The notes beneath the pieces were generated by a model. That model searched no databases. It worked only from the letters and a program-made list of their open reading frames with translations, and was not told the origin of the DNA. DNA of 64,000 bases from an uncultured Methanosarcinales archaeon (GTDB taxonomy: Archaea; Nanobdellota; Nanobdellia; Woesearchaeales; CAZYIM01). The stretch lies in contig CAZYIM010000008.1 of assembly GCA_964647565.1 (NCBI GenBank), positions 3,072 through 67,071 on the forward strand, written 5' to 3'. This document shows, piece after piece, positions 1 through 64,000 of this stretch. How positions within the stretch are numbered: the stretch's first letter is position 1; each line of letters begins with the position of its first letter. The position numbers were made by a program, and so were the translations under genes.

Positions 1-41
1 GAGCAATGCCTTAATCTAAAAATGGGATCACGGGGACTACA

Positions 42-866
42 ATGCAGCTGATAGAAAAACGTAAGTTGGAGCATGGAATGGGATATATCTTTGAGACTAG
101 TGATAACTATCGTGTCTTGTCATCAGATACAAAATTATATACTGCTGATGGGAAGAAAAGCAAATGGAAGATCGGGGTCAGCCTAACATCTGGTTGCAAG
201 GTCGGGTGCATTTACTGTTTTACCAACCAGATGGATAAGTACAGGAAACTGTCTGACAATGAGATTGTTGGACAGGTTGATTATATCTATAATCTTCCAG
301 AAAACCGGAATAATTCTTATGACAAGAACAAGATTGAGATGAAGGAGATGGGCGATCCTGCTATGAATCCGTGCAATACTGGTAGGGTGATTGAGAAACT
401 GAATCTCAAATATGATAGGCTGTTCTATGTAGTCTCGACTTCAGGTATTAAAAATACTCAATTGATTGAGGTGTTGAAGAGTGTTCGGAGCAGGGGTGCT
501 GATGTTCGGCTTCAGTACTCCTGCCACACTACTTCAGATGAAGATAAAAGGATGTTGAGTCCTAAATTAAATATGATGAGTCTGGAAGAGATCGCAGAGA
601 CGACCCATGATTGGTATGATGGTAGCTCCAGAGCAACGCTCACTTTTGTGCCTATGCAGGGACTTGAGCTCTCGTATGAAAAGGTGGCTGATCTATTTGT
701 GCCTGATCAGGTATTTGTCAAGATATCTTATCTGGATATGACTCCTTTTGTTGAACAGCACGGTCTGAAGGATGAGGCTGATAAGAAAGTAGCGAATTTC
801 ATACGCGGCCTGAAAAAAGCAGGGTTTACATATGCATATAGGAACGGACATCATTCAATAAGTTAA
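42..866 (+). CDS. Radical SAM protein, RlmN/Cfr-like but divergent
   Basis: GCKVGCIYC (CxxxCxxC) in an RlmN-like context (VSLTSGC, LSDNEIVGQV, EMGDP resembling MGEP, VVSTSG); no C-terminal CGQL motif. Confidence 0.7.
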   Translation: MQLIEKRKLEHGMGYIFETSDNYRVLSSDTKLYTADGKKSKWKIGVSLTSGCKVGCIYCFTNQMDKYRKLSDNEIVGQVDYIYNLPENRNNSYDKNKIEMKEMGDPAMNPCNTGRVIEKLNLKYDRLFYVVSTSGIKNTQLIEVLKSVRSRGADVRLQYSCHTTSDEDKRMLSPKLNMMSLEEIAETTHDWYDGSSRATLTFVPMQGLELSYEKVADLFVPDQVFVKISYLDMTPFVEQHGLKDEADKKVANFIRGLKKAGFTYAYRNGHHSIS

Positions 867-946
867 TATTTTTACCCCTGTGTAGTGGTGAAAAGCGAAA
901 TCTTTATAAATAGACTTGATTTTAGTTATTCTCCCAAGGTGATATA

Positions 947-1087
947 TTGAAGAATCATGAAAGAATAGCCTCAGCATGCATGGAGCCCTCAGTTGTCGAT
1001 CAGTTCAGAGAAGTTGAACAAAGGGCCAAAGATTATGCAATTGCAATGAGACAAGAAGAGATAAATAAAAATCAATCTAATTCTTAA
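947..1087 (+). CDS. Small hypothetical protein (46 aa, MKNHERIASACMEP...)
   Basis: TTG start after AAGGTGAT Shine-Dalgarno; BRE/TATA (GCGAAATCTTTATAAA) at ~895-910; too short for the ORF track. Confidence 0.5.
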   Translation: MKNHERIASACMEPSVVDQFREVEQRAKDYAIAMRQEEINKNQSNS

Positions 1088-1138
1088 TTATACTCTCTGA
1101 GCACAATATTATTATAGTATTTTTACTTTCCTTTTCAT

Positions 1139-2230
1139 ATGAAGGTGGTTGTATTATCTAGATCTGGCATGTTCTGTGAAGGTGGAACTGCGACCTATCT
1201 TTCTAATATTATGCCTTCGCTTGTAGAAAAAGGCCATGAGATCACAGTTTATAATTCTGGAATAAACCTGGAGAGGCAACATCTTTTTCCTACTATTGAG
1301 CATATTACAGTAAAGACCAATCATATTCTTCTTAATGATTATCTAGAATCTGGAAGCAGGTATGTTGAACATGCCCTTGAACATGATGATGCGGACATTT
1401 TTCATATCCATTACCCTCCTGCTGCATATTATATCGATAAAATAAAAGCAGCAGGTAAAAAGGTTATAGTTACCTATCATGGATCAAGATTAATCAAACC
1501 TTCGACAACGAATAAATATAGAACTGATCTATATTATAAGTATATCGAGACATTGTCAAAAGCAGACGCTGTAGTCACTCATAGCCCCATAACCTTCAGC
1601 AAGTTTAAAGAACGAGAAATAAATAATGTGCATAGAATCAATCTTGCCACTAAGATTTATAAAAAAAAATCCCTCCAAGAAATTGAGGTTTTAGGATTAA
1701 AGCCGGGTAAATATATTTTTTATATCGGGAAATTGCGGCATGAAAAAGGTGCTGATTTGTTAATAAATGCATTTAAGCATCTGAAAACTGATCTTGACCT
1801 TGTGTTGGCCGGAAGCTTTAATTATGAACCTGAATATGCTAAGCGATGTATTGAGCAGGCTAGTTCAGATAAAAGGATTAAATTTGTAAGGGAGGTTCTC
1901 AACAGAAAGAAAGAGGAACTCTTCTCAAATGCTTATCTGGTTGTTAATCCCTTAAGGATAAAGGGGTTGCCTCTTACTGCTCTGGAGGCCATGGGGTATG
2001 GCAAGTGTGTATTGAACAGCGATCAATCATTGCATCATAAAGCCCTTAAGAAGCACACCCATCATTTCAGGAACGAGGATCCTGACAGCCTGGCAACAGA
2101 ACTCAAATTTCTTCTTAATCATCCTAACTATGTGAAGAACAGGGGTAAAGATGCAAGAACATTTGTGAAGAGGCACCATAGTTGGGTGAAAGTGATTAAT
2201 CTTTATGATCATTTGTATAGGACAGTATAA
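1139..2230 (+). CDS. GT4 family glycosyltransferase
   Basis: GT-B motifs: GGTATY, IHYP, YIGKLRHEKG, KGLPLTALEAMGYG. Confidence 0.9.
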   Translation: MKVVVLSRSGMFCEGGTATYLSNIMPSLVEKGHEITVYNSGINLERQHLFPTIEHITVKTNHILLNDYLESGSRYVEHALEHDDADIFHIHYPPAAYYIDKIKAAGKKVIVTYHGSRLIKPSTTNKYRTDLYYKYIETLSKADAVVTHSPITFSKFKEREINNVHRINLATKIYKKKSLQEIEVLGLKPGKYIFYIGKLRHEKGADLLINAFKHLKTDLDLVLAGSFNYEPEYAKRCIEQASSDKRIKFVREVLNRKKEELFSNAYLVVNPLRIKGLPLTALEAMGYGKCVLNSDQSLHHKALKKHTHHFRNEDPDSLATELKFLLNHPNYVKNRGKDARTFVKRHHSWVKVINLYDHLYRTV

Positions 2231-2233
2231 CTA

Positions 2234-4459
2234 TCACTCAAAGTGCTTGTATAATTCTTCAAGATTGTGCTTGAACTCGCTAACATGTTTCAAAGGATCC
2301 TCATAATAGAACTGCCCGTTTCTGCCTTTCTTCATGATACTGAAATGAAAATGAGGATAGCACCAGTTCAGATCCTTACCCATCTTGGTTTTATATGTGC
2401 TGTTGATTCTATCATATAGTTCATTAGGATCAATGGTTACTCCATTGGTTCTTACTGAGTCCATTATGGCAGTTATTTGCAGCTCCATATCAGTCATCAG
2501 ACTGTCCCTGGCTGATTTGCGCATATCGACATCTGTTCTGTTGATATCATCAGTCCAGAGGGCGTTATATAGATTACCGCTCATACCTATCTTACCGATA
2601 ACATCTCCTTGTTTTATCTCAATGTTTAAACCCTCCAGCCATCTTACTTGAAGAGAGTCAAAGACAGCATTTTGCCCTGAAAAAGGATTTATCTCAAATA
2701 TGCCTGGTCGTTTGGAGGTTATTATTTCAGATCCTTGCTGATGACCATAGACTGTGATATATTCGCTGTCAAATCGCTTATGATTTAGAATGACTGTATA
2801 ACCCAAGCCTTCTAGATAGCCGACGTGACGAAGGGTACCATCCTCTGATGCAATGATAAACTCTCCTATCCTTCCAGGGACATCAACAGCATTATGAAAA
2901 GCCCTATACCATTCCTCTTTTGTGATGTTATTAAGATTTGCTTGACCGACCTCGCCCTTTGGCTGAGGATTTTTCTTTACCTTTTTCCATCTTTTAGCTG
3001 AGGGTAATCCATTTTTTCGAAGGTCAGTATATTCGATACCTGCTAAAGGTGAGATGAAATTCATATCAATATCAACAATTTCAAGATAGTTTGCAATCTT
3101 AGAGATTCTTTTGTTTTCATCCAGAAACTGTTTTCTCTCAAGTTCCATTAGGGAACCTGCTTTCATAAGATCAGGATTATTTTTCTTGGAATTCCTTTTT
3201 TTATTATTATACAGATAAGTTATATACGTTATGAGTCCCTTGCTGCCCCGGACATAGTATATATGTCTATAGTCTGCTCTTTTCTGACTCTGTTCTCTAT
3301 ATGATTCCATCAGATTTAGCAGTGAAAGTCTGACATCCAATAGTACATTATAGGTGGATTTCTCTTCAATTATTCTCCAGTACCTGGCAAGCTCAGCTGA
3401 TCCAGTAGAATCTTCATCAATGAGTTCAGTGATGATAGATCGTTTTAAGGAATCAGTTAATCCTATGGTCAGATAGTTGGTCTTTAATTTTATCTTCTCC
3501 TTGATATAAGGTACAGCACCACCAAGGTTTATATTTCTGTCCCAATCTGATTCTAGAATGGGTTTGTTTGGTTCTTCAATAGTGAATGTGCTGTCTCCTG
3601 GAATAGAAATACTGATAAAATGCTCTTTTCGTATCCTGTCTAGATAAAGTTGGCTTGTTTGGTCATACTTAAAGCCATTTTTACCTGGCACAAGAGATAC
3701 CAGATCTGTCTTATCCAGAGCCTTAGATCTTGTATAATCATTTATCAATTCTGTCTTTCGTTCTTTTAAGAAGGTAGTTCTTGATGAGAAATACTTCAAG
3801 GCGTCTTCTTTCAGTTTCAATGGCCCTCTTTTTCTACCATAAAGTTTGAGCAGTTCTTGTTCAGGTTTATTTAACAAAGAATATGATGTAATGAGCACAT
3901 TTCTAAGATAATCAAAATTATTTTCTTTGTCTTGTTGTCTGCCAATAGAACCAACAAGCTCATTATCTTGCATGGTGTTTACCAGAGATGCAAGATTCTG
4001 CAATTGTCTTATCTTTGGCTGTCTCTTTTCAGCAGGTACCAGTTCCCTGAAAACCGCTTTGGCATCAGCCTCTGCCCAAGGAGACATAGCAAGCGGTTCA
4101 TATTCCTTCATCTTATATCTTCTGGTCTGGAAATTGATGCTTGCATGCATATAATTTACCAGATTATTGAACTGTTTATCCAGGTTTTCTTCAAGGACCA
4201 TGACTTGCTTCTTAGCTCTAATAGAATTGTCAATATTTTGATATAATTTAGGGATTTTCCAAATTCCAGCACCAATAGCACAGCAGAGCAGTCCGATTTT
4301 AATGATGTTAAGATCTTTTTTAGCTTTTCTAAACGCTTTATTATGGGCCTGGGTAATAGAATTCCACGGTTTTGTATTAAATTCCATTGCATGACGGTAT
4401 TTTCCAGCTCTTTTTTTAAGAAACCATTCAGTGCCTGTAATCTTCCCCAACCAAGACAT
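2234..4459 (-). CDS. Membrane-anchored M23-family (lysostaphin-type) peptidase
   Basis: N-terminal TM, long helical region, C-terminal HNAVD (HxxxD), GLGYTVILNH, VYGH, GDVIGKIGMSGN, PHFHF (HxH). Confidence 0.8.
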   Translation of the reverse strand: MSWLGKITGTEWFLKKRAGKYRHAMEFNTKPWNSITQAHNKAFRKAKKDLNIIKIGLLCCAIGAGIWKIPKLYQNIDNSIRAKKQVMVLEENLDKQFNNLVNYMHASINFQTRRYKMKEYEPLAMSPWAEADAKAVFRELVPAEKRQPKIRQLQNLASLVNTMQDNELVGSIGRQQDKENNFDYLRNVLITSYSLLNKPEQELLKLYGRKRGPLKLKEDALKYFSSRTTFLKERKTELINDYTRSKALDKTDLVSLVPGKNGFKYDQTSQLYLDRIRKEHFISISIPGDSTFTIEEPNKPILESDWDRNINLGGAVPYIKEKIKLKTNYLTIGLTDSLKRSIITELIDEDSTGSAELARYWRIIEEKSTYNVLLDVRLSLLNLMESYREQSQKRADYRHIYYVRGSKGLITYITYLYNNKKRNSKKNNPDLMKAGSLMELERKQFLDENKRISKIANYLEIVDIDMNFISPLAGIEYTDLRKNGLPSAKRWKKVKKNPQPKGEVGQANLNNITKEEWYRAFHNAVDVPGRIGEFIIASEDGTLRHVGYLEGLGYTVILNHKRFDSEYITVYGHQQGSEIITSKRPGIFEINPFSGQNAVFDSLQVRWLEGLNIEIKQGDVIGKIGMSGNLYNALWTDDINRTDVDMRKSARDSLMTDMELQITAIMDSVRTNGVTIDPNELYDRINSTYKTKMGKDLNWCYPHFHFSIMKKGRNGQFYYEDPLKHVSEFKHNLEELYKHFE

Positions 4460-4533
4460 AGTTAATCTTGAGTATAGCCCATATTTAAACATTACCCTTC
4501 TAAAGTGGTTGTTTAATTAAACAGTATTTTTCC

Positions 4534-4677
4534 GGCTTTGTCCAGAAAGGAGGATTTATCCTGCCTAGCGTAGCCAAAAGTTCAGGATCTGATTAAAAAA
4601 AGAATCGGTTTACAGTCGATAAAATAAGGGGTGTGAAGCGCGGGAAAATTCTCTGCGTAAGCATTCTTGACAGAGCC
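4534..4677. mobile_element. MITE family A, copy 1 (144 bp)
   Basis: TIR GGCTTTGTCCAGAA / TTCTTGACAGAGCC; direct repeat ATTTTTCC at 4526-4533 and 4678-4685; two homologous copies elsewhere in the window. Confidence 0.85.
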
Positions 4678-4783
4678 ATTTTTCCGTAACCTTTATAAAC
4701 AAACACTATTTTCTCGTCATTGGTTTAGAGGTTCTTAAGCACATTAACATAGCTACTATTATGCTAATGAGAGGTACATCAAG

Positions 4784-5452
4784 ATGATTATTGAGACAGT
4801 CAATACAAATGAACTGATTAAGAGGACAGCGGAACAGCTGAAAAAACAAATCCAGAAGCCTGCATGGAGTGATTACGTTAAAACAGGGGCTCATAATGAG
4901 AGGCCTCCTTCTGACAGGGACTGGTGGTATGTTAGAGCTGCAGCTGTACTTCGAGCTATTGCTAAACTTGGACCTATAGGTGTTTCAAAACTCCGGACTA
5001 AGTATGGAGGCGCCCGTAACAGGGGCGTAAAACCAGAACAATTTAGGAAAGGTTCAGGTGCAGTCATACGAAAAATTCTACAACAACTTGAAAAAGCACA
5101 GCTTATTAAGCAAGATGTTATTGGAAAAAGGAAAGGGCGAGTCATAACTGCTGCAGGTAAGAAACTTTTGCAGTCTGTTGCAAAAGAGATTCAAAAAGAA
5201 GCTCCTAAGCCTAAAGCACCCGTGCCTGTGGCTCCTCCAAAAAAAGAAGAGCCTAAACCGGTAAAGCAAGAACCTGCTGTTGAGAAGGTTGAAAAACCTG
5301 TTAAAAAAGAGGAAGCTGCTCCAAAAAAAGAGGAAAGCAAGCCTGTTAAACAAGAACCTGCTGTTGAGAAGGTTGAAAAACCTGTTAAAAAAGAGGAAGC
5401 TGCTCCCAAAGATCAGCCTAAACAGGATGGTGGTGAGGAGGTGAAGGCGTAA
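4784..5452 (+). CDS. rps19e: 30S ribosomal protein S19e with Lys/Glu/Pro-rich C-terminal extension
   Basis: PAWSDYVKTG, WWYVRAAAVLR, GPIGVSKLRTKYGG, GSGAVIRKILQQLE. Confidence 0.97.
   Translation: MIIETVNTNELIKRTAEQLKKQIQKPAWSDYVKTGAHNERPPSDRDWWYVRAAAVLRAIAKLGPIGVSKLRTKYGGARNRGVKPEQFRKGSGAVIRKILQQLEKAQLIKQDVIGKRKGRVITAAGKKLLQSVAKEIQKEAPKPKAPVPVAPPKKEEPKPVKQEPAVEKVEKPVKKEEAAPKKEESKPVKQEPAVEKVEKPVKKEEAAPKDQPKQDGGEEVKA
5237..5410 (+). repeat. 84-bp tandem duplication in the S19e extension
   Basis: PKKEE.KPVKQEPAVEKVEKPVKKEEAA twice; identical nucleotide blocks start at 5267 and 5351. Confidence 0.9.
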
Positions 5453-5453
5453 A

Positions 5454-5627
5454 ATGGCACGATTTAAACATTTCAGTCGAAAATTAAAGTTAATCAAGCT
5501 GAACAGACGGACCAGATGGGCGCCTTTTTGGACAGTTCCAAAAATCTATGGTCAGGGTAGAAGAGTTCATCCCGGACGGCATACTCATACTAAGAGAAGC
5601 TGGCGAAGAACTAAGACAAAAGTGTGA
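5454..5627 (+). CDS. rpl39e: 50S ribosomal protein L39e (57 aa; absent from ORF track)
   Basis: MARFKHFSRKLKLIKLNRRTRWAPFW...KRSWRRTKTKV; conserved position between S19e and L31e. Confidence 0.9.
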   Translation: MARFKHFSRKLKLIKLNRRTRWAPFWTVPKIYGQGRRVHPGRHTHTKRSWRRTKTKV

Positions 5628-5632
5628 TAACC

Positions 5633-6175
5633 ATGGCAAAACTAGAAAGAACATATAATATTCCTCTAAGAAAGGGTTTTTTAAACACTCCTAAATATAA
5701 AAGAGCCAAGAGAGCAATTCGATTGGTCAGAGAGTTCTTGCAAAAACATATGAAATGTGAAGATATTAAATTAGGTAAAGAACTTAATGAAAATTTATGG
5801 GAACGAGGCATTAAGAATCCTCCTCATCATATCAAGGTTACTGCAATCAAAGAAGATGATGTTGTCAAGGCTGAATTGATAGGCTTTGAATATAAGGAAG
5901 CTGTAAAATCCCAGAAGAAGAAAGAAGACGGCGGCTTGAAAGAGAAGATTGCTTCTAAACTCGGAATTAAGGCAGACGAAGAAGAAACTAAGGAAGAAGA
6001 TAAGAAGAAAGAGTCTAATACCGAGACCCAAGAAGAGAAAAAAACAGAGGCTAAGGAAGAAGACGCAAAAAAAACTGAAAAACCAAGTTCTTCTGGAACT
6101 AAGAAACCTGAGGTTCCTGAGACGAAAAAGCCCGAGCCAAAGAAAGACGAAGCCAAGTCAGCTGAAAAGAAATAA
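5633..6175 (+). CDS. rpl31e: 50S ribosomal protein L31e with charged C-terminal extension
   Basis: LERTYNIPLR, KRAKRAI, LNENLWERGIKNPP. Confidence 0.96.
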   Translation: MAKLERTYNIPLRKGFLNTPKYKRAKRAIRLVREFLQKHMKCEDIKLGKELNENLWERGIKNPPHHIKVTAIKEDDVVKAELIGFEYKEAVKSQKKKEDGGLKEKIASKLGIKADEEETKEEDKKKESNTETQEEKKTEAKEEDAKKTEKPSSSGTKKPEVPETKKPEPKKDEAKSAEKK

Positions 6176-6232
6176 CTTTTTTTTAAAGCTATTTCATTCT
6201 TTATTAAACATAGAATTAATCTATACAATTCT

Positions 6233-6562
6233 CTATTTAGTAAGTTGAGCAAGCACTTTTTTCAGTGCAGAATCTAAAGCAACATACATGTTTCTGTCGG
6301 TTATTTCGCTGTTTATAGGTTTTCCAGCATCAATTAACTTCACGTGCACTTCATAACTTTGGGTCTTGCTGGTTTTGTGGATATCTTTTAGGGTCACTGT
6401 AATATTCTCAAATTTTGATGAATGGTCTGTCATTTTTCTCGCATAACTACCCACCATTTTCTTGACTACGACCAATGCATCTCTGTCTAGATCCTTGAAC
6501 CCTCCTAAGGTTATATTGCCTCCTAACTCAATCATACTTTCCTCTGAGTCGTTATCCCCCAT
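6233..6562 (-). CDS. Stand-alone HPF/RaiA-like (ribosome hibernation fold) protein
   Basis: ~109 aa, pattern IELGGNITLGG / VVKKMVGSYARK / YEVHVKL / NMYVALDSALKKVLAQ; fold assignment by eye. Confidence 0.55.
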   Translation of the reverse strand: MGDNDSEESMIELGGNITLGGFKDLDRDALVVVKKMVGSYARKMTDHSSKFENITVTLKDIHKTSKTQSYEVHVKLIDAGKPINSEITDRNMYVALDSALKKVLAQLTK

Positions 6563-6689
6563 GTTGTACCCCTTGATTTGAATCTTTATAAAATTTCTTA
6601 TTTTAATTTTCAGGCATGAGCGCAATATCAAACTACTAATGAGTAACAAATCGAAAACTATTTAAATAAGTACTAATAAGTATATTATT

Positions 6690-6791
6690 ATGAAAAGAGT
6701 TGATTGTATTCATTGGTCGTAGACCCCTTTCTTCTAGTTATCAAACTCTAAAAATCAAAAAATCTGTTACTGCTTTTCTTGTATCTTTCAT
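6690..6791 (+). ncRNA. Candidate small structured RNA
   Basis: Own BRE/TATA at 6652-6668; only a 10-codon ORF; nested pairings ATGAAAAGA/TCTTTCAT, GAGTTGAT/ATCAAACTC, GGTC-GTA-GACC. Confidence 0.3.
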
Positions 6792-6847
6792 TTATTCTTA
6801 TGAAAAAATAAAAAATCTTTTAAAACAAACATTTATTCTAAGCAATT

Positions 6848-6871
6848 ATATATGGCGGTATTGGTGTAATC
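6848..6871 (+). repeat. 24-bp duplicate of the tRNA-His 5' end
   Basis: ATATATGGCGGTATTGGTGTAATC identical to 6950-6973. Confidence 0.95.
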
Positions 6872-6955
6872 AACGGCAAAACTTACCAGTTTTGATAGGG
6901 CTGGGGGTTTCGCTTTGCTCAAGCCCCCAAAGAAGCACAATCATAAGAAATATAT

Positions 6956-7043
6956 GGCGGTATTGGTGTAATCCGGTAGCATGCGGGACTGTGGAATCTT
7001 TTATGGAAATCCCTCGGTCCGGGTTCAAATCCCGGGTACCGCC
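6956..7043 (+). tRNA. tRNA-His(GUG) with 14-nt intron at 37/38 (6995-7008), encoded G-1, no encoded CCA
   Basis: Acceptor GCGGTAT/GTACCGC, G-1:C73, anticodon GTG at 6991-6993, T-arm CCGGG-TTCAAAT-CCCGG. Confidence 0.93.
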
Positions 7044-7123
7044 CTCTTTTCTTTTAGTGGGATTGAGCAAAGCTGTTGGCTTTGCGAATGTCGTACAGCG
7101 TGTCAACCGAGCAACCAGTTGCT

Positions 7124-7145
7124 GGGTACCGCCCTCTTTTCTTTT
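7124..7145 (+). repeat. 22-bp duplicate of the tRNA-His 3' end plus T-tract
   Basis: GGGTACCGCCCTCTTTTCTTTT identical to 7034-7055. Confidence 0.95.
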
Positions 7146-7278
7146 TAATATTTGTTCTCATCATCATTTAGCATAAGCTATCATTGTTTCTAGATTGATT
7201 TTCTAATATGCCACCAGCATCTTCAAAGGTGAATGTGGCGGAGAGTGAAAAAAATGAAAACAAACCAAAAACCAAAAA

Positions 7279-8745
7279 TTGAAACAAGAACAACCCCAAC
7301 TAAGGACATATCCTGCGCTTCAATTAAAGGCAGAACTGCTCAGGGTGTTCATCGGTAGCAGCCAGGCTATTAACATATTATCGACCATTGCCAGAGTTGG
7401 TGGAGGAGTATATGATTTTTTACCGAATATTTTAAACAACTGGAAATGTAACCAGGGTACCTATTCTAGATTGGATGAACCATTTAATATTCGGCAAGAA
7501 GAAGAGATTGTGAAACAATATATGACGCCTATGCTTCTTTGCGGAAAACCTGCTAGTGTGGACAGTAGGAGATGGTTTCTGAAATCCTTTAGCAACGATC
7601 AAACTGCATTTTCAGGCTTTACATCGCTTGTAGATGTTGTTGATAATGAAGAATTTGGATATTCAGATCAAATAAAGCTAGTTTCCGGAGCTGCTTTTGC
7701 CGAACCCTTTGTTCTTGCTACACTTCCTGTTTCTAAACAAGAAGATCTAAAACAGCTTACATATGAGCTATCAAGGCTTGATTCAACCCAGATTGACGAT
7801 GTTGAGAGAATTTTGTCAAAAGCAGATGCTATAGCTCCAGATATTCGTAGAAGAACTAAGGGCAAGAGTCCAATTTTTTTTTATGGTATAGCAGATGATC
7901 TTTTTCAGCTTCCCAAGAACATGTTTGAACGCATGCAATGGGCTACTAACCTAGTTTATACAACCTTGATTGATCAGACAGATCTTATTGAAGGAAATAA
8001 TAGTAGGAAAGCATTTACAGGATCAATTGATTTTATGCTTTGTGGAGATGATATCTATGTAATTGATATTGGTTTTCCTGCTGTGGGATATATTGCAGAT
8101 ATTGTTGCAACCAGTAATGTCCTTGGAATTGAACCCGAAGTGAATATTGATTTGATTGCATCAACATTTAATAATGATCTGACAGTATATAACAATACCC
8201 TTTCAAGAGAGCTTGGTTTTTTTAATCTTGAGAAAACATATCTTATTGATCAACTAAAATCTAGGGGATTGAATATAAAAACTGAAGAAGATCAGTTATT
8301 TGAGGTGGCAATAAACCAAAACCAATTGCCTAATACGACCTTGGATTATTTAAGTAGGAATCAGCCAGTAAGAGAAAAGATTTTAAAGCAGATTGAGCCT
8401 GATCTTGCTCTAAGGAATATTCGATTGCCGAAATCATTTATTATGGAAGTTGATGACTTTTTCTTAGCAAGGAATTATGAATCAACCCGTCTTGGAGATG
8501 AAGATTATGGGTTAATTATTAAAAAGAAGGACATTTTTAGTAATTATAGGTACAAAGGTGGTTATTATAAGCCTTTGATAACTCCTCTTTGGTCGAGGGA
8601 GTTGAGAAAGACTAAAGGTAGCTTTCTTTTTGAACAGTTTATTCCAAGTCTGACCGAAATAGACATTGCAGGGGATATTAAAGGCAAGAGAGCATATGAA
8701 ATCCGAATGTACTTTGTTGCAAACAATAGAGAGGGATTGAGATGA
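7279..8745 (+). CDS. Putative circularly permuted ATP-grasp ligase
   Basis: GSIDFMLCGDDIYVIDIG precedes LIIKK..KGGY, FLFEQFIPS and YEIRMYF, the motif order of CP-ATP-grasp enzymes; start uncertain. Confidence 0.5.
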   Translation: MKQEQPQLRTYPALQLKAELLRVFIGSSQAINILSTIARVGGGVYDFLPNILNNWKCNQGTYSRLDEPFNIRQEEEIVKQYMTPMLLCGKPASVDSRRWFLKSFSNDQTAFSGFTSLVDVVDNEEFGYSDQIKLVSGAAFAEPFVLATLPVSKQEDLKQLTYELSRLDSTQIDDVERILSKADAIAPDIRRRTKGKSPIFFYGIADDLFQLPKNMFERMQWATNLVYTTLIDQTDLIEGNNSRKAFTGSIDFMLCGDDIYVIDIGFPAVGYIADIVATSNVLGIEPEVNIDLIASTFNNDLTVYNNTLSRELGFFNLEKTYLIDQLKSRGLNIKTEEDQLFEVAINQNQLPNTTLDYLSRNQPVREKILKQIEPDLALRNIRLPKSFIMEVDDFFLARNYESTRLGDEDYGLIIKKKDIFSNYRYKGGYYKPLITPLWSRELRKTKGSFLFEQFIPSLTEIDIAGDIKGKRAYEIRMYFVANNREGLR

Positions 8746-9173
8746 TCAGAGCTATTATCTTCGATTATAACCGGACCATCTTTATTCCTGAAATTGGAGG
8801 TGTTCCCAAAAGGACACTTTTATTGCTAAAAGAGCTTAAAAACAAAGGGATTAAATTAGGTCTTATCAGCGTGAACGAAAAAAAAAGAAACCTGGAACCT
8901 GTATTGGAGACTTTTTTCACCTCAGTAAAGATTGTTCCACAAAAAAGCAGTTCCATCTTCAGTTGCATGCTTGATGAATTAGAAGTATCTACTGACGAGA
9001 CTGTTGTTGTTGGAGACCGGGTAAAGGAAGAGATTAAGTATGCAAATCAACTTGGATTGAAAACTGTTTGGTTAAGAAAAGGTAAGTTTGCTGGAGAGCT
9101 CCCTGATTCAACCGAAGAAAAACCAGATATAACAATAACTGATCTAAGAGAGCTTAAAAAAGAAACATTTTAA
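8742..9173 (+). CDS. HAD-superfamily hydrolase
   Basis: IIFDYNRT (DxD replaced by DxN), VVGDRVKEEI, GLKTVWL, PDITI; ATGA overlap with the upstream gene. Confidence 0.85.
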   Translation: MIRAIIFDYNRTIFIPEIGGVPKRTLLLLKELKNKGIKLGLISVNEKKRNLEPVLETFFTSVKIVPQKSSSIFSCMLDELEVSTDETVVVGDRVKEEIKYANQLGLKTVWLRKGKFAGELPDSTEEKPDITITDLRELKKETF

Positions 9174-9201
9174 ATCGATATTAAAACATCGGAGTAAAAG
9201 A

Positions 9202-10794
9202 ATGAGAATAAAATTGTTGAAACTGCCTGTTTATGAGACAGATATAAATGAAGACACGTATGAAACAAAATATCCCATGATACCTTTAGGTTTGTCAATA
9301 TTAAAGGCATCTTTAAATAAGAGTAATATTGCTGCAGTTCAAGATGATTTGTCTGTAAAGATCTTCAGGCAGAATATAAAAAATAAATTAATAGATATGA
9401 AATTGTTCAACAATGAAAAAAAAGTTAACAATTTTATTAAGACCAAGTCAGACCTGATTCTGGAAAAAGAGGGTGAGAAGATGTTGGCTCTTACCAACAG
9501 CAGAGGATTTGATTTGTTCGGATTCTCTGTTGAAGTGACCAATAATCCTTCAACAAGCGGGATTGTCTCTGTCCTGTCCAAGCTTATCAAGGAAAAATAT
9601 TCTGTACCGATAATTTGTGGTGGGAGGGCTCCTCCAGAGGTTGTCAACAAATGGCTGAGGAACAAAATTATAGATTATTGGGTTAACGAAGGGCCTTATA
9701 ATAATCAGGCTCAGGTGTTGGTTGAGGTTTGTAAACAATTTGAAAAGAGAAGCTTTGATCCCAAGAATATTCCCTTGCTGAGTTATTTTCAAAATGGAAA
9801 GATAATGACCAATCAGGCATTTATGGAGAAAGATGAGTTTATAACTCCTGATTTTGATGGCCTGCCCTTGGATATGTATAGAAAAAACAGAAAAATATTA
9901 TCAGAAAAGTTTGGTCCTGTTGTAGATAACATATTGATCTTGCCTTATTTTTTTATTACGGGATGTCCGAACAGCTGTGCGTTTTGCTCCAACGGCCCTA
10001 CAAAGTATTTTATGATGAAAGATCCTGAAAAAGTCAGTGCAGATCTGAAATTGCTCAGTAAGAAGTATAGGACAAAATATTTTTATTTTCTGAATAGCAG
10101 CATAAATCCGACCAAGGTTTACGTAAACAATCTCTTGAAGTCCTTTACAAACAACAATGTCTCTGTATTATTCACTGACTGTGCTTCTTTTAGAAATATG
10201 GATGAGAAACTCCTTGAGAAACTAAAAGCAAATGGGGCAACACGATTGATATATGGTCTTGAAACAGCTAGTCCGCGACTATTAAAATATATTAATAAGA
10301 GCCTGGATATTGCCCATGCAGAGCGGATGCTGAAAAAATCATTTGAATTGGGAATAATCAGTGAAATTGAGCTAATCCCGGGATTGCCATATGAACGTGA
10401 TGAAGACATTAAAAAAACTGTTCGATTCGTCGAGAAAAATAAGAAGTATATACAGCATGCGAATATCTTTAAATTTTGGTTGGACGGTTGGTTCCTAAAG
10501 GCGCCTGACAGGTTCGGTCTTAGGTTGTTATCAACAAAAGAGGAAAAACTATATATACCAGGAAATAAGAGAGTATTTGAGGAGATATCAGGACTTAATT
10601 ACAGGCAGAAGATAGAGCAAACAGAAAAATCATATCGAGTGCTTAGGAAACATTCAATACTGTATCATATCAATGATGTTCCAGGTATTACCATTGATGA
10701 ATATTTGTTTATTATGAACATAACGCATATAATGTACAGGCAATCAGGCATATTAAAAAAACGTTTCCAAAAATACAACCAAATTGCTGAGTAA
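9202..10794 (+). CDS. B12-binding-type radical SAM protein
   Basis: PLGLSILKA, IICGG, PDFDGLP, GCPNSCAFC, YGLETAS, IPGLPYE. Confidence 0.85.
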   Translation: MRIKLLKLPVYETDINEDTYETKYPMIPLGLSILKASLNKSNIAAVQDDLSVKIFRQNIKNKLIDMKLFNNEKKVNNFIKTKSDLILEKEGEKMLALTNSRGFDLFGFSVEVTNNPSTSGIVSVLSKLIKEKYSVPIICGGRAPPEVVNKWLRNKIIDYWVNEGPYNNQAQVLVEVCKQFEKRSFDPKNIPLLSYFQNGKIMTNQAFMEKDEFITPDFDGLPLDMYRKNRKILSEKFGPVVDNILILPYFFITGCPNSCAFCSNGPTKYFMMKDPEKVSADLKLLSKKYRTKYFYFLNSSINPTKVYVNNLLKSFTNNNVSVLFTDCASFRNMDEKLLEKLKANGATRLIYGLETASPRLLKYINKSLDIAHAERMLKKSFELGIISEIELIPGLPYERDEDIKKTVRFVEKNKKYIQHANIFKFWLDGWFLKAPDRFGLRLLSTKEEKLYIPGNKRVFEEISGLNYRQKIEQTEKSYRVLRKHSILYHINDVPGITIDEYLFIMNITHIMYRQSGILKKRFQKYNQIAE

Positions 10795-10891
10795 TTAAAA
10801 AATTGCCGGCATCTTTAGCAATCAAAGATCGTTAAGGTTCAAGGAAAGTAAATTTCCTAAGAACCTTCTTGAATATGTGAAGGTGAATACT

Positions 10892-12172
10892 ATGACAATG
10901 CAACTAGCAAAGGGGGTCCGTGATTTTCCCCCAGAGGATAAGATAGCAAGACAGAAGCTTGTAGATAGTTTGAGGACTATCTTCGAGAGATTTGGATTTG
11001 TTCCACTTGAGACTCCGATTATAGAACGCTGGGAGACGCTTACTGCCAAGGGTGGTGCAGGTGAAGAATCTGATGCTTATAAGGAGATCTTTAGGTTTTC
11101 TGATCAAGGTGACAGAAAACTAGGTCTGAGGTTTGACTTGACAGTGCCGATGTCACGGTTTGTTGCTATGAACCCTAATCTAAAGATGCCTTTCAAACGA
11201 TATCAGATAGGCCGGGTTTATAGGGATGGTCCGATCAAGACTGGCAGATATAGAGAATTCTGGCAGTGCGATACAGATATTGTGGGCTGTAAGGAGATGA
11301 CTGCTGATGCCGAGTGCATCAATGTAACCAGAAAGGTGTTTGAAACCCTGAATCTGGATGTGAACATCTTTGTGAGTAATCGAAAACTTCTTTCTGCATT
11401 AGTTGAAAAAGCAGGAATTTCTGTTGAATTGGTTGAAAGTGTCTTGGTCAGTGTGGATAAGCTGGATAAATATGGAGAGAAAGGTGTGATTGAGGATATG
11501 ATGAACAAGGGCTTTGACAAGGAAGAGGCTGAAAATGTCCTGAAGTTTATCAATGTTCAGGGTTCTAATGATGAGAAGCTTAAGAAACTGGATACGATTG
11601 TTCCTGGAAATGAAGGATTGAATGAGATGAAGGTTCTTTTAAGTTTTTTGCCCTATGATAATGTTGTTTTTTTACCTTCCTTAGCAAGAGGCCTTAGCTA
11701 TTATACTGGTCCTGTCTGGGAAGTTTACTCTAAGAAAAAAGAACTCAACTTCTCTTTAGCAGGCGGTGGCAGATACGACAAGATGATTGGAGACTTCATA
11801 GATTCTGGCAAGGAGTTTCCTGCGACAGGCCTGGCATTTGGTCTTGAGCCAATCCTTGAGACCATGAAGATAGAAAAGAAGATTGAGCTTTCCAAGTCAA
11901 CCGCACAGGTTTATCTGATTCCGATCGGAACATTGAAAGAGTCACTAGATATTGCAGAAAACCTAAGGAGCGAGGGTATAAATACAGATGTTGATATAAT
12001 GGGTAGAGGTATTTCGAAGAACTTGAATTATGCTAATTCCCTGGGTATCCCTTTTGTTATTTTCATTGGTGAGGATGAACTGAAGAGCAAGATGTTTAAG
12101 TTAAAAGACATGAAAAGCGGAAAGGAAGAGACCCTGAGTAAAGAAGAGATTATTAAGAATTTGTCACAATGA
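10892..12172 (+). CDS. hisS: Histidine--tRNA ligase
   Basis: KGVRDF, LRFDLTVP, GRYREFWQCD, LARGLSYYTG, GGGRYD. Confidence 0.98.
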   Translation: MTMQLAKGVRDFPPEDKIARQKLVDSLRTIFERFGFVPLETPIIERWETLTAKGGAGEESDAYKEIFRFSDQGDRKLGLRFDLTVPMSRFVAMNPNLKMPFKRYQIGRVYRDGPIKTGRYREFWQCDTDIVGCKEMTADAECINVTRKVFETLNLDVNIFVSNRKLLSALVEKAGISVELVESVLVSVDKLDKYGEKGVIEDMMNKGFDKEEAENVLKFINVQGSNDEKLKKLDTIVPGNEGLNEMKVLLSFLPYDNVVFLPSLARGLSYYTGPVWEVYSKKKELNFSLAGGGRYDKMIGDFIDSGKEFPATGLAFGLEPILETMKIEKKIELSKSTAQVYLIPIGTLKESLDIAENLRSEGINTDVDIMGRGISKNLNYANSLGIPFVIFIGEDELKSKMFKLKDMKSGKEETLSKEEIIKNLSQ

Positions 12173-12672
12173 AGACGATCATCTTGATCCCATTTGAACT
12201 CAAAGAAAAGAACTTACTCGGTTATCTGAAAAAAGAAATAGAAACTAGATTTGAATCAAGGGTAATAATTCACAGTTCTACCCTACTTCCGCTTTGTCGA
12301 AAACGGGAAAACCAGAGTCATGCAGAAGATTTTTTGCCGATTGTCAGAAAGATCTGCATGGAGCACAAGGCCTTCTATGGATTAGGAGTTATGGATGGTG
12401 ATCTGTACATTGATGAAATGAACTTCGTCTTAGGTTTTTCATTTATGACTTCTTCAATCATAGGCTTGGCCAGGTTAAGGGATAAGGATAAACATCTATT
12501 CTTTGAGAGGGCTGCTAAAGAATCCTTTCATGAACTCGGACATCTATTTGGCTTAAAGCATTGTAAAGACAAGAATTGTGTGATGTATCTCTCCAGCTCT
12601 ATTGAAGAGACTGATAAGAAAGGGTCTGAATTTTGTATTAAATGCAAGGAATGTTCAGTTCTAAAGAATTAG
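12169..12672 (+). CDS. amzA: Archaemetzincin (peptidase M54)
   Basis: HELGHLFGLKHC..CVMY..DKK..FC..C. Confidence 0.9.
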   Translation: MKTIILIPFELKEKNLLGYLKKEIETRFESRVIIHSSTLLPLCRKRENQSHAEDFLPIVRKICMEHKAFYGLGVMDGDLYIDEMNFVLGFSFMTSSIIGLARLRDKDKHLFFERAAKESFHELGHLFGLKHCKDKNCVMYLSSSIEETDKKGSEFCIKCKECSVLKN

Positions 12673-13016
12673 AGGATCTTTATCATTCCTCGATCTTCTA
12701 TTAACTCACCTCTTCTGATAAGTTCATTTATATCTTCTTCACCAAATTTTTTCAAGGTTAGAATTGATTCAATAGGTTGGTTGGCCATGACATAATCAAG
12801 GATCTCTGAGTATTTATCTTCCTTTTTGTCATCGCTCCCGTGTTTTGCGATAAACTCATGGACTGCAATAATGTGCTTGCATTCTGCATTCTGTTGTTTC
12901 ATCCGGAAGATGAATGCAGGGCATTCGCAAAAGGGCATATGAATATCAACTTTGTAGAATTTGCCTTTCTTAGATGATTCAACCAGGTAGAAATCCCCCT
13001 CCTTCTTGATGTTCAT
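12669..13016 (-). CDS. SWIM zinc-finger protein
   Basis: CECP...CKHI. Confidence 0.8.
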   Translation of the reverse strand: MNIKKEGDFYLVESSKKGKFYKVDIHMPFCECPAFIFRMKQQNAECKHIIAVHEFIAKHGSDDKKEDKYSEILDYVMANQPIESILTLKKFGEEDINELIRRGELIEDRGMIKIL

Positions 13017-13075
13017 AGAATGCGATAATAGCTTGTGTTATTTAAATTTTTAGAAAAAAAGAAAAAATAAAGATG

Positions 13076-13657
13076 CTAGACTGTATCCTTGTCTTCTTCA
13101 GCATCTGCTTCTGAAGATTCAGCTTCGGGTTCAGACTCGACCGGTTCTTCAACTGCGCTATCTTCAGAGGTCACATCTTCCTCAACTTCTGAGTCAGTAT
13201 CCTCTAATACAGGTTCAGCTACCTCTGCTTCTGCTGTAGTTTCTTCTGCTTCTACCAATGCTTCTTCTTCAGGTACTATCTCTGATTCAGGTTCTTCTGC
13301 GACGTCGTCAGCAGCAGCTTCTTCAGCTTCAGGTTCTATCTCTGTTTCTACTTCTTCTTCGGTTGTTTCTTCTGGTTCGTCTTCAAATGCTTCTTCAGTA
13401 ACTTCATCTGTTGCTTCAGGTTCTTCTGCGATTTCGTCAGCAGCAGCTTCTTCAGCTTCAGGTTCTATCTCTGTTTCTGCTGCTTCTTCTGGTTCTGCTT
13501 CTTCAGGAGTTTCTTCAACTGTTTCAGCTTCTGCTTCTTCTGGTTCTGCCTCTGCTTCTTGGCTAGGGGCAGGCTCTTCTACTTCGGTAACTTCAGGTTC
13601 TGAAGGTGGTGAGATCTCCTCTTCATTTTCTTCTGGTGGAATAGTTTCTTCTTCCAT
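13076..13657 (-). CDS. Highly acidic low-complexity protein with internal repeat
   Basis: GAGGTGA SD and TATA upstream; Glu/Ala/Pro-rich; 45-bp identical blocks at 13305-13349 and 13434-13478. Confidence 0.75.
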   Translation of the reverse strand: MEEETIPPEENEEEISPPSEPEVTEVEEPAPSQEAEAEPEEAEAETVEETPEEAEPEEAAETEIEPEAEEAAADEIAEEPEATDEVTEEAFEDEPEETTEEEVETEIEPEAEEAAADDVAEEPESEIVPEEEALVEAEETTAEAEVAEPVLEDTDSEVEEDVTSEDSAVEEPVESEPEAESSEADAEEDKDTV

Positions 13658-13793
13658 AAATAATCACCTCGTGTTCTATTCTGCTATCAGATGGTTTATA
13701 AAGTTTGTTAAAATTTCGAAACAATTATATCAACTTCAAAATTAATAAAGAATTCTGTAATTTTTTCTACATTAATCAGAAAGAATTTTAAGA

Positions 13794-15686
13794 TTATTTA
13801 ATCAGTACCATACGTTTAGTCTTGACTCCGTTCGGTGAAGTCAATTTAGAAGTATAGATGCCTGATGCGACATGTGAGCCTGCTCTGTCAGTTCCGTCCC
13901 AGGTAGCCTGGTGTTTGCCTGGCTGAACATATTTATCAAAAACAGTCTTTATCCTTTGTCCTGCAGTATTATAGATCTCGAGTTTTGCTGCGCCTGACTT
14001 TGAGGTTTCGAACATCAGCTTGGTTGTGTTGTTGAATGGATTGGGATAGTTCTGGTATAAGAAATTCTTTGGCATCTGATGATCCTCGCCATCAACGCCT
14101 GTAACAGGTATTTCGTAGGTCCACAAGATGAGGTTTGCCAGGCCTGTTTCATCACTGCTTCCTGCAAGATTATTCAAAAGCGTATATTCCCTGTCTCCGT
14201 CAGCATTGACACACATATTTGCATTGTATGTTAATTTGGTACCTGTGATTGGATAGGTGAATTTTCTTGGACCGATAGCTGCGAACTTGTTGATCAACTC
14301 TAAAGCAGTTACAGCACCATCTGTGTTAGTATCTATGTCAAAATAGTCACCTGTCTTTTTTATGGAGTTTAGGAACATGTTTGGAAGATCATTTTGATAC
14401 ATTAGCCAGTCATTATGTGGTGCCAATGAAAATGCAGCTATGCCGTCTCCATAGAAATTATCCAGGAAGTCGCCTCCAAAATCAGAACCTATAAGTGGTA
14501 TGACCACTTTTGCATGATCTTTAAGTTTTTGGAAGAGTTCTGCAACTTCGATATCTATTGGTGAGATGGGATATATTTCAATTCCGCTTTTCCACTGGTA
14601 ATGTACAACATCATCGATTTCATTCCGATTCCAGTCCACTCCCTTAAAGCCTCCCTGGTTGTCTTCATCCAGACCATTGACTTGCAGATCTTCTAAGTTA
14701 AGGGTGTTCAGGTCAACATCGCCCATGTCTACTGCGATGGCTGCTTTATAGCTGCCGTTTTTCTTAAATGCGAAAATGATATCATTAAAATTATTTTGGT
14801 TCTTGTCTACATCAAAACCATATATCTCTGCTTTGATTGCCTCATCTGATATAAGTGCTGTGTGCGATGAATCATTAAGCACCTTATCGAGAAAATCAGC
14901 TCTCTTGGCTGGATCTACGCGTCCATCTCTGTCACTATCGAATTCTGGTTTTAAAAGGTATTCTATCTTGTAGATGAGTTTCTTGGTTGCTGTAGTGTCT
15001 GGATCATGTAGAACTAAGTGACCTGGAAGTTTCACTCTGTCTGGAGTTGCTGTATAGACTATTCCTTTGGCTGGATCGCCATTCTCTCCCAGGCTCCAGT
15101 TGATCCAGGGCATATCTAATCCTACATTCCTTTGGCTGCCGCCATAGACTACAAGAGATTCAGTATAATCCTCGCTTTCCAGAAGATCATTGTCAAATAT
15201 GGGACTCTCTGTAGGAGTGACCAAACCATTGACATAAGTGTAACCTTTAAATGAGGATTGACTGTCCTTGTCAAACTTGCCATAGCCGTTGGTAAGTAGC
15301 ATCGGACCTAAGACGACATTCCATTTGCCATTGGTCTCCATTATAGCTGCAATCTCGTTTATGCTGGAATCCAGGCTTGCATAAGTTGCATCTCCTGAAA
15401 TAGGCACGTTACCAATGACAGTTGTGTCTGGCCTTGGTACGTGCACATAAAAATTCTCAGGTTTTACAATGTTGTTGCTTGTAAGTTCATTAAAAATCTC
15501 TTCGAGTTCCTCATGGCATTTTTGAGTATTTGCCTTGTATTGGTGATCATTAGCATAATAGACAAACCAGTTTTCCCTCTCTTCGATAGCTTGGTTTGGT
15601 TGTTGTGCTTTTGCTGTAGAATTAAGCATGAATGGTAGTGCTAAAAGTGATAGCCAACTAGCTGCTTTGCGAAATATTTTCTTCAT
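13794..15686 (-). CDS. Secreted protein with C-terminal T9SS type A sorting/FlgD Ig-like domain
   Basis: Signal peptide (..STAKAQ); C-terminus LYQNYPNPFN..IYNTAGQRIKT..WDGTD..VASGIY..KRMVLIK; DxDxDG Ca-binding motifs. Confidence 0.8.
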   Translation of the reverse strand: MKKIFRKAASWLSLLALPFMLNSTAKAQQPNQAIEERENWFVYYANDHQYKANTQKCHEELEEIFNELTSNNIVKPENFYVHVPRPDTTVIGNVPISGDATYASLDSSINEIAAIMETNGKWNVVLGPMLLTNGYGKFDKDSQSSFKGYTYVNGLVTPTESPIFDNDLLESEDYTESLVVYGGSQRNVGLDMPWINWSLGENGDPAKGIVYTATPDRVKLPGHLVLHDPDTTATKKLIYKIEYLLKPEFDSDRDGRVDPAKRADFLDKVLNDSSHTALISDEAIKAEIYGFDVDKNQNNFNDIIFAFKKNGSYKAAIAVDMGDVDLNTLNLEDLQVNGLDEDNQGGFKGVDWNRNEIDDVVHYQWKSGIEIYPISPIDIEVAELFQKLKDHAKVVIPLIGSDFGGDFLDNFYGDGIAAFSLAPHNDWLMYQNDLPNMFLNSIKKTGDYFDIDTNTDGAVTALELINKFAAIGPRKFTYPITGTKLTYNANMCVNADGDREYTLLNNLAGSSDETGLANLILWTYEIPVTGVDGEDHQMPKNFLYQNYPNPFNNTTKLMFETSKSGAAKLEIYNTAGQRIKTVFDKYVQPGKHQATWDGTDRAGSHVASGIYTSKLTSPNGVKTKRMVLIK

Positions 15687-15749
15687 AGATCTCGGAAATG
15701 CATCTATATTTATATATTTTTCCAAGATATTGACTTGGGAGTAGTAATT

Positions 15750-16772
15750 TTATTGGGGATAGGCTTCTTCAATCAACTTTTCATGACCTTTTATAGCCTC
15801 TCTAACAGGTTCCAATAGTTTGTTGATCTCCTTGGCTAAAGCCATTTTCAGGTCAAGTGGATGCAGTTGCTTAGCGACAAATGCATCTTCCAGTTCTTGA
15901 TAGTTCTTGAAAGTCAAGTTACCGCCAAACTTTTCAGGTCTTTCAATAAGGAAATCCTCTCCTTTGTCATCTTTTATGACCATAAGGATGTGTTGGATGA
16001 AACTTAATATTCCATTTTCTGCAACTTCTCCTTCAGGGCAAAATGCCTTGTTGAGCTTTTTCTTAATATCTTCTTCAGAGTCAAGCAGATCGATTTTGGA
16101 GTCTGCGACAGATGCAGACATCTTCTCTCCAATCAGGCCGGGTATTATAGGTGTCATTACCTCAATCCTGCTCTTGTAACCAACCTTAGGATTGTACTCC
16201 CTGGCAAACATGAAAATCTTTCTTTGGTCAACGCCGCCGTACTGGACATCTACACCGAGATATTCCTCATCAAGTGCCTGTTTGATGGGATAGATGAGAC
16301 CAGAAAGCTTGGGGTTGTCAGATTGTTTTACAACATCAGAGCTTGCCTTCATGCAATCGTGAACAGAAGCATAGGTTGACATCCTAAGTACGTCATAGTA
16401 ATATTTTCCATTCTTCTGAATATCAGATCCCTTGACCATCTCAAAGTTGTTTATATCTGCGCCGATTGACTTGAACATTGCAGGAACAACAATCTTGTAA
16501 TATTCGAATCTTTTTTCAAGTAGATCCCAGGGTGTGTTATCCAAAGCCCCATGCAGGTCTGCTAATAGTAGGATTGTTCTAAATCCTGCTTTTAAGAAAT
16601 CAGCAAGCTTGAGTACCCAGAGGAAATAAGCTACGTGTGGTCTGCCTGTGATGGCTGTGCCAAGATAGACAGAAGGCTTTTCCTTTTTCTTGAGCAGCGC
16701 TCTAAACTCATCTTCTGTGATTATTTCCTGAGTATTTCTCTTGATAAGATTAAATCTTTCTTCGACATCCAT
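15750..16772 (-). CDS. tyrS: Tyrosine--tRNA ligase (archaeal/eukaryotic type)
   Basis: YLGTAITGRPHVAY, GGVDQRKI, KMSAS, LHPLDLK. Confidence 0.97.
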   Translation of the reverse strand: MDVEERFNLIKRNTQEIITEDEFRALLKKKEKPSVYLGTAITGRPHVAYFLWVLKLADFLKAGFRTILLLADLHGALDNTPWDLLEKRFEYYKIVVPAMFKSIGADINNFEMVKGSDIQKNGKYYYDVLRMSTYASVHDCMKASSDVVKQSDNPKLSGLIYPIKQALDEEYLGVDVQYGGVDQRKIFMFAREYNPKVGYKSRIEVMTPIIPGLIGEKMSASVADSKIDLLDSEEDIKKKLNKAFCPEGEVAENGILSFIQHILMVIKDDKGEDFLIERPEKFGGNLTFKNYQELEDAFVAKQLHPLDLKMALAKEINKLLEPVREAIKGHEKLIEEAYPQ

Positions 16773-16862
16773 TGTAGAGAAAAGTTATTGAACTATGTTT
16801 AAATTGTTTTCTGTTTTAAAGAGGCCAAAGATTTATATAATTAAAGATTTATGATTAAGATA

Positions 16863-17291
16863 ATGTCCGAAAATTACAATGGAGTCATAGGAATTATATT
16901 TCAAAGAGGAAATCCATTCAAATTTCTCTTGATTCATAATAAAAAAACAGGTAACATCTCTTTTATAGCAGGCGGAAAAGACGGTGATGAATCTTCTAGC
17001 AGACAAACTTTAGCCAGAGAGGTGAAGGAAGAAACCGGATTAGTTCCGTCAGATTATTTAGTTATTGAAACACCTATTTTTCACGAATTCATCTATAATT
17101 CTAAGAAAAAAGAACGAGCTGGCCAAACGGCCAGACAATCAGTTTACCTGATTGAAACTAATAAAACAGATTTGACACCGGAAGATTCTGACTCAAAAAT
17201 TGATGGTTGGTATATTGCTGAAGAAGTTACTCAAAGATTAACGTTCTCTGATTCTAAAGAATTATTCAAGAAAGCTATAAAATATATCTAA
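16863..17291 (+). CDS. NUDIX hydrolase
   Basis: Nudix box GGKDGDES..REVKEETG. Confidence 0.9.
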   Translation: MSENYNGVIGIIFQRGNPFKFLLIHNKKTGNISFIAGGKDGDESSSRQTLAREVKEETGLVPSDYLVIETPIFHEFIYNSKKKERAGQTARQSVYLIETNKTDLTPEDSDSKIDGWYIAEEVTQRLTFSDSKELFKKAIKYI

Positions 17292-17299
17292 TTTCTGTT

Positions 17300-17566
17300 T
17301 TACTCTTCATCTTCGTCATCTCTGTTACGAAGCAGCCAGTATGCACTTGACGAACTTGCTGCGGCAATGGCCGCAATGACAGCAGGACTAAGCCCGCCAT
17401 CATCGCCATTACCTGCGTAAGCTGGGGTTGAAATTACTAAGAACGGGATTGTTACAAGACCTAGATACTTGGCTCTATGTCCGAAGTTCTTGACTTTATC
17501 TCCGATGTCATAAAGTCTTTCCTTGTAATTGGTGACTCTTTGATATAGGTCTTGCAGGATGATCAC
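17300..17566 (-). CDS. Small membrane protein
   Basis: Two hydrophobic segments; overlaps the stop of the upstream gene. Confidence 0.55.
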   Translation of the reverse strand: MIILQDLYQRVTNYKERLYDIGDKVKNFGHRAKYLGLVTIPFLVISTPAYAGNGDDGGLSPAVIAAIAAASSSSAYWLLRNRDDEDEE

Positions 17567-18084
17567 CTTAAGTCTTCATATTCTGTGAGGTTGGTCAATA
17601 TTCCATCGAGTGTTGAGGAAAGGTTGTTATTTGGCATAGGTTCTACTTGTATCCAGCCCTTTTTTTGCAGAAACCTTTCTACAAACTCTTCTGCAGTATA
17701 AGGCTTATCTGGATTCAGGGTTTCATATTCTAATCCATATCTACTGTTTATCTCTAGTGATTCTGAGTAGGGAATTAATAGGTCTATTTTGCCTTCTGTT
17801 GTTTCAAATCTTGCCATCTGGTATGTGTGGGATCCTGCTGTCGAATTATAGTTGTAACCCACATCTCCATAATTTACAGCTATCAATTTGGCGTTATCTA
17901 TCTTTTCTTTAGTGCTGATAAATTCAGAGGTTGCATATGGTGATGAGTATGGTGATGATTCAACTGCTTCTGTTTGTACAGGTTCTTCTGTAGATTCTTC
18001 GTTAGGTTCGCATGCCATCCATACGCCTGCTGAGCCTGCCAGGAACAATGTTGATAAAATAATATGTTTTAGTCTCCTGTTCAT
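17563..18084 (-). CDS. Putative lipoprotein
   Basis: Basic N-terminus, hydrophobic core, WMA-C lipobox-like motif, acidic linker. Confidence 0.55.
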   Translation of the reverse strand: MNRRLKHIILSTLFLAGSAGVWMACEPNEESTEEPVQTEAVESSPYSSPYATSEFISTKEKIDNAKLIAVNYGDVGYNYNSTAGSHTYQMARFETTEGKIDLLIPYSESLEINSRYGLEYETLNPDKPYTAEEFVERFLQKKGWIQVEPMPNNNLSSTLDGILTNLTEYEDLR

Positions 18085-18258
18085 TTTTATCACCTTTGAA
18101 TATATTATGTGGGATTAGAGATATAAAACTTTTCTCAAGAATTTTATTGAAATAATAGAAAAAACGAGGATATTTTAGTCAAAACAGAACAATTTGGTGC
18201 AGTTTTAAGCATTTTAATGCTCATAAACTTTATAAACATAGCTGTGTAGGAACTATTC

Positions 18259-19128
18259 ATGTCATGGGTTTTATACTGTCTGGGTGCAGTTGTTGTTTGG
18301 GCTGTAGTCAATATTCTAGATAAATTCGTGATGTCTAAGGAGGCTAAGGATGCATATCTGGCGGCAGCAGTCTCGGGTATCACATCATTTATTGTTCTAG
18401 GTATAATATCGATGGTTAAAGGACCAATTTCGCTGCCTGTTGACATGATCATTCTTGCGCTTGCAGCAGGTTCGTGCCAGGTAATAGGGGTCTGGTTCTA
18501 CTATCAATCTATACAGGATGAGGATGTCTCAAAGATGATGCCTCTTTACTCGATAGCACCTATTTTTGTTGCTCTTCTCTCATGGGCTTTTTTAGGGGAA
18601 GTCTTTTCCAAGCTGATTTATCTTGGGATACTGCTCATAATTGCAGGCTCGTTCATACTTTCATATAAGAAAGGCAACCACAAGATAACCTTGAATCCTT
18701 TACTCTTTATTGTAATATTGTCTACCTTGATTTTTGCCTTCAGAGCTTTATTTATCAAGATGGCAACTTTACAGGCAGAACTCTGGCCTGTTTTCTTCTG
18801 GATAGGATTAGGGACGTTAATACCTTCGATAGTGTTCTTGGTTATCCATCGTATACGCAGGAACCAGCTGAAGGCTATAGAACATTTCTTTATTGTTGAT
18901 ATTATAAGCCAAGGAGGTTATATTCTGAATCTCCTGGCCATCTCAGCAGGTCCAATAGCCCTTGTTAGTGCATTGACCCAGACCAAACCTCTGCTAGTCT
19001 TTATATTTGCAACCTTTGTAACTTTGTTCAAACCTAAATTCATAAAAGAAGATCTTACAAGAACATTGGTTATCAGGAAGATAATAGCTATAGTGCTTAT
19101 TATTGCAGGTTCTTTGTTGATAATATAA
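18259..19128 (+). CDS. EamA/DMT-family transporter
   Basis: About 10 TMs in two repeats; NILDK, FLGE motifs. Confidence 0.9.
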   Translation: MSWVLYCLGAVVVWAVVNILDKFVMSKEAKDAYLAAAVSGITSFIVLGIISMVKGPISLPVDMIILALAAGSCQVIGVWFYYQSIQDEDVSKMMPLYSIAPIFVALLSWAFLGEVFSKLIYLGILLIIAGSFILSYKKGNHKITLNPLLFIVILSTLIFAFRALFIKMATLQAELWPVFFWIGLGTLIPSIVFLVIHRIRRNQLKAIEHFFIVDIISQGGYILNLLAISAGPIALVSALTQTKPLLVFIFATFVTLFKPKFIKEDLTRTLVIRKIIAIVLIIAGSLLII

Positions 19129-19149
19129 ATTCAAGAATTATTTTCCTAT

Positions 19150-19569
19150 CTATGGCTGATTCTCAAATGGATTTGGGAATGCTTTCATGTCTGCTCTGCT
19201 TTCATACATCTTTCTGAGGTTGATCATGTCCTCTTGTTCAAATGGCATGAATGTGCCTGGTGCCAAGGCTTCGAAATCAGTTATATCTGGGCCAGGGTAT
19301 TTTCCTGGGCTCTTGCTTAATAGAATTTTCTGGTTCAGCTTGACAGAGCTGCAAAGATCTTTCAATGATCTATCTAATGTATCATATAGGACTGGACAGA
19401 TTGCATCCAATGTGGCGTATTGTTCTGAGCCATTATCTTGGACATATCTGCCGATAAAGATGTGGCAGCCGTAATCTTTGTATCATCTTGGGCTGAAATT
19501 GCCCTGGTCAAAAGGGGTGTGATTCAATTCATCTAAGGCTTGTTGTACTAACTCTTTTCCGCTTTTCAT
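19150..19569 (-). pseudogene. Hypothetical gene with one in-frame TGA (codon 29)
   Basis: ATG at 19569 just after BRE/TATA reads in frame into the 86-aa ORF through a single TGA at 19485-19483. Confidence 0.55.
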
Positions 19570-19701
19570 TTGTTGGAAAAATCGTCATCCCTTTTTAAAG
19601 TTTTCGATGTTTTTATCACTATTTAGTAATTATAAAATTAGATGTTGTTTAAGCAAAAGGTTTTTATAATTACCCAACTACCATAACCTGGGTGGTTTAA
19701 T

Positions 19702-21144
19702 ATGGTGAAATTGATAACTAATTTGAATGTACTTTCTCAGAGATATGCAACAGATCAGATGAATGGCATATTCCAGGAATATGAGAAGAACCTCTTGGAA
19801 CGAGAGCTATGGCTTACAGTGATGAAATCACAAAAAGAGCTTGGCGTTGATATTCCTTCAGAGGACATCGAGAAGTATGAGAGATCCTTTGGGAGCTTGG
19901 ATCTGAATCGAATAGCAGAAATAGAAGCCAAAAGGCGGCATGATATCAAGGCCAAGATTGAGCACTATGTTGAGGTGTCTGGAGCAGGTGAGCACATCCA
20001 CAAGGGCATGACCAGCAGGGACCTGACTGATAATATAGAGCTGATCCAGAACAGGCAGGCTGCCAGGATCATCTTTGGAAAATATGTAGCAATCCTTGAC
20101 AAGTTCATCAGGCGTGCAGACGAATACAAGCCTATTATTCTTACAGCCAGGACTCATCACCAGCCAGCCCAGCCTACTCTTCTTGGAAGACGGTTTTCAA
20201 TGTGGGCTGAGGAATTGCTGTTGCATCTTCCAGAGTTCGAGACCTTTATTGAGAATATGCCTTTTAGAGGCATAAAAGGTGCTGTGGGAAGCCAGTTTGA
20301 TCAGGTCACTCTTTTAGGCGGCTATGACAAGGCGGAAAAACTTGACAGGATGGTAGCAGATCACTTTGGCTTCAAACGTCTGCTTGACTCTCCTGGCCAG
20401 GTCTATCCAAGATCGCTCGACTATAGCCTTGCAAACAAGCTTGCACAATTGACTTCTTCATGCGAGAACTTTGCAAAGGGTATGAGATTGATGTCTGGCT
20501 ATGAGCTTGTTACAGAAGGTTTTAAAGACGGACAAGTGGGCTCGACAGCTATGCCGCACAAGATGAACACAAGAAGCTCTGAAAGGATATGCGGTTCTTC
20601 AGAGTTAGTCAAGATGTATGCTGATGGTGCTTCAAGGATTTCAGGTGACCAATGGGAAGAGGGTGATGTTTCATGTTCCATAGTTAGGAGGGTTATTGAT
20701 CCTGACATCTTCTATGCCTCAGAGGCTGTATGCGAGACCACTCTTACTGTGCTGAGGGAGATGGGTGCTTATCCAGTTGTTATTGACAAGGAGCTTGACA
20801 GGTATCTTCCTTTCCTTGCTACAACTGAGATATTGATGACAGCTGTAAAAAAGGGTATGGGCAGAGAAGAGGCTCACAAGATTATCAAGAAGTATGCAGT
20901 TGAAGAAGCATTGAAGATGAGGGAAGAAGGTGAAGATCCCTGGCTTGTCCAGAAACTTGCACTAGATCCCCTTTTCATGGAGTATGATATTCAAAAAACA
21001 GATCTTGAGAAGATCCTTCAGGACAAGCAGCATTTCATCGGTAATACTTACAGGCAGATGGACCGAGTCAAGGCAAAGGCAGTATCATTGATGCTGGACA
21101 GGCATGGAGATGTGGCTGTATACCAGGGAAAAGACATACTCTGA
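19702..21144 (+). CDS. purB: Adenylosuccinate lyase
   Basis: HKGMTSRD, ARTHHQPAQPT, GSTAMPHKMN. Confidence 0.95.
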   Translation: MVKLITNLNVLSQRYATDQMNGIFQEYEKNLLERELWLTVMKSQKELGVDIPSEDIEKYERSFGSLDLNRIAEIEAKRRHDIKAKIEHYVEVSGAGEHIHKGMTSRDLTDNIELIQNRQAARIIFGKYVAILDKFIRRADEYKPIILTARTHHQPAQPTLLGRRFSMWAEELLLHLPEFETFIENMPFRGIKGAVGSQFDQVTLLGGYDKAEKLDRMVADHFGFKRLLDSPGQVYPRSLDYSLANKLAQLTSSCENFAKGMRLMSGYELVTEGFKDGQVGSTAMPHKMNTRSSERICGSSELVKMYADGASRISGDQWEEGDVSCSIVRRVIDPDIFYASEAVCETTLTVLREMGAYPVVIDKELDRYLPFLATTEILMTAVKKGMGREEAHKIIKKYAVEEALKMREEGEDPWLVQKLALDPLFMEYDIQKTDLEKILQDKQHFIGNTYRQMDRVKAKAVSLMLDRHGDVAVYQGKDIL

Positions 21145-21185
21145 TAGGAAAGTATTATAAAAAATAGCAGATTACCTAAATTAAA

Positions 21186-21752
21186 ATGATGCCTGAATAC
21201 ATAGCTTCAAGTGTAACTGGTCTGGGATTATTACTATATTCTGCATGGCATGCAAAGGAAATAACCAATCGTAAACTCCAGTCTCTGGAGTATGCTTTAA
21301 GTGATGATACTTTAGATATTGCTGATAGGTTTTTACCCCGCAGTGTTCTCAAGAAAAAAACAAGAGTAGGTCCAAGAACTTCACAAGGTATATTGGAGTA
21401 TGAAAATCTTGAAGCTGCACTTAAATCATCTGCACGTTATCTGCTAGGTTACAGGAAATTGAGAAAACATTTCAATATCTCTGATAGGAAAGACGACACT
21501 AAAAAAAGTCTGAAGGGGGTATTGGCAAACGATTCTAATCAATGGTCTGGATTCATGACTTTAGTCATGATGGGCGCTAGCAAACTACAAAATTCTGATT
21601 CATTAAAGATTCTCGGTTATGGCGCGGGTACAGCTTTGGTCACCAAGATTGGCACTAAGATTGGTGAATACAGGGCGGTATCAAAATACATAAAACAAGC
21701 CAAAAAAGTTGAAGCTTTAATAAAAGAACGTCGAACCCAAAGGAGTAACTAG
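21186..21752 (+). CDS. Hypothetical membrane-associated protein
   Basis: 188-aa ORF with TATA upstream. Confidence 0.6.
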   Translation: MMPEYIASSVTGLGLLLYSAWHAKEITNRKLQSLEYALSDDTLDIADRFLPRSVLKKKTRVGPRTSQGILEYENLEAALKSSARYLLGYRKLRKHFNISDRKDDTKKSLKGVLANDSNQWSGFMTLVMMGASKLQNSDSLKILGYGAGTALVTKIGTKIGEYRAVSKYIKQAKKVEALIKERRTQRSN

Positions 21753-23122
21753 ATTTTCTTAACAGTTCCTTTTTTTGAATCTATCTGGATTGTATCTCCC
21801 TCTTTGATTACCTTTGTGGCGATCCTGGTGCCGACAATGCAGGGCTTTTTCATCTCTCTTGCAAGAACAGACGCGTGGCATACTAGGCCGCCTTCATCAG
21901 TTACCCAGCCCACTGCTTTTTCCATGGCAATAACAAAATTGGGCGAGGTCATTGAACAGACTATTATATCGCCTTTTTGGACCTTTTTTAGGTCTGCATC
22001 CTCATTGATTATGACTGCCTGTCCTTTTACAACACCTTCAAAGACACCCTTACCTTTAATTTCAGAAATCTCTTTATCAACTGCTGTAAGCGTTTCTGAC
22101 CATTTCTGAAACTGTTTGAACTCTTTTCCAAGCAATAGAATGGGTTTGACACCAGTTCTGACATAGCCATATCCTTTTTTCTTCAGTTCTAAGTGTTGTT
22201 TATCAATCTTTTTTAAGGCTATGATCTCCTGGCTTGTAAGATATTTCATATCCTTTAGCTTGATGCCAAGATCTACCTCTGCTCTTTTTAGGATCTGGTT
22301 GAAGATGAAACAGGCTTTATAGATGGTCTCCACACTCCAGTTTAGCAGGTAGCCATAATCTTGTGCAAGTTTTATTCTCTCTTTTGACTCATCATCTAAC
22401 TGGTTGATTAATTGCTCTGTTGTTTTTCTTTCATGCTCTTCCTCTTTCTTTTTAGTTTCTAACAATTCTTCGGGATCTTCAATTTCAGATATTTTTTCTT
22501 GAAAATAATCAATTGGCAACTCATCTTCCATGTTGAAGAACTTTTGAGACAGCCAGGAGAATTTCTTATGATGTTCTCTAAGCAGCATCTGAAAATTCGG
22601 TTGGTTCTTTTTGGTTGCCAGCTTTAGCAGTTCAAATCTTTCCTGTTGAATATAATCTTTTCTAAGATTGAAAAGAAGGATTTTCTCTATCTTTTTTTCA
22701 TCATAATCTACCCCTTCGAATATCAGATTATATTCTGTGACATACCAGGGAAGCCAGAAAAAAGAGACTGCATTATAGAATTCCTCGAAGCATAATAAAA
22801 TGGCTTCAAGGAGATCAGGATTTCTTATATTTTTCTGCACTGTGTCTAAAAGCAGATTGCATTGTCTTATAGTTTTATCATAGAGCTTCTTATAGAAATC
22901 AAAACCTTTCTTTCTTAGGCATTCTACGATAAGTTCATCCTGGTCTTTTGGAACAATGACTGATCCGACAATGATCATTTCATAAGGGCCTTTGAAATCT
23001 GACTCAATTGCTTCTGAGAAATATTTCTTTCTTCCAATCAAAGAGACATCAGCACCTAGAAGAGAAATCTCTCTCTTATAGGAACGTTTCCAAGAGTCTG
23101 GATTTGGTAGCTTAATCCCCAT
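21749..23122 (-). CDS. PEP-utilising mobile (phosphohistidine) domain protein with helical N-terminal region
   Basis: GDIIVCSMTSP, TDEGGLVCHASVLARE.KKPCIVGT. Confidence 0.88.
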   Translation of the reverse strand: MGIKLPNPDSWKRSYKREISLLGADVSLIGRKKYFSEAIESDFKGPYEMIIVGSVIVPKDQDELIVECLRKKGFDFYKKLYDKTIRQCNLLLDTVQKNIRNPDLLEAILLCFEEFYNAVSFFWLPWYVTEYNLIFEGVDYDEKKIEKILLFNLRKDYIQQERFELLKLATKKNQPNFQMLLREHHKKFSWLSQKFFNMEDELPIDYFQEKISEIEDPEELLETKKKEEEHERKTTEQLINQLDDESKERIKLAQDYGYLLNWSVETIYKACFIFNQILKRAEVDLGIKLKDMKYLTSQEIIALKKIDKQHLELKKKGYGYVRTGVKPILLLGKEFKQFQKWSETLTAVDKEISEIKGKGVFEGVVKGQAVIINEDADLKKVQKGDIIVCSMTSPNFVIAMEKAVGWVTDEGGLVCHASVLAREMKKPCIVGTRIATKVIKEGDTIQIDSKKGTVKKI

Positions 23123-23146
23123 AGTGTGGATTATCCTTCGCTCTAT

Positions 23147-24139
23147 TTAAACTTTTATATTATGCTTCTTGTAGCCTTTCTTCTTTAGGAATTTGAAGAA
23201 GTCCTTTTCTGTAAAGAAGAACTTGTTTATCATGTGTTTCTCAAATGGTCCGTAGAAGCGGTCTGGGCATATCATCCAGACATCTTTTGTGGTCTGGAAT
23301 GCATGAGTCAGTTCAGTCAAGACGCCTGCTGAGAAAACAAGGGTTGGCAGGAAATAGACAATTATCTTCCTTGATTTGCCTGTAAACCATTTCAAATCTC
23401 TCTGAACTGTCTGGGCTGCCTGTGCATCGTTGAAAGTTTTAGACAACTCTATACTTCTCGGATTTAGTACAGCGAAATATTTGTTAAGCTCTACAATGAA
23501 ATCATCAATTTTCTTTGCATCTGCTTTACTCTTGATATTGCTCATAGGGAAGCTTGCATATACCAGCTCTATCTTGGGTTTGAACATTAGCTTGAAGAGC
23601 AGATCTCTGGATTCAGATCTTGGCAGAATAAAGTGGGGTTTACCCATCAGTTCTGACATGCCTTTGGTCACACTGACTTCGACATCCTGCCACGAAAGGA
23701 TCTGATGCTTATGTACTTTTTGGTCTGCCCATTGTTCAGATGCAGCCATCTTTCTTTGTATCCTTTCTGAATTATCGATAAGAGTAATAAACATGTCTGG
23801 TTTGATGTCTTTAAGGTATTTCCAATTGAATGCATTTGAGAAGTTTTGCTTCCACCAGAACGTAACGTGGCCTGCAACGATTACATGTTCATGCTTTTTC
23901 ATCTCTTCTTTGAGGTCTTTTATGATGTTTCTCATCACAACTGCCCTGAATGAAGGGTCTATGTTCAGGACATTTTTTTTCACAAAAGTAACTCCGAGGT
24001 CAGACTCGAGTTGCTTCATCAGCAGGTCTCCGAGAGATATATATTTTATGTTTATGCCGTTTTTCTTGGCAACCCTGATGGTTTCCTGGATAAATCCTTT
24101 TTTGTCAGCTTCTGATATTGCGGTTAAAAATATTTTCAT
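23147..24139 (-). CDS. Archaeal adenylate-kinase-like domain fused to a nucleoside deoxyribosyltransferase-like domain
   Basis: N-terminal FLTAISEADK (degenerate P-loop), SLGD, VAGH, PDMFITL; C-terminal YASFPMS..LNP..RD..SAGV..E. Confidence 0.6.
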   Translation of the reverse strand: MKIFLTAISEADKKGFIQETIRVAKKNGINIKYISLGDLLMKQLESDLGVTFVKKNVLNIDPSFRAVVMRNIIKDLKEEMKKHEHVIVAGHVTFWWKQNFSNAFNWKYLKDIKPDMFITLIDNSERIQRKMAASEQWADQKVHKHQILSWQDVEVSVTKGMSELMGKPHFILPRSESRDLLFKLMFKPKIELVYASFPMSNIKSKADAKKIDDFIVELNKYFAVLNPRSIELSKTFNDAQAAQTVQRDLKWFTGKSRKIIVYFLPTLVFSAGVLTELTHAFQTTKDVWMICPDRFYGPFEKHMINKFFFTEKDFFKFLKKKGYKKHNIKV

Positions 24140-24288
24140 TGATTATCACCTGTAGACGAGAATCTTATCAGTTTTAAAAAAGTTTCTATAATATTGTATT
24201 TTTACTACTATCGAATGGTTATAAATCGAAATCTTTATAAAGGAGAAATTCTTTTTCAATAAAATTAGTTATGAAGGAGGTAGATATT

Positions 24289-24663
24289 ATGAATCAACTT
24301 GAAAAAAACCTTGTAGCATCATTTAATCTGGTCAGAGAGGATGTTATTAACTTAAAAAGCGAGATGGCTGCTCTTAAGCAGACCAACCAGCATCTGAATG
24401 AAGTTCTTAGAGACACAAGGCGGCAAGAAAAACAACTCTATCAAAGAGTCAAGACCTTGAGCCAGAAAAAAACTTCTAAAGTTGTCAAGAAAGTGTTGGT
24501 TACAGCTCAAAAAACTTTTGTGGCTTCAAAGACAGGTAAGAAAGTCCATAATTCCAGCTGCCCCTTTGCAAAGAACATCAAGCCCAAAAAGAAGATGGTC
24601 TTCAAGTCAAAGGCAAAAGCACTGAATAAAGGATTCAAGTCTTGTGAATGCCTGAAGAGATAA
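24289..24663 (+). CDS. Coiled-coil protein with C-terminal Ada-like metal-binding domain
   Basis: FVASKTGKKVH..SCP..F.S..A...GFKSCEC; GGAGG SD. Confidence 0.7.
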   Translation: MNQLEKNLVASFNLVREDVINLKSEMAALKQTNQHLNEVLRDTRRQEKQLYQRVKTLSQKKTSKVVKKVLVTAQKTFVASKTGKKVHNSSCPFAKNIKPKKKMVFKSKAKALNKGFKSCECLKR

Positions 24664-24694
24664 TTTCTTTTATTTTTAATATTCCTGATTGAGA

Positions 24695-25732
24695 ATGAGC
24701 AGATTCCCCTCTTTCAAAGAAATAACAGCTGTTCTTAAAGCTGACAAGAAGCATCTATTGCCGACACTTTTTATCTCGATTCCAAGTTGGTTGAATAGGA
24801 TTAATAATTGTGAACGTCAGGTTCTATCATTACATAAGCATTTCTCCAGCAATGAAGGTATGAACACATTGATGTGGATGTTTATCCAGACTGAAACTGC
24901 TTATCTTACAGAAACCCTTGGAATATTTGATGTTGAGGAGAACGATTACAGGAGCCTAGCTGCTCCAAAAGAAAATCAAGAACTCTATAAAAATGTGGGT
25001 CTACGTGATACAGCTGCTATTGATGGATTAATATCGGAATTATCAGAACAATTAAAAGTACTGCATCAAATGGATGCAACTCAACACTGTGAAATTAATC
25101 AGAAGTTTATGGATGATCTGATTCATTACAGGGATGGGGGTGGCGATCACGACAACATTTTATTTGATCTGAAAAAATATCTTGTTTCGCACACTCATTA
25201 CCCCGACAACATAAACCACTCAAAAGAGATTGTGCTGCATGTCCATAAATTGAATGACAAGAGTGATGAAGGTAATTATTCTGAGCCAGATAGGTCAACC
25301 AGCTATTTTAGGGCGTTGGGTCTTGTATCTTATTTTCATGAATTAAATGGCGAGGGTGACAGACACGTCATGAATATTGATTTTTATGTCAGGCATAGGA
25401 TCTGGACAAAAGAATATAGTTTTGGTCCGATCAAGGTTACTCTTGATGAAAAAGAGAACAAGATGACATATACTCTGGCAGATGATAGTCAAGCAACAAG
25501 TAGTGTAACGCCGATGGAACTTTCAAAAAAGGATGTAAGCTTCTTTCTTTCCATCTCTCCTGACGTGCTTCCATTCATCTGTTACGATCCGAGCAAGGAT
25601 CTCGAATCAGATATGCAAAATCCCGGTATCTTAGAAGGTATTGAGAACCTCTCGTCTGTTGCCAGAGAATTTGTGCCTAAGGTCTGGGGAACAAAATGTT
25701 CATATCTTAAGAATATGGACGGAATTCTCTAA
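24695..25732 (+). CDS. Hypothetical protein
   Basis: Long ORF, no recognised motif. Confidence 0.65.
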   Translation: MSRFPSFKEITAVLKADKKHLLPTLFISIPSWLNRINNCERQVLSLHKHFSSNEGMNTLMWMFIQTETAYLTETLGIFDVEENDYRSLAAPKENQELYKNVGLRDTAAIDGLISELSEQLKVLHQMDATQHCEINQKFMDDLIHYRDGGGDHDNILFDLKKYLVSHTHYPDNINHSKEIVLHVHKLNDKSDEGNYSEPDRSTSYFRALGLVSYFHELNGEGDRHVMNIDFYVRHRIWTKEYSFGPIKVTLDEKENKMTYTLADDSQATSSVTPMELSKKDVSFFLSISPDVLPFICYDPSKDLESDMQNPGILEGIENLSSVAREFVPKVWGTKCSYLKNMDGIL

Positions 25733-26160
25733 TAATAGCTTTTATTGGGAGGATTCTTTAGCACTTCTTCCATTATCTCCCATTTGCCGTTTAATACAAC
25801 TGGCTTCATAGCTGCAATCTCATCCTTATAATGGATGTCTGGGACGGGATTCATGATGAAGATTGGCAGTTCAGCATCAAAGGCCTTGCCCATCTCTAGA
25901 AACGTGTTGCCCCCGATATAGTTCTTTTTCTCTTCCTTATCATAGTTCAAAACAAGAATTGCATCAGACATCTCTATCTTTTGAAAATGGACTTTCATAA
26001 GGTCGCCCTTGAAATCCTCTTTCTCTTTTTTCAGCTTGAACTCGTCATCCACATCCTCAATAGTGGGAATATAGACCTCGTGGCCTCTCTCTTTAAGGAT
26101 ATTCTTGATCTCAATGATTTTGTCAAGGAAGGCATAGCTTGCGCATATGGTTATAATCAT
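25729..26160 (-). CDS. Nucleoside 2-deoxyribosyltransferase-like protein
   Basis: ITICAS, SDAILVLN, YIGGNTFLEMG. Confidence 0.7.
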   Translation of the reverse strand: MIITICASYAFLDKIIEIKNILKERGHEVYIPTIEDVDDEFKLKKEKEDFKGDLMKVHFQKIEMSDAILVLNYDKEEKKNYIGGNTFLEMGKAFDAELPIFIMNPVPDIHYKDEIAAMKPVVLNGKWEIMEEVLKNPPNKSYY

Positions 26161-26232
26161 AAGAACATGTAATCAACTGAATTATTTAAAGATTACTGAA
26201 AGCTTAAATATGAGTTGATATTCCCCTTGTCT

Positions 26233-26814
26233 ATGCAGGAAGAAGACAGGAAAATACTGGAAGAATTGAATCATCAGCCATATCATTTTAAAAATGAAAC
26301 TTTTATAAGATTGGCTGACATAGGGGTATTTAGCTCGTATGCTGATACTGTTGTTGGAGGTAAGGGGAGTATTATTCTTGTTGGAGATATGAATTCAGGA
26401 AAATCCGCTATAGGTGATTTGTTTGTTGTGGATGGATGGTTTTCAACCCACATTCAAGACTCACAAACATTATACTATCATAATAAAGGTCTTTTTGCAG
26501 TGAGAAGAAAAGGTGATAATAGAGTGCATTATGACTTTGATGGCTTGTTAAAAGATCCCATGGATATTTATAGAACGATTGCCATATTCTATATGCAAAA
26601 GAAATTGCAGGGTAATAAGATTGAAGAAGCCAATCCTCTGTCAATCCTGGACATGATGTTTTTTTCAGGTCCGGGAAGAGAAAAGACTCCTGAACTGGAT
26701 GGGCTTGTCTATCCTCTCCTAAAAGACATTCCTGCTTTTGCAGTAGACAGATTTGAATCTCCTATGTTGAAATATCAGGCTATCCAAGATGTAGTCAAGG
26801 ATCTTATCTACTAG
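26233..26814 (+). CDS. P-loop protein, HPr-kinase C-terminal-like
   Basis: IILVGDMNSGKS. Confidence 0.5.
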   Translation: MQEEDRKILEELNHQPYHFKNETFIRLADIGVFSSYADTVVGGKGSIILVGDMNSGKSAIGDLFVVDGWFSTHIQDSQTLYYHNKGLFAVRRKGDNRVHYDFDGLLKDPMDIYRTIAIFYMQKKLQGNKIEEANPLSILDMMFFSGPGREKTPELDGLVYPLLKDIPAFAVDRFESPMLKYQAIQDVVKDLIY

Positions 26815-26843
26815 TGTCTTTGGGTTATTAGATTAAATGTTAT

Positions 26844-27860
26844 TTATGCCTTAGAAAGTGTTCTTATAATATCTGATCCTGTATGTGGAATAATACCTTT
26901 CTCGAATTTCTTTGGTTCTTTTAGATATTTGGTAAGGGCATATGCTGAGAAAATATAACGATTATCAAGTTTTTTTATGTTGTTAGGAATATGCAGCTCA
27001 TATTCCAGCTCTTTGGTAAACTCATATAGTGTTTCTGTGTCGCCTCTATGCAGCACAAAGCCTGAACACGAAACAAGTTGAGATAGGAATGGGCTATATT
27101 TTGTTTCAAAGAGGTCACCTTTTTCTGGAACCCAGATTTCTTCTATGAGTTTCTCAACTTCTGTTTTCCATTTCTTATTGGGCAGTTCTGAGAGATTTGA
27201 ATAGTTAGGATATAGGCCTCTGAATCTTGCATAGTGTGATTCTGCTGTTAAGGGAGTTTCCAATTCAAAGTTTCTTTCGCTGTTCAGGTTTCCTATTTGT
27301 GTGAACTCCTCATTCTTGGCAGCTACGAGCTCAATCTTTTTTATTTCATCAGGAAACAAGTAAAGATTCTCTGGGCGGTGTCCACCATATCCTGCATCGA
27401 TTGTAAGGAATGTGAGCAAGCCTTGGGCATAATCAGTTTTTTGAAATTCAACCAGCCTTTCTTCAAAAGGAGATTTGGTATTGTCATATGGCAGGTGTTT
27501 TATGAATTTGAAATCAACTGTTTCTGGAAGCTTTTCTTTTCCAAGAACTGTCTGCAGGAACTTTCTGAGCTTGTCCCTTTGTGGGGATTGCTGTAACCTT
27601 CCTGAATCTGGCCGGTCTATTTTTATAGAGGTTTTAACCTGGACAGCTGTGGCATCAGCCGCATAATCTAATATTGCACTATAGATGATCTGGTTCATGC
27701 TTGTTGCAATCGATGCTGCTGCCACACCAATGAATTCAGAAATATCTTGTGATAATGATTGGTCATTTAGTCTTTCGAGATCTGGTGCAAGTTTAAAGGC
27801 TCGCAGCATCTGACTCAGTCGAACATTAGCAACTCGTGGATTATTAGGTAGGTAGTACAT
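26844..27860 (-). CDS. Hypothetical protein
   Basis: 338-aa ORF with TATA upstream. Confidence 0.65.
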   Translation of the reverse strand: MYYLPNNPRVANVRLSQMLRAFKLAPDLERLNDQSLSQDISEFIGVAAASIATSMNQIIYSAILDYAADATAVQVKTSIKIDRPDSGRLQQSPQRDKLRKFLQTVLGKEKLPETVDFKFIKHLPYDNTKSPFEERLVEFQKTDYAQGLLTFLTIDAGYGGHRPENLYLFPDEIKKIELVAAKNEEFTQIGNLNSERNFELETPLTAESHYARFRGLYPNYSNLSELPNKKWKTEVEKLIEEIWVPEKGDLFETKYSPFLSQLVSCSGFVLHRGDTETLYEFTKELEYELHIPNNIKKLDNRYIFSAYALTKYLKEPKKFEKGIIPHTGSDIIRTLSKA

Positions 27861-27952
27861 TTTCTAGAGAATAATGCAGGATATTTTATAAATTTGTTGT
27901 TTGTTCACTACTTTTAAATGGTATTTGGCGGGGTGTTGGAAGCATTAAGTGT

Positions 27953-28012
27953 TTATTCCCCTTCAAAATCTATCATGTGGAAGACTTTGTGGCGTCCTGA
28001 ATTTTTTTTCTC
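27953..28012 (-). pseudogene. Stranded (probably original) 3' end of apt
   Basis: Translates EKKNSGRHKVFHMIDFEGE*, matching the current apt end NKLEKQGLKVHSMIQFEGD*; same strand as apt. Confidence 0.75.
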
Positions 28013-28125
28013 AATTTATTCATTTAATTGTCATAACTCTAAAATTTATTCGGTTTTTCCGAAACACTGGACATGTACACGTAAGACTTTAATATTCTCT
28101 ATTTTATTATTTTTATCAATTTTTC

Positions 28126-29100
28126 TTGCATTTGAAATCCAAGAAGTTAATTGATGATTTCAAAATGAAAAAAGATAAAAATCATATCAAAATGAGAAAT
28201 AAAGTTGAACTTCTTTTAGATTTAGGTTTTTCAATTGAAGATATAGCTGCCAAACTTCATTTATTAATTGGAACTCGCTTTATTAGAAAATCAGTAAAAT
28301 GGTATAAATACTGCATCATGGCAAAGAAAAACCAAAAGATGGCTATTTCCAAACATCCTGGCCTTTACAGCAAGGCAGGTAAAATCGCACAACAAAAACA
28401 TCCCTGGTTGGGGAGAGAATTGGGAAAGAAATATGGGCCGATCCAAGGAAAGAAAAATGCCGAAAGACTTCGAGGGAATTCTAAATATTTTTCAAAAATA
28501 GCCAGAAGATTACATGAAATTAATCCTGAACACTCTAGAAGAAATATGAAAAAAGCTCACAATACTATGAAACGTGAAGGGACCTTCTACAAACATCAAT
28601 TTAATGCATCCCTGAAATGCATGGAAAAACATCCTAATCAACTTAAAGAAATGTCAAGAAAAGCCCACGCTTTATACCCTCTTGCCCAATTGGCAAGAGA
28701 AAGTAGAAGAAGGCATTACCCTTATAGATTTATGGATTGTTTTTTTGATTCATTCAATGAAATGAAATTATGTATGTTGTTAGTTGAAAACGGATTGATG
28801 GAAAAACCGATAGAAGGGAAAAACGTGCATTTTCATTTATATAATCATCATATTGATTTCTTTGTTAAAAAAACGGTCTTTATTGAATATCATCCTCCAA
28901 TACAGTATGGTGGTAAAAACGAGACTCTAAAAAGTTATTATAAAGAACGCAGGAAACTTTTAGATAGTCGCGGATATAAAGAATATCCCTTAATTGTATT
29001 TGACAGATTGAATCGTACCGAAAGTAAAATAAATAAAATAAAAAAACTAATCGCCCTCAAATTGAATCATAGAATGAACTTTCAATCCTTGCTTTTCTAA
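28126..29100 (+). CDS. Putative freestanding homing-type endonuclease (basic repeats plus Vsr/DUF559-like PD-(D/E)XK domain)
   Basis: Repeated basic units (SKAGKIAQQKHP, HEINP, MEKHP); C-terminal FDSFNE..IDFFV..VFIEYH; AT-rich; start may be ATG 28165 or 28192. Confidence 0.65.
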   Translation: MHLKSKKLIDDFKMKKDKNHIKMRNKVELLLDLGFSIEDIAAKLHLLIGTRFIRKSVKWYKYCIMAKKNQKMAISKHPGLYSKAGKIAQQKHPWLGRELGKKYGPIQGKKNAERLRGNSKYFSKIARRLHEINPEHSRRNMKKAHNTMKREGTFYKHQFNASLKCMEKHPNQLKEMSRKAHALYPLAQLARESRRRHYPYRFMDCFFDSFNEMKLCMLLVENGLMEKPIEGKNVHFHLYNHHIDFFVKKTVFIEYHPPIQYGGKNETLKSYYKERRKLLDSRGYKEYPLIVFDRLNRTESKINKIKKLIALKLNHRMNFQSLLF

Positions 29101-29574
29101 TTTATTTCTACCTCCTAAATCTGGCAATTCGATTACAAAAGAACATTCGATAAGATCTCCTCCTATTTTTCTTATTAACTTAGCTGAGGCCCCCGCGGTA
29201 CCTGCGGTCGCAATCAGATCGTCTACAAGCAACACCTTGTCACCTTCCAGGATAGCATCTTTATGGACCTCGACTGCATCCTTGCCGTACTCCAGCTCAT
29301 ACTCTTCCTTGACGGTTTCTGCAGGCAGTTTGCCTGGCTTTCTTATCAGCACAAAACCTAGTCCTAGTTTGTAGGCAAGCACAGAGCCAAAGATAAAACC
29401 CCTGCTCTCGATACCCGCAATCTTGTCTATCTTCATATCCTTGTATCTTTCGTAGAATTGATCGCAGGTCTGCTTGAAGGCCTCTGGATGCTTTAGAAGC
29501 GTTGTAATATCCCTAAACATAACACCCTTGATCGGAAAGTCGGGCACTGTTCTGATAGTTGATTTTAAATCCAT
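29047..29574 (-). CDS. apt: Adenine phosphoribosyltransferase
   Basis: PDFP..GVMFRDITTLL, IESRGF, RKPGKLP, YELEYG, VDDLIAT.GT. Confidence 0.97.
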   Translation of the reverse strand: MDLKSTIRTVPDFPIKGVMFRDITTLLKHPEAFKQTCDQFYERYKDMKIDKIAGIESRGFIFGSVLAYKLGLGFVLIRKPGKLPAETVKEEYELEYGKDAVEVHKDAILEGDKVLLVDDLIATAGTAGASAKLIRKIGGDLIECSFVIELPDLGGRNKLEKQGLKVHSMIQFEGD

Positions 29575-29666
29575 ATTGATCACCCCGATTGAAGTTTCTT
29601 GTACTGATTTATATATTTTACCAAAGGGAGATGAAGGGGGGATGTATTTTATTAAATGGTGATAGA

Positions 29667-29748
29667 AAAATCACAACAACATTGGCACAGACGGATTCCT
29701 TTACGGAATCCTACTTGCCTTTGGCTCGCCTGGCCATGTTGTGATTTT
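29667..29748 (-). ncRNA. Three-way-junction motif, copy 1
   Basis: Plus strand GGCACAGAC-GGATTCC/GGAATCC-TACT-GCC/GGC-CGCCTGGCC, closed by AAAATCACAACA/TGTTGTGATTTT; RNA versus DNA unresolved. Confidence 0.55.
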
Positions 29749-29821
29749 CCAGCGCTTTGGCTGCCCACGAATGTTTCTTCGATGAGTAAATATTATATAT
29801 TAGCTTTACTTCCCCTCTTCC

Positions 29822-30295
29822 ATGGAGGGTTGTACTTTTTGTGAAATCTATGAGAAGAAGGTGAATATTATCAACGAGAATGAACATTTCTATTCTAGGT
29901 TTGACCTCTTTCCAGTCTCTCCAGGTCATGTAGAAATAATCCCTAAGAAACATATTGTCTCGCTTTTGGATCTTACTAATGAAGAGTGGGCGAATCTGCA
30001 GCAAGCCATAGATCATACGTGGAAGATCGTTCAACTGGCTGACAAGGCCAAGGTCTATGAAAATCTGTTAGAGAGTCCGTATAACAAGAAATCAGAAGTG
30101 TATCTTCGATTGATGCTGGAACATCCTGCTATTGATTTAAAGCCAAGAGATTTCAACTCAGGCAATAATGATGGGCCTGCTGCTGGCAGGACAATTGACC
30201 ATCTGCATTATCACATAATTCCTAGATACGCGGGTGATATGGAGAAACCTCTTGGCGGCATTAGGAATATCATCCCTGGTATGGGTAGATATTGA
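29822..30295 (+). CDS. HIT-family hydrolase
   Basis: CTFC, PVSPGH, AAGRTIDHLHYHIIPR. Confidence 0.92.
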   Translation: MEGCTFCEIYEKKVNIINENEHFYSRFDLFPVSPGHVEIIPKKHIVSLLDLTNEEWANLQQAIDHTWKIVQLADKAKVYENLLESPYNKKSEVYLRLMLEHPAIDLKPRDFNSGNNDGPAAGRTIDHLHYHIIPRYAGDMEKPLGGIRNIIPGMGRY

Positions 30296-30372
30296 TTCTA
30301 TTGGTGGTTATTTATCTACTTCTGAGTGGTAAAAACAAAACATTTATAAACTCATTCTATTGCTTTAACATC

Positions 30373-31200
30373 ATGGTTAAAATTGAAGCTCCTTTGTTGA
30401 CAACGTATTTTGTCAGGCACCAGGAATCAGTCCAGAACAAACAAGGTTTTGGACCTTCTGATACTGATCTGACTGAGGAAGGCAAGCAAAACGTCAGGGA
30501 TATAGTCAAATTGTTCAACCATGTTGGTGTTGATAATATCGACTATATATTTTGTGGCGATCTGAAAAGACATGATCAGACGTTAAATGCACTTCTTGAT
30601 CAAATAGATTTCAAAGGACATATACGATTTGATGAAAAATTGAATGCATTCTTTAATCATCCTATGTTAGAAGGTGATCCTGAAAAGACTGAAAAAGAGT
30701 ATGATCTTGCAAGATTCAAGAGAGGAGACAATGGCCTTTACGAAATCAGATTATCTGATAATAAAACTCTCGGCTTTGATCCCCAAGGAACAGGCGTTTA
30801 TCCATTTGATCCTCTTTATTCCTGGGCGTATTTTGATAAGGATATAAGACAAGCAGTATTTCCTGATGTGCAGGATTTGGCTACGTTTGATGAAGTTGAG
30901 AGGAAGGTAAAAATGTTCCAGGCCTCATTGATTCACGAGATCAAACCTGCAAGACCGCAGAATGTGGTTGCAATCTCTTCCTGTTCGCCAAGCGGTTATA
31001 ATCTGGAATATTCTGCCTTTGAAACTATTGGTGAAAACTTGTTTGTATCTTTGGGCAGTGAGAATAATTCGATTTTCTATCAAAAACATGATGAACTGAT
31101 GATTCTTGGATATTCTCGAGAGGATTATCTTCAGAACAATGATAAACTTAGAGTAATAGAAGGAAATATAAAGATCAAGAATTTTATTAATAGAACATGA
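30373..31200 (+). CDS. Histidine phosphatase superfamily protein
   Basis: YFVRHQES, DLTEEG, DLKRHDQT. Confidence 0.75.
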   Translation: MVKIEAPLLTTYFVRHQESVQNKQGFGPSDTDLTEEGKQNVRDIVKLFNHVGVDNIDYIFCGDLKRHDQTLNALLDQIDFKGHIRFDEKLNAFFNHPMLEGDPEKTEKEYDLARFKRGDNGLYEIRLSDNKTLGFDPQGTGVYPFDPLYSWAYFDKDIRQAVFPDVQDLATFDEVERKVKMFQASLIHEIKPARPQNVVAISSCSPSGYNLEYSAFETIGENLFVSLGSENNSIFYQKHDELMILGYSREDYLQNNDKLRVIEGNIKIKNFINRT

Positions 31201-32657
31201 AGCCTTTCATCAATCTGGGTACTAGAAACAAAGGCACTTTCTGGGAATATTTGAGCGCTTATTCTTTTCGGCATACCAAACTTCCTATAACTAAATATGA
31301 AATTTCCTCGTTTCTTGGTTATGGGGCTGGCGAGCCAAACATGCATTGCCATAATAAAGATGTGATTGAGCAAACCATTAAATTGATGATGGCTGAATTC
31401 AACCAAGGCAAATACAATCAGAAATTCTTTAATATTCTGGATGCAGTCTATCGTTTGCCATATGATGATATTAAAATAAAACTGAAAACATCTCTACCTA
31501 AGAATCTGCTTGATATAATAAATCTCTTTGAGACTGTTTTCAAAGCAATGGCAGAAACTCATAAGCCCATGTTGTTGGCATTGAAATCACAATACCTGAA
31601 CAATTTTTTCCGTGAAGAACTAAAAAAGGTTTTGAGTAAGAGTGAAAAAAACAGGCTTGTTGAATATACAACACTGCTTCTTACACCAACCAAGCTAACA
31701 TTTGTTCAAATGGAAGAAACCAAATTGTTCGAGCTTCATAAAGAATTTGAAACCTTATATGAAACAAAAAGCAAATCTTTGTTTAAGGAATTTTGTCGAT
31801 TACCAAATATTCAGAAAAAATTAAAGACATTGGCTCGAAGTTATGGTTGGTTTCATATGGAATACTCTCAGTTGCCCTGGGATGTTAAAGAGCATGAAGC
31901 ACACTTATGGAACCGGATTGAAAAAAGTTCTGAAATTAAGGCGCCAGCAATTAAGATAACAGAAGCAAAACTTGCACAAAAAGAATTCTTTAAGCGACAT
32001 CCGGATTCAGAAAGATTGAAAAAATTGACTTTCGCTCTACAGGAATTCTCGATGATTCTAGACTTTTCAAAAGCAATTGTGATCCATGAGTCTTACCTTG
32101 CAAGGCCATTGTTTAATGAGATAGCAAGAAGATTAGATATTAGCTGGAATGAGCTGCTCTATTTGACCATGCCAGAGATAGTGGATCTTCTGAAGAAAGA
32201 TTGCAAGGCCGACAAGACACTAATCGCTCTGAGGAAGAAACACAGATTAGTCTTGCAGCGGGATGGCAAGATTCGTGTCTATCAGGGGCCAGAAGCATTG
32301 AAGCTTGCAGAACAGCTGATTGATGACCAATCAGATCAAGAAGAGATCCGTGGCGTTATTGGTTGCCAGGGAAAATATAAGGGTGAGGTAATAATCATTC
32401 GCTCGATAAAGGATAAAGCTAAGTTTCGCAAAGGCGCTGTCTTAGTGACACATGATGGATCTGCAGAGATGACCATGTTCCTTAAGCAGGCAGGTGCAAT
32501 TGTTACAGAACAGGGAGGTATGATCTGTCATGCTGCGATTGTTGCCAGGGAGATGAAGATTCCGTGTATTGTGGGCACTAAGAATGCAACAAAACTTCTG
32601 AAAGACGGTGACCTGGTCGAAATCGATGCGTTTAGGGGAACAGTGAAAAAGATCTGA
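31197..32657 (+). CDS. PEP-utilising mobile domain protein, second paralog
   Basis: VTEQGGMICHAAIVARE.KIPCIVGT; ATGA overlap with the phosphatase gene. Confidence 0.88.
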   Translation: MKPFINLGTRNKGTFWEYLSAYSFRHTKLPITKYEISSFLGYGAGEPNMHCHNKDVIEQTIKLMMAEFNQGKYNQKFFNILDAVYRLPYDDIKIKLKTSLPKNLLDIINLFETVFKAMAETHKPMLLALKSQYLNNFFREELKKVLSKSEKNRLVEYTTLLLTPTKLTFVQMEETKLFELHKEFETLYETKSKSLFKEFCRLPNIQKKLKTLARSYGWFHMEYSQLPWDVKEHEAHLWNRIEKSSEIKAPAIKITEAKLAQKEFFKRHPDSERLKKLTFALQEFSMILDFSKAIVIHESYLARPLFNEIARRLDISWNELLYLTMPEIVDLLKKDCKADKTLIALRKKHRLVLQRDGKIRVYQGPEALKLAEQLIDDQSDQEEIRGVIGCQGKYKGEVIIIRSIKDKAKFRKGAVLVTHDGSAEMTMFLKQAGAIVTEQGGMICHAAIVAREMKIPCIVGTKNATKLLKDGDLVEIDAFRGTVKKI

Positions 32658-32662
32658 TCACT

Positions 32663-32941
32663 TTACTTTTGCCCGCAACAGTTCTTGTTTAATGGCTTGT
32701 ATAACAATTCCCCTTTGTCGTCGACTGCTCCACATCTGGTGATCATCATGGCCATGTTTTCTTCGACAGCAACTTTAAAGAGTTTACTAGATGTTGGACA
32801 TGAACTATAAGGTGGATTATCTTTTTTCCTGTCGCAATTGTAACAGAGGCATTCTTCTCGCCTGGCCTCATCCATTTCTTTATTTGCCCAGATCTTAGGA
32901 GGAATCTCCTTTTTTGGGTTTGCAATTAATTCTATTCCCAT
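32663..32941 (-). CDS. Small Cys-rich hypothetical protein
   Basis: CLCYNC..CP..RCG; GGGGGAG SD. Confidence 0.65.
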   Translation of the reverse strand: MGIELIANPKKEIPPKIWANKEMDEARREECLCYNCDRKKDNPPYSSCPTSSKLFKVAVEENMAMMITRCGAVDDKGELLYKPLNKNCCGQK

Positions 32942-32959
32942 TTTTTAACTCCCCCACCT

Positions 32960-33694
32960 CTATTTTTTCTTAACAACCTCTCCGAAAGCATCTCCATAAA
33001 GAGTGTAACTAGTGATGCCCATAAAACCCGAGTAGATGATTGATAGTATGAAGTAGATTAAGAAAGCAAATCCAGTCCATATTAGCGGTATAGTGCCGCT
33101 GCCCATCACTATTGAGGGTAATGAGATCAGCCTATAGATTATCTGCAGTACGGTGGATCCTACAATGGAATACGCAAGGATTATCAGCCAGGCAATAAGA
33201 TATGATTGGGTGAATGCACGTTTGAAGATCAACTTAAAGTTAAATGCATCTCCAAATTTATTCTTATTGATAAAATGCATGATCGCCATTGGTGATATAT
33301 AGCCATAAAAGACAGCAAAGATCACGAAAAACAGTAACAATACAAGGAAGATCAGTATTGCAACAACTATCGTTCCAGTACCAGTTAATGTTGATGCGCC
33401 TGTGCTGAACAATTTTAGTGAGAGTACAATCACAATAGCAATTGCTATTACAATTAGTATGGGTATACAATAGATGATAAGTATTATAGAGCCTAAAAGT
33501 CCGTTTACCCAGAGCTGGCTCCAGTTTTTCCATTCTGGCAGCTCAAACTTTTTTTTCATAGCAGACTTTGCACATTCAAAAAAATATCCTATTGTCCAGA
33601 AATTAATAATTGGTAGCCAACAAAGAAGAATCGCGATCAGGAGTTTCTTGAAATCTTTTAGAGGCCTTTTTAGTGCCAGAACAATTTCAACCAT
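32960..33694 (-). CDS. DUF4013-like membrane protein
   Basis: IGY, LPEWKNW..LWVNGL, DAFNF. Confidence 0.8.
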   Translation of the reverse strand: MVEIVLALKRPLKDFKKLLIAILLCWLPIINFWTIGYFFECAKSAMKKKFELPEWKNWSQLWVNGLLGSIILIIYCIPILIVIAIAIVIVLSLKLFSTGASTLTGTGTIVVAILIFLVLLLFFVIFAVFYGYISPMAIMHFINKNKFGDAFNFKLIFKRAFTQSYLIAWLIILAYSIVGSTVLQIIYRLISLPSIVMGSGTIPLIWTGFAFLIYFILSIIYSGFMGITSYTLYGDAFGEVVKKK

Positions 33695-33757
33695 TTTGTT
33701 ATTCTTTTCCTTTGATTAATACTTTATAAAATTATCGAAACACATTCTATCAGAAAC

Positions 33758-33900
33758 GACTCTATCCAGAAAGGAGGATTTATCCCGCCTAGCGTAGCCG
33801 AGTGTTTAGGATCTGATTAAAATAGGATCGGTTTACAGTCGATAACATAATGGGTGCGAAGCGCGGGAAAATTCTCTGCGTGAGCATTCTGGACAGAGCA
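33758..33900. mobile_element. MITE family A, copy 2 (143 bp)
   Basis: Homologous to 4534-4677; direct repeat TCAGAAAC at 33750-33757 and 33901-33908. Confidence 0.88.
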
Positions 33901-34005
33901 TCAGAAACGAAAAATTTATATATATTATTTGTTAGAATCTTAGTATTGTAATGAACACGCAAAACAATTTCTGTAATTTTTATAAACAAGAAACATGTCT
34001 ATAAA

Positions 34006-34110
34006 ATGAGTCCGCTGGATGAATCCCAACCATTAGATCGATGTAAGCATTGTGGAGCAAAGATTTCTCCTGATGATGTAATCTGTCCCAAGTGTGGTGC
34101 AGATATATAG
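34006..34110 (+). CDS. Zinc-ribbon microprotein (34 aa)
   Basis: MSPLDESQPLDRCKHCGAKISPDDVICPKCGADI*; TATA ~25 nt upstream; absent from ORF track. Confidence 0.75.
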   Translation: MSPLDESQPLDRCKHCGAKISPDDVICPKCGADI

Positions 34111-34122
34111 AATTTGTTTTTT

Positions 34123-34899
34123 TTATTCTTTCTTGTCTGCTTCAGGCTTTGCATCAGCTGGTTTTCCTTCTTCAGCTTTACCTTCACCAGGAGCAGCCGC
34201 AGCTTCTTCAGCAGGCACGACCTTGTTGATGACAACCTCTGAGATTTCAGCTTCTCGCATCTTATCAACAATGGAAGACCTTGTCTTACCGGTCATAGAT
34301 GCTAGTATCTCTTTGGCTTTCTTTTCTTCTTCTTCATGTTTCTTGACAAGCTCTTCTTGGAGTTTCTTTTTCTCTTCTTCCAAAGCAGCTCTCTCTTCAT
34401 CAGACAACTCTGTCTTTTCCTCTTTGATTTCCTTGTCAAACTTACCTTCATCAATCAGCTTAAAGGCTTCAGATGCCTTGACACCTTCAACCATGATGCC
34501 CATAGAATTACAGGTTCCGACTATTTCCTTGATTTTCTCTTTCATGGTTTTTCCTAAAAGAGCGTCTTCCTTCATCTTAGCGATCTTGATAACTTGAACA
34601 ATGGCCAGGTCTGCAATAAGCTCTGATTGAGGTACTCCTGATCCTTTTTCAACGCCTGCTTCTTTCTTGATTAGTGAAGCTGCGGGTGGAGTTCCTATAG
34701 AAATCTCGAAAGCCTTGGTGTCAGAGTCTATGATGACTTTGACTGGTACCTGCATTCCCTTAAAGGCCTCGGTCTTTTTGTTTATCTCTGCAACTACTTC
34801 GCCGATATTTACGCCTTTAGGTCCTAGAGCAGGTCCTAGTGGAGGTGCAGCTGTTGCCTTTCCTCCTTCTACCAATGCTTCTACAGTTTCCTTTGCCAT
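34123..34899 (-). CDS. rpl11: 50S ribosomal protein L11 with long C-terminal extension
   Basis: VEGGKATAAPPLGPALGP, GMQVPVK, EIVGTCNSMG. Confidence 0.96.
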   Translation of the reverse strand: MAKETVEALVEGGKATAAPPLGPALGPKGVNIGEVVAEINKKTEAFKGMQVPVKVIIDSDTKAFEISIGTPPAASLIKKEAGVEKGSGVPQSELIADLAIVQVIKIAKMKEDALLGKTMKEKIKEIVGTCNSMGIMVEGVKASEAFKLIDEGKFDKEIKEEKTELSDEERAALEEEKKKLQEELVKKHEEEEKKAKEILASMTGKTRSSIVDKMREAEISEVVINKVVPAEEAAAAPGEGKAEEGKPADAKPEADKKE

Positions 34900-34947
34900 A
34901 ATAGTTCTCAGGAAAAACAGGGCATTTATAAAGGTTATGAAAACCTG

Positions 34948-35136
34948 GGCTATTATGAAAACCTCTGGATTTTTATGTTCGTCTGTGCCATTGTTGTCAT
35001 TGTTTTCGACTGAAAAGGAGAACAACAATGGAAAGGCCAGACGTAATCGACGAGGTTAAGCTATAAAATAGCTTTGTTCTCGTCGATGTAGTAGGACATG
35101 AAAATCCTAAAAGAAGTAAAGGGTTTCATAATAGCC
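34948..35136. mobile_element. MITE family B (189 bp) carrying the permuted junction motif
   Basis: TIR GGCTATTATGAAA / TTTCATAATAGCC; 9-bp direct repeat GAAAACCTG at 34939-34947 and 35137-35145. Confidence 0.85.
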
Positions 35137-35152
35137 GAAAACCTGTAACTAA

Positions 35153-36286
35153 TCATCCAAGCTTTTCTGTGATCAGACACTTGGGTTTATCAATAAAAAT
35201 GTGTGCGCATTTGTCTCCTTTTAGTTCTGATTCCAGATTGTTTCTGATTTTCCAGTATTCATCTGGAGGAAAACTTGCGTGTAGTACTGCTTTACCGTAA
35301 TTCATCTTTTCCAATTCTTCTTTTAAGTCTGTAAATATACATGATTTGATCAGTTTAAACCCTGTCAAGAAAGTATTATTTATTTGCGCATCACAGGTTA
35401 TCAAGACCTTGCCGAAGTCGAGTTTTTTTGCATTTGGAGTATTCTCTAAGGATCTTAAAAGGATGTCAAGCATATTTGCTTTAAGTATGGCTTTGTCCGG
35501 ATCATATATGAATTTCCTTGGTGTTTTTGAAAAACCTGAGCATTCTATAATTTTGCCGTCCCAGTTAAGCATTGCTTCTTCTGGTAGGGCTACTACTGAG
35601 GTCCTACACTTAGCTAGCTTACCGAAATAAGTGGTAAGTCTATTTAGAGAGTTATTAATAGATATATATTCAAGTTCACAATCTTCTGGAGGCTCTTTGA
35701 GCTGGGGTGGAAGCTCAAGTGAAAGATTGGCCTTGATTTTTTGGCTTGTGCTTAAGAGAAATCCGAGCTTGGGTGAAATGTTCTCGATATTCCTCGATTT
35801 TTCACTTGGTGCTCTTTCTGGATCACAGAATACAATATTAGCATCTTTTATCTTGCTTAGTTCTTCTTCTGCCAGCCCATGGATAAAAATAACATTATGT
35901 GATCCTGCTTGTTTGATATTAAATTTAGCATACTCTATTTTTCTTTTATCCTTCTCAATAGCATATACCTTGTCACATTTTTTTGCAAATGCAAGAGTTT
36001 GGATGCCAATTCCACATCCAACATCCACAAGGGTTTTGCACTTTAACCGTCTTGCTCTGTATTCTGCTACCAGAGGATTGGTTGCAAATCTTAGGTCATT
36101 TTTTTGATAGATAAAATTATCAGGTAGGTGTTTGGTCTTTTTTCCAATTATCCTGGCTTTGGCTATCTCATAGGCTTCTGAATCATACTCTTTTCCCAGA
36201 TTGTCAACTATCTGTTCTTGAGAATATCCTGCCCTAAGCCAATCCTCTATTCTTCTGGCTGTTTTAAGAAGAGACTTAAATCCCAT
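35153..36286 (-). CDS. Class I SAM methyltransferase with THUMP-like C-terminal domain
   Basis: RFAT..VA.YRA.R, VDVGCGIG, FCDPER, IYDPDKA. Confidence 0.8.
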   Translation of the reverse strand: MGFKSLLKTARRIEDWLRAGYSQEQIVDNLGKEYDSEAYEIAKARIIGKKTKHLPDNFIYQKNDLRFATNPLVAEYRARRLKCKTLVDVGCGIGIQTLAFAKKCDKVYAIEKDKRKIEYAKFNIKQAGSHNVIFIHGLAEEELSKIKDANIVFCDPERAPSEKSRNIENISPKLGFLLSTSQKIKANLSLELPPQLKEPPEDCELEYISINNSLNRLTTYFGKLAKCRTSVVALPEEAMLNWDGKIIECSGFSKTPRKFIYDPDKAILKANMLDILLRSLENTPNAKKLDFGKVLITCDAQINNTFLTGFKLIKSCIFTDLKEELEKMNYGKAVLHASFPPDEYWKIRNNLESELKGDKCAHIFIDKPKCLITEKLG

Positions 36287-36330
36287 AAGGTATGGTCAAG
36301 ATATTTGGATTAAAAAAGTTATTGATTATG

Positions 36331-36473
36331 GGCTCTGTTCAGCAAGGAGGATTTATCCTGCCTAGCGTAGCCAAGTGTTTAGGATCTGATTAAAATAGAA
36401 TCGGTTTACAGCAGATAACATAATGGGTGCGAAGCGCGGGAAAATTCTCTGCAAAATCATTCTGGACCGAGTC
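36331..36473. mobile_element. MITE family A, copy 3 (143 bp)
   Basis: Homologous to the other two copies; flanks TGATTATG (36323-36330) and TGATTATC (36474-36481). Confidence 0.85.
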
Positions 36474-36517
36474 TGATTATCGATACATTTTTATTATCTT
36501 ATTTAATTCTCAGATTC

Positions 36518-36706
36518 ATGGTTGTGCTTGAGGATAACGGCCGATGTGTGATTCGCTATGAACAGGGTTGGATGAAAGCCAGCTACCATACTATCGGTAA
36601 AGAGACTATTGATGATAACACCAGACTCCAAGCAGCTAAAATGATGATTTATTCTTCAATCAAGCTATTGTTGGGTGCTTATACTGATCGCATCAACCAT
36701 GATTAA
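36518..36706 (+). CDS. Small hypothetical protein
   Basis: 62-aa ORF filling the gap, TATA-like sequence upstream. Confidence 0.4.
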   Translation: MVVLEDNGRCVIRYEQGWMKASYHTIGKETIDDNTRLQAAKMMIYSSIKLLLGAYTDRINHD

Positions 36707-36748
36707 AGATTGACAAACTTTAAAAGATAATTAATCTTTCTTAGGTGC

Positions 36749-37615
36749 ATGAAAGTTCTTATCCTTGGAGGTAGCGGATATCTGGGTTCTAAGCTTATGG
36801 AAAAATGGAAGAATAGGCATGATGTATTGGGTACCTATTTTAACAATGAACATGAGGGCTTGGTGGAATTAGATATTCGAGATAAAGACCGGTTGGTCAG
36901 GACAACAGTCGGTTTTAAGCCAGACATCATTGTGAACACCTCTGCTTTTTCAAGTGTTGATTTCTGTGAAGATCATCCTAAAAAAGCATTAGATCTCAAC
37001 ACAAAAGCTGTAAGGACATTGTCAGATCTTTGTGAGTATGATGGTATTAAATTGATCCACATCTCGTCAGGTTCTATTTTTAAGGGTGATGTTGGCAACT
37101 ATTCTGAGAATGACCTTCCTGATCCTATAAATACGTATGGATTAACAAAGGGTCTTGCTGACAGGCATCTGATAGAAAAAAATGATAACTATATCATTGC
37201 CAGAGTCAGTCTGTTATATGGTCATAAGGATCCTGAAGGTAAGAAATTTGCAGATTGGATATTGAATAATTTACGCAATGGAACTGAACTTGACCTCGCT
37301 GTCGATACTTTTTGCAGTCCAGGTGTTACAGAAGATGTTGCGAGTGCTCTTGAAACCCTTATAGACAAGGGAAGAACAGGGATATACAATATTGCTGGCC
37401 CTGAAATAATAAGCAAGTATGATTTTGCCATTAAGATTGCACAAATATATGGTCTGAATGAGAATCTGATAAAACCCATTAAACAAGCAGACTTAAGGGG
37501 ATTAGCTCCCAGGGCTGCAGATGTTTCATTAAACATCAATAAATTGACTTTAGAAGGGATCAAGATGCGAAATATTTATGAAGGTATTAATTTTATGAAA
37601 GATTGTGGGGTGTGA
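36749..37615 (+). CDS. rfbD: dTDP-4-dehydrorhamnose reductase family SDR
   Basis: GGSGYLG, PINTYGLTK (YxxxK). Confidence 0.85.
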   Translation: MKVLILGGSGYLGSKLMEKWKNRHDVLGTYFNNEHEGLVELDIRDKDRLVRTTVGFKPDIIVNTSAFSSVDFCEDHPKKALDLNTKAVRTLSDLCEYDGIKLIHISSGSIFKGDVGNYSENDLPDPINTYGLTKGLADRHLIEKNDNYIIARVSLLYGHKDPEGKKFADWILNNLRNGTELDLAVDTFCSPGVTEDVASALETLIDKGRTGIYNIAGPEIISKYDFAIKIAQIYGLNENLIKPIKQADLRGLAPRAADVSLNINKLTLEGIKMRNIYEGINFMKDCGV

Positions 37616-37617
37616 AC

Positions 37618-37920
37618 ATGGAAACGAATGATAAAGATTTTGAGACTGACATTAACAAAGGTAAGGTGATAGTGGATTTCTGGGCTTCATGGTGTTTTCC
37701 GTGCAGGGCCTTTGGGCCTGTTTTTGAGGAGACCTGTAAGGATTATGAGGATATTAAGTTTCTTAAGATGAACACAGAGGATAATCCAGATACTGCAACC
37801 AAGCTTAATGTGATGAGCCTGCCTACAATAATATTCTTTAAGGATGGCCAGGAAGTTAAACGCGAAGTTGGATTGCAGTCAAAGGACGCATTTAAAAGCC
37901 TCATTGAGGAAGCATTCTGA
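37618..37920 (+). CDS. trxA: Thioredoxin
   Basis: VDFWASWCFPC, VMSLPT. Confidence 0.92.
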   Translation: METNDKDFETDINKGKVIVDFWASWCFPCRAFGPVFEETCKDYEDIKFLKMNTEDNPDTATKLNVMSLPTIIFFKDGQEVKREVGLQSKDAFKSLIEEAF

Positions 37921-38687
37921 TGTTTATTCATAATATTAATCCGGTGCTATTGCAGATAGGGCCTTTAGCTATTAGATATTATGGTCTGGTTTATGCAATA
38001 GGATTTTTATTTGCATATCTTTTCTTTATAAAAAAATATAAAGAAGTGAAAAATCTGAAGAAGAATGATGTTGAGAATCTTATTTTATATCTTATCTTAG
38101 GCGTCATTATCGGCGCTAGGTTATTGCTTTTTGTGTTCTATGATCCCTCTGTATTCTGGACAAATCCTTTGCAGATATTTAAGATTTGGGAGGGTGGTAT
38201 GTCTTTTCACGGGGGATTGATAGGGGGGATACTTATTATTTGGTGGTTCTCAAGAAAACACAAGATTAATTTCTATGAAATAACAGATCTTTTAACCATT
38301 CCTGTGGCTATAATGCTTGGCATTGGCAGGATTGCTAATTTTATCAATGGAGAACTTTATGGAACCCTGACTAATGTATCCTGGTGCTTTAAGTTTCCAG
38401 CTGCTGAAGGCTGCAGGCATCCATCGCAGCTTTATGAGATGGCGAAGAACTTCTTTATTGCAGGATTTTTAGCTATTCTGAAAACTAAGAAAAGTTTTGT
38501 TCCTGGCGTCCTGACATGGATATTTGTCCTTATGTACGGAATCTTAAGATTTATAGTTAATTTTTGGAGAGAAGAGACCAGATGGCTGGGTATTAGTATG
38601 GGGCAGTATCTTTGCCTGGGTATGATCGTGGTTTCAGTCTTTTTCCTGATTAGACTACATAAATCCCACACTAAAAGCAAAAAATAA
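37920..38687 (+). CDS. lgt: Prolipoprotein diacylglyceryl transferase
   Basis: IRYYG, WEGGMSFHGG, GRIANFINGELYG, RHPSQLYE. Confidence 0.95.
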   Translation: MFIHNINPVLLQIGPLAIRYYGLVYAIGFLFAYLFFIKKYKEVKNLKKNDVENLILYLILGVIIGARLLLFVFYDPSVFWTNPLQIFKIWEGGMSFHGGLIGGILIIWWFSRKHKINFYEITDLLTIPVAIMLGIGRIANFINGELYGTLTNVSWCFKFPAAEGCRHPSQLYEMAKNFFIAGFLAILKTKKSFVPGVLTWIFVLMYGILRFIVNFWREETRWLGISMGQYLCLGMIVVSVFFLIRLHKSHTKSKK

Positions 38688-38714
38688 ATATAATAGAAGT
38701 TCTTTAAAAGTAAT

Positions 38715-39005
38715 ATGAAGTGTGAGCTACACGATTTTCCATTGAAAACCTATTGTAGCTGGTGTTCAAAACCAATGTGTACTGTCTGTGTTGCAGAATC
38801 AGATGGTAAGAAATACTGTAGAGGCTGTTTTTCTAAGCTTAAACCTCATGCAAGGCAGAAATTCTTTAAATCAGGTGGAACTGGTGTTATTCAGAATGTG
38901 GATCCTTCGCTTAATGAAGATGCCATTAAAGAAACCCGGGAAGAGATGGAAGATAAATATGGGGATAAGCCAGAAAGAAAGGGATTTATCTTAAACGAGC
39001 CATAA
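38715..39005 (+). CDS. B-box-like zinc-finger protein
   Basis: C..H..C..C.KP.C..C...C..C. Confidence 0.7.
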   Translation: MKCELHDFPLKTYCSWCSKPMCTVCVAESDGKKYCRGCFSKLKPHARQKFFKSGGTGVIQNVDPSLNEDAIKETREEMEDKYGDKPERKGFILNEP

Positions 39006-39087
39006 AAAACTAAATCATTTCTAAATTACTCCTTTTTAGTGGTGAAGATTAGAAAATTTTATATAAGGATAATGAATACTACTACAC

Positions 39088-40257
39088 ATGTCTAGACAGA
39101 AGATAAAGCGAGAGCCCCCTGAGGAAACTCTAAGGGCCATTGCTGAGAAAGCCATTGAAAAGCATTTTGATAATGTCAGGACTCCTCTAATTAGAGCTGT
39201 TGGTGGGGAAAGCTTCTATAATTTATTCTGTAAAGGGCGTGAAAATATGTTTAAGCTTCTCGAAAAAATCAGGGACCTTGATTCTGAGAGGTATGGTCAT
39301 CTCTATTATGAACCCTTCAATAAAAAGAAATCAGATAAAAACCATCATTTAGAAGAGAACGAAAGAGACATTATTACCGAAACTTTACTGGAACTAGACG
39401 AGAAACATCCTTTAGATAGTGGCAGGATGCCCACTGGTTCGCGACTTGAAGTGTGCAAAAGATTAAAAAGTGCGGGATACAACAGGAGCGATGATTCAAC
39501 CTATTACCATATGCGTGCTATTTGGAATGGACAATACCCTTGCTCTGATGGGCATATTCCCCTAAGGATGAGGCGTACTTCGAAAAAACTTGGAATAACT
39601 ATCGACAATAAGATTAATGATCTTGAAAAAAGCGAACCTACTATTATCAGCTCCATATCAGGCGACAAAAAAGAGAGGAAAAAAAGGAGATTCAATCTCA
39701 AAAGGAATGTTCCTCTTGGTCATCAGAAACTGATTGCTTACATGATGGATCCTGAGAACTACCAGGTTTTTTTTGGAGAAGGCTCAAATCTGATTGCAGT
39801 AGATTTCAGGGAGACAGACACAGACTCGAAGCTTTATGAAGCTTTCAAGAAAAAGCTTGATTGTATTGAAGATGCTGTGGAAGATCAAGAGCTGATTGAA
39901 TTTGTCGATGGTTGGCTAAGATGTGATATGATTTTCAAGAGAGCTAATGGTGTCTATGCTATTGCTGAGATAAAGCAGAATGCTATTGATACTAAACAAT
40001 ATAGCAACGCCCAAAAAGCTCTACAACAGATAGGAGCATATACTGGGGCAGCAGAGGAGGTAGTCCGTCTGATTGATTTTAATAACAAGAATAATCCAGA
40101 ACATCAGGTGCTTAAGAACCCTGTGGAGGGTTATCTGGTGGCTTATACAATTCAACCTGATTTGCTTCTCTATCTGACTATGACAGAAGCAAGAGGTGCT
40201 TTTGTACTAGAGAGAACCAAAGTTGATCAGTATATTGAGAAAGCAATTGGAAAATAG
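39088..40257 (+). CDS. Protein with C-terminal PD-(D/E)XK (NucS-like) nuclease domain
   Basis: RCDMIF..IAEIKQ..ALQQIGAY (D..ExK..QxxxY). Confidence 0.6.
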   Translation: MSRQKIKREPPEETLRAIAEKAIEKHFDNVRTPLIRAVGGESFYNLFCKGRENMFKLLEKIRDLDSERYGHLYYEPFNKKKSDKNHHLEENERDIITETLLELDEKHPLDSGRMPTGSRLEVCKRLKSAGYNRSDDSTYYHMRAIWNGQYPCSDGHIPLRMRRTSKKLGITIDNKINDLEKSEPTIISSISGDKKERKKRRFNLKRNVPLGHQKLIAYMMDPENYQVFFGEGSNLIAVDFRETDTDSKLYEAFKKKLDCIEDAVEDQELIEFVDGWLRCDMIFKRANGVYAIAEIKQNAIDTKQYSNAQKALQQIGAYTGAAEEVVRLIDFNNKNNPEHQVLKNPVEGYLVAYTIQPDLLLYLTMTEARGAFVLERTKVDQYIEKAIGK

Positions 40258-40259
40258 AT

Positions 40260-41309
40260 TTATTTCATGACATAGACAGTTCTGGTGGGGAATGCCATGT
40301 CAATCTTGGCCTTGTCAAATCTTTTTTTGATCTCCATGTTTACATTGTGCTGGGCTCCTAAAATATTGTCAAGGTTCTTAACCCAGTAGATAATGTTGAA
40401 GTTGAGCGAAGAATCTGCAAATTCCATAAAATTCACCAGAGATTTGTCATCTGTATCCTTTACAGAGATTATTGCTTCTTCGAGTATCTTTTTGGCCTTT
40501 TGCATGTTTTTGTAATTCGTATCATAGGTTACGCCCACTGTTATCTTGACTCTTCGCATCCTTTCTTTTGAGATATTCTCTATTACAGAATCAGCAACTT
40601 GCGAATTAGGTATGATGATCTGGGTGCCTCCAAAGGTCTCTATCCTGGTAGTCCTTAGGCCTATTTCCCTGACAAAGCCGTCATTATCTCCTACTTTAAT
40701 CCTGTCTCCAAGCTTAAACGGCTTGTCTGTAAAAATGGCTGCGCCTCCAAAGAGGTTGGCCAATAAGTCTTTGGCTGCAAATGCAAATGCCAGTCCTCCT
40801 ATACCTAGGCCAGCGACTAGTGATGTGACATCATAACCAAACCTGTCGATAATAACTATTAATGCTATGAAAAATATGATGAACCTGACAACTTTTTTCA
40901 ATATGGGCATTAAAGCATCGTCCATGGTGGTCTTGCTTTTTTCAGTCAAAGGCGTGATATAGTGTGTCAGTATCGCCTCCAAGATAAATACGATGAACCA
41001 TGCAATGTCGAGTATAAGCAGGATGCTGATGACGTTGCTGATAAATAATGAGAAGCCTGCGCTGACATTCAGGAATTTTGAACCAAAAAATATACCGCCT
41101 ATGACCAAGAGAAAAACAAATGGCTTTTCTATTAAGCCAACAATGATGTCATCCACTTTGCTTTCAGTCTTCTCGGCCTTTGCTTTCATAATGGTGGAAC
41201 TGATCCAGTGAATGATTCTGCCGATTAGTACGCCACCAATGATGAATGCACAGAATATCAGATATCTCCAGAGTTCATTACCAAGATAGATATTGTATAA
41301 AAAATCCAT
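40260..41309 (-). CDS. mscS: MscS small-conductance mechanosensitive channel
   Basis: GLGIGGLAFAFAAKD, KPFKLGD, IGLRTT, IPNS, FADSSL. Confidence 0.95.
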   Translation of the reverse strand: MDFLYNIYLGNELWRYLIFCAFIIGGVLIGRIIHWISSTIMKAKAEKTESKVDDIIVGLIEKPFVFLLVIGGIFFGSKFLNVSAGFSLFISNVISILLILDIAWFIVFILEAILTHYITPLTEKSKTTMDDALMPILKKVVRFIIFFIALIVIIDRFGYDVTSLVAGLGIGGLAFAFAAKDLLANLFGGAAIFTDKPFKLGDRIKVGDNDGFVREIGLRTTRIETFGGTQIIIPNSQVADSVIENISKERMRRVKITVGVTYDTNYKNMQKAKKILEEAIISVKDTDDKSLVNFMEFADSSLNFNIIYWVKNLDNILGAQHNVNMEIKKRFDKAKIDMAFPTRTVYVMK

Positions 41310-41426
41310 AGTGTGCGTTGGAAACAGATGATTTAAAAAATTTACTATTTAAACCCCTCTATTTGGAACTACTCAGGAGTGATTAGTTTGACAATATTTA
41401 TAAATGATGCTTTTTTCACCTATTGT

Positions 41427-41960
41427 ATGAACAAATTATTATCTTATGGGATGGTTCTTTTGACAACTGTTGCTATGGCAGGAGCTGCAAGAAGTCAGAC
41501 CTATACTAAACCGTCAGAACTAGTTGAGAAAGTGCAGCAATATCAAAGAACTCATATTAATAAAAAAAGAAGAGATACATATCATACTATAACTGGATTT
41601 CCGAATGTTGATTGGGTGCTGCCAAAAGGAATTCCTTTGGGACCTGTTAAACTATTGGCTGTTAAAATAGAATACAAAGACAGTAAATCCGATGGACCAT
41701 CAAACAAAGATCAGCTTAGATATAGTGTGAAGATAAGAACTAAAAACGGACAAGAAAAAACAGGCCGCTACTTGGTAAAGTTCAAGAAAAATAATGATTA
41801 TGAGATGAAAAGGTTAGTCCGCAATGGCAAGAAACTCAAAGAAGCACATATTGAAAAAAGTGACGAGCTTTCTTCTGTGATCAGGACCATAATTGGCTCT
41901 GCATTGGATGTTGAGCTTTTCATGCAGAATCTTAGTTCAAAAACTGTATTAGGAGAATAA
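41427..41960 (+). CDS. Secreted basic hypothetical protein
   Basis: Signal peptide MNKLL..AARSQ. Confidence 0.65.
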   Translation: MNKLLSYGMVLLTTVAMAGAARSQTYTKPSELVEKVQQYQRTHINKKRRDTYHTITGFPNVDWVLPKGIPLGPVKLLAVKIEYKDSKSDGPSNKDQLRYSVKIRTKNGQEKTGRYLVKFKKNNDYEMKRLVRNGKKLKEAHIEKSDELSSVIRTIIGSALDVELFMQNLSSKTVLGE

Positions 41961-42674
41961 TCATTGTAAGAAAAAGCCATCTTTTAGGGCATAACCACCC
42001 TTATATTCTTTGACCAAATCAGATTGAGATGCCATAAGCATAGTCTTGAAATATATCTCTGTCATCAAGGCTCGGGTCATTGAGCCGCTACGATGCCCGA
42101 AAGACAGATCACCTTTCTTGGACTCTTTTTCCCAATTAAGATTACCATTATTATTTTCTTTTTTCCACTTCTTAACCATCTTCCTGTCAAAATCAATCAT
42201 AGTTCCGTTGTTTCTTGGATGGAACATATCATGGACTTTAATCTGGATGTAAGGAATGTGATCATACATGTACCGCATGGTTAACTTAGCCTCAAAAGCC
42301 TTTGAATTGGTCGGCGTATCAAGTTCCTGGCTGAAAATTGGGATTGGGTCGAAAACAAAATCCTTGTAAAAGAATATCTTGCCTTTGTCAAAGGCATTTT
42401 TTAGGCAGTGTTTGTAGGCACTCTGGACATTGTTATCCAGGCTGTCTCGGGCAGTCAATCCAAGATCGATTTTTGTGTCAAGATTATAATCCTTAAATAC
42501 TCTGCCTCTATATGTATAGGTGAGGTCAGTGCCACCCATCTGACTTTTGAAAACCTTAATCTCTCCGACACCAATATCATCTTTTGCAGAAAAACTTTTA
42601 ATACCAGAACAACCGGTCATATAAAGAGTTAAAGCAGTGCAAAGCCCAACAAACAATCCCCCCAACTTCTTCAT
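41961..42674 (-). CDS. Putative lipoprotein
   Basis: MKK, hydrophobic core, MTG-C lipobox-like motif. Confidence 0.6.
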   Translation of the reverse strand: MKKLGGLFVGLCTALTLYMTGCSGIKSFSAKDDIGVGEIKVFKSQMGGTDLTYTYRGRVFKDYNLDTKIDLGLTARDSLDNNVQSAYKHCLKNAFDKGKIFFYKDFVFDPIPIFSQELDTPTNSKAFEAKLTMRYMYDHIPYIQIKVHDMFHPRNNGTMIDFDRKMVKKWKKENNNGNLNWEKESKKGDLSFGHRSGSMTRALMTEIYFKTMLMASQSDLVKEYKGGYALKDGFFLQ

Positions 42675-42762
42675 AACAACAAGAAATGGATTAAGATATA
42701 TAAAAATTGTGCTTGGGATATCACAATATTTTAATAATAGTTAGTTCAGATTTTGTTTTAGG

Positions 42763-44145
42763 TTGAAAGAGAAGAGGTTTGTTAGTTTTTTGTTAGTTGT
42801 AGTTTTATCTATGGCTTTGGCTCTTGTTTTTTTGGATTTTGTTCCTTCTGGTGGTTTGGCGGGTGTTGGTTTGAGTTGTGATTCTGTTTGTTTTGATGGT
42901 GGTTATAGTCGTGGTTTTTGTTTGCCTGAGAGTGCGGGTTGTGTTATTGAGGGTAGTGTTCATGAGGGTGTTGGTGATGTTTTTTGTTCTGAGCGGTTGT
43001 CTGTTGATGCTGTTTGTTGTTGTCTGAGAACCAGAAGTTTTGGATCTGGTCAGGAACAGGATGTTCTGACTAAGTTTGGTGGTGTTGAGTTTGTTTATGC
43101 TAATGGCCAGAGGGTTGCGAAGGTTGAGGGTGGTGATGTGTTTTTCTTTGTGAATGATCATTTGGGTAGTCCGCGGAGAGTGCTTGACTTGACAGGCAAT
43201 GTTGTGAACGAACTTGACTTTTTGCCTTTTGGTTCTGAGATGACTGCTAGTGGTGAGGATTTTAAGTATACTGGCAAGGAGTTGGATCTTGATAGTGGTT
43301 TGCATTATTATGGTGCTCGTTATTATGATTCTGTTGCAGGCAGGTTTATTACTCCTGATACTGTCGAGAAGTTCCCCAATCCGTATGTCTATGTTGCTAA
43401 TAATCCTATGAAGTATATTGATCCAAGAGGGCAACAACAGAAATCCGCAATAGTTTTCTTGGCAGATGCAGGTGATTTCTCAAAAGGAAAAGGATTCATC
43501 AGATCTTCCACAAAAAAATTGAAAAAACAATTTAATGGTTTTCTTTTTAATAGTTTTATTATTAGGCATACAGCCAACTATTTTGTTAGGAGTGCTCAAA
43601 ACCTAAGAGATGCTTATCAAAATGAGGGTTATGAAGTACAAATCATATCAGGGCATCAAAGCTCACCTATAATAAAATCTATAATTGAGAAAGTTCTTGA
43701 AATAGATGTGCCCACTGATGTAGAAAGTGGATGGACTGTTTCAGATTTAGTAACTGAGAATCCTGGGAAATTGGTGGGTGTTATTGGTCACAGTTCTAGA
43801 ACTGATGAGCGAATTTCAGTTGATATGAAATATACTCGAAATAGTGTAGGTGCATTAAGAACTGAAGAAGCATTTATAATGGGACAAGACAGTTCATATG
43901 TTGAAATTTTTGGGTACCCTACTGATACTGCTCACTCTAATACTTGTTTTGAGATATATGGATGCGGGCTGGTGAACTCTGTTGCAGAGAAAAAAGGAAC
44001 TGTGAGTAATAAAGGTCTAAGCCTGGCCACTAAAATGAGAGGGAAATATTCTTGGGAACAAATACAAGACTACTTTGATGAATCGGCGAATTATCCTTGG
44101 TTTAAGTCTTATGCTGGATATAAAACTGTTAAAAAAAGTGAGTGA
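42763..44145 (+). CDS. Short secreted RHS-core protein with Cys-rich N-terminal domain and variable C-terminal domain
   Basis: DHLGS, PFG, YTGKELD.DSGLHYYGARYYD..GRF.TPD, Y.YVANNP..YIDPRG. Confidence 0.9.
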   Translation: MKEKRFVSFLLVVVLSMALALVFLDFVPSGGLAGVGLSCDSVCFDGGYSRGFCLPESAGCVIEGSVHEGVGDVFCSERLSVDAVCCCLRTRSFGSGQEQDVLTKFGGVEFVYANGQRVAKVEGGDVFFFVNDHLGSPRRVLDLTGNVVNELDFLPFGSEMTASGEDFKYTGKELDLDSGLHYYGARYYDSVAGRFITPDTVEKFPNPYVYVANNPMKYIDPRGQQQKSAIVFLADAGDFSKGKGFIRSSTKKLKKQFNGFLFNSFIIRHTANYFVRSAQNLRDAYQNEGYEVQIISGHQSSPIIKSIIEKVLEIDVPTDVESGWTVSDLVTENPGKLVGVIGHSSRTDERISVDMKYTRNSVGALRTEEAFIMGQDSSYVEIFGYPTDTAHSNTCFEIYGCGLVNSVAEKKGTVSNKGLSLATKMRGKYSWEQIQDYFDESANYPWFKSYAGYKTVKKSE

Positions 44146-44251
44146 TATGCTATATTCATAGGGAAACCTATAAAATTGTGTTACAATTTTAAGGTTTGTA
44201 AATCCTTTGGATTTCCATAACTTTTATAAATCATCCAGATTTCCTTCTGCT

Positions 44252-44291
44252 TACCAATGATTGATGAAGCCCTTAGGGGCTGAATGAGGTA
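44252..44291 (+). promoter_or_regulatory. Tandem kink-turn hairpin in the rpl7ae 5' leader
   Basis: TACC-AAT-GA-TT-GAT-GA-AGCCC-TTAG-GGGCT-GA-AT-GA-GGTA, ~22 nt downstream of the TATA at 44223-44230. Confidence 0.75.
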
Positions 44292-44345
44292 CTTTTTTCT
44301 AGTATCTCTTAATTTAGCTATAAAAAACCTTTGGAGGTTAATAAA

Positions 44346-44660
44346 ATGAGTGAGAAAGCATATGAAACAATAGAGCTTGCAAGAAAGACTGGCAAGTTGA
44401 AAAAAGGAGTCAATGAAGTTACAAAGACCTTAGAAAAAGGCACAGCAAAGATAGTGTTTGTTGCTAAGGATATCAATCCACCTGAAATTTCAATGCATCT
44501 TCCATTACTAGCAAAGGAAAAAGGCATCACCTGTATCGAGGTTCCTAGTAAAGAGGAGCTCGGAGCAGCAGCTGGTCTTACTTTAGGCACAGCAGCAGTT
44601 GCCATTGTTGATGAAGGGGACGCAAAAGACTTAATCAAAGATCTTGGAACTAGTGAGTGA
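44346..44660 (+). CDS. rpl7ae: 50S ribosomal protein L7Ae
   Basis: [31 protein letters not shown]. Confidence 0.97.
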
Positions 44661-44662
44661 AA

Positions 44663-44917
44663 ATGGCAGAAGAAAAGAAAAGCAGTGGTATTCATTTTTC
44701 CATGGGCTTTCCTGCTAGTGTAGAAGAAGTTGTGGGTAGAACAGGTACAAGAGGAGAAGCTACCCAGGTGAGATGCAAAGTCCTTGATGGAAGGGATAAA
44801 AACAAGATCCTGAAAAGGAATGTCAGAGGCCCTGTACAGGTCGGTGATATCCTTATCCTTAGAGAGACTGAAATCGAGGCTAGAAGCCTTTCAAAGTCTG
44901 GAAGAGGAAATCAATAG
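44663..44917 (+). CDS. rps28e: 30S ribosomal protein S28e
   Basis: [35 protein letters not shown]. Confidence 0.97.
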
Positions 44918-44925
44918 AGGTGTTC

Positions 44926-45120
44926 ATGATGGCAAAATGTGATTTTTGTAAAACGCATATAACTCCTGGTACAGGAAAGAAGTTTATTAAAAAAGACGGC
45001 AAGATACTGGATTTTTGCTCAATGAAATGTGAGAAGAATCTGTTAAAGCTTAGACGCAAACCAAGGACCACAAAGTGGACCAAGGAGTTTGAGCAGGTCA
45101 AGAAAGGGGTAAAGAGTTAA
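44926..45120 (+). CDS. rpl24e: 50S ribosomal protein L24e
   Basis: CDFC..PGTG..FCS.KC..PR..KWT. Confidence 0.96.
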   Translation: MMAKCDFCKTHITPGTGKKFIKKDGKILDFCSMKCEKNLLKLRRKPRTTKWTKEFEQVKKGVKS

Positions 45121-45121
45121 A

Positions 45122-45610
45122 ATGATCGAAAGAAGTCTGGTTGCATTAAAGCCTGATGCAGTGCAGAGGGCATTTATAGGAAGGGTCATCACAAGGTTTG
45201 AGGATGCAGGCCTTAAGATTATCGGCATGAAGATGGTCTGGATCGATGAAGAATTCGGCAAGAAACATTATGCTGACCTTGGAGAACGTAGAGGGGAAGA
45301 TGTGCTTAGAAGGATGCTTAAGCTGCTTACTTCGGGACCTGTTGTTGCCATGTGCATCGAGGGTGTCAAGGCAGTTGAAGTTGTGCGCAAGATTGTTGGA
45401 AGCACTGAACCAAGAGCAAGCCTGCCAGGTACGATTCGAGGGGACTTCGCTCATATGAGTTACGAGTATGCTGACAATAAAGATATAGGAGTACCGAACC
45501 TGATACACGCTTCAGGCAATGTTGAGGAAGCCGAAGCTGAGACCAAACTTTGGTTCAAGGACGAGGAGCTACACTCTTACAAGACAGTGCATGATGTACA
45601 TGTGCTATAA
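45122..45610 (+). CDS. ndk: Nucleoside diphosphate kinase
   Basis: KPDAVQR, PGTIRGDF, NLIHAS. Confidence 0.97.
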   Translation: MIERSLVALKPDAVQRAFIGRVITRFEDAGLKIIGMKMVWIDEEFGKKHYADLGERRGEDVLRRMLKLLTSGPVVAMCIEGVKAVEVVRKIVGSTEPRASLPGTIRGDFAHMSYEYADNKDIGVPNLIHASGNVEEAEAETKLWFKDEELHSYKTVHDVHVL

Positions 45611-45634
45611 AAAACTAGGAAATAGGTGATTATT

Positions 45635-47821
45635 ATGGGAGAAAAGATGGTGGAGAAGGTCACAAGAATCATGACCAATCCTGAACAGATAAGAAATATT
45701 GCAATATGTGCTCATATTGACCATGGAAAAACAACATTTTCAGACAACTTGTTGGCTGGATGTGGTATGATGTCAGAAGAGCTGGCAGGTAAGGCTCTTC
45801 AATTGGATTTTCATGATGATGAACAGGAGAGAGGTATTACTATTGATACTGCTGCTGTGAACATGGTGCACACATATAAGGAAAGAGAGTATCTGATCAA
45901 TCTGCAAGATACGCCAGGACACGTTGATTTTGGTGGAGATGTAACAAGGGCTATGAGAGCTGTTGATGGTTGTATAGTCTTGTGCTGCGCAGTTGAGGGT
46001 ATAATGCCCCAGACTGAAACAGTGTTGAGACAGGCTTTAAGAGAGCGTGTCAAACCCATTCTCTTTATTAATAAGGTTGATAGATTGATCAAAGAGGTTA
46101 AGCTAACCCCTGAAGAGATGCAGAACAAGTTTGTAAAGATCATCACTTCTGTAAATAAGCTTATCAAGCAGATTGCAGAGGAAGAATATGGTGAGAAATG
46201 GCAAGTCAATGTCCAGGACGGCAGCGTCTGCTTTGGCTCTGCATTCCACAACTGGGCCATGAGCATCGATTACATGCAGGAGAAAGGCTTGACTTTTAAG
46301 GATGTTATTGATGGTTATCAAAGTGAAAGCTGGAAAGAGCTTAGAAATAAGGCGCCATTGCATGAGGTAATTCTTAATGCAGTTATTAAGCACCTTCCTG
46401 ATCCCAAAATCGCCCAGAACTATAGAATACCCAAGATCTGGCATGGAGAATTAGAGGGTCCTGTTGGAAAAGCGCTTCAATCCTGCGATCCAAATGGTCC
46501 TGTGATGTTTATTGTGACCAAAGTTGTTGTTGATCCTCAGGCAGGAGAGATCAGTGCTGGAAGACTTTATTCAGGAACCCTAAAGAAAGGGGAAATGGTC
46601 ACGCTTTCCAAGGCCAAGCTCCAACTTAGGACACAACAGGTTTATATCTACAATGGTGCCAAGAGGGAGATTGTCGAGAATGTGCCTGCAGGCAATATTG
46701 TTGGTCTAGGAGGTATGAAAAATGCTTATCCTGGAGAGACCGTTTCAACAGATATAGGAGTGACTCCGTTTGAGGAGATCAAGCACCTGTTTGATCCTGT
46801 AATTACCAAATCAATTGAAGCCAAGAATCCTGCAGATCTTCCTAAATTGATCGATGTTTTGGTTCAGGTCTCAAAAGAAGACCCATCCATCATAGTTGCT
46901 ATCAATAAGGAGACAGGCGAGCATCTGTTGAGTGGCATGGGAGAGCTTCATCTTGAGATTATTGAAAACAGAATACGAGATACTAAGAATGTTCAAATAG
47001 AGATGGGTCCGCCTATTGTTGTATATAGAGAGGCCATCACCAAGACCACACCTTCTCAAGTTGAAGGAAAATCTCCTAATAAACACAACAAGCTGTATTT
47101 TATTGTCGAACCTTTATCTGAAGAGATGAAAACAGCACTTCACGAGAAGAAGATCAGTGAAGGCAGGATCAAGAAAAAGGATGAAGAGCTCTGGAAAGCT
47201 CTATCGGATGCAGGTATGGATTCCAAAGAGACTCGGAAAGTCAGAGATGTCTTCAAGGGATGTCTTTTCGTAGATGGAACCAGAGGTATTGTCCATATTG
47301 GAGAGATTATGGAAATGGTCCTTGATATGTTTGAGAATGTTATGAATGCCGGTCCTATTGCAAACGAACCTTGCATCAATATCAAAGTTACCTTGACTGA
47401 TGTCAAGCTTCATGAGGATGCAATACATAGAGGTCCTGCTCAGTTGTATCCTGCAATCAGGGAGGGTATCAGAGGTGCAATGCGACTGGCTGGCCCTTTG
47501 ATGTATGAGCCTTTGCAGATCCTGCAGTTTGAAGCTCCTAATGAATTTATGGGTGAGATTAGCAAGTTGATATCCAATAAGAGAGGTCAGCTATTGGATA
47601 TGCAGGAAGAGGGTGGTTTAGTAATTGTGAAGGGTAAGTTGCCAGTTGCAGAAATGTTTGGACTGAGCTCAGATTTGAGAAGCGCAACTGGAGGCAGAGG
47701 AAATTTCTCTGTGATTGACCAGTCATTCGAAAGATTGCCTGATGATCTCCAAAACAAGATTAGCAACCAGATAAGAAACAGGAAAGGCTTGAAAGCTGAT
47801 GCTAGCGAGGGAACCGAATAA
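45635..47821 (+). CDS. fusA: Elongation factor 2
   Basis: AHIDHGKTT, ERGITI, DTPGHVDF, NKVD, HEDAIHRG. Confidence 0.98.
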   Translation: MGEKMVEKVTRIMTNPEQIRNIAICAHIDHGKTTFSDNLLAGCGMMSEELAGKALQLDFHDDEQERGITIDTAAVNMVHTYKEREYLINLQDTPGHVDFGGDVTRAMRAVDGCIVLCCAVEGIMPQTETVLRQALRERVKPILFINKVDRLIKEVKLTPEEMQNKFVKIITSVNKLIKQIAEEEYGEKWQVNVQDGSVCFGSAFHNWAMSIDYMQEKGLTFKDVIDGYQSESWKELRNKAPLHEVILNAVIKHLPDPKIAQNYRIPKIWHGELEGPVGKALQSCDPNGPVMFIVTKVVVDPQAGEISAGRLYSGTLKKGEMVTLSKAKLQLRTQQVYIYNGAKREIVENVPAGNIVGLGGMKNAYPGETVSTDIGVTPFEEIKHLFDPVITKSIEAKNPADLPKLIDVLVQVSKEDPSIIVAINKETGEHLLSGMGELHLEIIENRIRDTKNVQIEMGPPIVVYREAITKTTPSQVEGKSPNKHNKLYFIVEPLSEEMKTALHEKKISEGRIKKKDEELWKALSDAGMDSKETRKVRDVFKGCLFVDGTRGIVHIGEIMEMVLDMFENVMNAGPIANEPCINIKVTLTDVKLHEDAIHRGPAQLYPAIREGIRGAMRLAGPLMYEPLQILQFEAPNEFMGEISKLISNKRGQLLDMQEEGGLVIVKGKLPVAEMFGLSSDLRSATGGRGNFSVIDQSFERLPDDLQNKISNQIRNRKGLKADASEGTE

Positions 47822-47941
47822 ACCGGTTCATCGAGGATAATTAGACGAGATTAAACAATAAAATTTATAAAGGAACAAAATTTCCTGAGAAGAGAACTAG
47901 ATTAATAAAAACACGTTAAAAAATAGATATGGAGGATAAAA

Positions 47942-49234
47942 ATGGCAGAAGGAAAACCACATGTAAACCTGGTCTTCATCGGACATGTTGACCACGGTAA
48001 GTCTACAACAGTTGGTAGATTATTGTTCGATACAAAGAATATTGATGAGCAGACCCTTAGAAAACTAAAAGATAAGGCTGCAGAGCTTGGAAAAGCAGGA
48101 TTTGAGTTTGCATTCGTCATGGACAACCTAAAAGAAGAGAGAGAAAGAGGAGTAACCATTGACTTAGCTCATAAGAAATTTGAGACAAATAAGTACTACT
48201 TCACAATAATTGATGCTCCCGGGCACAGGGACTTTATCAAGAATATGATTACAGGCGCTTCACAAGCAGACTGCGCAGTTCTGATAGTCGCTGCAAATGA
48301 CGGTGTTAATGCACAGACAATTGAGCACACCAGGTTATCTAAGATCTTAGGTGTTGGTCAGTTATTGGTTGCAGTAAACAAAATGGATATCTCCGGCGTT
48401 GATTACAGCGAGGAGAGATACAACAAGGTTGTTGAGGAAGTGAAAACTGTTGCTATCCAGGCAGGATGGAAAGAGGACGCACTTAGATTTGTTCCAATTG
48501 CAGCACTTACAGGAGATAATATCGTTGAAAAGAGCGAAAAGATGTCCTGGTGGGCTGGAGACACACTTGCACAGGCTCTTGATAAGTTTGCAGAACCTGA
48601 TAAACCTACAAATCTTCCACTGAGGCTTCCAATCCAGGATGTTTATAACATTACAGGTATTGGTGTTGTTCCAGTAGGAAGAGTGGAATCCGGTGTCATG
48701 AAAATCGGAGACAAGGTTATTGCAGTTCCAGGCAGAGAAGGAAAAGGTGTGCCTGGAGAAGTAAAATCCATAGAGATGCATCATGAGCAACTACAGAAAG
48801 CAGAACCCGGCGACAATGTCGGATTTAACATCAGGGGCTTTGGTAAGAAAGATATTGCCAGAGGAGATGTTATTGGTCCTGCAGACAACATCCCTACAGT
48901 AGTAGAGGAGTTTACTGCTCAGATAATTATATTAAACCACCCAAGTGTTTTGACTGTTGGCTATACGCCGGTCTTCCATATACATACAGCACAGGTTGCA
49001 TGCCAGATTACTGCTATTGAAAAGCAGCTTAATCCTGCAACAGGTGAAGTTGTAAAGGAAAATCCAGACTTTGTCAAGAATGGCGATGCAGCAGTTGTAA
49101 GGGTAAAACCAGTTCAAGGAGTAGTTATTGAGAGCCAAAAGACAATTCCTCAGCTGTCAAGATTTGCTATCAGAGACTCTGGAGCAACAGTAGCGGCAGG
49201 AATGTGTATTGATCTCAAGAAAAAAACAGCTTAG
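47942..49234 (+). CDS. tuf: Elongation factor 1-alpha
   Basis: [30 protein letters not shown]. Confidence 0.98.
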
Positions 49235-49320
49235 AGTCTCAAAAAAAATTTGTTTTATTTTTTTTAGACTCATGGTGAACTGAGTTTATCATGTGGGTAA
49301 GCAAATAAGGTAACAGAAAA

Positions 49321-49632
49321 ATGCAGAAAGCCAGAATCAAACTAGCAAGTACAGATATTAACAAGATAAATCAGACTTGCGACTATATCAAGGGAATTGC
49401 TGAGAAGACAGGCGTAGTAATGAGAGGACCTATTCCTATGCCAACAAAGAAACTTAAGCTTACCACGCGAAAAAGTCCTTGCGGAGATGGTTCCGCAACT
49501 TGGGACAGATACGAGATGCGGGTTCACAAGCGTCTTATCGATTTGGGTATTGATGAGCGAGCCCTAAGGTTGGTCATGAGAGTGCCTATACCTGAAGGTT
49601 TGAACATTGAGATCGAGATGATCGAGGATTAG
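49321..49632 (+). CDS. rps10: 30S ribosomal protein S10
   Basis: [30 protein letters not shown]. Confidence 0.97.
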
Positions 49633-49676
49633 TGCCTTTATTTCTTCTTTTTTCATATACTAAATTATAGTCTAGA

Positions 49677-49748
49677 GTCCCGAATGGTTCCGCAATCATT
49701 GATTGCTTGTCATCTGAGGGACTCAATATTGAGATGATCGTTGACTGA
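49677..49748 (+). pseudogene. Diverged remnant of an rps10 3' end
   Basis: Reads RVPNGSAIIDCLSSEGLNIEMIVD* versus rps10 [17 protein letters not shown], with mostly synonymous codon differences. Confidence 0.6.
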
Positions 49749-49910
49749 GCTTGTCTATGGCAACCTCAAAAACATTGTTATGTTTTTGTTGGTATATAAA
49801 GTTGAGCTTTATATGCCCCAAAATATTTATTTAACAAATTTCTCGTGTAGGAGTAATTCTTTATTTTTTTCTATTAAATATTTAAACATAATTAGATTAC
49901 CCCTTATAAA

Positions 49911-50495
49911 ATGGAGATGAATCCGCCATATAAGCATATAAAACAGCTTCCATACTGTTGTGTTCCTGCCTCTTTGAGTATGATTTTAGATAGGCGAGGT
50001 ATAGCTCATGATAGCCAGGAACAGATAGGTTGGGAATTAGGTCTTGTCATTCCTTCTGAAGTTGTAAAACAGTTTACTCTTGCTAGGACTGCGAAAATAA
50101 AGCCTAAGGCTGGTTGGGGTACTCAGGTAAATAAGCCAAAATATTCTCTTAATAACTATTTTATCAAGAAAGGTATTGATCTTGTTGAGCAAAACTATTT
50201 TATAGGCGATATAGGAGATGTTCCTGAATTTATCCTTGGTAATATTAAAAATGATATTGATATGGTGGTCTGTTTTAACCATAAGCAGCTAAGACCAGAC
50301 AAAGATGATACTGGACATGTGGCTGTTATCCAGGAGTTTAGGGATGCAGAAGTAGTTCTTGTTGATCCGAGGATGGATGAAGAACAATCTATAGTTGAGT
50401 ATAAGAAGCTGATCCATGCTATGCAATATCACGGTAGAAAAAATGGTGCGGGATTCTGGTGTATTGGTGAGAGAAAACAACACGGTCTTGGGTAA
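49911..50495 (+). CDS. C39-like cysteine peptidase
   Basis: Q...CC.PASL.MIL, GHVAVI, LVDP. Confidence 0.7.
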   Translation: MEMNPPYKHIKQLPYCCVPASLSMILDRRGIAHDSQEQIGWELGLVIPSEVVKQFTLARTAKIKPKAGWGTQVNKPKYSLNNYFIKKGIDLVEQNYFIGDIGDVPEFILGNIKNDIDMVVCFNHKQLRPDKDDTGHVAVIQEFRDAEVVLVDPRMDEEQSIVEYKKLIHAMQYHGRKNGAGFWCIGERKQHGLG

Positions 50496-50579
50496 GGAAG
50501 TGACAGGAGATACTTAGATTGCTCTGAGGAATTGTTGTTCTGGGTAAACTTTTTAATATTAGTTGTTTTTCTTTTTCTC

Positions 50580-51987
50580 ATGGTGAAAGTTCTTTTCATC
50601 CAGAATATTCAGAGGGAACATTATGCAGTCATGCTTTTATCTGCAGTATTGTTGAAATACGGACATGAGACAGATTTAGTTCTAGGCAGTTTTAAAGAAA
50701 TAAGGTGCAAAATCAGGAGCTATAAACCTGATTTGATTACTATATCTGCAATGTATCCTGAGAAGGCTTGGGTCGAAAGGGTATGTAGATATATCAAGAG
50801 GTTTGTGAATATTCCTATTGTGGTGGGCGGAGCAATTGCAATGTCAACACCAGGTCTTGTAAATGATCCGAATATTGATGCATTGGTCTGTGGGGAAGGC
50901 GAAAAAGCTGTTGTGGCAATTGCAGATAGGATACATACGGGCAGGGATCTAACTAACATACACAATGTGTTGCTCGAGCTCAGCTCTGCGAAAATCCCTG
51001 CTAAACATGCAGTCGTGGCTGATCTGGATGGCTTGCCCTTTGCGGACAGAGTACATCTACGCCAGGAATAAGGGTGTAGACCCGTTCAATGTTCCTTCCT
51101 TTGAAGGATCTAGAGGATGTCCGTTCTGCTGTACTTTCTGTATGTATAATCAACTGAAGTTAAAACATAGCTATCCGATCCAAACAAGAAGAAAGGCGGT
51201 TGAGAATATTATTCAAGAGCTTAAATCAGTCAAGGCAAAGCAAAATCCGAGGATGCTGCGGTTTATCGACAGCATTTTTACCTCAGATAGAAAATGGCTG
51301 TTAGCTTTCCTTAAACGTTATAGATGTGAGATTGATATTCCCTTTATTTGCGATGCACATTTTAACCTTCTGGATGAGGAGATTATTATGGAACTTAAAT
51401 CCGCTAACTGTCACAACCTAATGCTGGGCATAGAGTCTGGAAATGATTTTGTCAGAAATAATGTTCTTGGAAAGAAAATCGAGGCCTCTCGTATACTTGC
51501 CATTTCTAAGCTGTTGCAAAAACATAATCTGGCATTTGGGTCTTTGAACATGATGGGCATGCCTGAAGAGAGATTTTATCAGGCTATCCAGACTATTCGC
51601 ATAAATCAGAAGATCCGGCCAGACTACCTTTTCGTCGAGTTATTTATGCCATATCCTGGTCTCGATATAACTAAACGTGCTTTGGCAAAGGATTTGCTGG
51701 ATGATGAAAAACTTACCTTGTTGTCTTCCAGGAAACATAAGATGATGCGAAGCCTGCTTTCACAAAAAGACATATGTAAGGTTTCCAATCTCCACAAGTT
51801 CTCAATCTGGCTTGTCCGATTCCCTTTCCTCGAACCTTTGGTTCGTTTCTTGGTTCTTCTTCCAGAAAACAGGATTTTTGATTATCTATACGCGTTTTCT
51901 TTGTATGTAGAATTTAAAAAATATTCAGGATTCAGTTTTTTTAAGACCTTGAGTGCTGCTTTCAGGAATTTCAAAGCATTAAACTGA
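50580..51987 (+). pseudogene. B12-binding radical SAM gene split by a frameshift at ~51050
   Basis: First frame ends DLDGLPFADR, second continues EYIY..SRGCPFCCTFC; adding 2 nt (AG) restores DREYIY. Confidence 0.8.
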
Positions 51988-52032
51988 TCGGTGTTGTGTT
52001 ACGGCTGGCATATCAGTGAGCGGACATAATGA

Positions 52033-52305
52033 TCATTTCTTTCTTGGATCATATTTTTTGTATTGGCAGCCATCCTTTTCTACAATCCAGACTGGATCAC
52101 CATGATCTTGTCCGAACCAAGGCACAATCTTGTAGGTTAGTTTATAGGCTTCTGGAAAGTCTATGAAATCAAAAATATGGCATTCAATCACATCCTTGGC
52201 TTTTTCTACTGAACTGCTTAGAATGGGTTTGCGCCCTCCGAGAATGCCAGAAGAATTCTCTATATCAGGATCTCCAACAATAATTGCATATAGGTCGTCT
52301 GCCAT
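52033..52305 (-). CDS. Hypothetical protein
   Basis: 90-aa ORF, co-oriented with its neighbour. Confidence 0.55.
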   Translation of the reverse strand: MADDLYAIIVGDPDIENSSGILGGRKPILSSSVEKAKDVIECHIFDFIDFPEAYKLTYKIVPWFGQDHGDPVWIVEKDGCQYKKYDPRKK

Positions 52306-52312
52306 CTTAGAA

Positions 52313-52654
52313 CTATATTAAATCACTGAACATGTCGTTGAAATAGGCTTTTCTGTAGGTCTCTTTTACTGGATCATGATCTGGTAGTTCAGATTCTTTG
52401 ATGATAAAATATCCCATATCGAGCATCTGGCCAAGGATGGTGTTCAATGTGTTTTTCTCACCGCCCACTTGGTTTCGGACCATGATTGGCAGGTTAAATG
52501 CCTCTAGAAAGGTTTCTTGTGCTGATTTCAACATATTAGCATCAACATCATTTGTTTTTCTTGCTTCTAATAGTTTGTGATAGGTCTGGTTTACCTTTTC
52601 ATTAAGTTGTTCAGCTTGTTTATATAGGTCCGATTGCTGGTTTATTTCAGCCAT
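52313..52654 (-). CDS. Hypothetical protein
   Basis: 113-aa ORF, TATA upstream. Confidence 0.6.
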   Translation of the reverse strand: MAEINQQSDLYKQAEQLNEKVNQTYHKLLEARKTNDVDANMLKSAQETFLEAFNLPIMVRNQVGGEKNTLNTILGQMLDMGYFIIKESELPDHDPVKETYRKAYFNDMFSDLI

Positions 52655-52747
52655 ACAGATTAGAAATGTACTTGCATATAAAATAGTTATGTATTTTTAC
52701 CTATAAAATTCAAAAAATTTAAAAATTAAAGTAATCATTAATTTTAT

Positions 52748-53077
52748 ATGGGTGTTTCAGAAAGGACATTAGAAGAGGACGAGGCCAAGATAGACAATAT
52801 ATTGCATAAGATTCTAAAACTTAATGAGAAGATTGAGTTTCTCTCTAAGCAGGCAGATGAGGCGAGTGAAAAGAAGTTTGTTCGGGAAAGGATGAGGATG
52901 ATCAACATCATGACTCAGACTGTACACAATCTTGCCTGGCTAGCTGATGATATCGAGCTCAAGGACATGGAACTTACCAAGGAACTTGAGACTAAGATAA
53001 AGGACCGGCTCAGATCAGCTATTACCAATATCAACAAGGCTACTGAGATGTTTGGCAAGGAAGAGGGAAATATTTAG
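52748..53077 (+). CDS. Coiled-coil hypothetical protein
   Basis: 109-aa helical ORF. Confidence 0.6.
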   Translation: MGVSERTLEEDEAKIDNILHKILKLNEKIEFLSKQADEASEKKFVRERMRMINIMTQTVHNLAWLADDIELKDMELTKELETKIKDRLRSAITNINKATEMFGKEEGNI

Positions 53078-53107
53078 CGAGTCTTTCCAGAGCCATAAAG
53101 AGGTTAT

Positions 53108-56100
53108 ATGATTAAAAATCATGTTTATTCTTTGTCTGTCGTGGCGATTGTTGCATTGGTTGCAATTGTCGTAATGATAATTCAATCGATCTACAATCCT
53201 GTTTATCCTAACTTTGACAAGACTCTTGCAGGCCAGGCTTATAGTGATGGGAATGTTCCTGATCAAACAGGCCCCTTTTCAGGGCATGTACAAGAGATTC
53301 ATTTGGATAAGCGTCAGATATATCTGATTTCGTTTAATGTCCTGCCAGAGGATACACGCATTTCAAATGTATTTAAAGAACATCTGGGTGATATCATTTT
53401 TCAATCAGCAGATAGAAGCCAGACTTATTCTGGCGAAGAAAATATAGACTTTAAACAACCATACTTGATCTATCCAAAAAGCACTCCATTAACAATAGAA
53501 ATAACAGGTAAAAAAGTGGTGGCAGATTATGTTTTTAGGTTAAATAAAGGTACGAATTATCTTGCATATCCTTTAGATGTTGAAGTCAGTACTGATGAAT
53601 TCTTTGAGGAGTTTAAAGAAAAAATATTGTTAGTCAAGGATAGTCATGGGACGACATATATCCCTGGTTATAATCTGGATACACTGAAAGTCATTAAGCC
53701 CGGCGATGGCTATTATGTTGAAATGCTGTCAGAGGCAGAGATAGATTTTGGTGATTATCTTCCTGATTGTGGAGATCAATCCGGAATAATTTGCAGTAAA
53801 AACAAGATCTGCGAAGGGGACATAGTGGAGGCAAGTGATACAGAAGAATGCTGCATGGGAACATGCGCCCTGCCTAAACTCGAAGATACAATAACCGTAT
53901 ATGTCAGCAGTATGCCTTCAAATATTATTTGTGCAAATCAAATGGACGGACCGCATAAAGCAGAACTTACATTGACTGGTACATCTAAAACAGATCCTCG
54001 ATTCACAGTTGAAGCCAAAGTTTCGTACGAATCTCAAAACAGATTTCATTCAGACACCATAAAAAATCTTAATGGTGAGTGGATAATTGATGATATTGAA
54101 TATTCTCCAAATAACTTTGATTCCCCAATTCTTATCGCTACAGAAATTGACTATCCGGGTTTGTCAGAATGCCTTGCAGTTCAAACTCAAGGTGAAGAAT
54201 ATATGATGGATTGGCACATCTCAGGTATGGCAACTCCTAGTGTAAAACCCGTATTATTGCCAAGGTTAATGTCAAAACCCTTTGCAGGAAACAAGAAGAT
54301 TTTGGTAATCAAAGGAAGACACACTCCTGAATATGATCCTGATGCCTACCCCTATCTGAATAATGCTGAATACTATCAAAACCTGTTTGATTATTTTTCT
54401 CTTGCAATGAAACGAATGTCTGACAACCAACTAAATTTGAACTATGAATTCAAGGAAGCTTTTTATGAGATTCCGTTTGAAAACCCGTCTGAAGTTGACT
54501 GTCTTGGAGACAACCAGTGCAAGACAGAACTGACCAGGAATTTGTTGACAGACCTGGGAATAACTGAAGACAATTATATGGATGATGACTATGACATGAT
54601 TTTTATCACATTCTACTATTCTATGATACAACAATTCAAGCGAAATGCATATATGTCTGGCTCAGTAGTATACAGAGAAGGCTGCCCCCAGTGTGAATGG
54701 GTGTCATTCAATCCTGATGTAAGTCAGAACCTTCCTAACTTCATACACGAATTAGGACATACTTTTTTCAGTCATCCTGTTATGCGCCACAGCATACCTG
54801 ATGGTTCTCCAGACAAAGTAACGGATATACACTTAGGATTAGATGGAACTAAGGGATTTTATGATCCTGAAAAACCAACATGGTATGCACATCCTTATGC
54901 TATGGGCCAAGGTGGTTTGCGATTTAATCTTTTGCATCAAGCTGCTCTTGGTTGGCTTAAAGGTTCTCAGGTAACAACAATCACAGAATCAGGAGTGTAT
55001 GATGTATATTCAGACAATCCTGATATGACTTCTGATCCTGCAAAGCCATTAATCCTTCAAATTTTAGTACATTACCAAGGAAAACCTGTCTATGTGTATA
55101 TAACTCTTCCAAACATCGAATTCACTGAACCTTTTAAGGGAACCTCACCTATGCCCTGGGAATATACAGAGTACAGTAGCATTGAAAGTAACCTTGCAGA
55201 TCACCTTCGCAAGGGCATCCAGCTTTGGTCTGTTCCACTTAGGTCTGATTACCACACCCATGGCCATACAGCCCATTTATACAGTTACAATAATGACCAA
55301 GAATACTATCTTGACTTTTGGGATAGTGCAATTCTACCTGGAAAAGAAGTCCATCTGCAATGGGAAGGAACTGATCTTATTCTTAGGAATATTGAACGTA
55401 ATGGAAACCATGCAAAGGTTGAGGTGATCTATGATCCAGTTCCGTTGATTTGTTCAGACCAATCAGGAGTGATCTGCGCGAGTAATGAGATTTGTGATGG
55501 AGAGACAGTAGAAGCTGGCGACACAGCTGAATGCTGCATGGGAACATGTAAAGAGGCACACAAAACATTATTCATACTTGCAGAGTTTATTGGACAACCT
55601 ATTGTCAGCATGGCTGATACTGAAAAAATGGTATCTATGTTCGAGGATTACATGAAGGAGAACTCTTATGGTAAATATCTGATTGACAGTGAGATCCTTG
55701 GCCCTTACCAGATTGATGTTGATATCTGTGAGTTGAAGAATAACAGGCAGGAAATAGTCAGGCTGGCTTTGGCTGCTGCAGACCAAGAATATCATATAGA
55801 TGATGATGTGAATGTTGTTGTGATACACAATCAGGGCAATGACTGCCTGATACACGGAGGAGAAGCCTATTCTTATAAAACATATAACATACCACGGCCT
55901 GTAAATATCAACCCTATACGCGTCAACCCAGGGGCTTTTAAATCTTATATTGAAATCGCGGTTCATGAATTTGGTCATGCCTTGACATTGCCTGATCAGG
56001 GCATTGGGCATCCTAGCGGCATATATTGTCCGCTTGAGGGGAGGAATGATGTCCTTCTGAGCAATTCCTGTATTTCTGGTCTTGGAAGTAATTTTGAATT

Positions 56101-56587
56101 TGGTCCGATGGGTAAAGGCGGTTTACTCCAATTGCCTCTTCCACATTATAGGGCTTGTGTAAAATTAAGAAAAGGATTCCTGACAGAAGAGGATTTCATT
56201 GTATCTGACCAGGGAACTCACACCATCATCCCCATTGAAAGCCAGAGTGCAGGAAAGAAATTAATTATTATCCCTGTTCCACAGATTTTTAATACAGTCA
56301 GCACCAATTATGGATATGACTTTAATGATATTGGCAATATAACTCTGGAGTTCAGGGAACCAGACAAGATATTAACACATGTACTGTATGTTATTGAGCA
56401 TGATCCTGGTGGCTGGGGCTGCAACAGGGTTTTAGCAGAATACGACAGACTCTGGGCAAATCCTGCTTCTCTTGAGGTTGGAAAAACTTATTATATTAAC
56501 AATAATGGAGTAGATGAGATATCGATCACAGTCAATGAGATTGTAAATAATGACCACGCATCGATAACTGTGAATCGGCTTGTGTGA
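53108..56587 (+). CDS. Large membrane-anchored protein with two zinc metalloprotease domains (M6/M11-like)
   Basis: N-terminal TM; IHELGH and VHEFGH, each followed by a distal His and a Met-turn-like MG; duplicated 6-Cys module at 53768-53866 and 55451-55549. Confidence 0.8.
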   Translation: MIKNHVYSLSVVAIVALVAIVVMIIQSIYNPVYPNFDKTLAGQAYSDGNVPDQTGPFSGHVQEIHLDKRQIYLISFNVLPEDTRISNVFKEHLGDIIFQSADRSQTYSGEENIDFKQPYLIYPKSTPLTIEITGKKVVADYVFRLNKGTNYLAYPLDVEVSTDEFFEEFKEKILLVKDSHGTTYIPGYNLDTLKVIKPGDGYYVEMLSEAEIDFGDYLPDCGDQSGIICSKNKICEGDIVEASDTEECCMGTCALPKLEDTITVYVSSMPSNIICANQMDGPHKAELTLTGTSKTDPRFTVEAKVSYESQNRFHSDTIKNLNGEWIIDDIEYSPNNFDSPILIATEIDYPGLSECLAVQTQGEEYMMDWHISGMATPSVKPVLLPRLMSKPFAGNKKILVIKGRHTPEYDPDAYPYLNNAEYYQNLFDYFSLAMKRMSDNQLNLNYEFKEAFYEIPFENPSEVDCLGDNQCKTELTRNLLTDLGITEDNYMDDDYDMIFITFYYSMIQQFKRNAYMSGSVVYREGCPQCEWVSFNPDVSQNLPNFIHELGHTFFSHPVMRHSIPDGSPDKVTDIHLGLDGTKGFYDPEKPTWYAHPYAMGQGGLRFNLLHQAALGWLKGSQVTTITESGVYDVYSDNPDMTSDPAKPLILQILVHYQGKPVYVYITLPNIEFTEPFKGTSPMPWEYTEYSSIESNLADHLRKGIQLWSVPLRSDYHTHGHTAHLYSYNNDQEYYLDFWDSAILPGKEVHLQWEGTDLILRNIERNGNHAKVEVIYDPVPLICSDQSGVICASNEICDGETVEAGDTAECCMGTCKEAHKTLFILAEFIGQPIVSMADTEKMVSMFEDYMKENSYGKYLIDSEILGPYQIDVDICELKNNRQEIVRLALAAADQEYHIDDDVNVVVIHNQGNDCLIHGGEAYSYKTYNIPRPVNINPIRVNPGAFKSYIEIAVHEFGHALTLPDQGIGHPSGIYCPLEGRNDVLLSNSCISGLGSNFEFGPMGKGGLLQLPLPHYRACVKLRKGFLTEEDFIVSDQGTHTIIPIESQSAGKKLIIIPVPQIFNTVSTNYGYDFNDIGNITLEFREPDKILTHVLYVIEHDPGGWGCNRVLAEYDRLWANPASLEVGKTYYINNNGVDEISITVNEIVNNDHASITVNRLV

Positions 56588-56611
56588 TTAATTTTAAGAA
56601 TTATTAGTTGG

Positions 56612-56709
56612 TTTTCTTTATTTTGGCTACAAAAAAACCTTGTCACTTTGTTCCTTGAGTTTTTTCGTGCGTATCTATATTTTCTTTATTTTGGCTACAA
56701 AAAAACCTT
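56612..56709. repeat. 30-bp direct repeat of the RsmB-family gene 3' end around a 38-bp insert
   Basis: TTTTCTTTATTTTGGCTACAAAAAAACCTT at 56612-56641 and 56680-56709. Confidence 0.92.
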
Positions 56710-57625
56710 CTGTGTCGTTGTCCTGGGGGTAGATTCTTAGGCAATGCTTAACAGACGGATGGATATCTATGTTCTCCCATTTTGTGATCGGGTCTGACTG
56801 CTTTATTTTCAGTTTTATTGGCATCAACTTGGCGTTATCAAAGTTTTTTAGTAAGCTGCTGACCATGCCTTCATCTTCAAGAGGCTCAAGGGTGCAGGTT
56901 GAGTATACCAAGGTTCCGCCTGGCTTGAGTACTTTGAATCCTGATTCTAGTAATCTCGACTGTAGTCCTGCCATTTGTTTGACTGAGTTGGGAGACCACA
57001 TTTTCAGGGTTTTTAGGGATCTTCTGATAGTGCCAGTTGCACTGCAGGGTGCATCTACAAGCACTTTATCAAACTCTGTTTTCTTGAACCAGTTTCCAGA
57101 CATCTGTGTTAGGATGGCATTGTGTACTCCGCATCTTTCCATGTTAAGGCCAAGAGCCTTTATCCGGTCGCCCAGTAGTTCATTGGAAATAAGAAGTCCC
57201 TTATTTTTCATCATGCCTGCGATTTGGGTTGATTTTGAGCCTGGAGCTGCACACATATCCAGAACCATTTCATCTGGCTTGGGATCCAGGACAACAGGAG
57301 GTATCATGGATGCAGCATCCTGCACATAGATATAGCCGAGATTGTGTTCTGGTGTGTTGCCAATGTCAAATCGTTTCTTGTCTTTGTATTCTATCCAAAA
57401 ACCCTCTTTGCACCAGGGAACTGGGATTAGCTTCCAGTTTCTAGAAAGACGTTTCTTTAGATTGGGGATAGGGATCTTCAGAGTGTTGACCCGGATGCAT
57501 TTTCTGATGTATGATAATGAGTATTCCATGAACTCATCATATCTATTTCCAAGAAGCTGCTTGTAATGTTCAACAAACTTATCCTTGATCTCAATCTTTT
57601 CACGGTCAGGGATTGGTTCTAACAT
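56675..57625 (-). CDS. RsmB/NOP2-family RNA m5C methyltransferase
   Basis: QDAASM, LDMCAAPGSK, LVDAPCS, VYSTCT, GFFVA. Confidence 0.96.
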   Translation of the reverse strand: MLEPIPDREKIEIKDKFVEHYKQLLGNRYDEFMEYSLSYIRKCIRVNTLKIPIPNLKKRLSRNWKLIPVPWCKEGFWIEYKDKKRFDIGNTPEHNLGYIYVQDAASMIPPVVLDPKPDEMVLDMCAAPGSKSTQIAGMMKNKGLLISNELLGDRIKALGLNMERCGVHNAILTQMSGNWFKKTEFDKVLVDAPCSATGTIRRSLKTLKMWSPNSVKQMAGLQSRLLESGFKVLKPGGTLVYSTCTLEPLEDEGMVSSLLKNFDNAKLMPIKLKIKQSDPITKWENIDIHPSVKHCLRIYPQDNDTEGFFVAKIKKI

Positions 57626-57626
57626 T

Positions 57627-58490
57627 TTAATATAGAAAAAGTATATTATTAAATGTTTTTTGGAAACTTTGGAGATTTTTTTTCTCAGGTAGTCGCGGGT
57701 CTAGATAAAATGGATTGATTTCTGATTTCAAATAGGCTATTGAAACTTCAAGCTGGTAATTCTCATCCATCTGCTTTTGCCTTTCCAAGATTCCTGGAAA
57801 TCTCTTGGTTACGTTCCTATTGATCCCATCTGGCAAGGGTTGGATATAAGTTGAGTACAGGTTTTCAGCAGCAGCCACATATCTTTGTTTCATGGTTTCT
57901 AAAGAGTCTGCTATCGTAGTAATTTTACCAATATCTAAATCCAATACGGGGATTCCTGCGTCTATCAGACTAAGAAGAATTGATGAAAAGCTGTTGGTGC
58001 CTCTGGAGTAGAAATCAGTTGTGAATTTTATCTTGTTTACAAGAGCATCTATCTGGATCGTTTCATAATTATTTGATATTGGTGTGTCGACAGATACAAG
58101 AGCTTTGATATCCTTAGCTTGATACTTGTTCATCCTTATGCAGCCATGGCTCATGGCATAGCCAAGGGTGTAATCCTCGTGAAAACCGTGTACTGCAAAT
58201 GCTGCCTTTCTGTTTTCATCAAACACAAGTACTGTGCCGGAATATGCTCCGCCTGTATCTTCAATACGGATTATCTTATAATCGCCGATTGGTGTTGGAG
58301 TGGACGGCTTGCCTACTGCAATCTTGTGATGGCTTACAAGTGAGTCGTTCTTGAAGAACTCCAGTTGGAACTTAGGGATATTTGTGGTTATCTTATAGGA
58401 ATCTTTTTTTGGTTTATCCTGAGCAAATCCAGTACCTAATGATAACATAGAGAAAAGAAAGGTGAAAGCTGCGGTCTTCCATCGCTTCAT
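57627..58490 (-). CDS. Secreted L,D-transpeptidase (YkuD-domain) protein
   Basis: Signal peptide; IAVGK..TPTP.G, VHG and SHGCIRM catalytic motif. Confidence 0.9.
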   Translation of the reverse strand: MKRWKTAAFTFLFSMLSLGTGFAQDKPKKDSYKITTNIPKFQLEFFKNDSLVSHHKIAVGKPSTPTPIGDYKIIRIEDTGGAYSGTVLVFDENRKAAFAVHGFHEDYTLGYAMSHGCIRMNKYQAKDIKALVSVDTPISNNYETIQIDALVNKIKFTTDFYSRGTNSFSSILLSLIDAGIPVLDLDIGKITTIADSLETMKQRYVAAAENLYSTYIQPLPDGINRNVTKRFPGILERQKQMDENYQLEVSIAYLKSEINPFYLDPRLPEKKNLQSFQKTFNNILFLY

Positions 58491-58558
58491 ACTGTTTTTA
58501 AGAATAACTACTATTTAAACCTTAGGGATAGGAGATGAGACCTTTTTTAAATCAAATT

Positions 58559-58696
58559 AAATAATAAGCATTCATACATGGCACAGACGGCCAAATAAAG
58601 ATTTGTCCTACTCGGCTAAAGCCTCGCCTGGCCATGGTTCGCAAGCTTCTTTGCGAACCCGAGAACAAACGAAGTGACCATGAATGCTTATTATTT
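58559..58696 (-). ncRNA. Three-way-junction motif, copy 2, inside a 17-bp perfect inverted repeat
   Basis: Core 58577-58636; extra hairpin GGTTCGCAA/TTGCGAACC; outer AAATAATAAGCATTCAT/ATGAATGCTTATTATTT. Confidence 0.55.
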
Positions 58697-58704
58697 TAGA
58701 AGTA

Positions 58705-60372
58705 CTATGCTAATTTCTTAACCATGTAGAATCCTTGTTTCTTATAACCGAACTTTCTGTAATACTCCCTGACACCGACACCCGAAATGACAACCATCTT
58801 GCTTTTTTTCTTTTTCTTGGCTATCTCTTCTGCTTTCTTGAGTAATTGTCTGCCAAAGCCTTTATGTTGGATCGCACCTTTTTTTCCAATCGCAGTTGCA
58901 GCACCATAAACATGCAGTTCTCTGATGATAGCCTCTTTATTATCCTGGCTGGGAAATCTCATCCTGCAAAAACCAAGCAACCTGTCTTTATTAGTTAGAG
59001 ATATAAAGTACTCTCTGCCTTTTGAAGCCTGGTAATCAAGGATTTCAAGCTTTATGCTGCCTTTGATGGCTTCGTGCTTTATCTCTCTGCATCTGATGCA
59101 ATTGCATATCAGCTTTTTCTGTTTCATCAATGCAGAGATCATCTGTCGAAGATTGGTCCTGTCAACACCAGCAGACCTAACATAAGTTGGGATATCTCTT
59201 TGCACTCTCATGATCCTGCAATACTTGGGTACGACTTTTTTTAGTTCTATGATGATATCCATTGCCTGCTGTGTGCTCAGCGGCTTAAACTTGCCTTGTT
59301 TGTATAACTTGTAGAGTTTAGTACCTTGCATGATCATGCATGCATATATCTTTAGCATGTCTGGCCTGAAGTGGGGATTGAAGAAGAACTCCTTTAGACC
59401 GTCTATATCCTGTTTTTTTGAAATGTCTGGAAGACCAGGCATCACATGATAGTTGATCTTAAGACCCATATCCTTAAGGATTCTTGTGGCATTGATAGAG
59501 TCTGTGACTGTATGTCCCCTTTCAATATTTAATAATGCTTTGTCATAGACACTCTGTACTCCAAGTTCTACTCGTGTACATCCATATCTCAGCATCTCCA
59601 ACGCATGTTTTTTATTTGCATAATCGGGTCTGGTCTCGATGGTCAGGCCAACACACCTGATATTGGATTTCTCGTTCAGCTGCTGTTCTTTTTCAATGGT
59701 TGTGTTCTTTTTCTTTAGCTGTCTTAGCTGCTGCTTTATCATTGAAACTCTCTTTTTATCACCGACTTTGCCTGGCAGGCCAAAGAACTTTCTAAACTTT
59801 TCAATATCAAGTTCATTTTTCCTATAAAAAAGCCTGGAAAAGTCATTCATGGCCTGATAGCAGAGCCTTATGAACGTATCTCTATATTGTTTTGGAAAGC
59901 TTATGAAGGTGCCTCCCATTATGATCAGCTCAACTTTTTCCGGATTCTGGCCTAAAACAACATACTGCTCGAGCCTGTTCATGATCTGCAAATATGGATC
60001 GTATTCATTCCGAATAGCCCTCATGGTGGCTGGTTCTTTTCCTGTGTATGATTGGGGTATTTTTCCGAAAAAAGACTTAGGGCCGCCCGGACACATGATG
60101 CACTTGCCGTGAGGACATTTGTATGGCTTGCTCATTATGGCAACTACTGCGACCCCGCTCATAGTCCTTCCTGGCTTGGTATATAGATATTTTCTAAGGA
60201 AATTTAAGTCCTCTTTCTTGCAATGCATCAATACCTGGATGTCAGTAGGGATGTTCTTTACTTTCAGCTCTTTGCAGAGATCTATCTTCTTTTTAGAGAT
60301 CTGCCTCTTGGATGGCTTGTTTAGCTTGATATAAGAGATAAGTTCTATATAGTAGTCATCTTCTTTGGACAT
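58705..60372 (-). CDS. elp3: Elp3 tRNA U34 carboxymethyltransferase (radical SAM plus GNAT)
   Basis: RTMSGVA, CPHGKCIMCPGG, ETRPD, RVQRDIP, RELHVYG, QHKGFG. Confidence 0.97.
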   Translation of the reverse strand: MSKEDDYYIELISYIKLNKPSKRQISKKKIDLCKELKVKNIPTDIQVLMHCKKEDLNFLRKYLYTKPGRTMSGVAVVAIMSKPYKCPHGKCIMCPGGPKSFFGKIPQSYTGKEPATMRAIRNEYDPYLQIMNRLEQYVVLGQNPEKVELIIMGGTFISFPKQYRDTFIRLCYQAMNDFSRLFYRKNELDIEKFRKFFGLPGKVGDKKRVSMIKQQLRQLKKKNTTIEKEQQLNEKSNIRCVGLTIETRPDYANKKHALEMLRYGCTRVELGVQSVYDKALLNIERGHTVTDSINATRILKDMGLKINYHVMPGLPDISKKQDIDGLKEFFFNPHFRPDMLKIYACMIMQGTKLYKLYKQGKFKPLSTQQAMDIIIELKKVVPKYCRIMRVQRDIPTYVRSAGVDRTNLRQMISALMKQKKLICNCIRCREIKHEAIKGSIKLEILDYQASKGREYFISLTNKDRLLGFCRMRFPSQDNKEAIIRELHVYGAATAIGKKGAIQHKGFGRQLLKKAEEIAKKKKKSKMVVISGVGVREYYRKFGYKKQGFYMVKKLA

Positions 60373-60429
60373 AACAATCAAGGTTCAGAAATGATTTAAA
60401 AGTTTTATTAAAACACTTTGTATGTTTTT

Positions 60430-62178
60430 TTAGATCCAGGCTTTTCTTTTTGGTTTTTTATCAGATAAGATATCTCTGGCAAACTGTATCTTCTTCTCAT
60501 GCGACCAATATTTCTTGACATGGAATGTTGTTCCTTTATATATGATGAACTCACTATCGCTGTCAATGCCTCTCATTTGTCGTTCTGTCTCGGGATCTAA
60601 TGAGCCGCTGGAACTACTGAACCTCTTATTATTGATATTGTCGTAGCATCCTGGCTTGTCCCCGTTGATCTTTACTTTTCTATATGTGTCTAATGCGAGT
60701 GGTGGTGTTGTATCGTATGGATATGGTGTTATCGGGGCATAAGTTTGCGGCACATCCCATTTGTCAAGCTTGTTCTTATCCTGGACATACCGAAACACTT
60801 TCATATGCTTATTTTTATTTCCAGGGTCATAAATGGTCAACTCCAATGCGGGCGCATCGAGATTGATTATCATCTCAGCAAACATTTGCTCATCAAACAA
60901 CTGGGAGCTGGACTCTTTGAAGACAATCTCATCGAGTTTTTCCGAGTCAGTTCGAGGGCTGCCGATGATATTTAATACATAATCTTTCTTTAAGGTATGG
61001 AAGATCATTGATGTTCCGTTTAATGTCTCTTCTGAAAAATGCATTCTGAAACAATATTGCTTCTTGTCTATGATCTTCTTATGCAGATCAAAATATAGTC
61101 TCGGATTTTTACCTATGATCTTGGCATAGCTTTCAAGTGTGGATTTTCTCTCTGATACAGAAATCCTTGTAGCGATCCTTTTGAAGAACTGAAAAATATC
61201 TGTCCTGAAGAAAGTTGACATGTCTGTTAGCTTTTCTGAATCTGTGAATTCAATAAACTCGTATTCCCCGTCCCGAGGTTTTCTTTCTTTCGGGAAAATC
61301 TCTAAGATATTATTCCACAATTCTTTAACAACTGCGTACAGTTCTGGGTTGTTCTCTATTGGTTTTAATTTTACATATTCCTGGTGGTCTGGCCAGAGAT
61401 AGTCTGCTTTGTCAATTCTGTTATGTAGTGTCCTGTCAACATCATTTAGATGCCTGAACTCAAGGCCCATTTGGGTCTTGCCTTTTTTTTGTGATTCCAG
61501 AACCTTGTGAATCACAAGATCTGAAATATTTTTCTTCAAGAGTGCATTATCAATTTCAAGAAAGTCTGTAAGCTCATTCAAAGAGAAGCCATCCGGATCA
61601 AGATAGTTTAAACACCAATGGAACTCTTGTTCTATATTGTCTTTGATCAAGTCTGTAGTTGAATAGATGATCGGCCATACTTGATTCTTGTGTGCAAGAA
61701 AATAAGTAATCGCATCTTCTTCCTCTATCTCCTCAACAACGAAACATCTTTTATTGAATACAATCTTAAAGGCAGGTGTTAGGTCTGTCAGTTTATCAAC
61801 ACCAAACTCTTTGTTGAGCTCAGCAATCTTTTTCTGTAAATAGCTGTAGTCCCTATTTAACTTGTAAGGATGTTTTTTCAGATCCTCAAGTTGAGACAGG
61901 CATTTGCTTACTTCTGGGTAGATATTCCTGTTTTCAAAAGCAAGGGTATAGACTTTTTTATCCTTGTTCCAGCCTATCTTGGTCAGATCGTAATTTAACT
62001 CAGGAACCTTATCAAGAAACTTATTGAGCAAATCAAAGTTGGCGTGGACCAGTTCGTTCTGGATATCGCCAAATCTAGCTGGTTTGCCATCGAAATCTGC
62101 CACCAGTTTCTGTCCTTCTCTTTTAATAGAAATGTTAGCAGATCCATAATCATTTAAAAAAACAGTCTCCATTTTCAA
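60430..62178 (-). CDS. Hypothetical protein, paralog of the neighbouring gene
   Basis: Shares LNRDYS.LQ, DL.P, YFL, YV.N, LF...M and VFRY blocks with 62228-64000. Confidence 0.75.
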   Translation of the reverse strand: MKMETVFLNDYGSANISIKREGQKLVADFDGKPARFGDIQNELVHANFDLLNKFLDKVPELNYDLTKIGWNKDKKVYTLAFENRNIYPEVSKCLSQLEDLKKHPYKLNRDYSYLQKKIAELNKEFGVDKLTDLTPAFKIVFNKRCFVVEEIEEEDAITYFLAHKNQVWPIIYSTTDLIKDNIEQEFHWCLNYLDPDGFSLNELTDFLEIDNALLKKNISDLVIHKVLESQKKGKTQMGLEFRHLNDVDRTLHNRIDKADYLWPDHQEYVKLKPIENNPELYAVVKELWNNILEIFPKERKPRDGEYEFIEFTDSEKLTDMSTFFRTDIFQFFKRIATRISVSERKSTLESYAKIIGKNPRLYFDLHKKIIDKKQYCFRMHFSEETLNGTSMIFHTLKKDYVLNIIGSPRTDSEKLDEIVFKESSSQLFDEQMFAEMIINLDAPALELTIYDPGNKNKHMKVFRYVQDKNKLDKWDVPQTYAPITPYPYDTTPPLALDTYRKVKINGDKPGCYDNINNKRFSSSSGSLDPETERQMRGIDSDSEFIIYKGTTFHVKKYWSHEKKIQFARDILSDKKPKRKAWI

Positions 62179-62227
62179 AGGGTAGTGGAATATAATTTAT
62201 ATTCTTATGGATTTGATTGAGAAAAAA

Positions 62228-64000
62228 TTACTTGCCAGGTTCCTTTGCATACCTGTAAACAATAGGCTTCTTTTTTGGAACATAGCAGGTCATCTCAATC
62301 TTGTCAGCCCCAGAATTTGCCACTAGCTCAGTGAACTTTTGGTCATCGGTCAATTCCCTGGAAACCATCATGTTCTGATTGAAAAGACAGTTTGGTTTAT
62401 CGCCAAATATATGTTCAGGATGATCTAGCTTGTCTGTGCTCATGAAATTAATTACATAGTTCTTTTCAGGTGTGTTCATCAACACAGAGACCATGAAATA
62501 CTTATTGTCTTCGCTGGTTGTTTTATCAAGGAAAAAGTAATCTTTCTTGTTTATTTCGTGGAAGGTGCCATGGAACTCAGAGACCTTGCCTCTTAGCTCA
62601 AGCACTTGCTCAAGCAGTTTTTGCTGAACCTCTTTTTGGCTTTCATCTTTGGCATCAACATATAGTTGTCCGATCTCATCTTCTTGTTTTGGTGTGTATC
62701 TCTGGCCGCTTTTATCAACTCTGTACTCAAAATCTACTACATAAACATAACCAACAATGTCTCCTTTCATACCTTCTTTTAATTGATCGCCTTTTTCTCC
62801 AGGATATTCGAAATCAGCAACAGAACCTTTCAGCTCGATCTTATCATTGATCTTAAACTCTTGAGCATCGTACCATTCAGGCAAGTCCTTGGCTGCTTCA
62901 GTGACTTTCATCTCTGATGAATCGAGACAGACTTCCTGGCCTTCTCCGAGTCGAACATAAAACTTACCCTTGTCGAGTTTAAGAACAGGTCCATAACTTC
63001 CCACCCAAAGATGCTCTTTGAACTCATCAGTATTAATCTTGTCATTGGCAGTCACAACAACTCCTGGCAGTATTCCATACAAAGGGGGGTTGCTATTGAA
63101 TTTTTCGAATATTGCTTCTATTTGATCATAGACTTTTTGGAAGCCAAGTTTGAAGTTAATTGCTTTAACATTGATTGGCAGGTGCCATTCCTTGAAAGCC
63201 TTTTTTAGGGCTCCTTCAAGTGATTGTACGTTCTTATCCATGATTTTCTTGTATTTTAGATTGTCTTTTTCAGATTCCCTGGGATGTTGTTTGATAACGC
63301 TATGATATCCGTCTTTTTTGAAGAAAGGATAATTAAAGTCTTTTGCAAGGGCTGTTTTGTTTAATGAATTGCCAAAGGCAATTGCATTTCTATTCCCGCC
63401 AGTTGTTTTACCTTTACCCAATGCTTGAATCTCAGAGTAGAGTTCTGCAACAACCTGGGTGACATCTTGGTCCTCTGCTGCTTTTGGCACTACGAACTGC
63501 AGCAGGTTGTAGTTGAAACCAGGCTGATAGAAATTCTTGTCGTGATAAAGGTTCACAAGATTATCAAAATAGCTTCCTATGTGCTCTACGCCGACAGTCT
63601 TGGCATTCTCTACAGACGAACTGACCAGTTTTAACATCTGTTCTTTTATAGAATCAGTGTCAACCTCCAGATATTCCTTAATCCTGTTAAGCACTCTGGA
63701 TTCATTTGCGTCGATTGTGATTATGTTCTCTGCCTTTGACCAAATACCCTTGCTATTGGTTGAGAAAAACATGGGTGTTTTAAGCTCATCTGAATATAGG
63801 AAATAGTTTTTTTCGTTATTATTTTCGAGTATGAATGCTTTCTTTGTGATCTGAGTTTGTGTTATAGGCAATAGATCTTGGACTGAATCGATACCGTAAG
63901 TTGTGATTAGATTCAATATATTCTGTTGGAGACTGCTATAATCTTTGTTTAAATTTTCAGGGTTCTCAGACAGCTCATTAATGGCTGCATTGAACTCTAG
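62228..64000 (-). CDS. Hypothetical protein, 5' end outside the window
   Basis: Frame is open past 63916 to the window edge (LEFNAAINELSENPENLNKDYSSLQQNI). Confidence 0.75.
   Translation of the reverse strand, partial: LEFNAAINELSENPENLNKDYSSLQQNILNLITTYGIDSVQDLLPITQTQITKKAFILENNNEKNYFLYSDELKTPMFFSTNSKGIWSKAENIITIDANESRVLNRIKEYLEVDTDSIKEQMLKLVSSSVENAKTVGVEHIGSYFDNLVNLYHDKNFYQPGFNYNLLQFVVPKAAEDQDVTQVVAELYSEIQALGKGKTTGGNRNAIAFGNSLNKTALAKDFNYPFFKKDGYHSVIKQHPRESEKDNLKYKKIMDKNVQSLEGALKKAFKEWHLPINVKAINFKLGFQKVYDQIEAIFEKFNSNPPLYGILPGVVVTANDKINTDEFKEHLWVGSYGPVLKLDKGKFYVRLGEGQEVCLDSSEMKVTEAAKDLPEWYDAQEFKINDKIELKGSVADFEYPGEKGDQLKEGMKGDIVGYVYVVDFEYRVDKSGQRYTPKQEDEIGQLYVDAKDESQKEVQQKLLEQVLELRGKVSEFHGTFHEINKKDYFFLDKTTSEDNKYFMVSVLMNTPEKNYVINFMSTDKLDHPEHIFGDKPNCLFNQNMMVSRELTDDQKFTELVANSGADKIEMTCYVPKKKPIVYRYAKEPGK

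What the first reader, a model, noticed from the sequence alone, without database searches (positions are those of the whole stretch)
29667..58696. Three-way-junction motif in three copies, one circularly permuted
Seen: on the minus strand at 29684-29735 and 58580-58633 the motif reads GGCCAGGC-GA-[P2]-RAGTA-[P3]-GTCTGTGCC. P2 covaries (GCC/GGC versus GGC/GCC) and P3 differs in sequence (GGATTCC/GGAATCC versus GGACAAAT/ATTTGGCC), while the junction bases are fixed. At 34967-35107 (plus strand) the same parts occur in permuted order: GGATTTTTATGTTC-GTCTGTGCC-[closed stem]-GGCCAGACG-[ATCGACGAG/CTCGTCGAT]-GTAGTA-GGACATGAAAATCC, so P1 is closed and P3 is open. G-T pairs pick the same motif strand in all copies. 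Each copy sits in a different inverted-repeat shell. Established: circular permutation with a conserved junction is typical of self-cleaving ribozymes; GTAG at a hairpin foot is typical of REP substrates of Y1 HUH enzymes. I do not recognise this motif.
Basis: partly seen in the sequence, partly recalled or inferred. Interest (0 to 1): 0.82.

Follow-up and report, generated by a model that had tools for sequence, protein, structure and literature searches.

The report
Permuted three-armed folded repeat, Woesearchaeota
The three sites belong to a large, undescribed family of short repeats in tiny DPANN archaea that fold on one strand into the same three-armed shape, occur in two rearranged layouts (one carried by a small jumping element), and have an unknown job.

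Summary
They are the window's only members of a family with about 35 copies in this 2.68-Mb genome: 29 'P1-open' and 6 'P3-open' (permuted). With a covariance model I found the family in 28 of 150 other genomes of the same order. An exact pattern hit almost only Woesearchaeota/Nanoarchaeota MAGs among 185,579 species genomes. All three helices covary (59 copies: 94.6% of cells paired, 15 of 19 pairs with double changes). G-U pairs outnumber A-C 65 to 9, so one strand folds. The junction is nearly invariant and has a second, mutually exclusive 2-bp pairing (118 of 118 cells paired).

No Rfam family matches. The element is not a hammerhead, because the places of hammerhead core bases covary as pairs. 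No Y1/RAYT, reverse transcriptase, TnpB or IS110 gene is in this genome.

The permuted copies are MITEs: GGC... terminal inverted repeats and 9-bp target duplications in 10 of 15, matching a resident DDE insertion sequence. Linear copies lack duplications (1 of 59).

The junction is kept however the DNA ends lie, so I read it as an RNA-level module riding on mobile DNA. Its function is untested, and a new ribozyme remains possible. This scan has noted relatives of this family before on other DNA.

The parts
29666..29748 (-). Linear (P1-open) copy 1, whole hairpin: outer stem P0 (A-run arm 29736-29748, T-run arm 29666-29683 with extra unpaired bases on the 3' strand) plus the core
   Evidence: MFE -38.4 kcal/mol, z -7.1, three-way junction
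29684..29735 (-). Core three-way junction of copy 1: P1 (8 bp with a bulged U), GA, P2 (3 bp), AAGUA, P3 (7 bp)
   Evidence: 64.1 bits, E 9e-17
58559..58697 (-). Linear copy 2, whole element with outer stem P0 (arms about 58680-58697 and 58559-58575)
58580..58633 (-). Core three-way junction of copy 2
   Evidence: 64.7 bits, E 6e-17
58636..58660 (-). Extra hairpin inserted between the 5' arm of P0 and P1. Four other copies of this genome share this 5' extension.
34948..35136 (+). Permuted (P3-open) copy: a 189-bp MITE with terminal inverted repeats that begin GGCTATTATGAAA
34939..34947 (.). Left copy of the 9-bp target-site duplication GAAAACCTG
   Evidence: 9 of 9 identical, flush with the inverted repeat
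35137..35145 (.). Right copy of the 9-bp target-site duplication
34967..34980 (+). P3, 5' half (open helix); pairs with 35094-35107
   Evidence: (10 of 10 pairs)
34981..34989 (+). P1, 3' strand (GTCTGTGCC)
34990..35034 (+). Hairpin that closes P1; resembles a closed version of the P0 shell (ATTGTTGT / ACAACAAT)
35035..35045 (+). P1, 5' strand (GGCCAGAC) and junction GUA
35046..35087 (+). P2, long form (9-bp stem with an inner hairpin)
35088..35107 (+). Junction GUAGUA and P3, 3' half

Best explanation
The three sites are members of an undescribed, Woesearchaeota-restricted family of short intergenic elements. One strand folds into a conserved three-way junction: P1 with a bulged U; tandem G.A pairs beside a variable P2; GUA; a variable P3 whose third pair is usually A.G; and an invariant GUC. 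The fold is under selection in two circularly permuted DNA layouts.

P1-open copies are hairpin-capped inserts without target duplications. They come and go between related species, and some persist. P3-open copies are MITEs of an IS4/IS5-type DDE insertion sequence, and their terminal inverted repeats form the open P3.

The same junction is kept wherever the DNA ends lie and however the DNA moves. I therefore infer that it is needed in the transcript: an RNA module (processing, stability, termination or catalysis) that rides on mobile DNA. Two mutually exclusive 2-bp pairings at the junction suggest that it switches between two conformations.

Shown: family, fold, strand, permutation, MITE nature, distribution. 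Inferred: action at the RNA level, and the switch.
For: Family size: 27 linear copies by pattern, 2 more by model and 6 permuted in G000.

Fold: a MAFFT alignment of 16 copies gives 94.4% of cells paired, 11 of 19 pairs with double changes and 0 of 500 shuffles as good. For 59 copies from about 30 genomes the figures are 94.6%, 15 of 19 and 0 of 500, while slid controls reach 34-44%.

Strand: G-U/U-G 65 cells versus A-C/C-A 9 cells. The motif strand is 4.7 and 9.6 kcal/mol more stable than its complement.

Junction: A94 is invariant in 59 of 59 and each base of GUC in 58 of 59. The alternative pairs 10-93 and 11-92 are paired in 118 of 118 cells (C-G 45, U-A 14).

Permuted form: 25 hits in 9 of 151 genomes, with 0 control hits. 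It keeps the same junction and the same P3 base signature. 10 of 15 permuted copies have a flush 9-bp direct repeat beside GGC... inverted repeats, against 1 of 59 linear copies. A resident IS (G000:C3:36514-37403) has a DDE_Tnp_1 gene, a terminal repeat 14 of 16 identical to that of one MITE type, and a 9-bp duplication.

Turnover and constraint: there are filled and empty orthologous sites. Of four orthologous copies in two species whose genes are about 80% identical, two have cores 53 of 53 and 56 of 57 identical, and two have P2/P3 swapped or compensated.

No conserved neighbouring gene.
Against: No RNA evidence exists: I could not show transcription, RNA ends or cleavage. G.T wobbles, bulges and mismatches also suit folded single-stranded DNA, as in REP, IS200/IS605 ends and attC sites (recalled). 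How the linear copies move is unknown. In head-to-head pairs only 30-80 bp separate two cores, which leaves little room for each element's own promoter. The 59-copy alignment was fitted to the model's structure and so leans towards it. The 11-92 covariation has only two states and may reflect a single event inherited by a subfamily. The DDE family is found in only 4 of the 9 genomes with permuted copies.
Confidence: 0.55

Rival explanations
1. The junction is the core of a new class of small self-cleaving ribozyme, possibly related to the hammerhead. It cuts transcripts that read into the element.
For: It has the ribozyme-like traits I recall: many copies, patchy spread, no gene association, variable stems with optional insertions, and natural circular permutation. 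Tandem G.A pairs flank P2, and an invariant GUC follows P3. One subfamily (14 of 59) reads CAGAUGA-P2-GAAUA, close to the hammerhead's core strands as recalled. The two-state junction is compatible with a docking or rearrangement step.
Against: Few bases are unpaired and conserved. The places of hammerhead C3 and U4 covary as Watson-Crick pairs (columns 6-144 and 8-142). The C of GUC pairs with an invariant G. No Rfam ribozyme model matches, even at E<=10. No cleavage data exist.
Confidence: 0.18
2. The fold forms in single-stranded DNA and is the substrate of a recombinase or transposase that moves the linear copies, as in REP/RAYT, IS200/IS605 ends, integron attC sites or phage attachment hairpins.
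For: The copies show strand-specific wobbles, a conserved 1-nt bulge and a conserved 3-4-nt bulge on the same strand. Linear copies have no target duplication (1 of 59). They form head-to-head pairs like BIMEs. Presence and absence differ between relatives. One copy is inverted in place.
Against: No Y1/RAYT was found in G000 or G020. Y1 occurs in 14 of 29 element-bearing genomes against 42 of 122 others. No IS110 or TnpB gene was found in G000. The most conserved part is the internal junction and not the ends. The junction is also kept in MITEs that a DDE enzyme moves as double-stranded DNA. 'GTAG' is not invariant.
Confidence: 0.13
3. Each copy is a stand-alone small-RNA gene whose paired ends and junction bind a cellular protein, in the manner of Y RNA with Ro or other scaffold RNAs.
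For: The ends pair in a long stem with conserved bulges. In G000, 19 of 23 copies have a T-run 9-40 nt after the core, which could end archaeal transcription. GC is 0.5-0.67 in a genome of 0.38. Some copies persist at orthologous sites with identical cores.
Against: Ro/TROVE was found in 2 of 151 genomes, neither of which bears the element. Only 28 of 150 related genomes have the element, with copy numbers from 1 to 21. There are filled and empty sites. Head-to-head pairs leave no promoter space. The T-run is not general: 36 of 59 copies, against 28 of 59 for the control.
Confidence: 0.09
4. The copies are only DNA palindromes and transposon inverted repeats, and the apparent covariation reflects matched ends and descent, with no functional fold.
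For: P0 plus P1 read as long imperfect inverted repeats. Copies within a genome are related by descent. The permuted copies are plainly MITEs.
Against: There are 65 G-U cells against 9 A-C cells. Bulges are always on the same strand (46 of 46 copies with an exact outer repeat have the 3' arm offset by 2-6 nt). The unpaired junction bases are invariant across families. P2 and P3 are replaced by unrelated sequences that still pair. The same junction occurs in two layouts.
Confidence: 0.03

Closest known systems
Hammerhead ribozyme (Rfam RF00163, RF00008 and related; core motifs recalled)
   Same: Both are three-way junctions with tandem G.A pairs extending the middle stem and a GUC after the third stem. 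Both have natural circular permutations, many copies, patchy spread and stems that tolerate insertions. One subfamily's junction strands differ from the hammerhead core by only a few bases.
   Different: The CU of the CUGA core strand is absent: those places are covarying base pairs of P1. Extra bases sit in the third strand (GAGUA/GAAUA). The C of GUC is paired. No hammerhead model matches at E<=10. Cleavage is untested.
REP / BIME / REPIN elements moved by RAYT (Y1 HUH) in bacteria (recalled)
   Same: Both are short, intergenic, strand-specific folded repeats in tens of copies. Both often form inverted pairs, lack target duplications, and vary in presence between relatives.
   Different: This element is a three-armed junction with an invariant interior, not a simple hairpin. 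No RAYT/Y1 was found in the two genomes I checked that carry many copies, G000 and G020. 'GTAG' varies by compensation. A permuted layout exists.
Prokaryotic MITEs with structured transcripts (Correia/CREE, ERIC, RUP, BOX; archaeal Sulfolobus MITEs; recalled)
   Same: The permuted copies have terminal inverted repeats and 9-bp target duplications, carry no gene, and match a resident IS with similar ends.
   Different: The interior is a deeply conserved, covarying junction shared with non-MITE copies in another permutation. The linear copies lack duplications.
Integron attC sites (recalled)
   Same: Both have a function-bearing fold on one strand with extrahelical bases and variable tips, conserved in structure more than in sequence.
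   Different: There is no consistent R''/R' box among the shell types. The copies are not in cassette arrays beside an integrase. Here the interior junction is what is conserved.
Y RNA with Ro60
   Same: Both have paired 5' and 3' ends with conserved bulges and a variable distal module.
   Different: No Ro/TROVE gene was found in any element-bearing genome searched. The element is mobile and multi-copy.

Membership tests
Hammerhead ribozyme | Three helices meeting at one junction | tested here: met
   P1, P2 and P3 are all supported by covariation.
Hammerhead ribozyme | Invariant unpaired CUGANGA strand before stem II (C3, U4, G5, A6; recalled) | tested here: not met
   The places of C3 and U4 (alignment columns 6 and 8) vary and covary as pairs with columns 144 and 142 (CG 46, GC 6, AU 2, UA 2, UG 2; and AU 40, CG 9, GC 7, UA 2).
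Hammerhead ribozyme | Tandem G.A pairs flanking stem II (G8 A9 / G12 A13; recalled) | tested here: met
   Columns 13, 14, 90 and 91 read G (57 of 59), A (45 of 59), G (55 of 59) and A (54 of 59).
Hammerhead ribozyme | GAAA strand with A15.1-U16.1 closing stem III and an unpaired H17 at the cut site (recalled) | tested here: inconclusive
   The strand reads GAGUA, GAAUA or GAGCA. GUC is invariant, but its C pairs with an invariant G (G-C in 58 of 58 cells).
Hammerhead ribozyme | Match to the Rfam hammerhead covariance models | tested here: not met
   No hammerhead hit at the gathering score in the window, nor at E<=10 or E<=5 in 17 loci that hold copies.
Hammerhead ribozyme | Site-specific self-cleavage | not testable with these tools
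   Needs in vitro transcription or RNA end mapping.
REP/BIME with RAYT | A RAYT (Y1 HUH) gene in the genome | tested here: not met
   PF01797 gave 0 matches in G000 (87% complete) and in G020 (99% complete, 15 copies). It was found in 14 of 29 bearing genomes against 42 of 122 others.
REP/BIME with RAYT | Invariant GTAG at the hairpin foot (recalled) | tested here: not met
   G92 is A in 14 of 59 and U93 is C in 7 of 59, always with a matching change at the end of P1.
REP/BIME with RAYT | Copies paired in inverted orientation | tested here: met
   Head-to-head pairs 30-80 bp apart in G000, G020 (two), G070, G131 and a named Woesearchaeota MAG.
MITE of a DDE transposon | Terminal inverted repeats with a flanking target-site duplication | tested here: met
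   Permuted copies: 10 of 15 have a flush 9-bp repeat (at least 7 of 9) beside inverted repeats (at least 9 of 12); the reversed control hits 2 of 15. Linear copies: 1 of 59, so the feature is not met for them.
MITE of a DDE transposon | An autonomous IS with matching ends in the genome | tested here: met
   G000:C3:36514-37403 has a DDE_Tnp_1 gene, ends beginning GGTTGTGTAGAAAAA and a 9-bp duplication GTTTTTTAT. The match holds for one of the two MITE types. PF01609 was found in 4 of the 9 genomes with permuted copies.
Y RNA / Ro | Ro60 (TROVE) gene present | tested here: not met
   PF05731 was found in 2 of 151 genomes, neither with the element.
Retroelement-borne RNA, TnpB omega-RNA or IS110 bridge RNA | Partner gene (reverse transcriptase, TnpB or DEDD transposase) in the genome | tested here: not met
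   PF00078, PF07282 and PF01548 each gave 0 matches in G000.
Riboswitch or cis-regulatory leader | A conserved downstream gene family | tested here: not met
   Neighbours differ at every locus checked: 10 proteins in the window and 10 in 6 other genomes.

The most novel reading that the evidence does not exclude
The invariant junction is the active core of a new, hammerhead-like class of small self-cleaving ribozyme, or of a two-state RNA switch. It has spread through DPANN archaeal genomes on two kinds of mobile DNA. It would be an archaeal ribozyme class found in natural P1-open and P3-open permutations.
Probability: 0.18. Interest if true: 0.85.

Novelty: new variant of a known kind. Interest (0 to 1): 0.62.

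Why it matters
By my recollection, self-cleaving ribozymes are little known in archaea. Few structured non-coding families are described for DPANN archaea. This family has hundreds of copies, strong covariation, a small near-invariant junction and natural permutations, so it can be tested directly with a 52-nt transcript.

It also shows one folded module kept under selection on two different vehicles: a DDE-type MITE and a duplication-free hairpin insert. That separates what the fold does from how the DNA moves. It offers a model for how small genomes acquire and shuffle RNA modules. If the fold only marks a mobile repeat, it is still a useful marker of genome dynamics in Woesearchaeota, and a source of assembly breaks.

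Tried and rejected
RNA evidence: no RNA holder was listed for window 28000-37000. Laying four runs of the same studies put nothing on the stretch.

Close strains for empty-site mapping: the ELP3 neighbour gave only relatives of 34-55% identity in metagenome contigs, with no element in them. G137, of the same genus as G004, gave no match to L034.

Base-level insertion boundaries: intergenic DNA is too diverged between the species pairs, so the ends and any short duplication of linear copies remain undefined.

Covariance model of the permuted form: not built, because MAFFT misaligned the 3' halves of the two types. I used a pattern with a reversed control instead.

Search for long elements whose ends are the two halves of the junction: noise only.

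ARAGORN found 2 tRNAs, neither overlapping a copy, in 31 loci, and one copy of G000 lies about 230 nt from a tRNA.

Conserved neighbouring gene: none.

The linear model finds nothing in 8 IS loci or in 10 permuted loci, apart from one 9-bit chance hit.

DDE family versus element: only a weak association, 17 of 29 against 41 of 122.

K-turn, BHB splice motif and attC boxes: considered from the sequences and from recalled definitions, and rejected. The 3-nt strand is on the wrong side for a K-turn, both bulges lie on one strand, and the shells share no box.

Literature: two searches on ribozymes or structured RNA in DPANN, one on MITEs in DPANN, and one on permuted ribozymes in archaea found no description (listings and abstract starts only). 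One Nanobdellota genome preprint has no occurrence of six relevant terms (find mode).


Full report
OBSERVATION. The exact word GTCTGTGCC occurs three times in the window, only at the three sites. GGCCAGRCG occurs exactly four times, three of them here. A covariance model built later finds the two linear copies at E about 1e-16 and nothing else in the window at E<=1. Minimum-free-energy folding gives the three-way junction for copy 1 (-38.4 kcal/mol, z -7.1) and for the permuted copy (-80.6, z -12.8). For copy 2 it returns the outer stem and P1 but not P2. The complementary strands fold 4.7 and 9.6 kcal/mol worse.

FAMILY IN THIS GENOME. The window is G000:C8:3072-67071, in an assembly of 2.68 Mb, 86 contigs, 87% completeness and GC 0.38. 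Pattern scans and the model give 29 linear (P1-open) copies:
- 16 minimal ones of 52-56 nt;
- about 8 with a long irregular P2 hairpin (85-90 nt);
- 4 with a complex P2 (137-197 nt), three of which also have a 5' extension;
- two weaker ones.
There are also six permuted (P3-open) copies of two types, one of them cut by a contig end. P2 types, P3 types and shell types occur in different combinations, so the arms behave as exchangeable modules.

FOLD AND STRAND. A MAFFT alignment of the 16 minimal copies (A1) gives 94.4% of cells paired and 11 of 19 pairs with changes on both sides. None of 500 shuffles reaches this, and slid controls reach 33-44%. P1 itself shows A-U to G-C compensation.

I then took 59 linear copies: 23 from G000 and 36 from 27 other genomes of the order. 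G131, which is unpublished, supplies one of these rows. This alignment (A3) is fitted to the model and so leans towards its structure. It gives 94.6% of cells paired and 15 of 19 pairs with double changes, with 0 of 500 shuffles as good.

G-U/U-G cells number 65 and A-C/C-A cells number 9 of 1111, so the same strand folds everywhere. The third pair of P3 is non-canonical in 25 of 59 copies, mostly A.G. A single bulged base, usually U, sits in the 3' strand of P1.

Of the 59 copies, 46 have an exact outer inverted repeat of at least 7 nt. In all 46 the 3' arm is offset by extra bases (+4 in 27, +3 in 15, other values in 4, never 0), which makes a conserved bulge on the same strand.

JUNCTION. 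These positions are nearly fixed:
- G13 and A14 before P2;
- G90 and A91 after P2;
- A94 (59 of 59);
- G95;
- G139, U140 and C141 (58 of 59 each).
The last two bases of the P1 5' strand are always purine-pyrimidine. They can pair with the invariant G139-U140. They can also pair with bases 92-93 of the 'GUA' strand, where 118 of 118 cells are paired (C-G 45 and U-A 14; G-U 27, A-U 25 and G-C 7), and 0 of 500 shuffles do as well. Both pairings are therefore kept, which I read as a two-state junction. The caveat is that the 11-92 pair has only two states and may rest on few events.

This also explains why 'GTAG' is not a fixed word. One subfamily (14 of 59) reads CAGAUGA-P2-GAAUA...GUC, close to the hammerhead core as I recall it. 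However, the places of hammerhead C3 and U4 covary here as pairs of P1, so the element is not a hammerhead.

PERMUTED COPIES ARE MITES. The window's permuted copy spans 34948-35136. It has perfect 12-nt terminal inverted repeats and a perfect 9-bp direct repeat (GAAAACCTG) flush on both sides. Its near-identical twin on contig 40 has a different 9-bp repeat. Of 15 permuted copies examined (5 in G000, 10 from 8 other genomes), 10 have such a repeat beside inverted repeats that begin GG. The reversed control hits 2 of 15. Only 1 of 59 linear copies passes the same test.

G000 holds one DDE_Tnp_1 insertion sequence, at C3:36514-37403. It has a 9-bp duplication and an end 14 of 16 identical to that of the second MITE type. 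In the MITEs the inverted repeats, or the stretch just inside them, form the open P3, and P1 is closed by a hairpin that resembles a closed shell.

The permuted pattern occurs 25 times in 9 of 151 genomes, with no hit for the reversed control. Five of those genomes have no detected linear copy. The junction and the P3 base signature are the same as in linear copies, while P3, P2 and the closing hairpin differ but still pair.

DISTRIBUTION. The broader model hit 28 of 150 other genomes of the same order, each from a different family or genus, with 1 to 21 hits and often at contig ends. In a phylum-level draw, all ten positive genomes other than G000 were labelled same order.

An exact pattern over one genome for each of 185,579 species hit 57 stretches:
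- 51 from four MAGs titled Candidatus Woesearchaeota;
- 3 from a MAG titled Nanoarchaeota;
- 3 from two MAGs titled uncultured Methanosarcinales.
The same pattern gave none in viral contigs. I did not verify the taxonomy of G000 by markers. Earlier notes call it Woesearchaeota-like.

TURNOVER AND PERSISTENCE.
- Between G020 and G147 (same family), a pair of elements of about 200 bp lies between two syntenic genes in one genome and is absent in the other.
- Two named Woesearchaeota MAGs have genes about 80% identical. Among the loci I held for them, two sites are filled in one and empty in the other.
- Four sites are orthologous and filled in both. Two of these have cores 53 of 53 and 56 of 57 identical, and two have P2 and P3 compensated or replaced.
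- One site carries the element inverted relative to its flanks.
- Head-to-head pairs 30-80 bp apart occur in G000, G020 (two), G070, G131 (unpublished genome) and one named MAG.

CONTEXT. All copies are intergenic. By crude ORF calls, 18 of 27 lie between tandem genes, 8 between divergent genes and 1 between convergent genes. The downstream gene is co-oriented in 19 of 27. Neighbouring genes share no family. In the window, each copy sits just upstream of what reads as a TATA-like box of the next gene (this is my reading of the sequence).

- Rfam: only a tRNA at 6957-7043 in the window, and nothing on the motif in 17 loci at E<=5-10.
- Y1/RAYT, reverse transcriptase, TnpB and IS110: none in G000.
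- Across the order, Y1 is found in 14 of 29 bearing genomes against 42 of 122 others, and not in G000 or G020.
- Ro/TROVE: 2 of 151 genomes, neither bearing the element.

HOW IT MOST LIKELY WORKS. The junction is conserved across families and on one strand. It is kept whether the DNA ends lie in P0 or in P3, and whether or not a DDE enzyme moves the DNA. A DDE enzyme needs only the duplex ends, so the junction is kept for something else. I infer a role in the transcript. The candidates are a processing, stability or termination signal that makes insertions next to promoters tolerable; a protein-binding module; or a catalytic RNA. The tools cannot separate these, and I put self-cleavage at about 0.18. 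Use as a single-stranded DNA substrate for moving the linear copies is the main non-RNA rival (0.13).

LIMITS. There are no RNA data. Insertion boundaries of linear copies are unresolved. Gene calls are crude. Genomes are MAGs, so copy numbers are lower bounds. Counts that include G131 rest on an unpublished genome. I consulted no supplementary files.

PRIOR NOTES AND PRINT. This scan has noted relatives of this family before on other DNA and in this genome. I used those notes as leads only. I found no description in the held literature (as qualified under Tried and rejected).

Noticed in passing
G000:C3:36514-37403 (outside the window; locus L145): An 890-bp IS with a DDE_Tnp_1 gene, inverted ends beginning GGTTGTGTAGAAAA and a perfect 9-bp target duplication (GTTTTTTAT). 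Just inside its right end lies a small hairpin (GTCTGG..CCAGAC) that resembles the inner part of P1. The open frame runs through the right end.
   Followed up: partly
Loci L031-L034, L036, L038, L043, L047, L050 and others (other genomes of the order): The commonest P2 outside G000 is a conserved G-run / C-run / G-run module (about 25 nt). Where the C-run hairpin changes from CCCC/GGGG to CUCC/GGAG, the upstream G-run changes from GGGG to AGGG. This hints at a purine triple or pseudoknot. It has no Rfam match.
   Followed up: partly
window 6957-7043 (+): An 87-nt tRNA (Rfam 42 bits) for which ARAGORN reports a four-base anticodon 'gtgg'; it probably carries an intron. Genome-wide, ARAGORN calls only 18 tRNAs, 9 of them longer than 95 nt with introns.
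   Followed up: no
L094 5921-5993 versus L119 6133-6199 (two named Woesearchaeota MAGs): At one orthologous intergenic site the element is about 80% identical between species but inverted relative to the flanking genes. This would be expected from recombination between its own inverted arms.
   Followed up: partly
G000:C19:8319-8499; L029 1501-1647; L037 1501-1717; L054 1501-1703; L094 812-981: Linear copies often sit as head-to-head pairs (minus then plus), 30-80 bp apart, usually of different P2 types. This suggests a preferred insertion place beside the 5' end of an existing copy.
   Followed up: partly
window 34897-34934 (-): The ribosomal protein L11 gene appears to start at 34897-34899, with a TATA-like box at 34925-34934. 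The MITE is inserted 13 bp beyond that box. The L11 frame from that start (about 258 codons) is longer than the Pfam L11 domains need.
   Followed up: no
G000:C3:4636-4687 and flanks (L001): This copy has one shell type next to the core and the 5' arm of another shell type about 35 nt further out, with no matching 3' arm within 130 nt. It is possibly one element nested in the remains of another.
   Followed up: no
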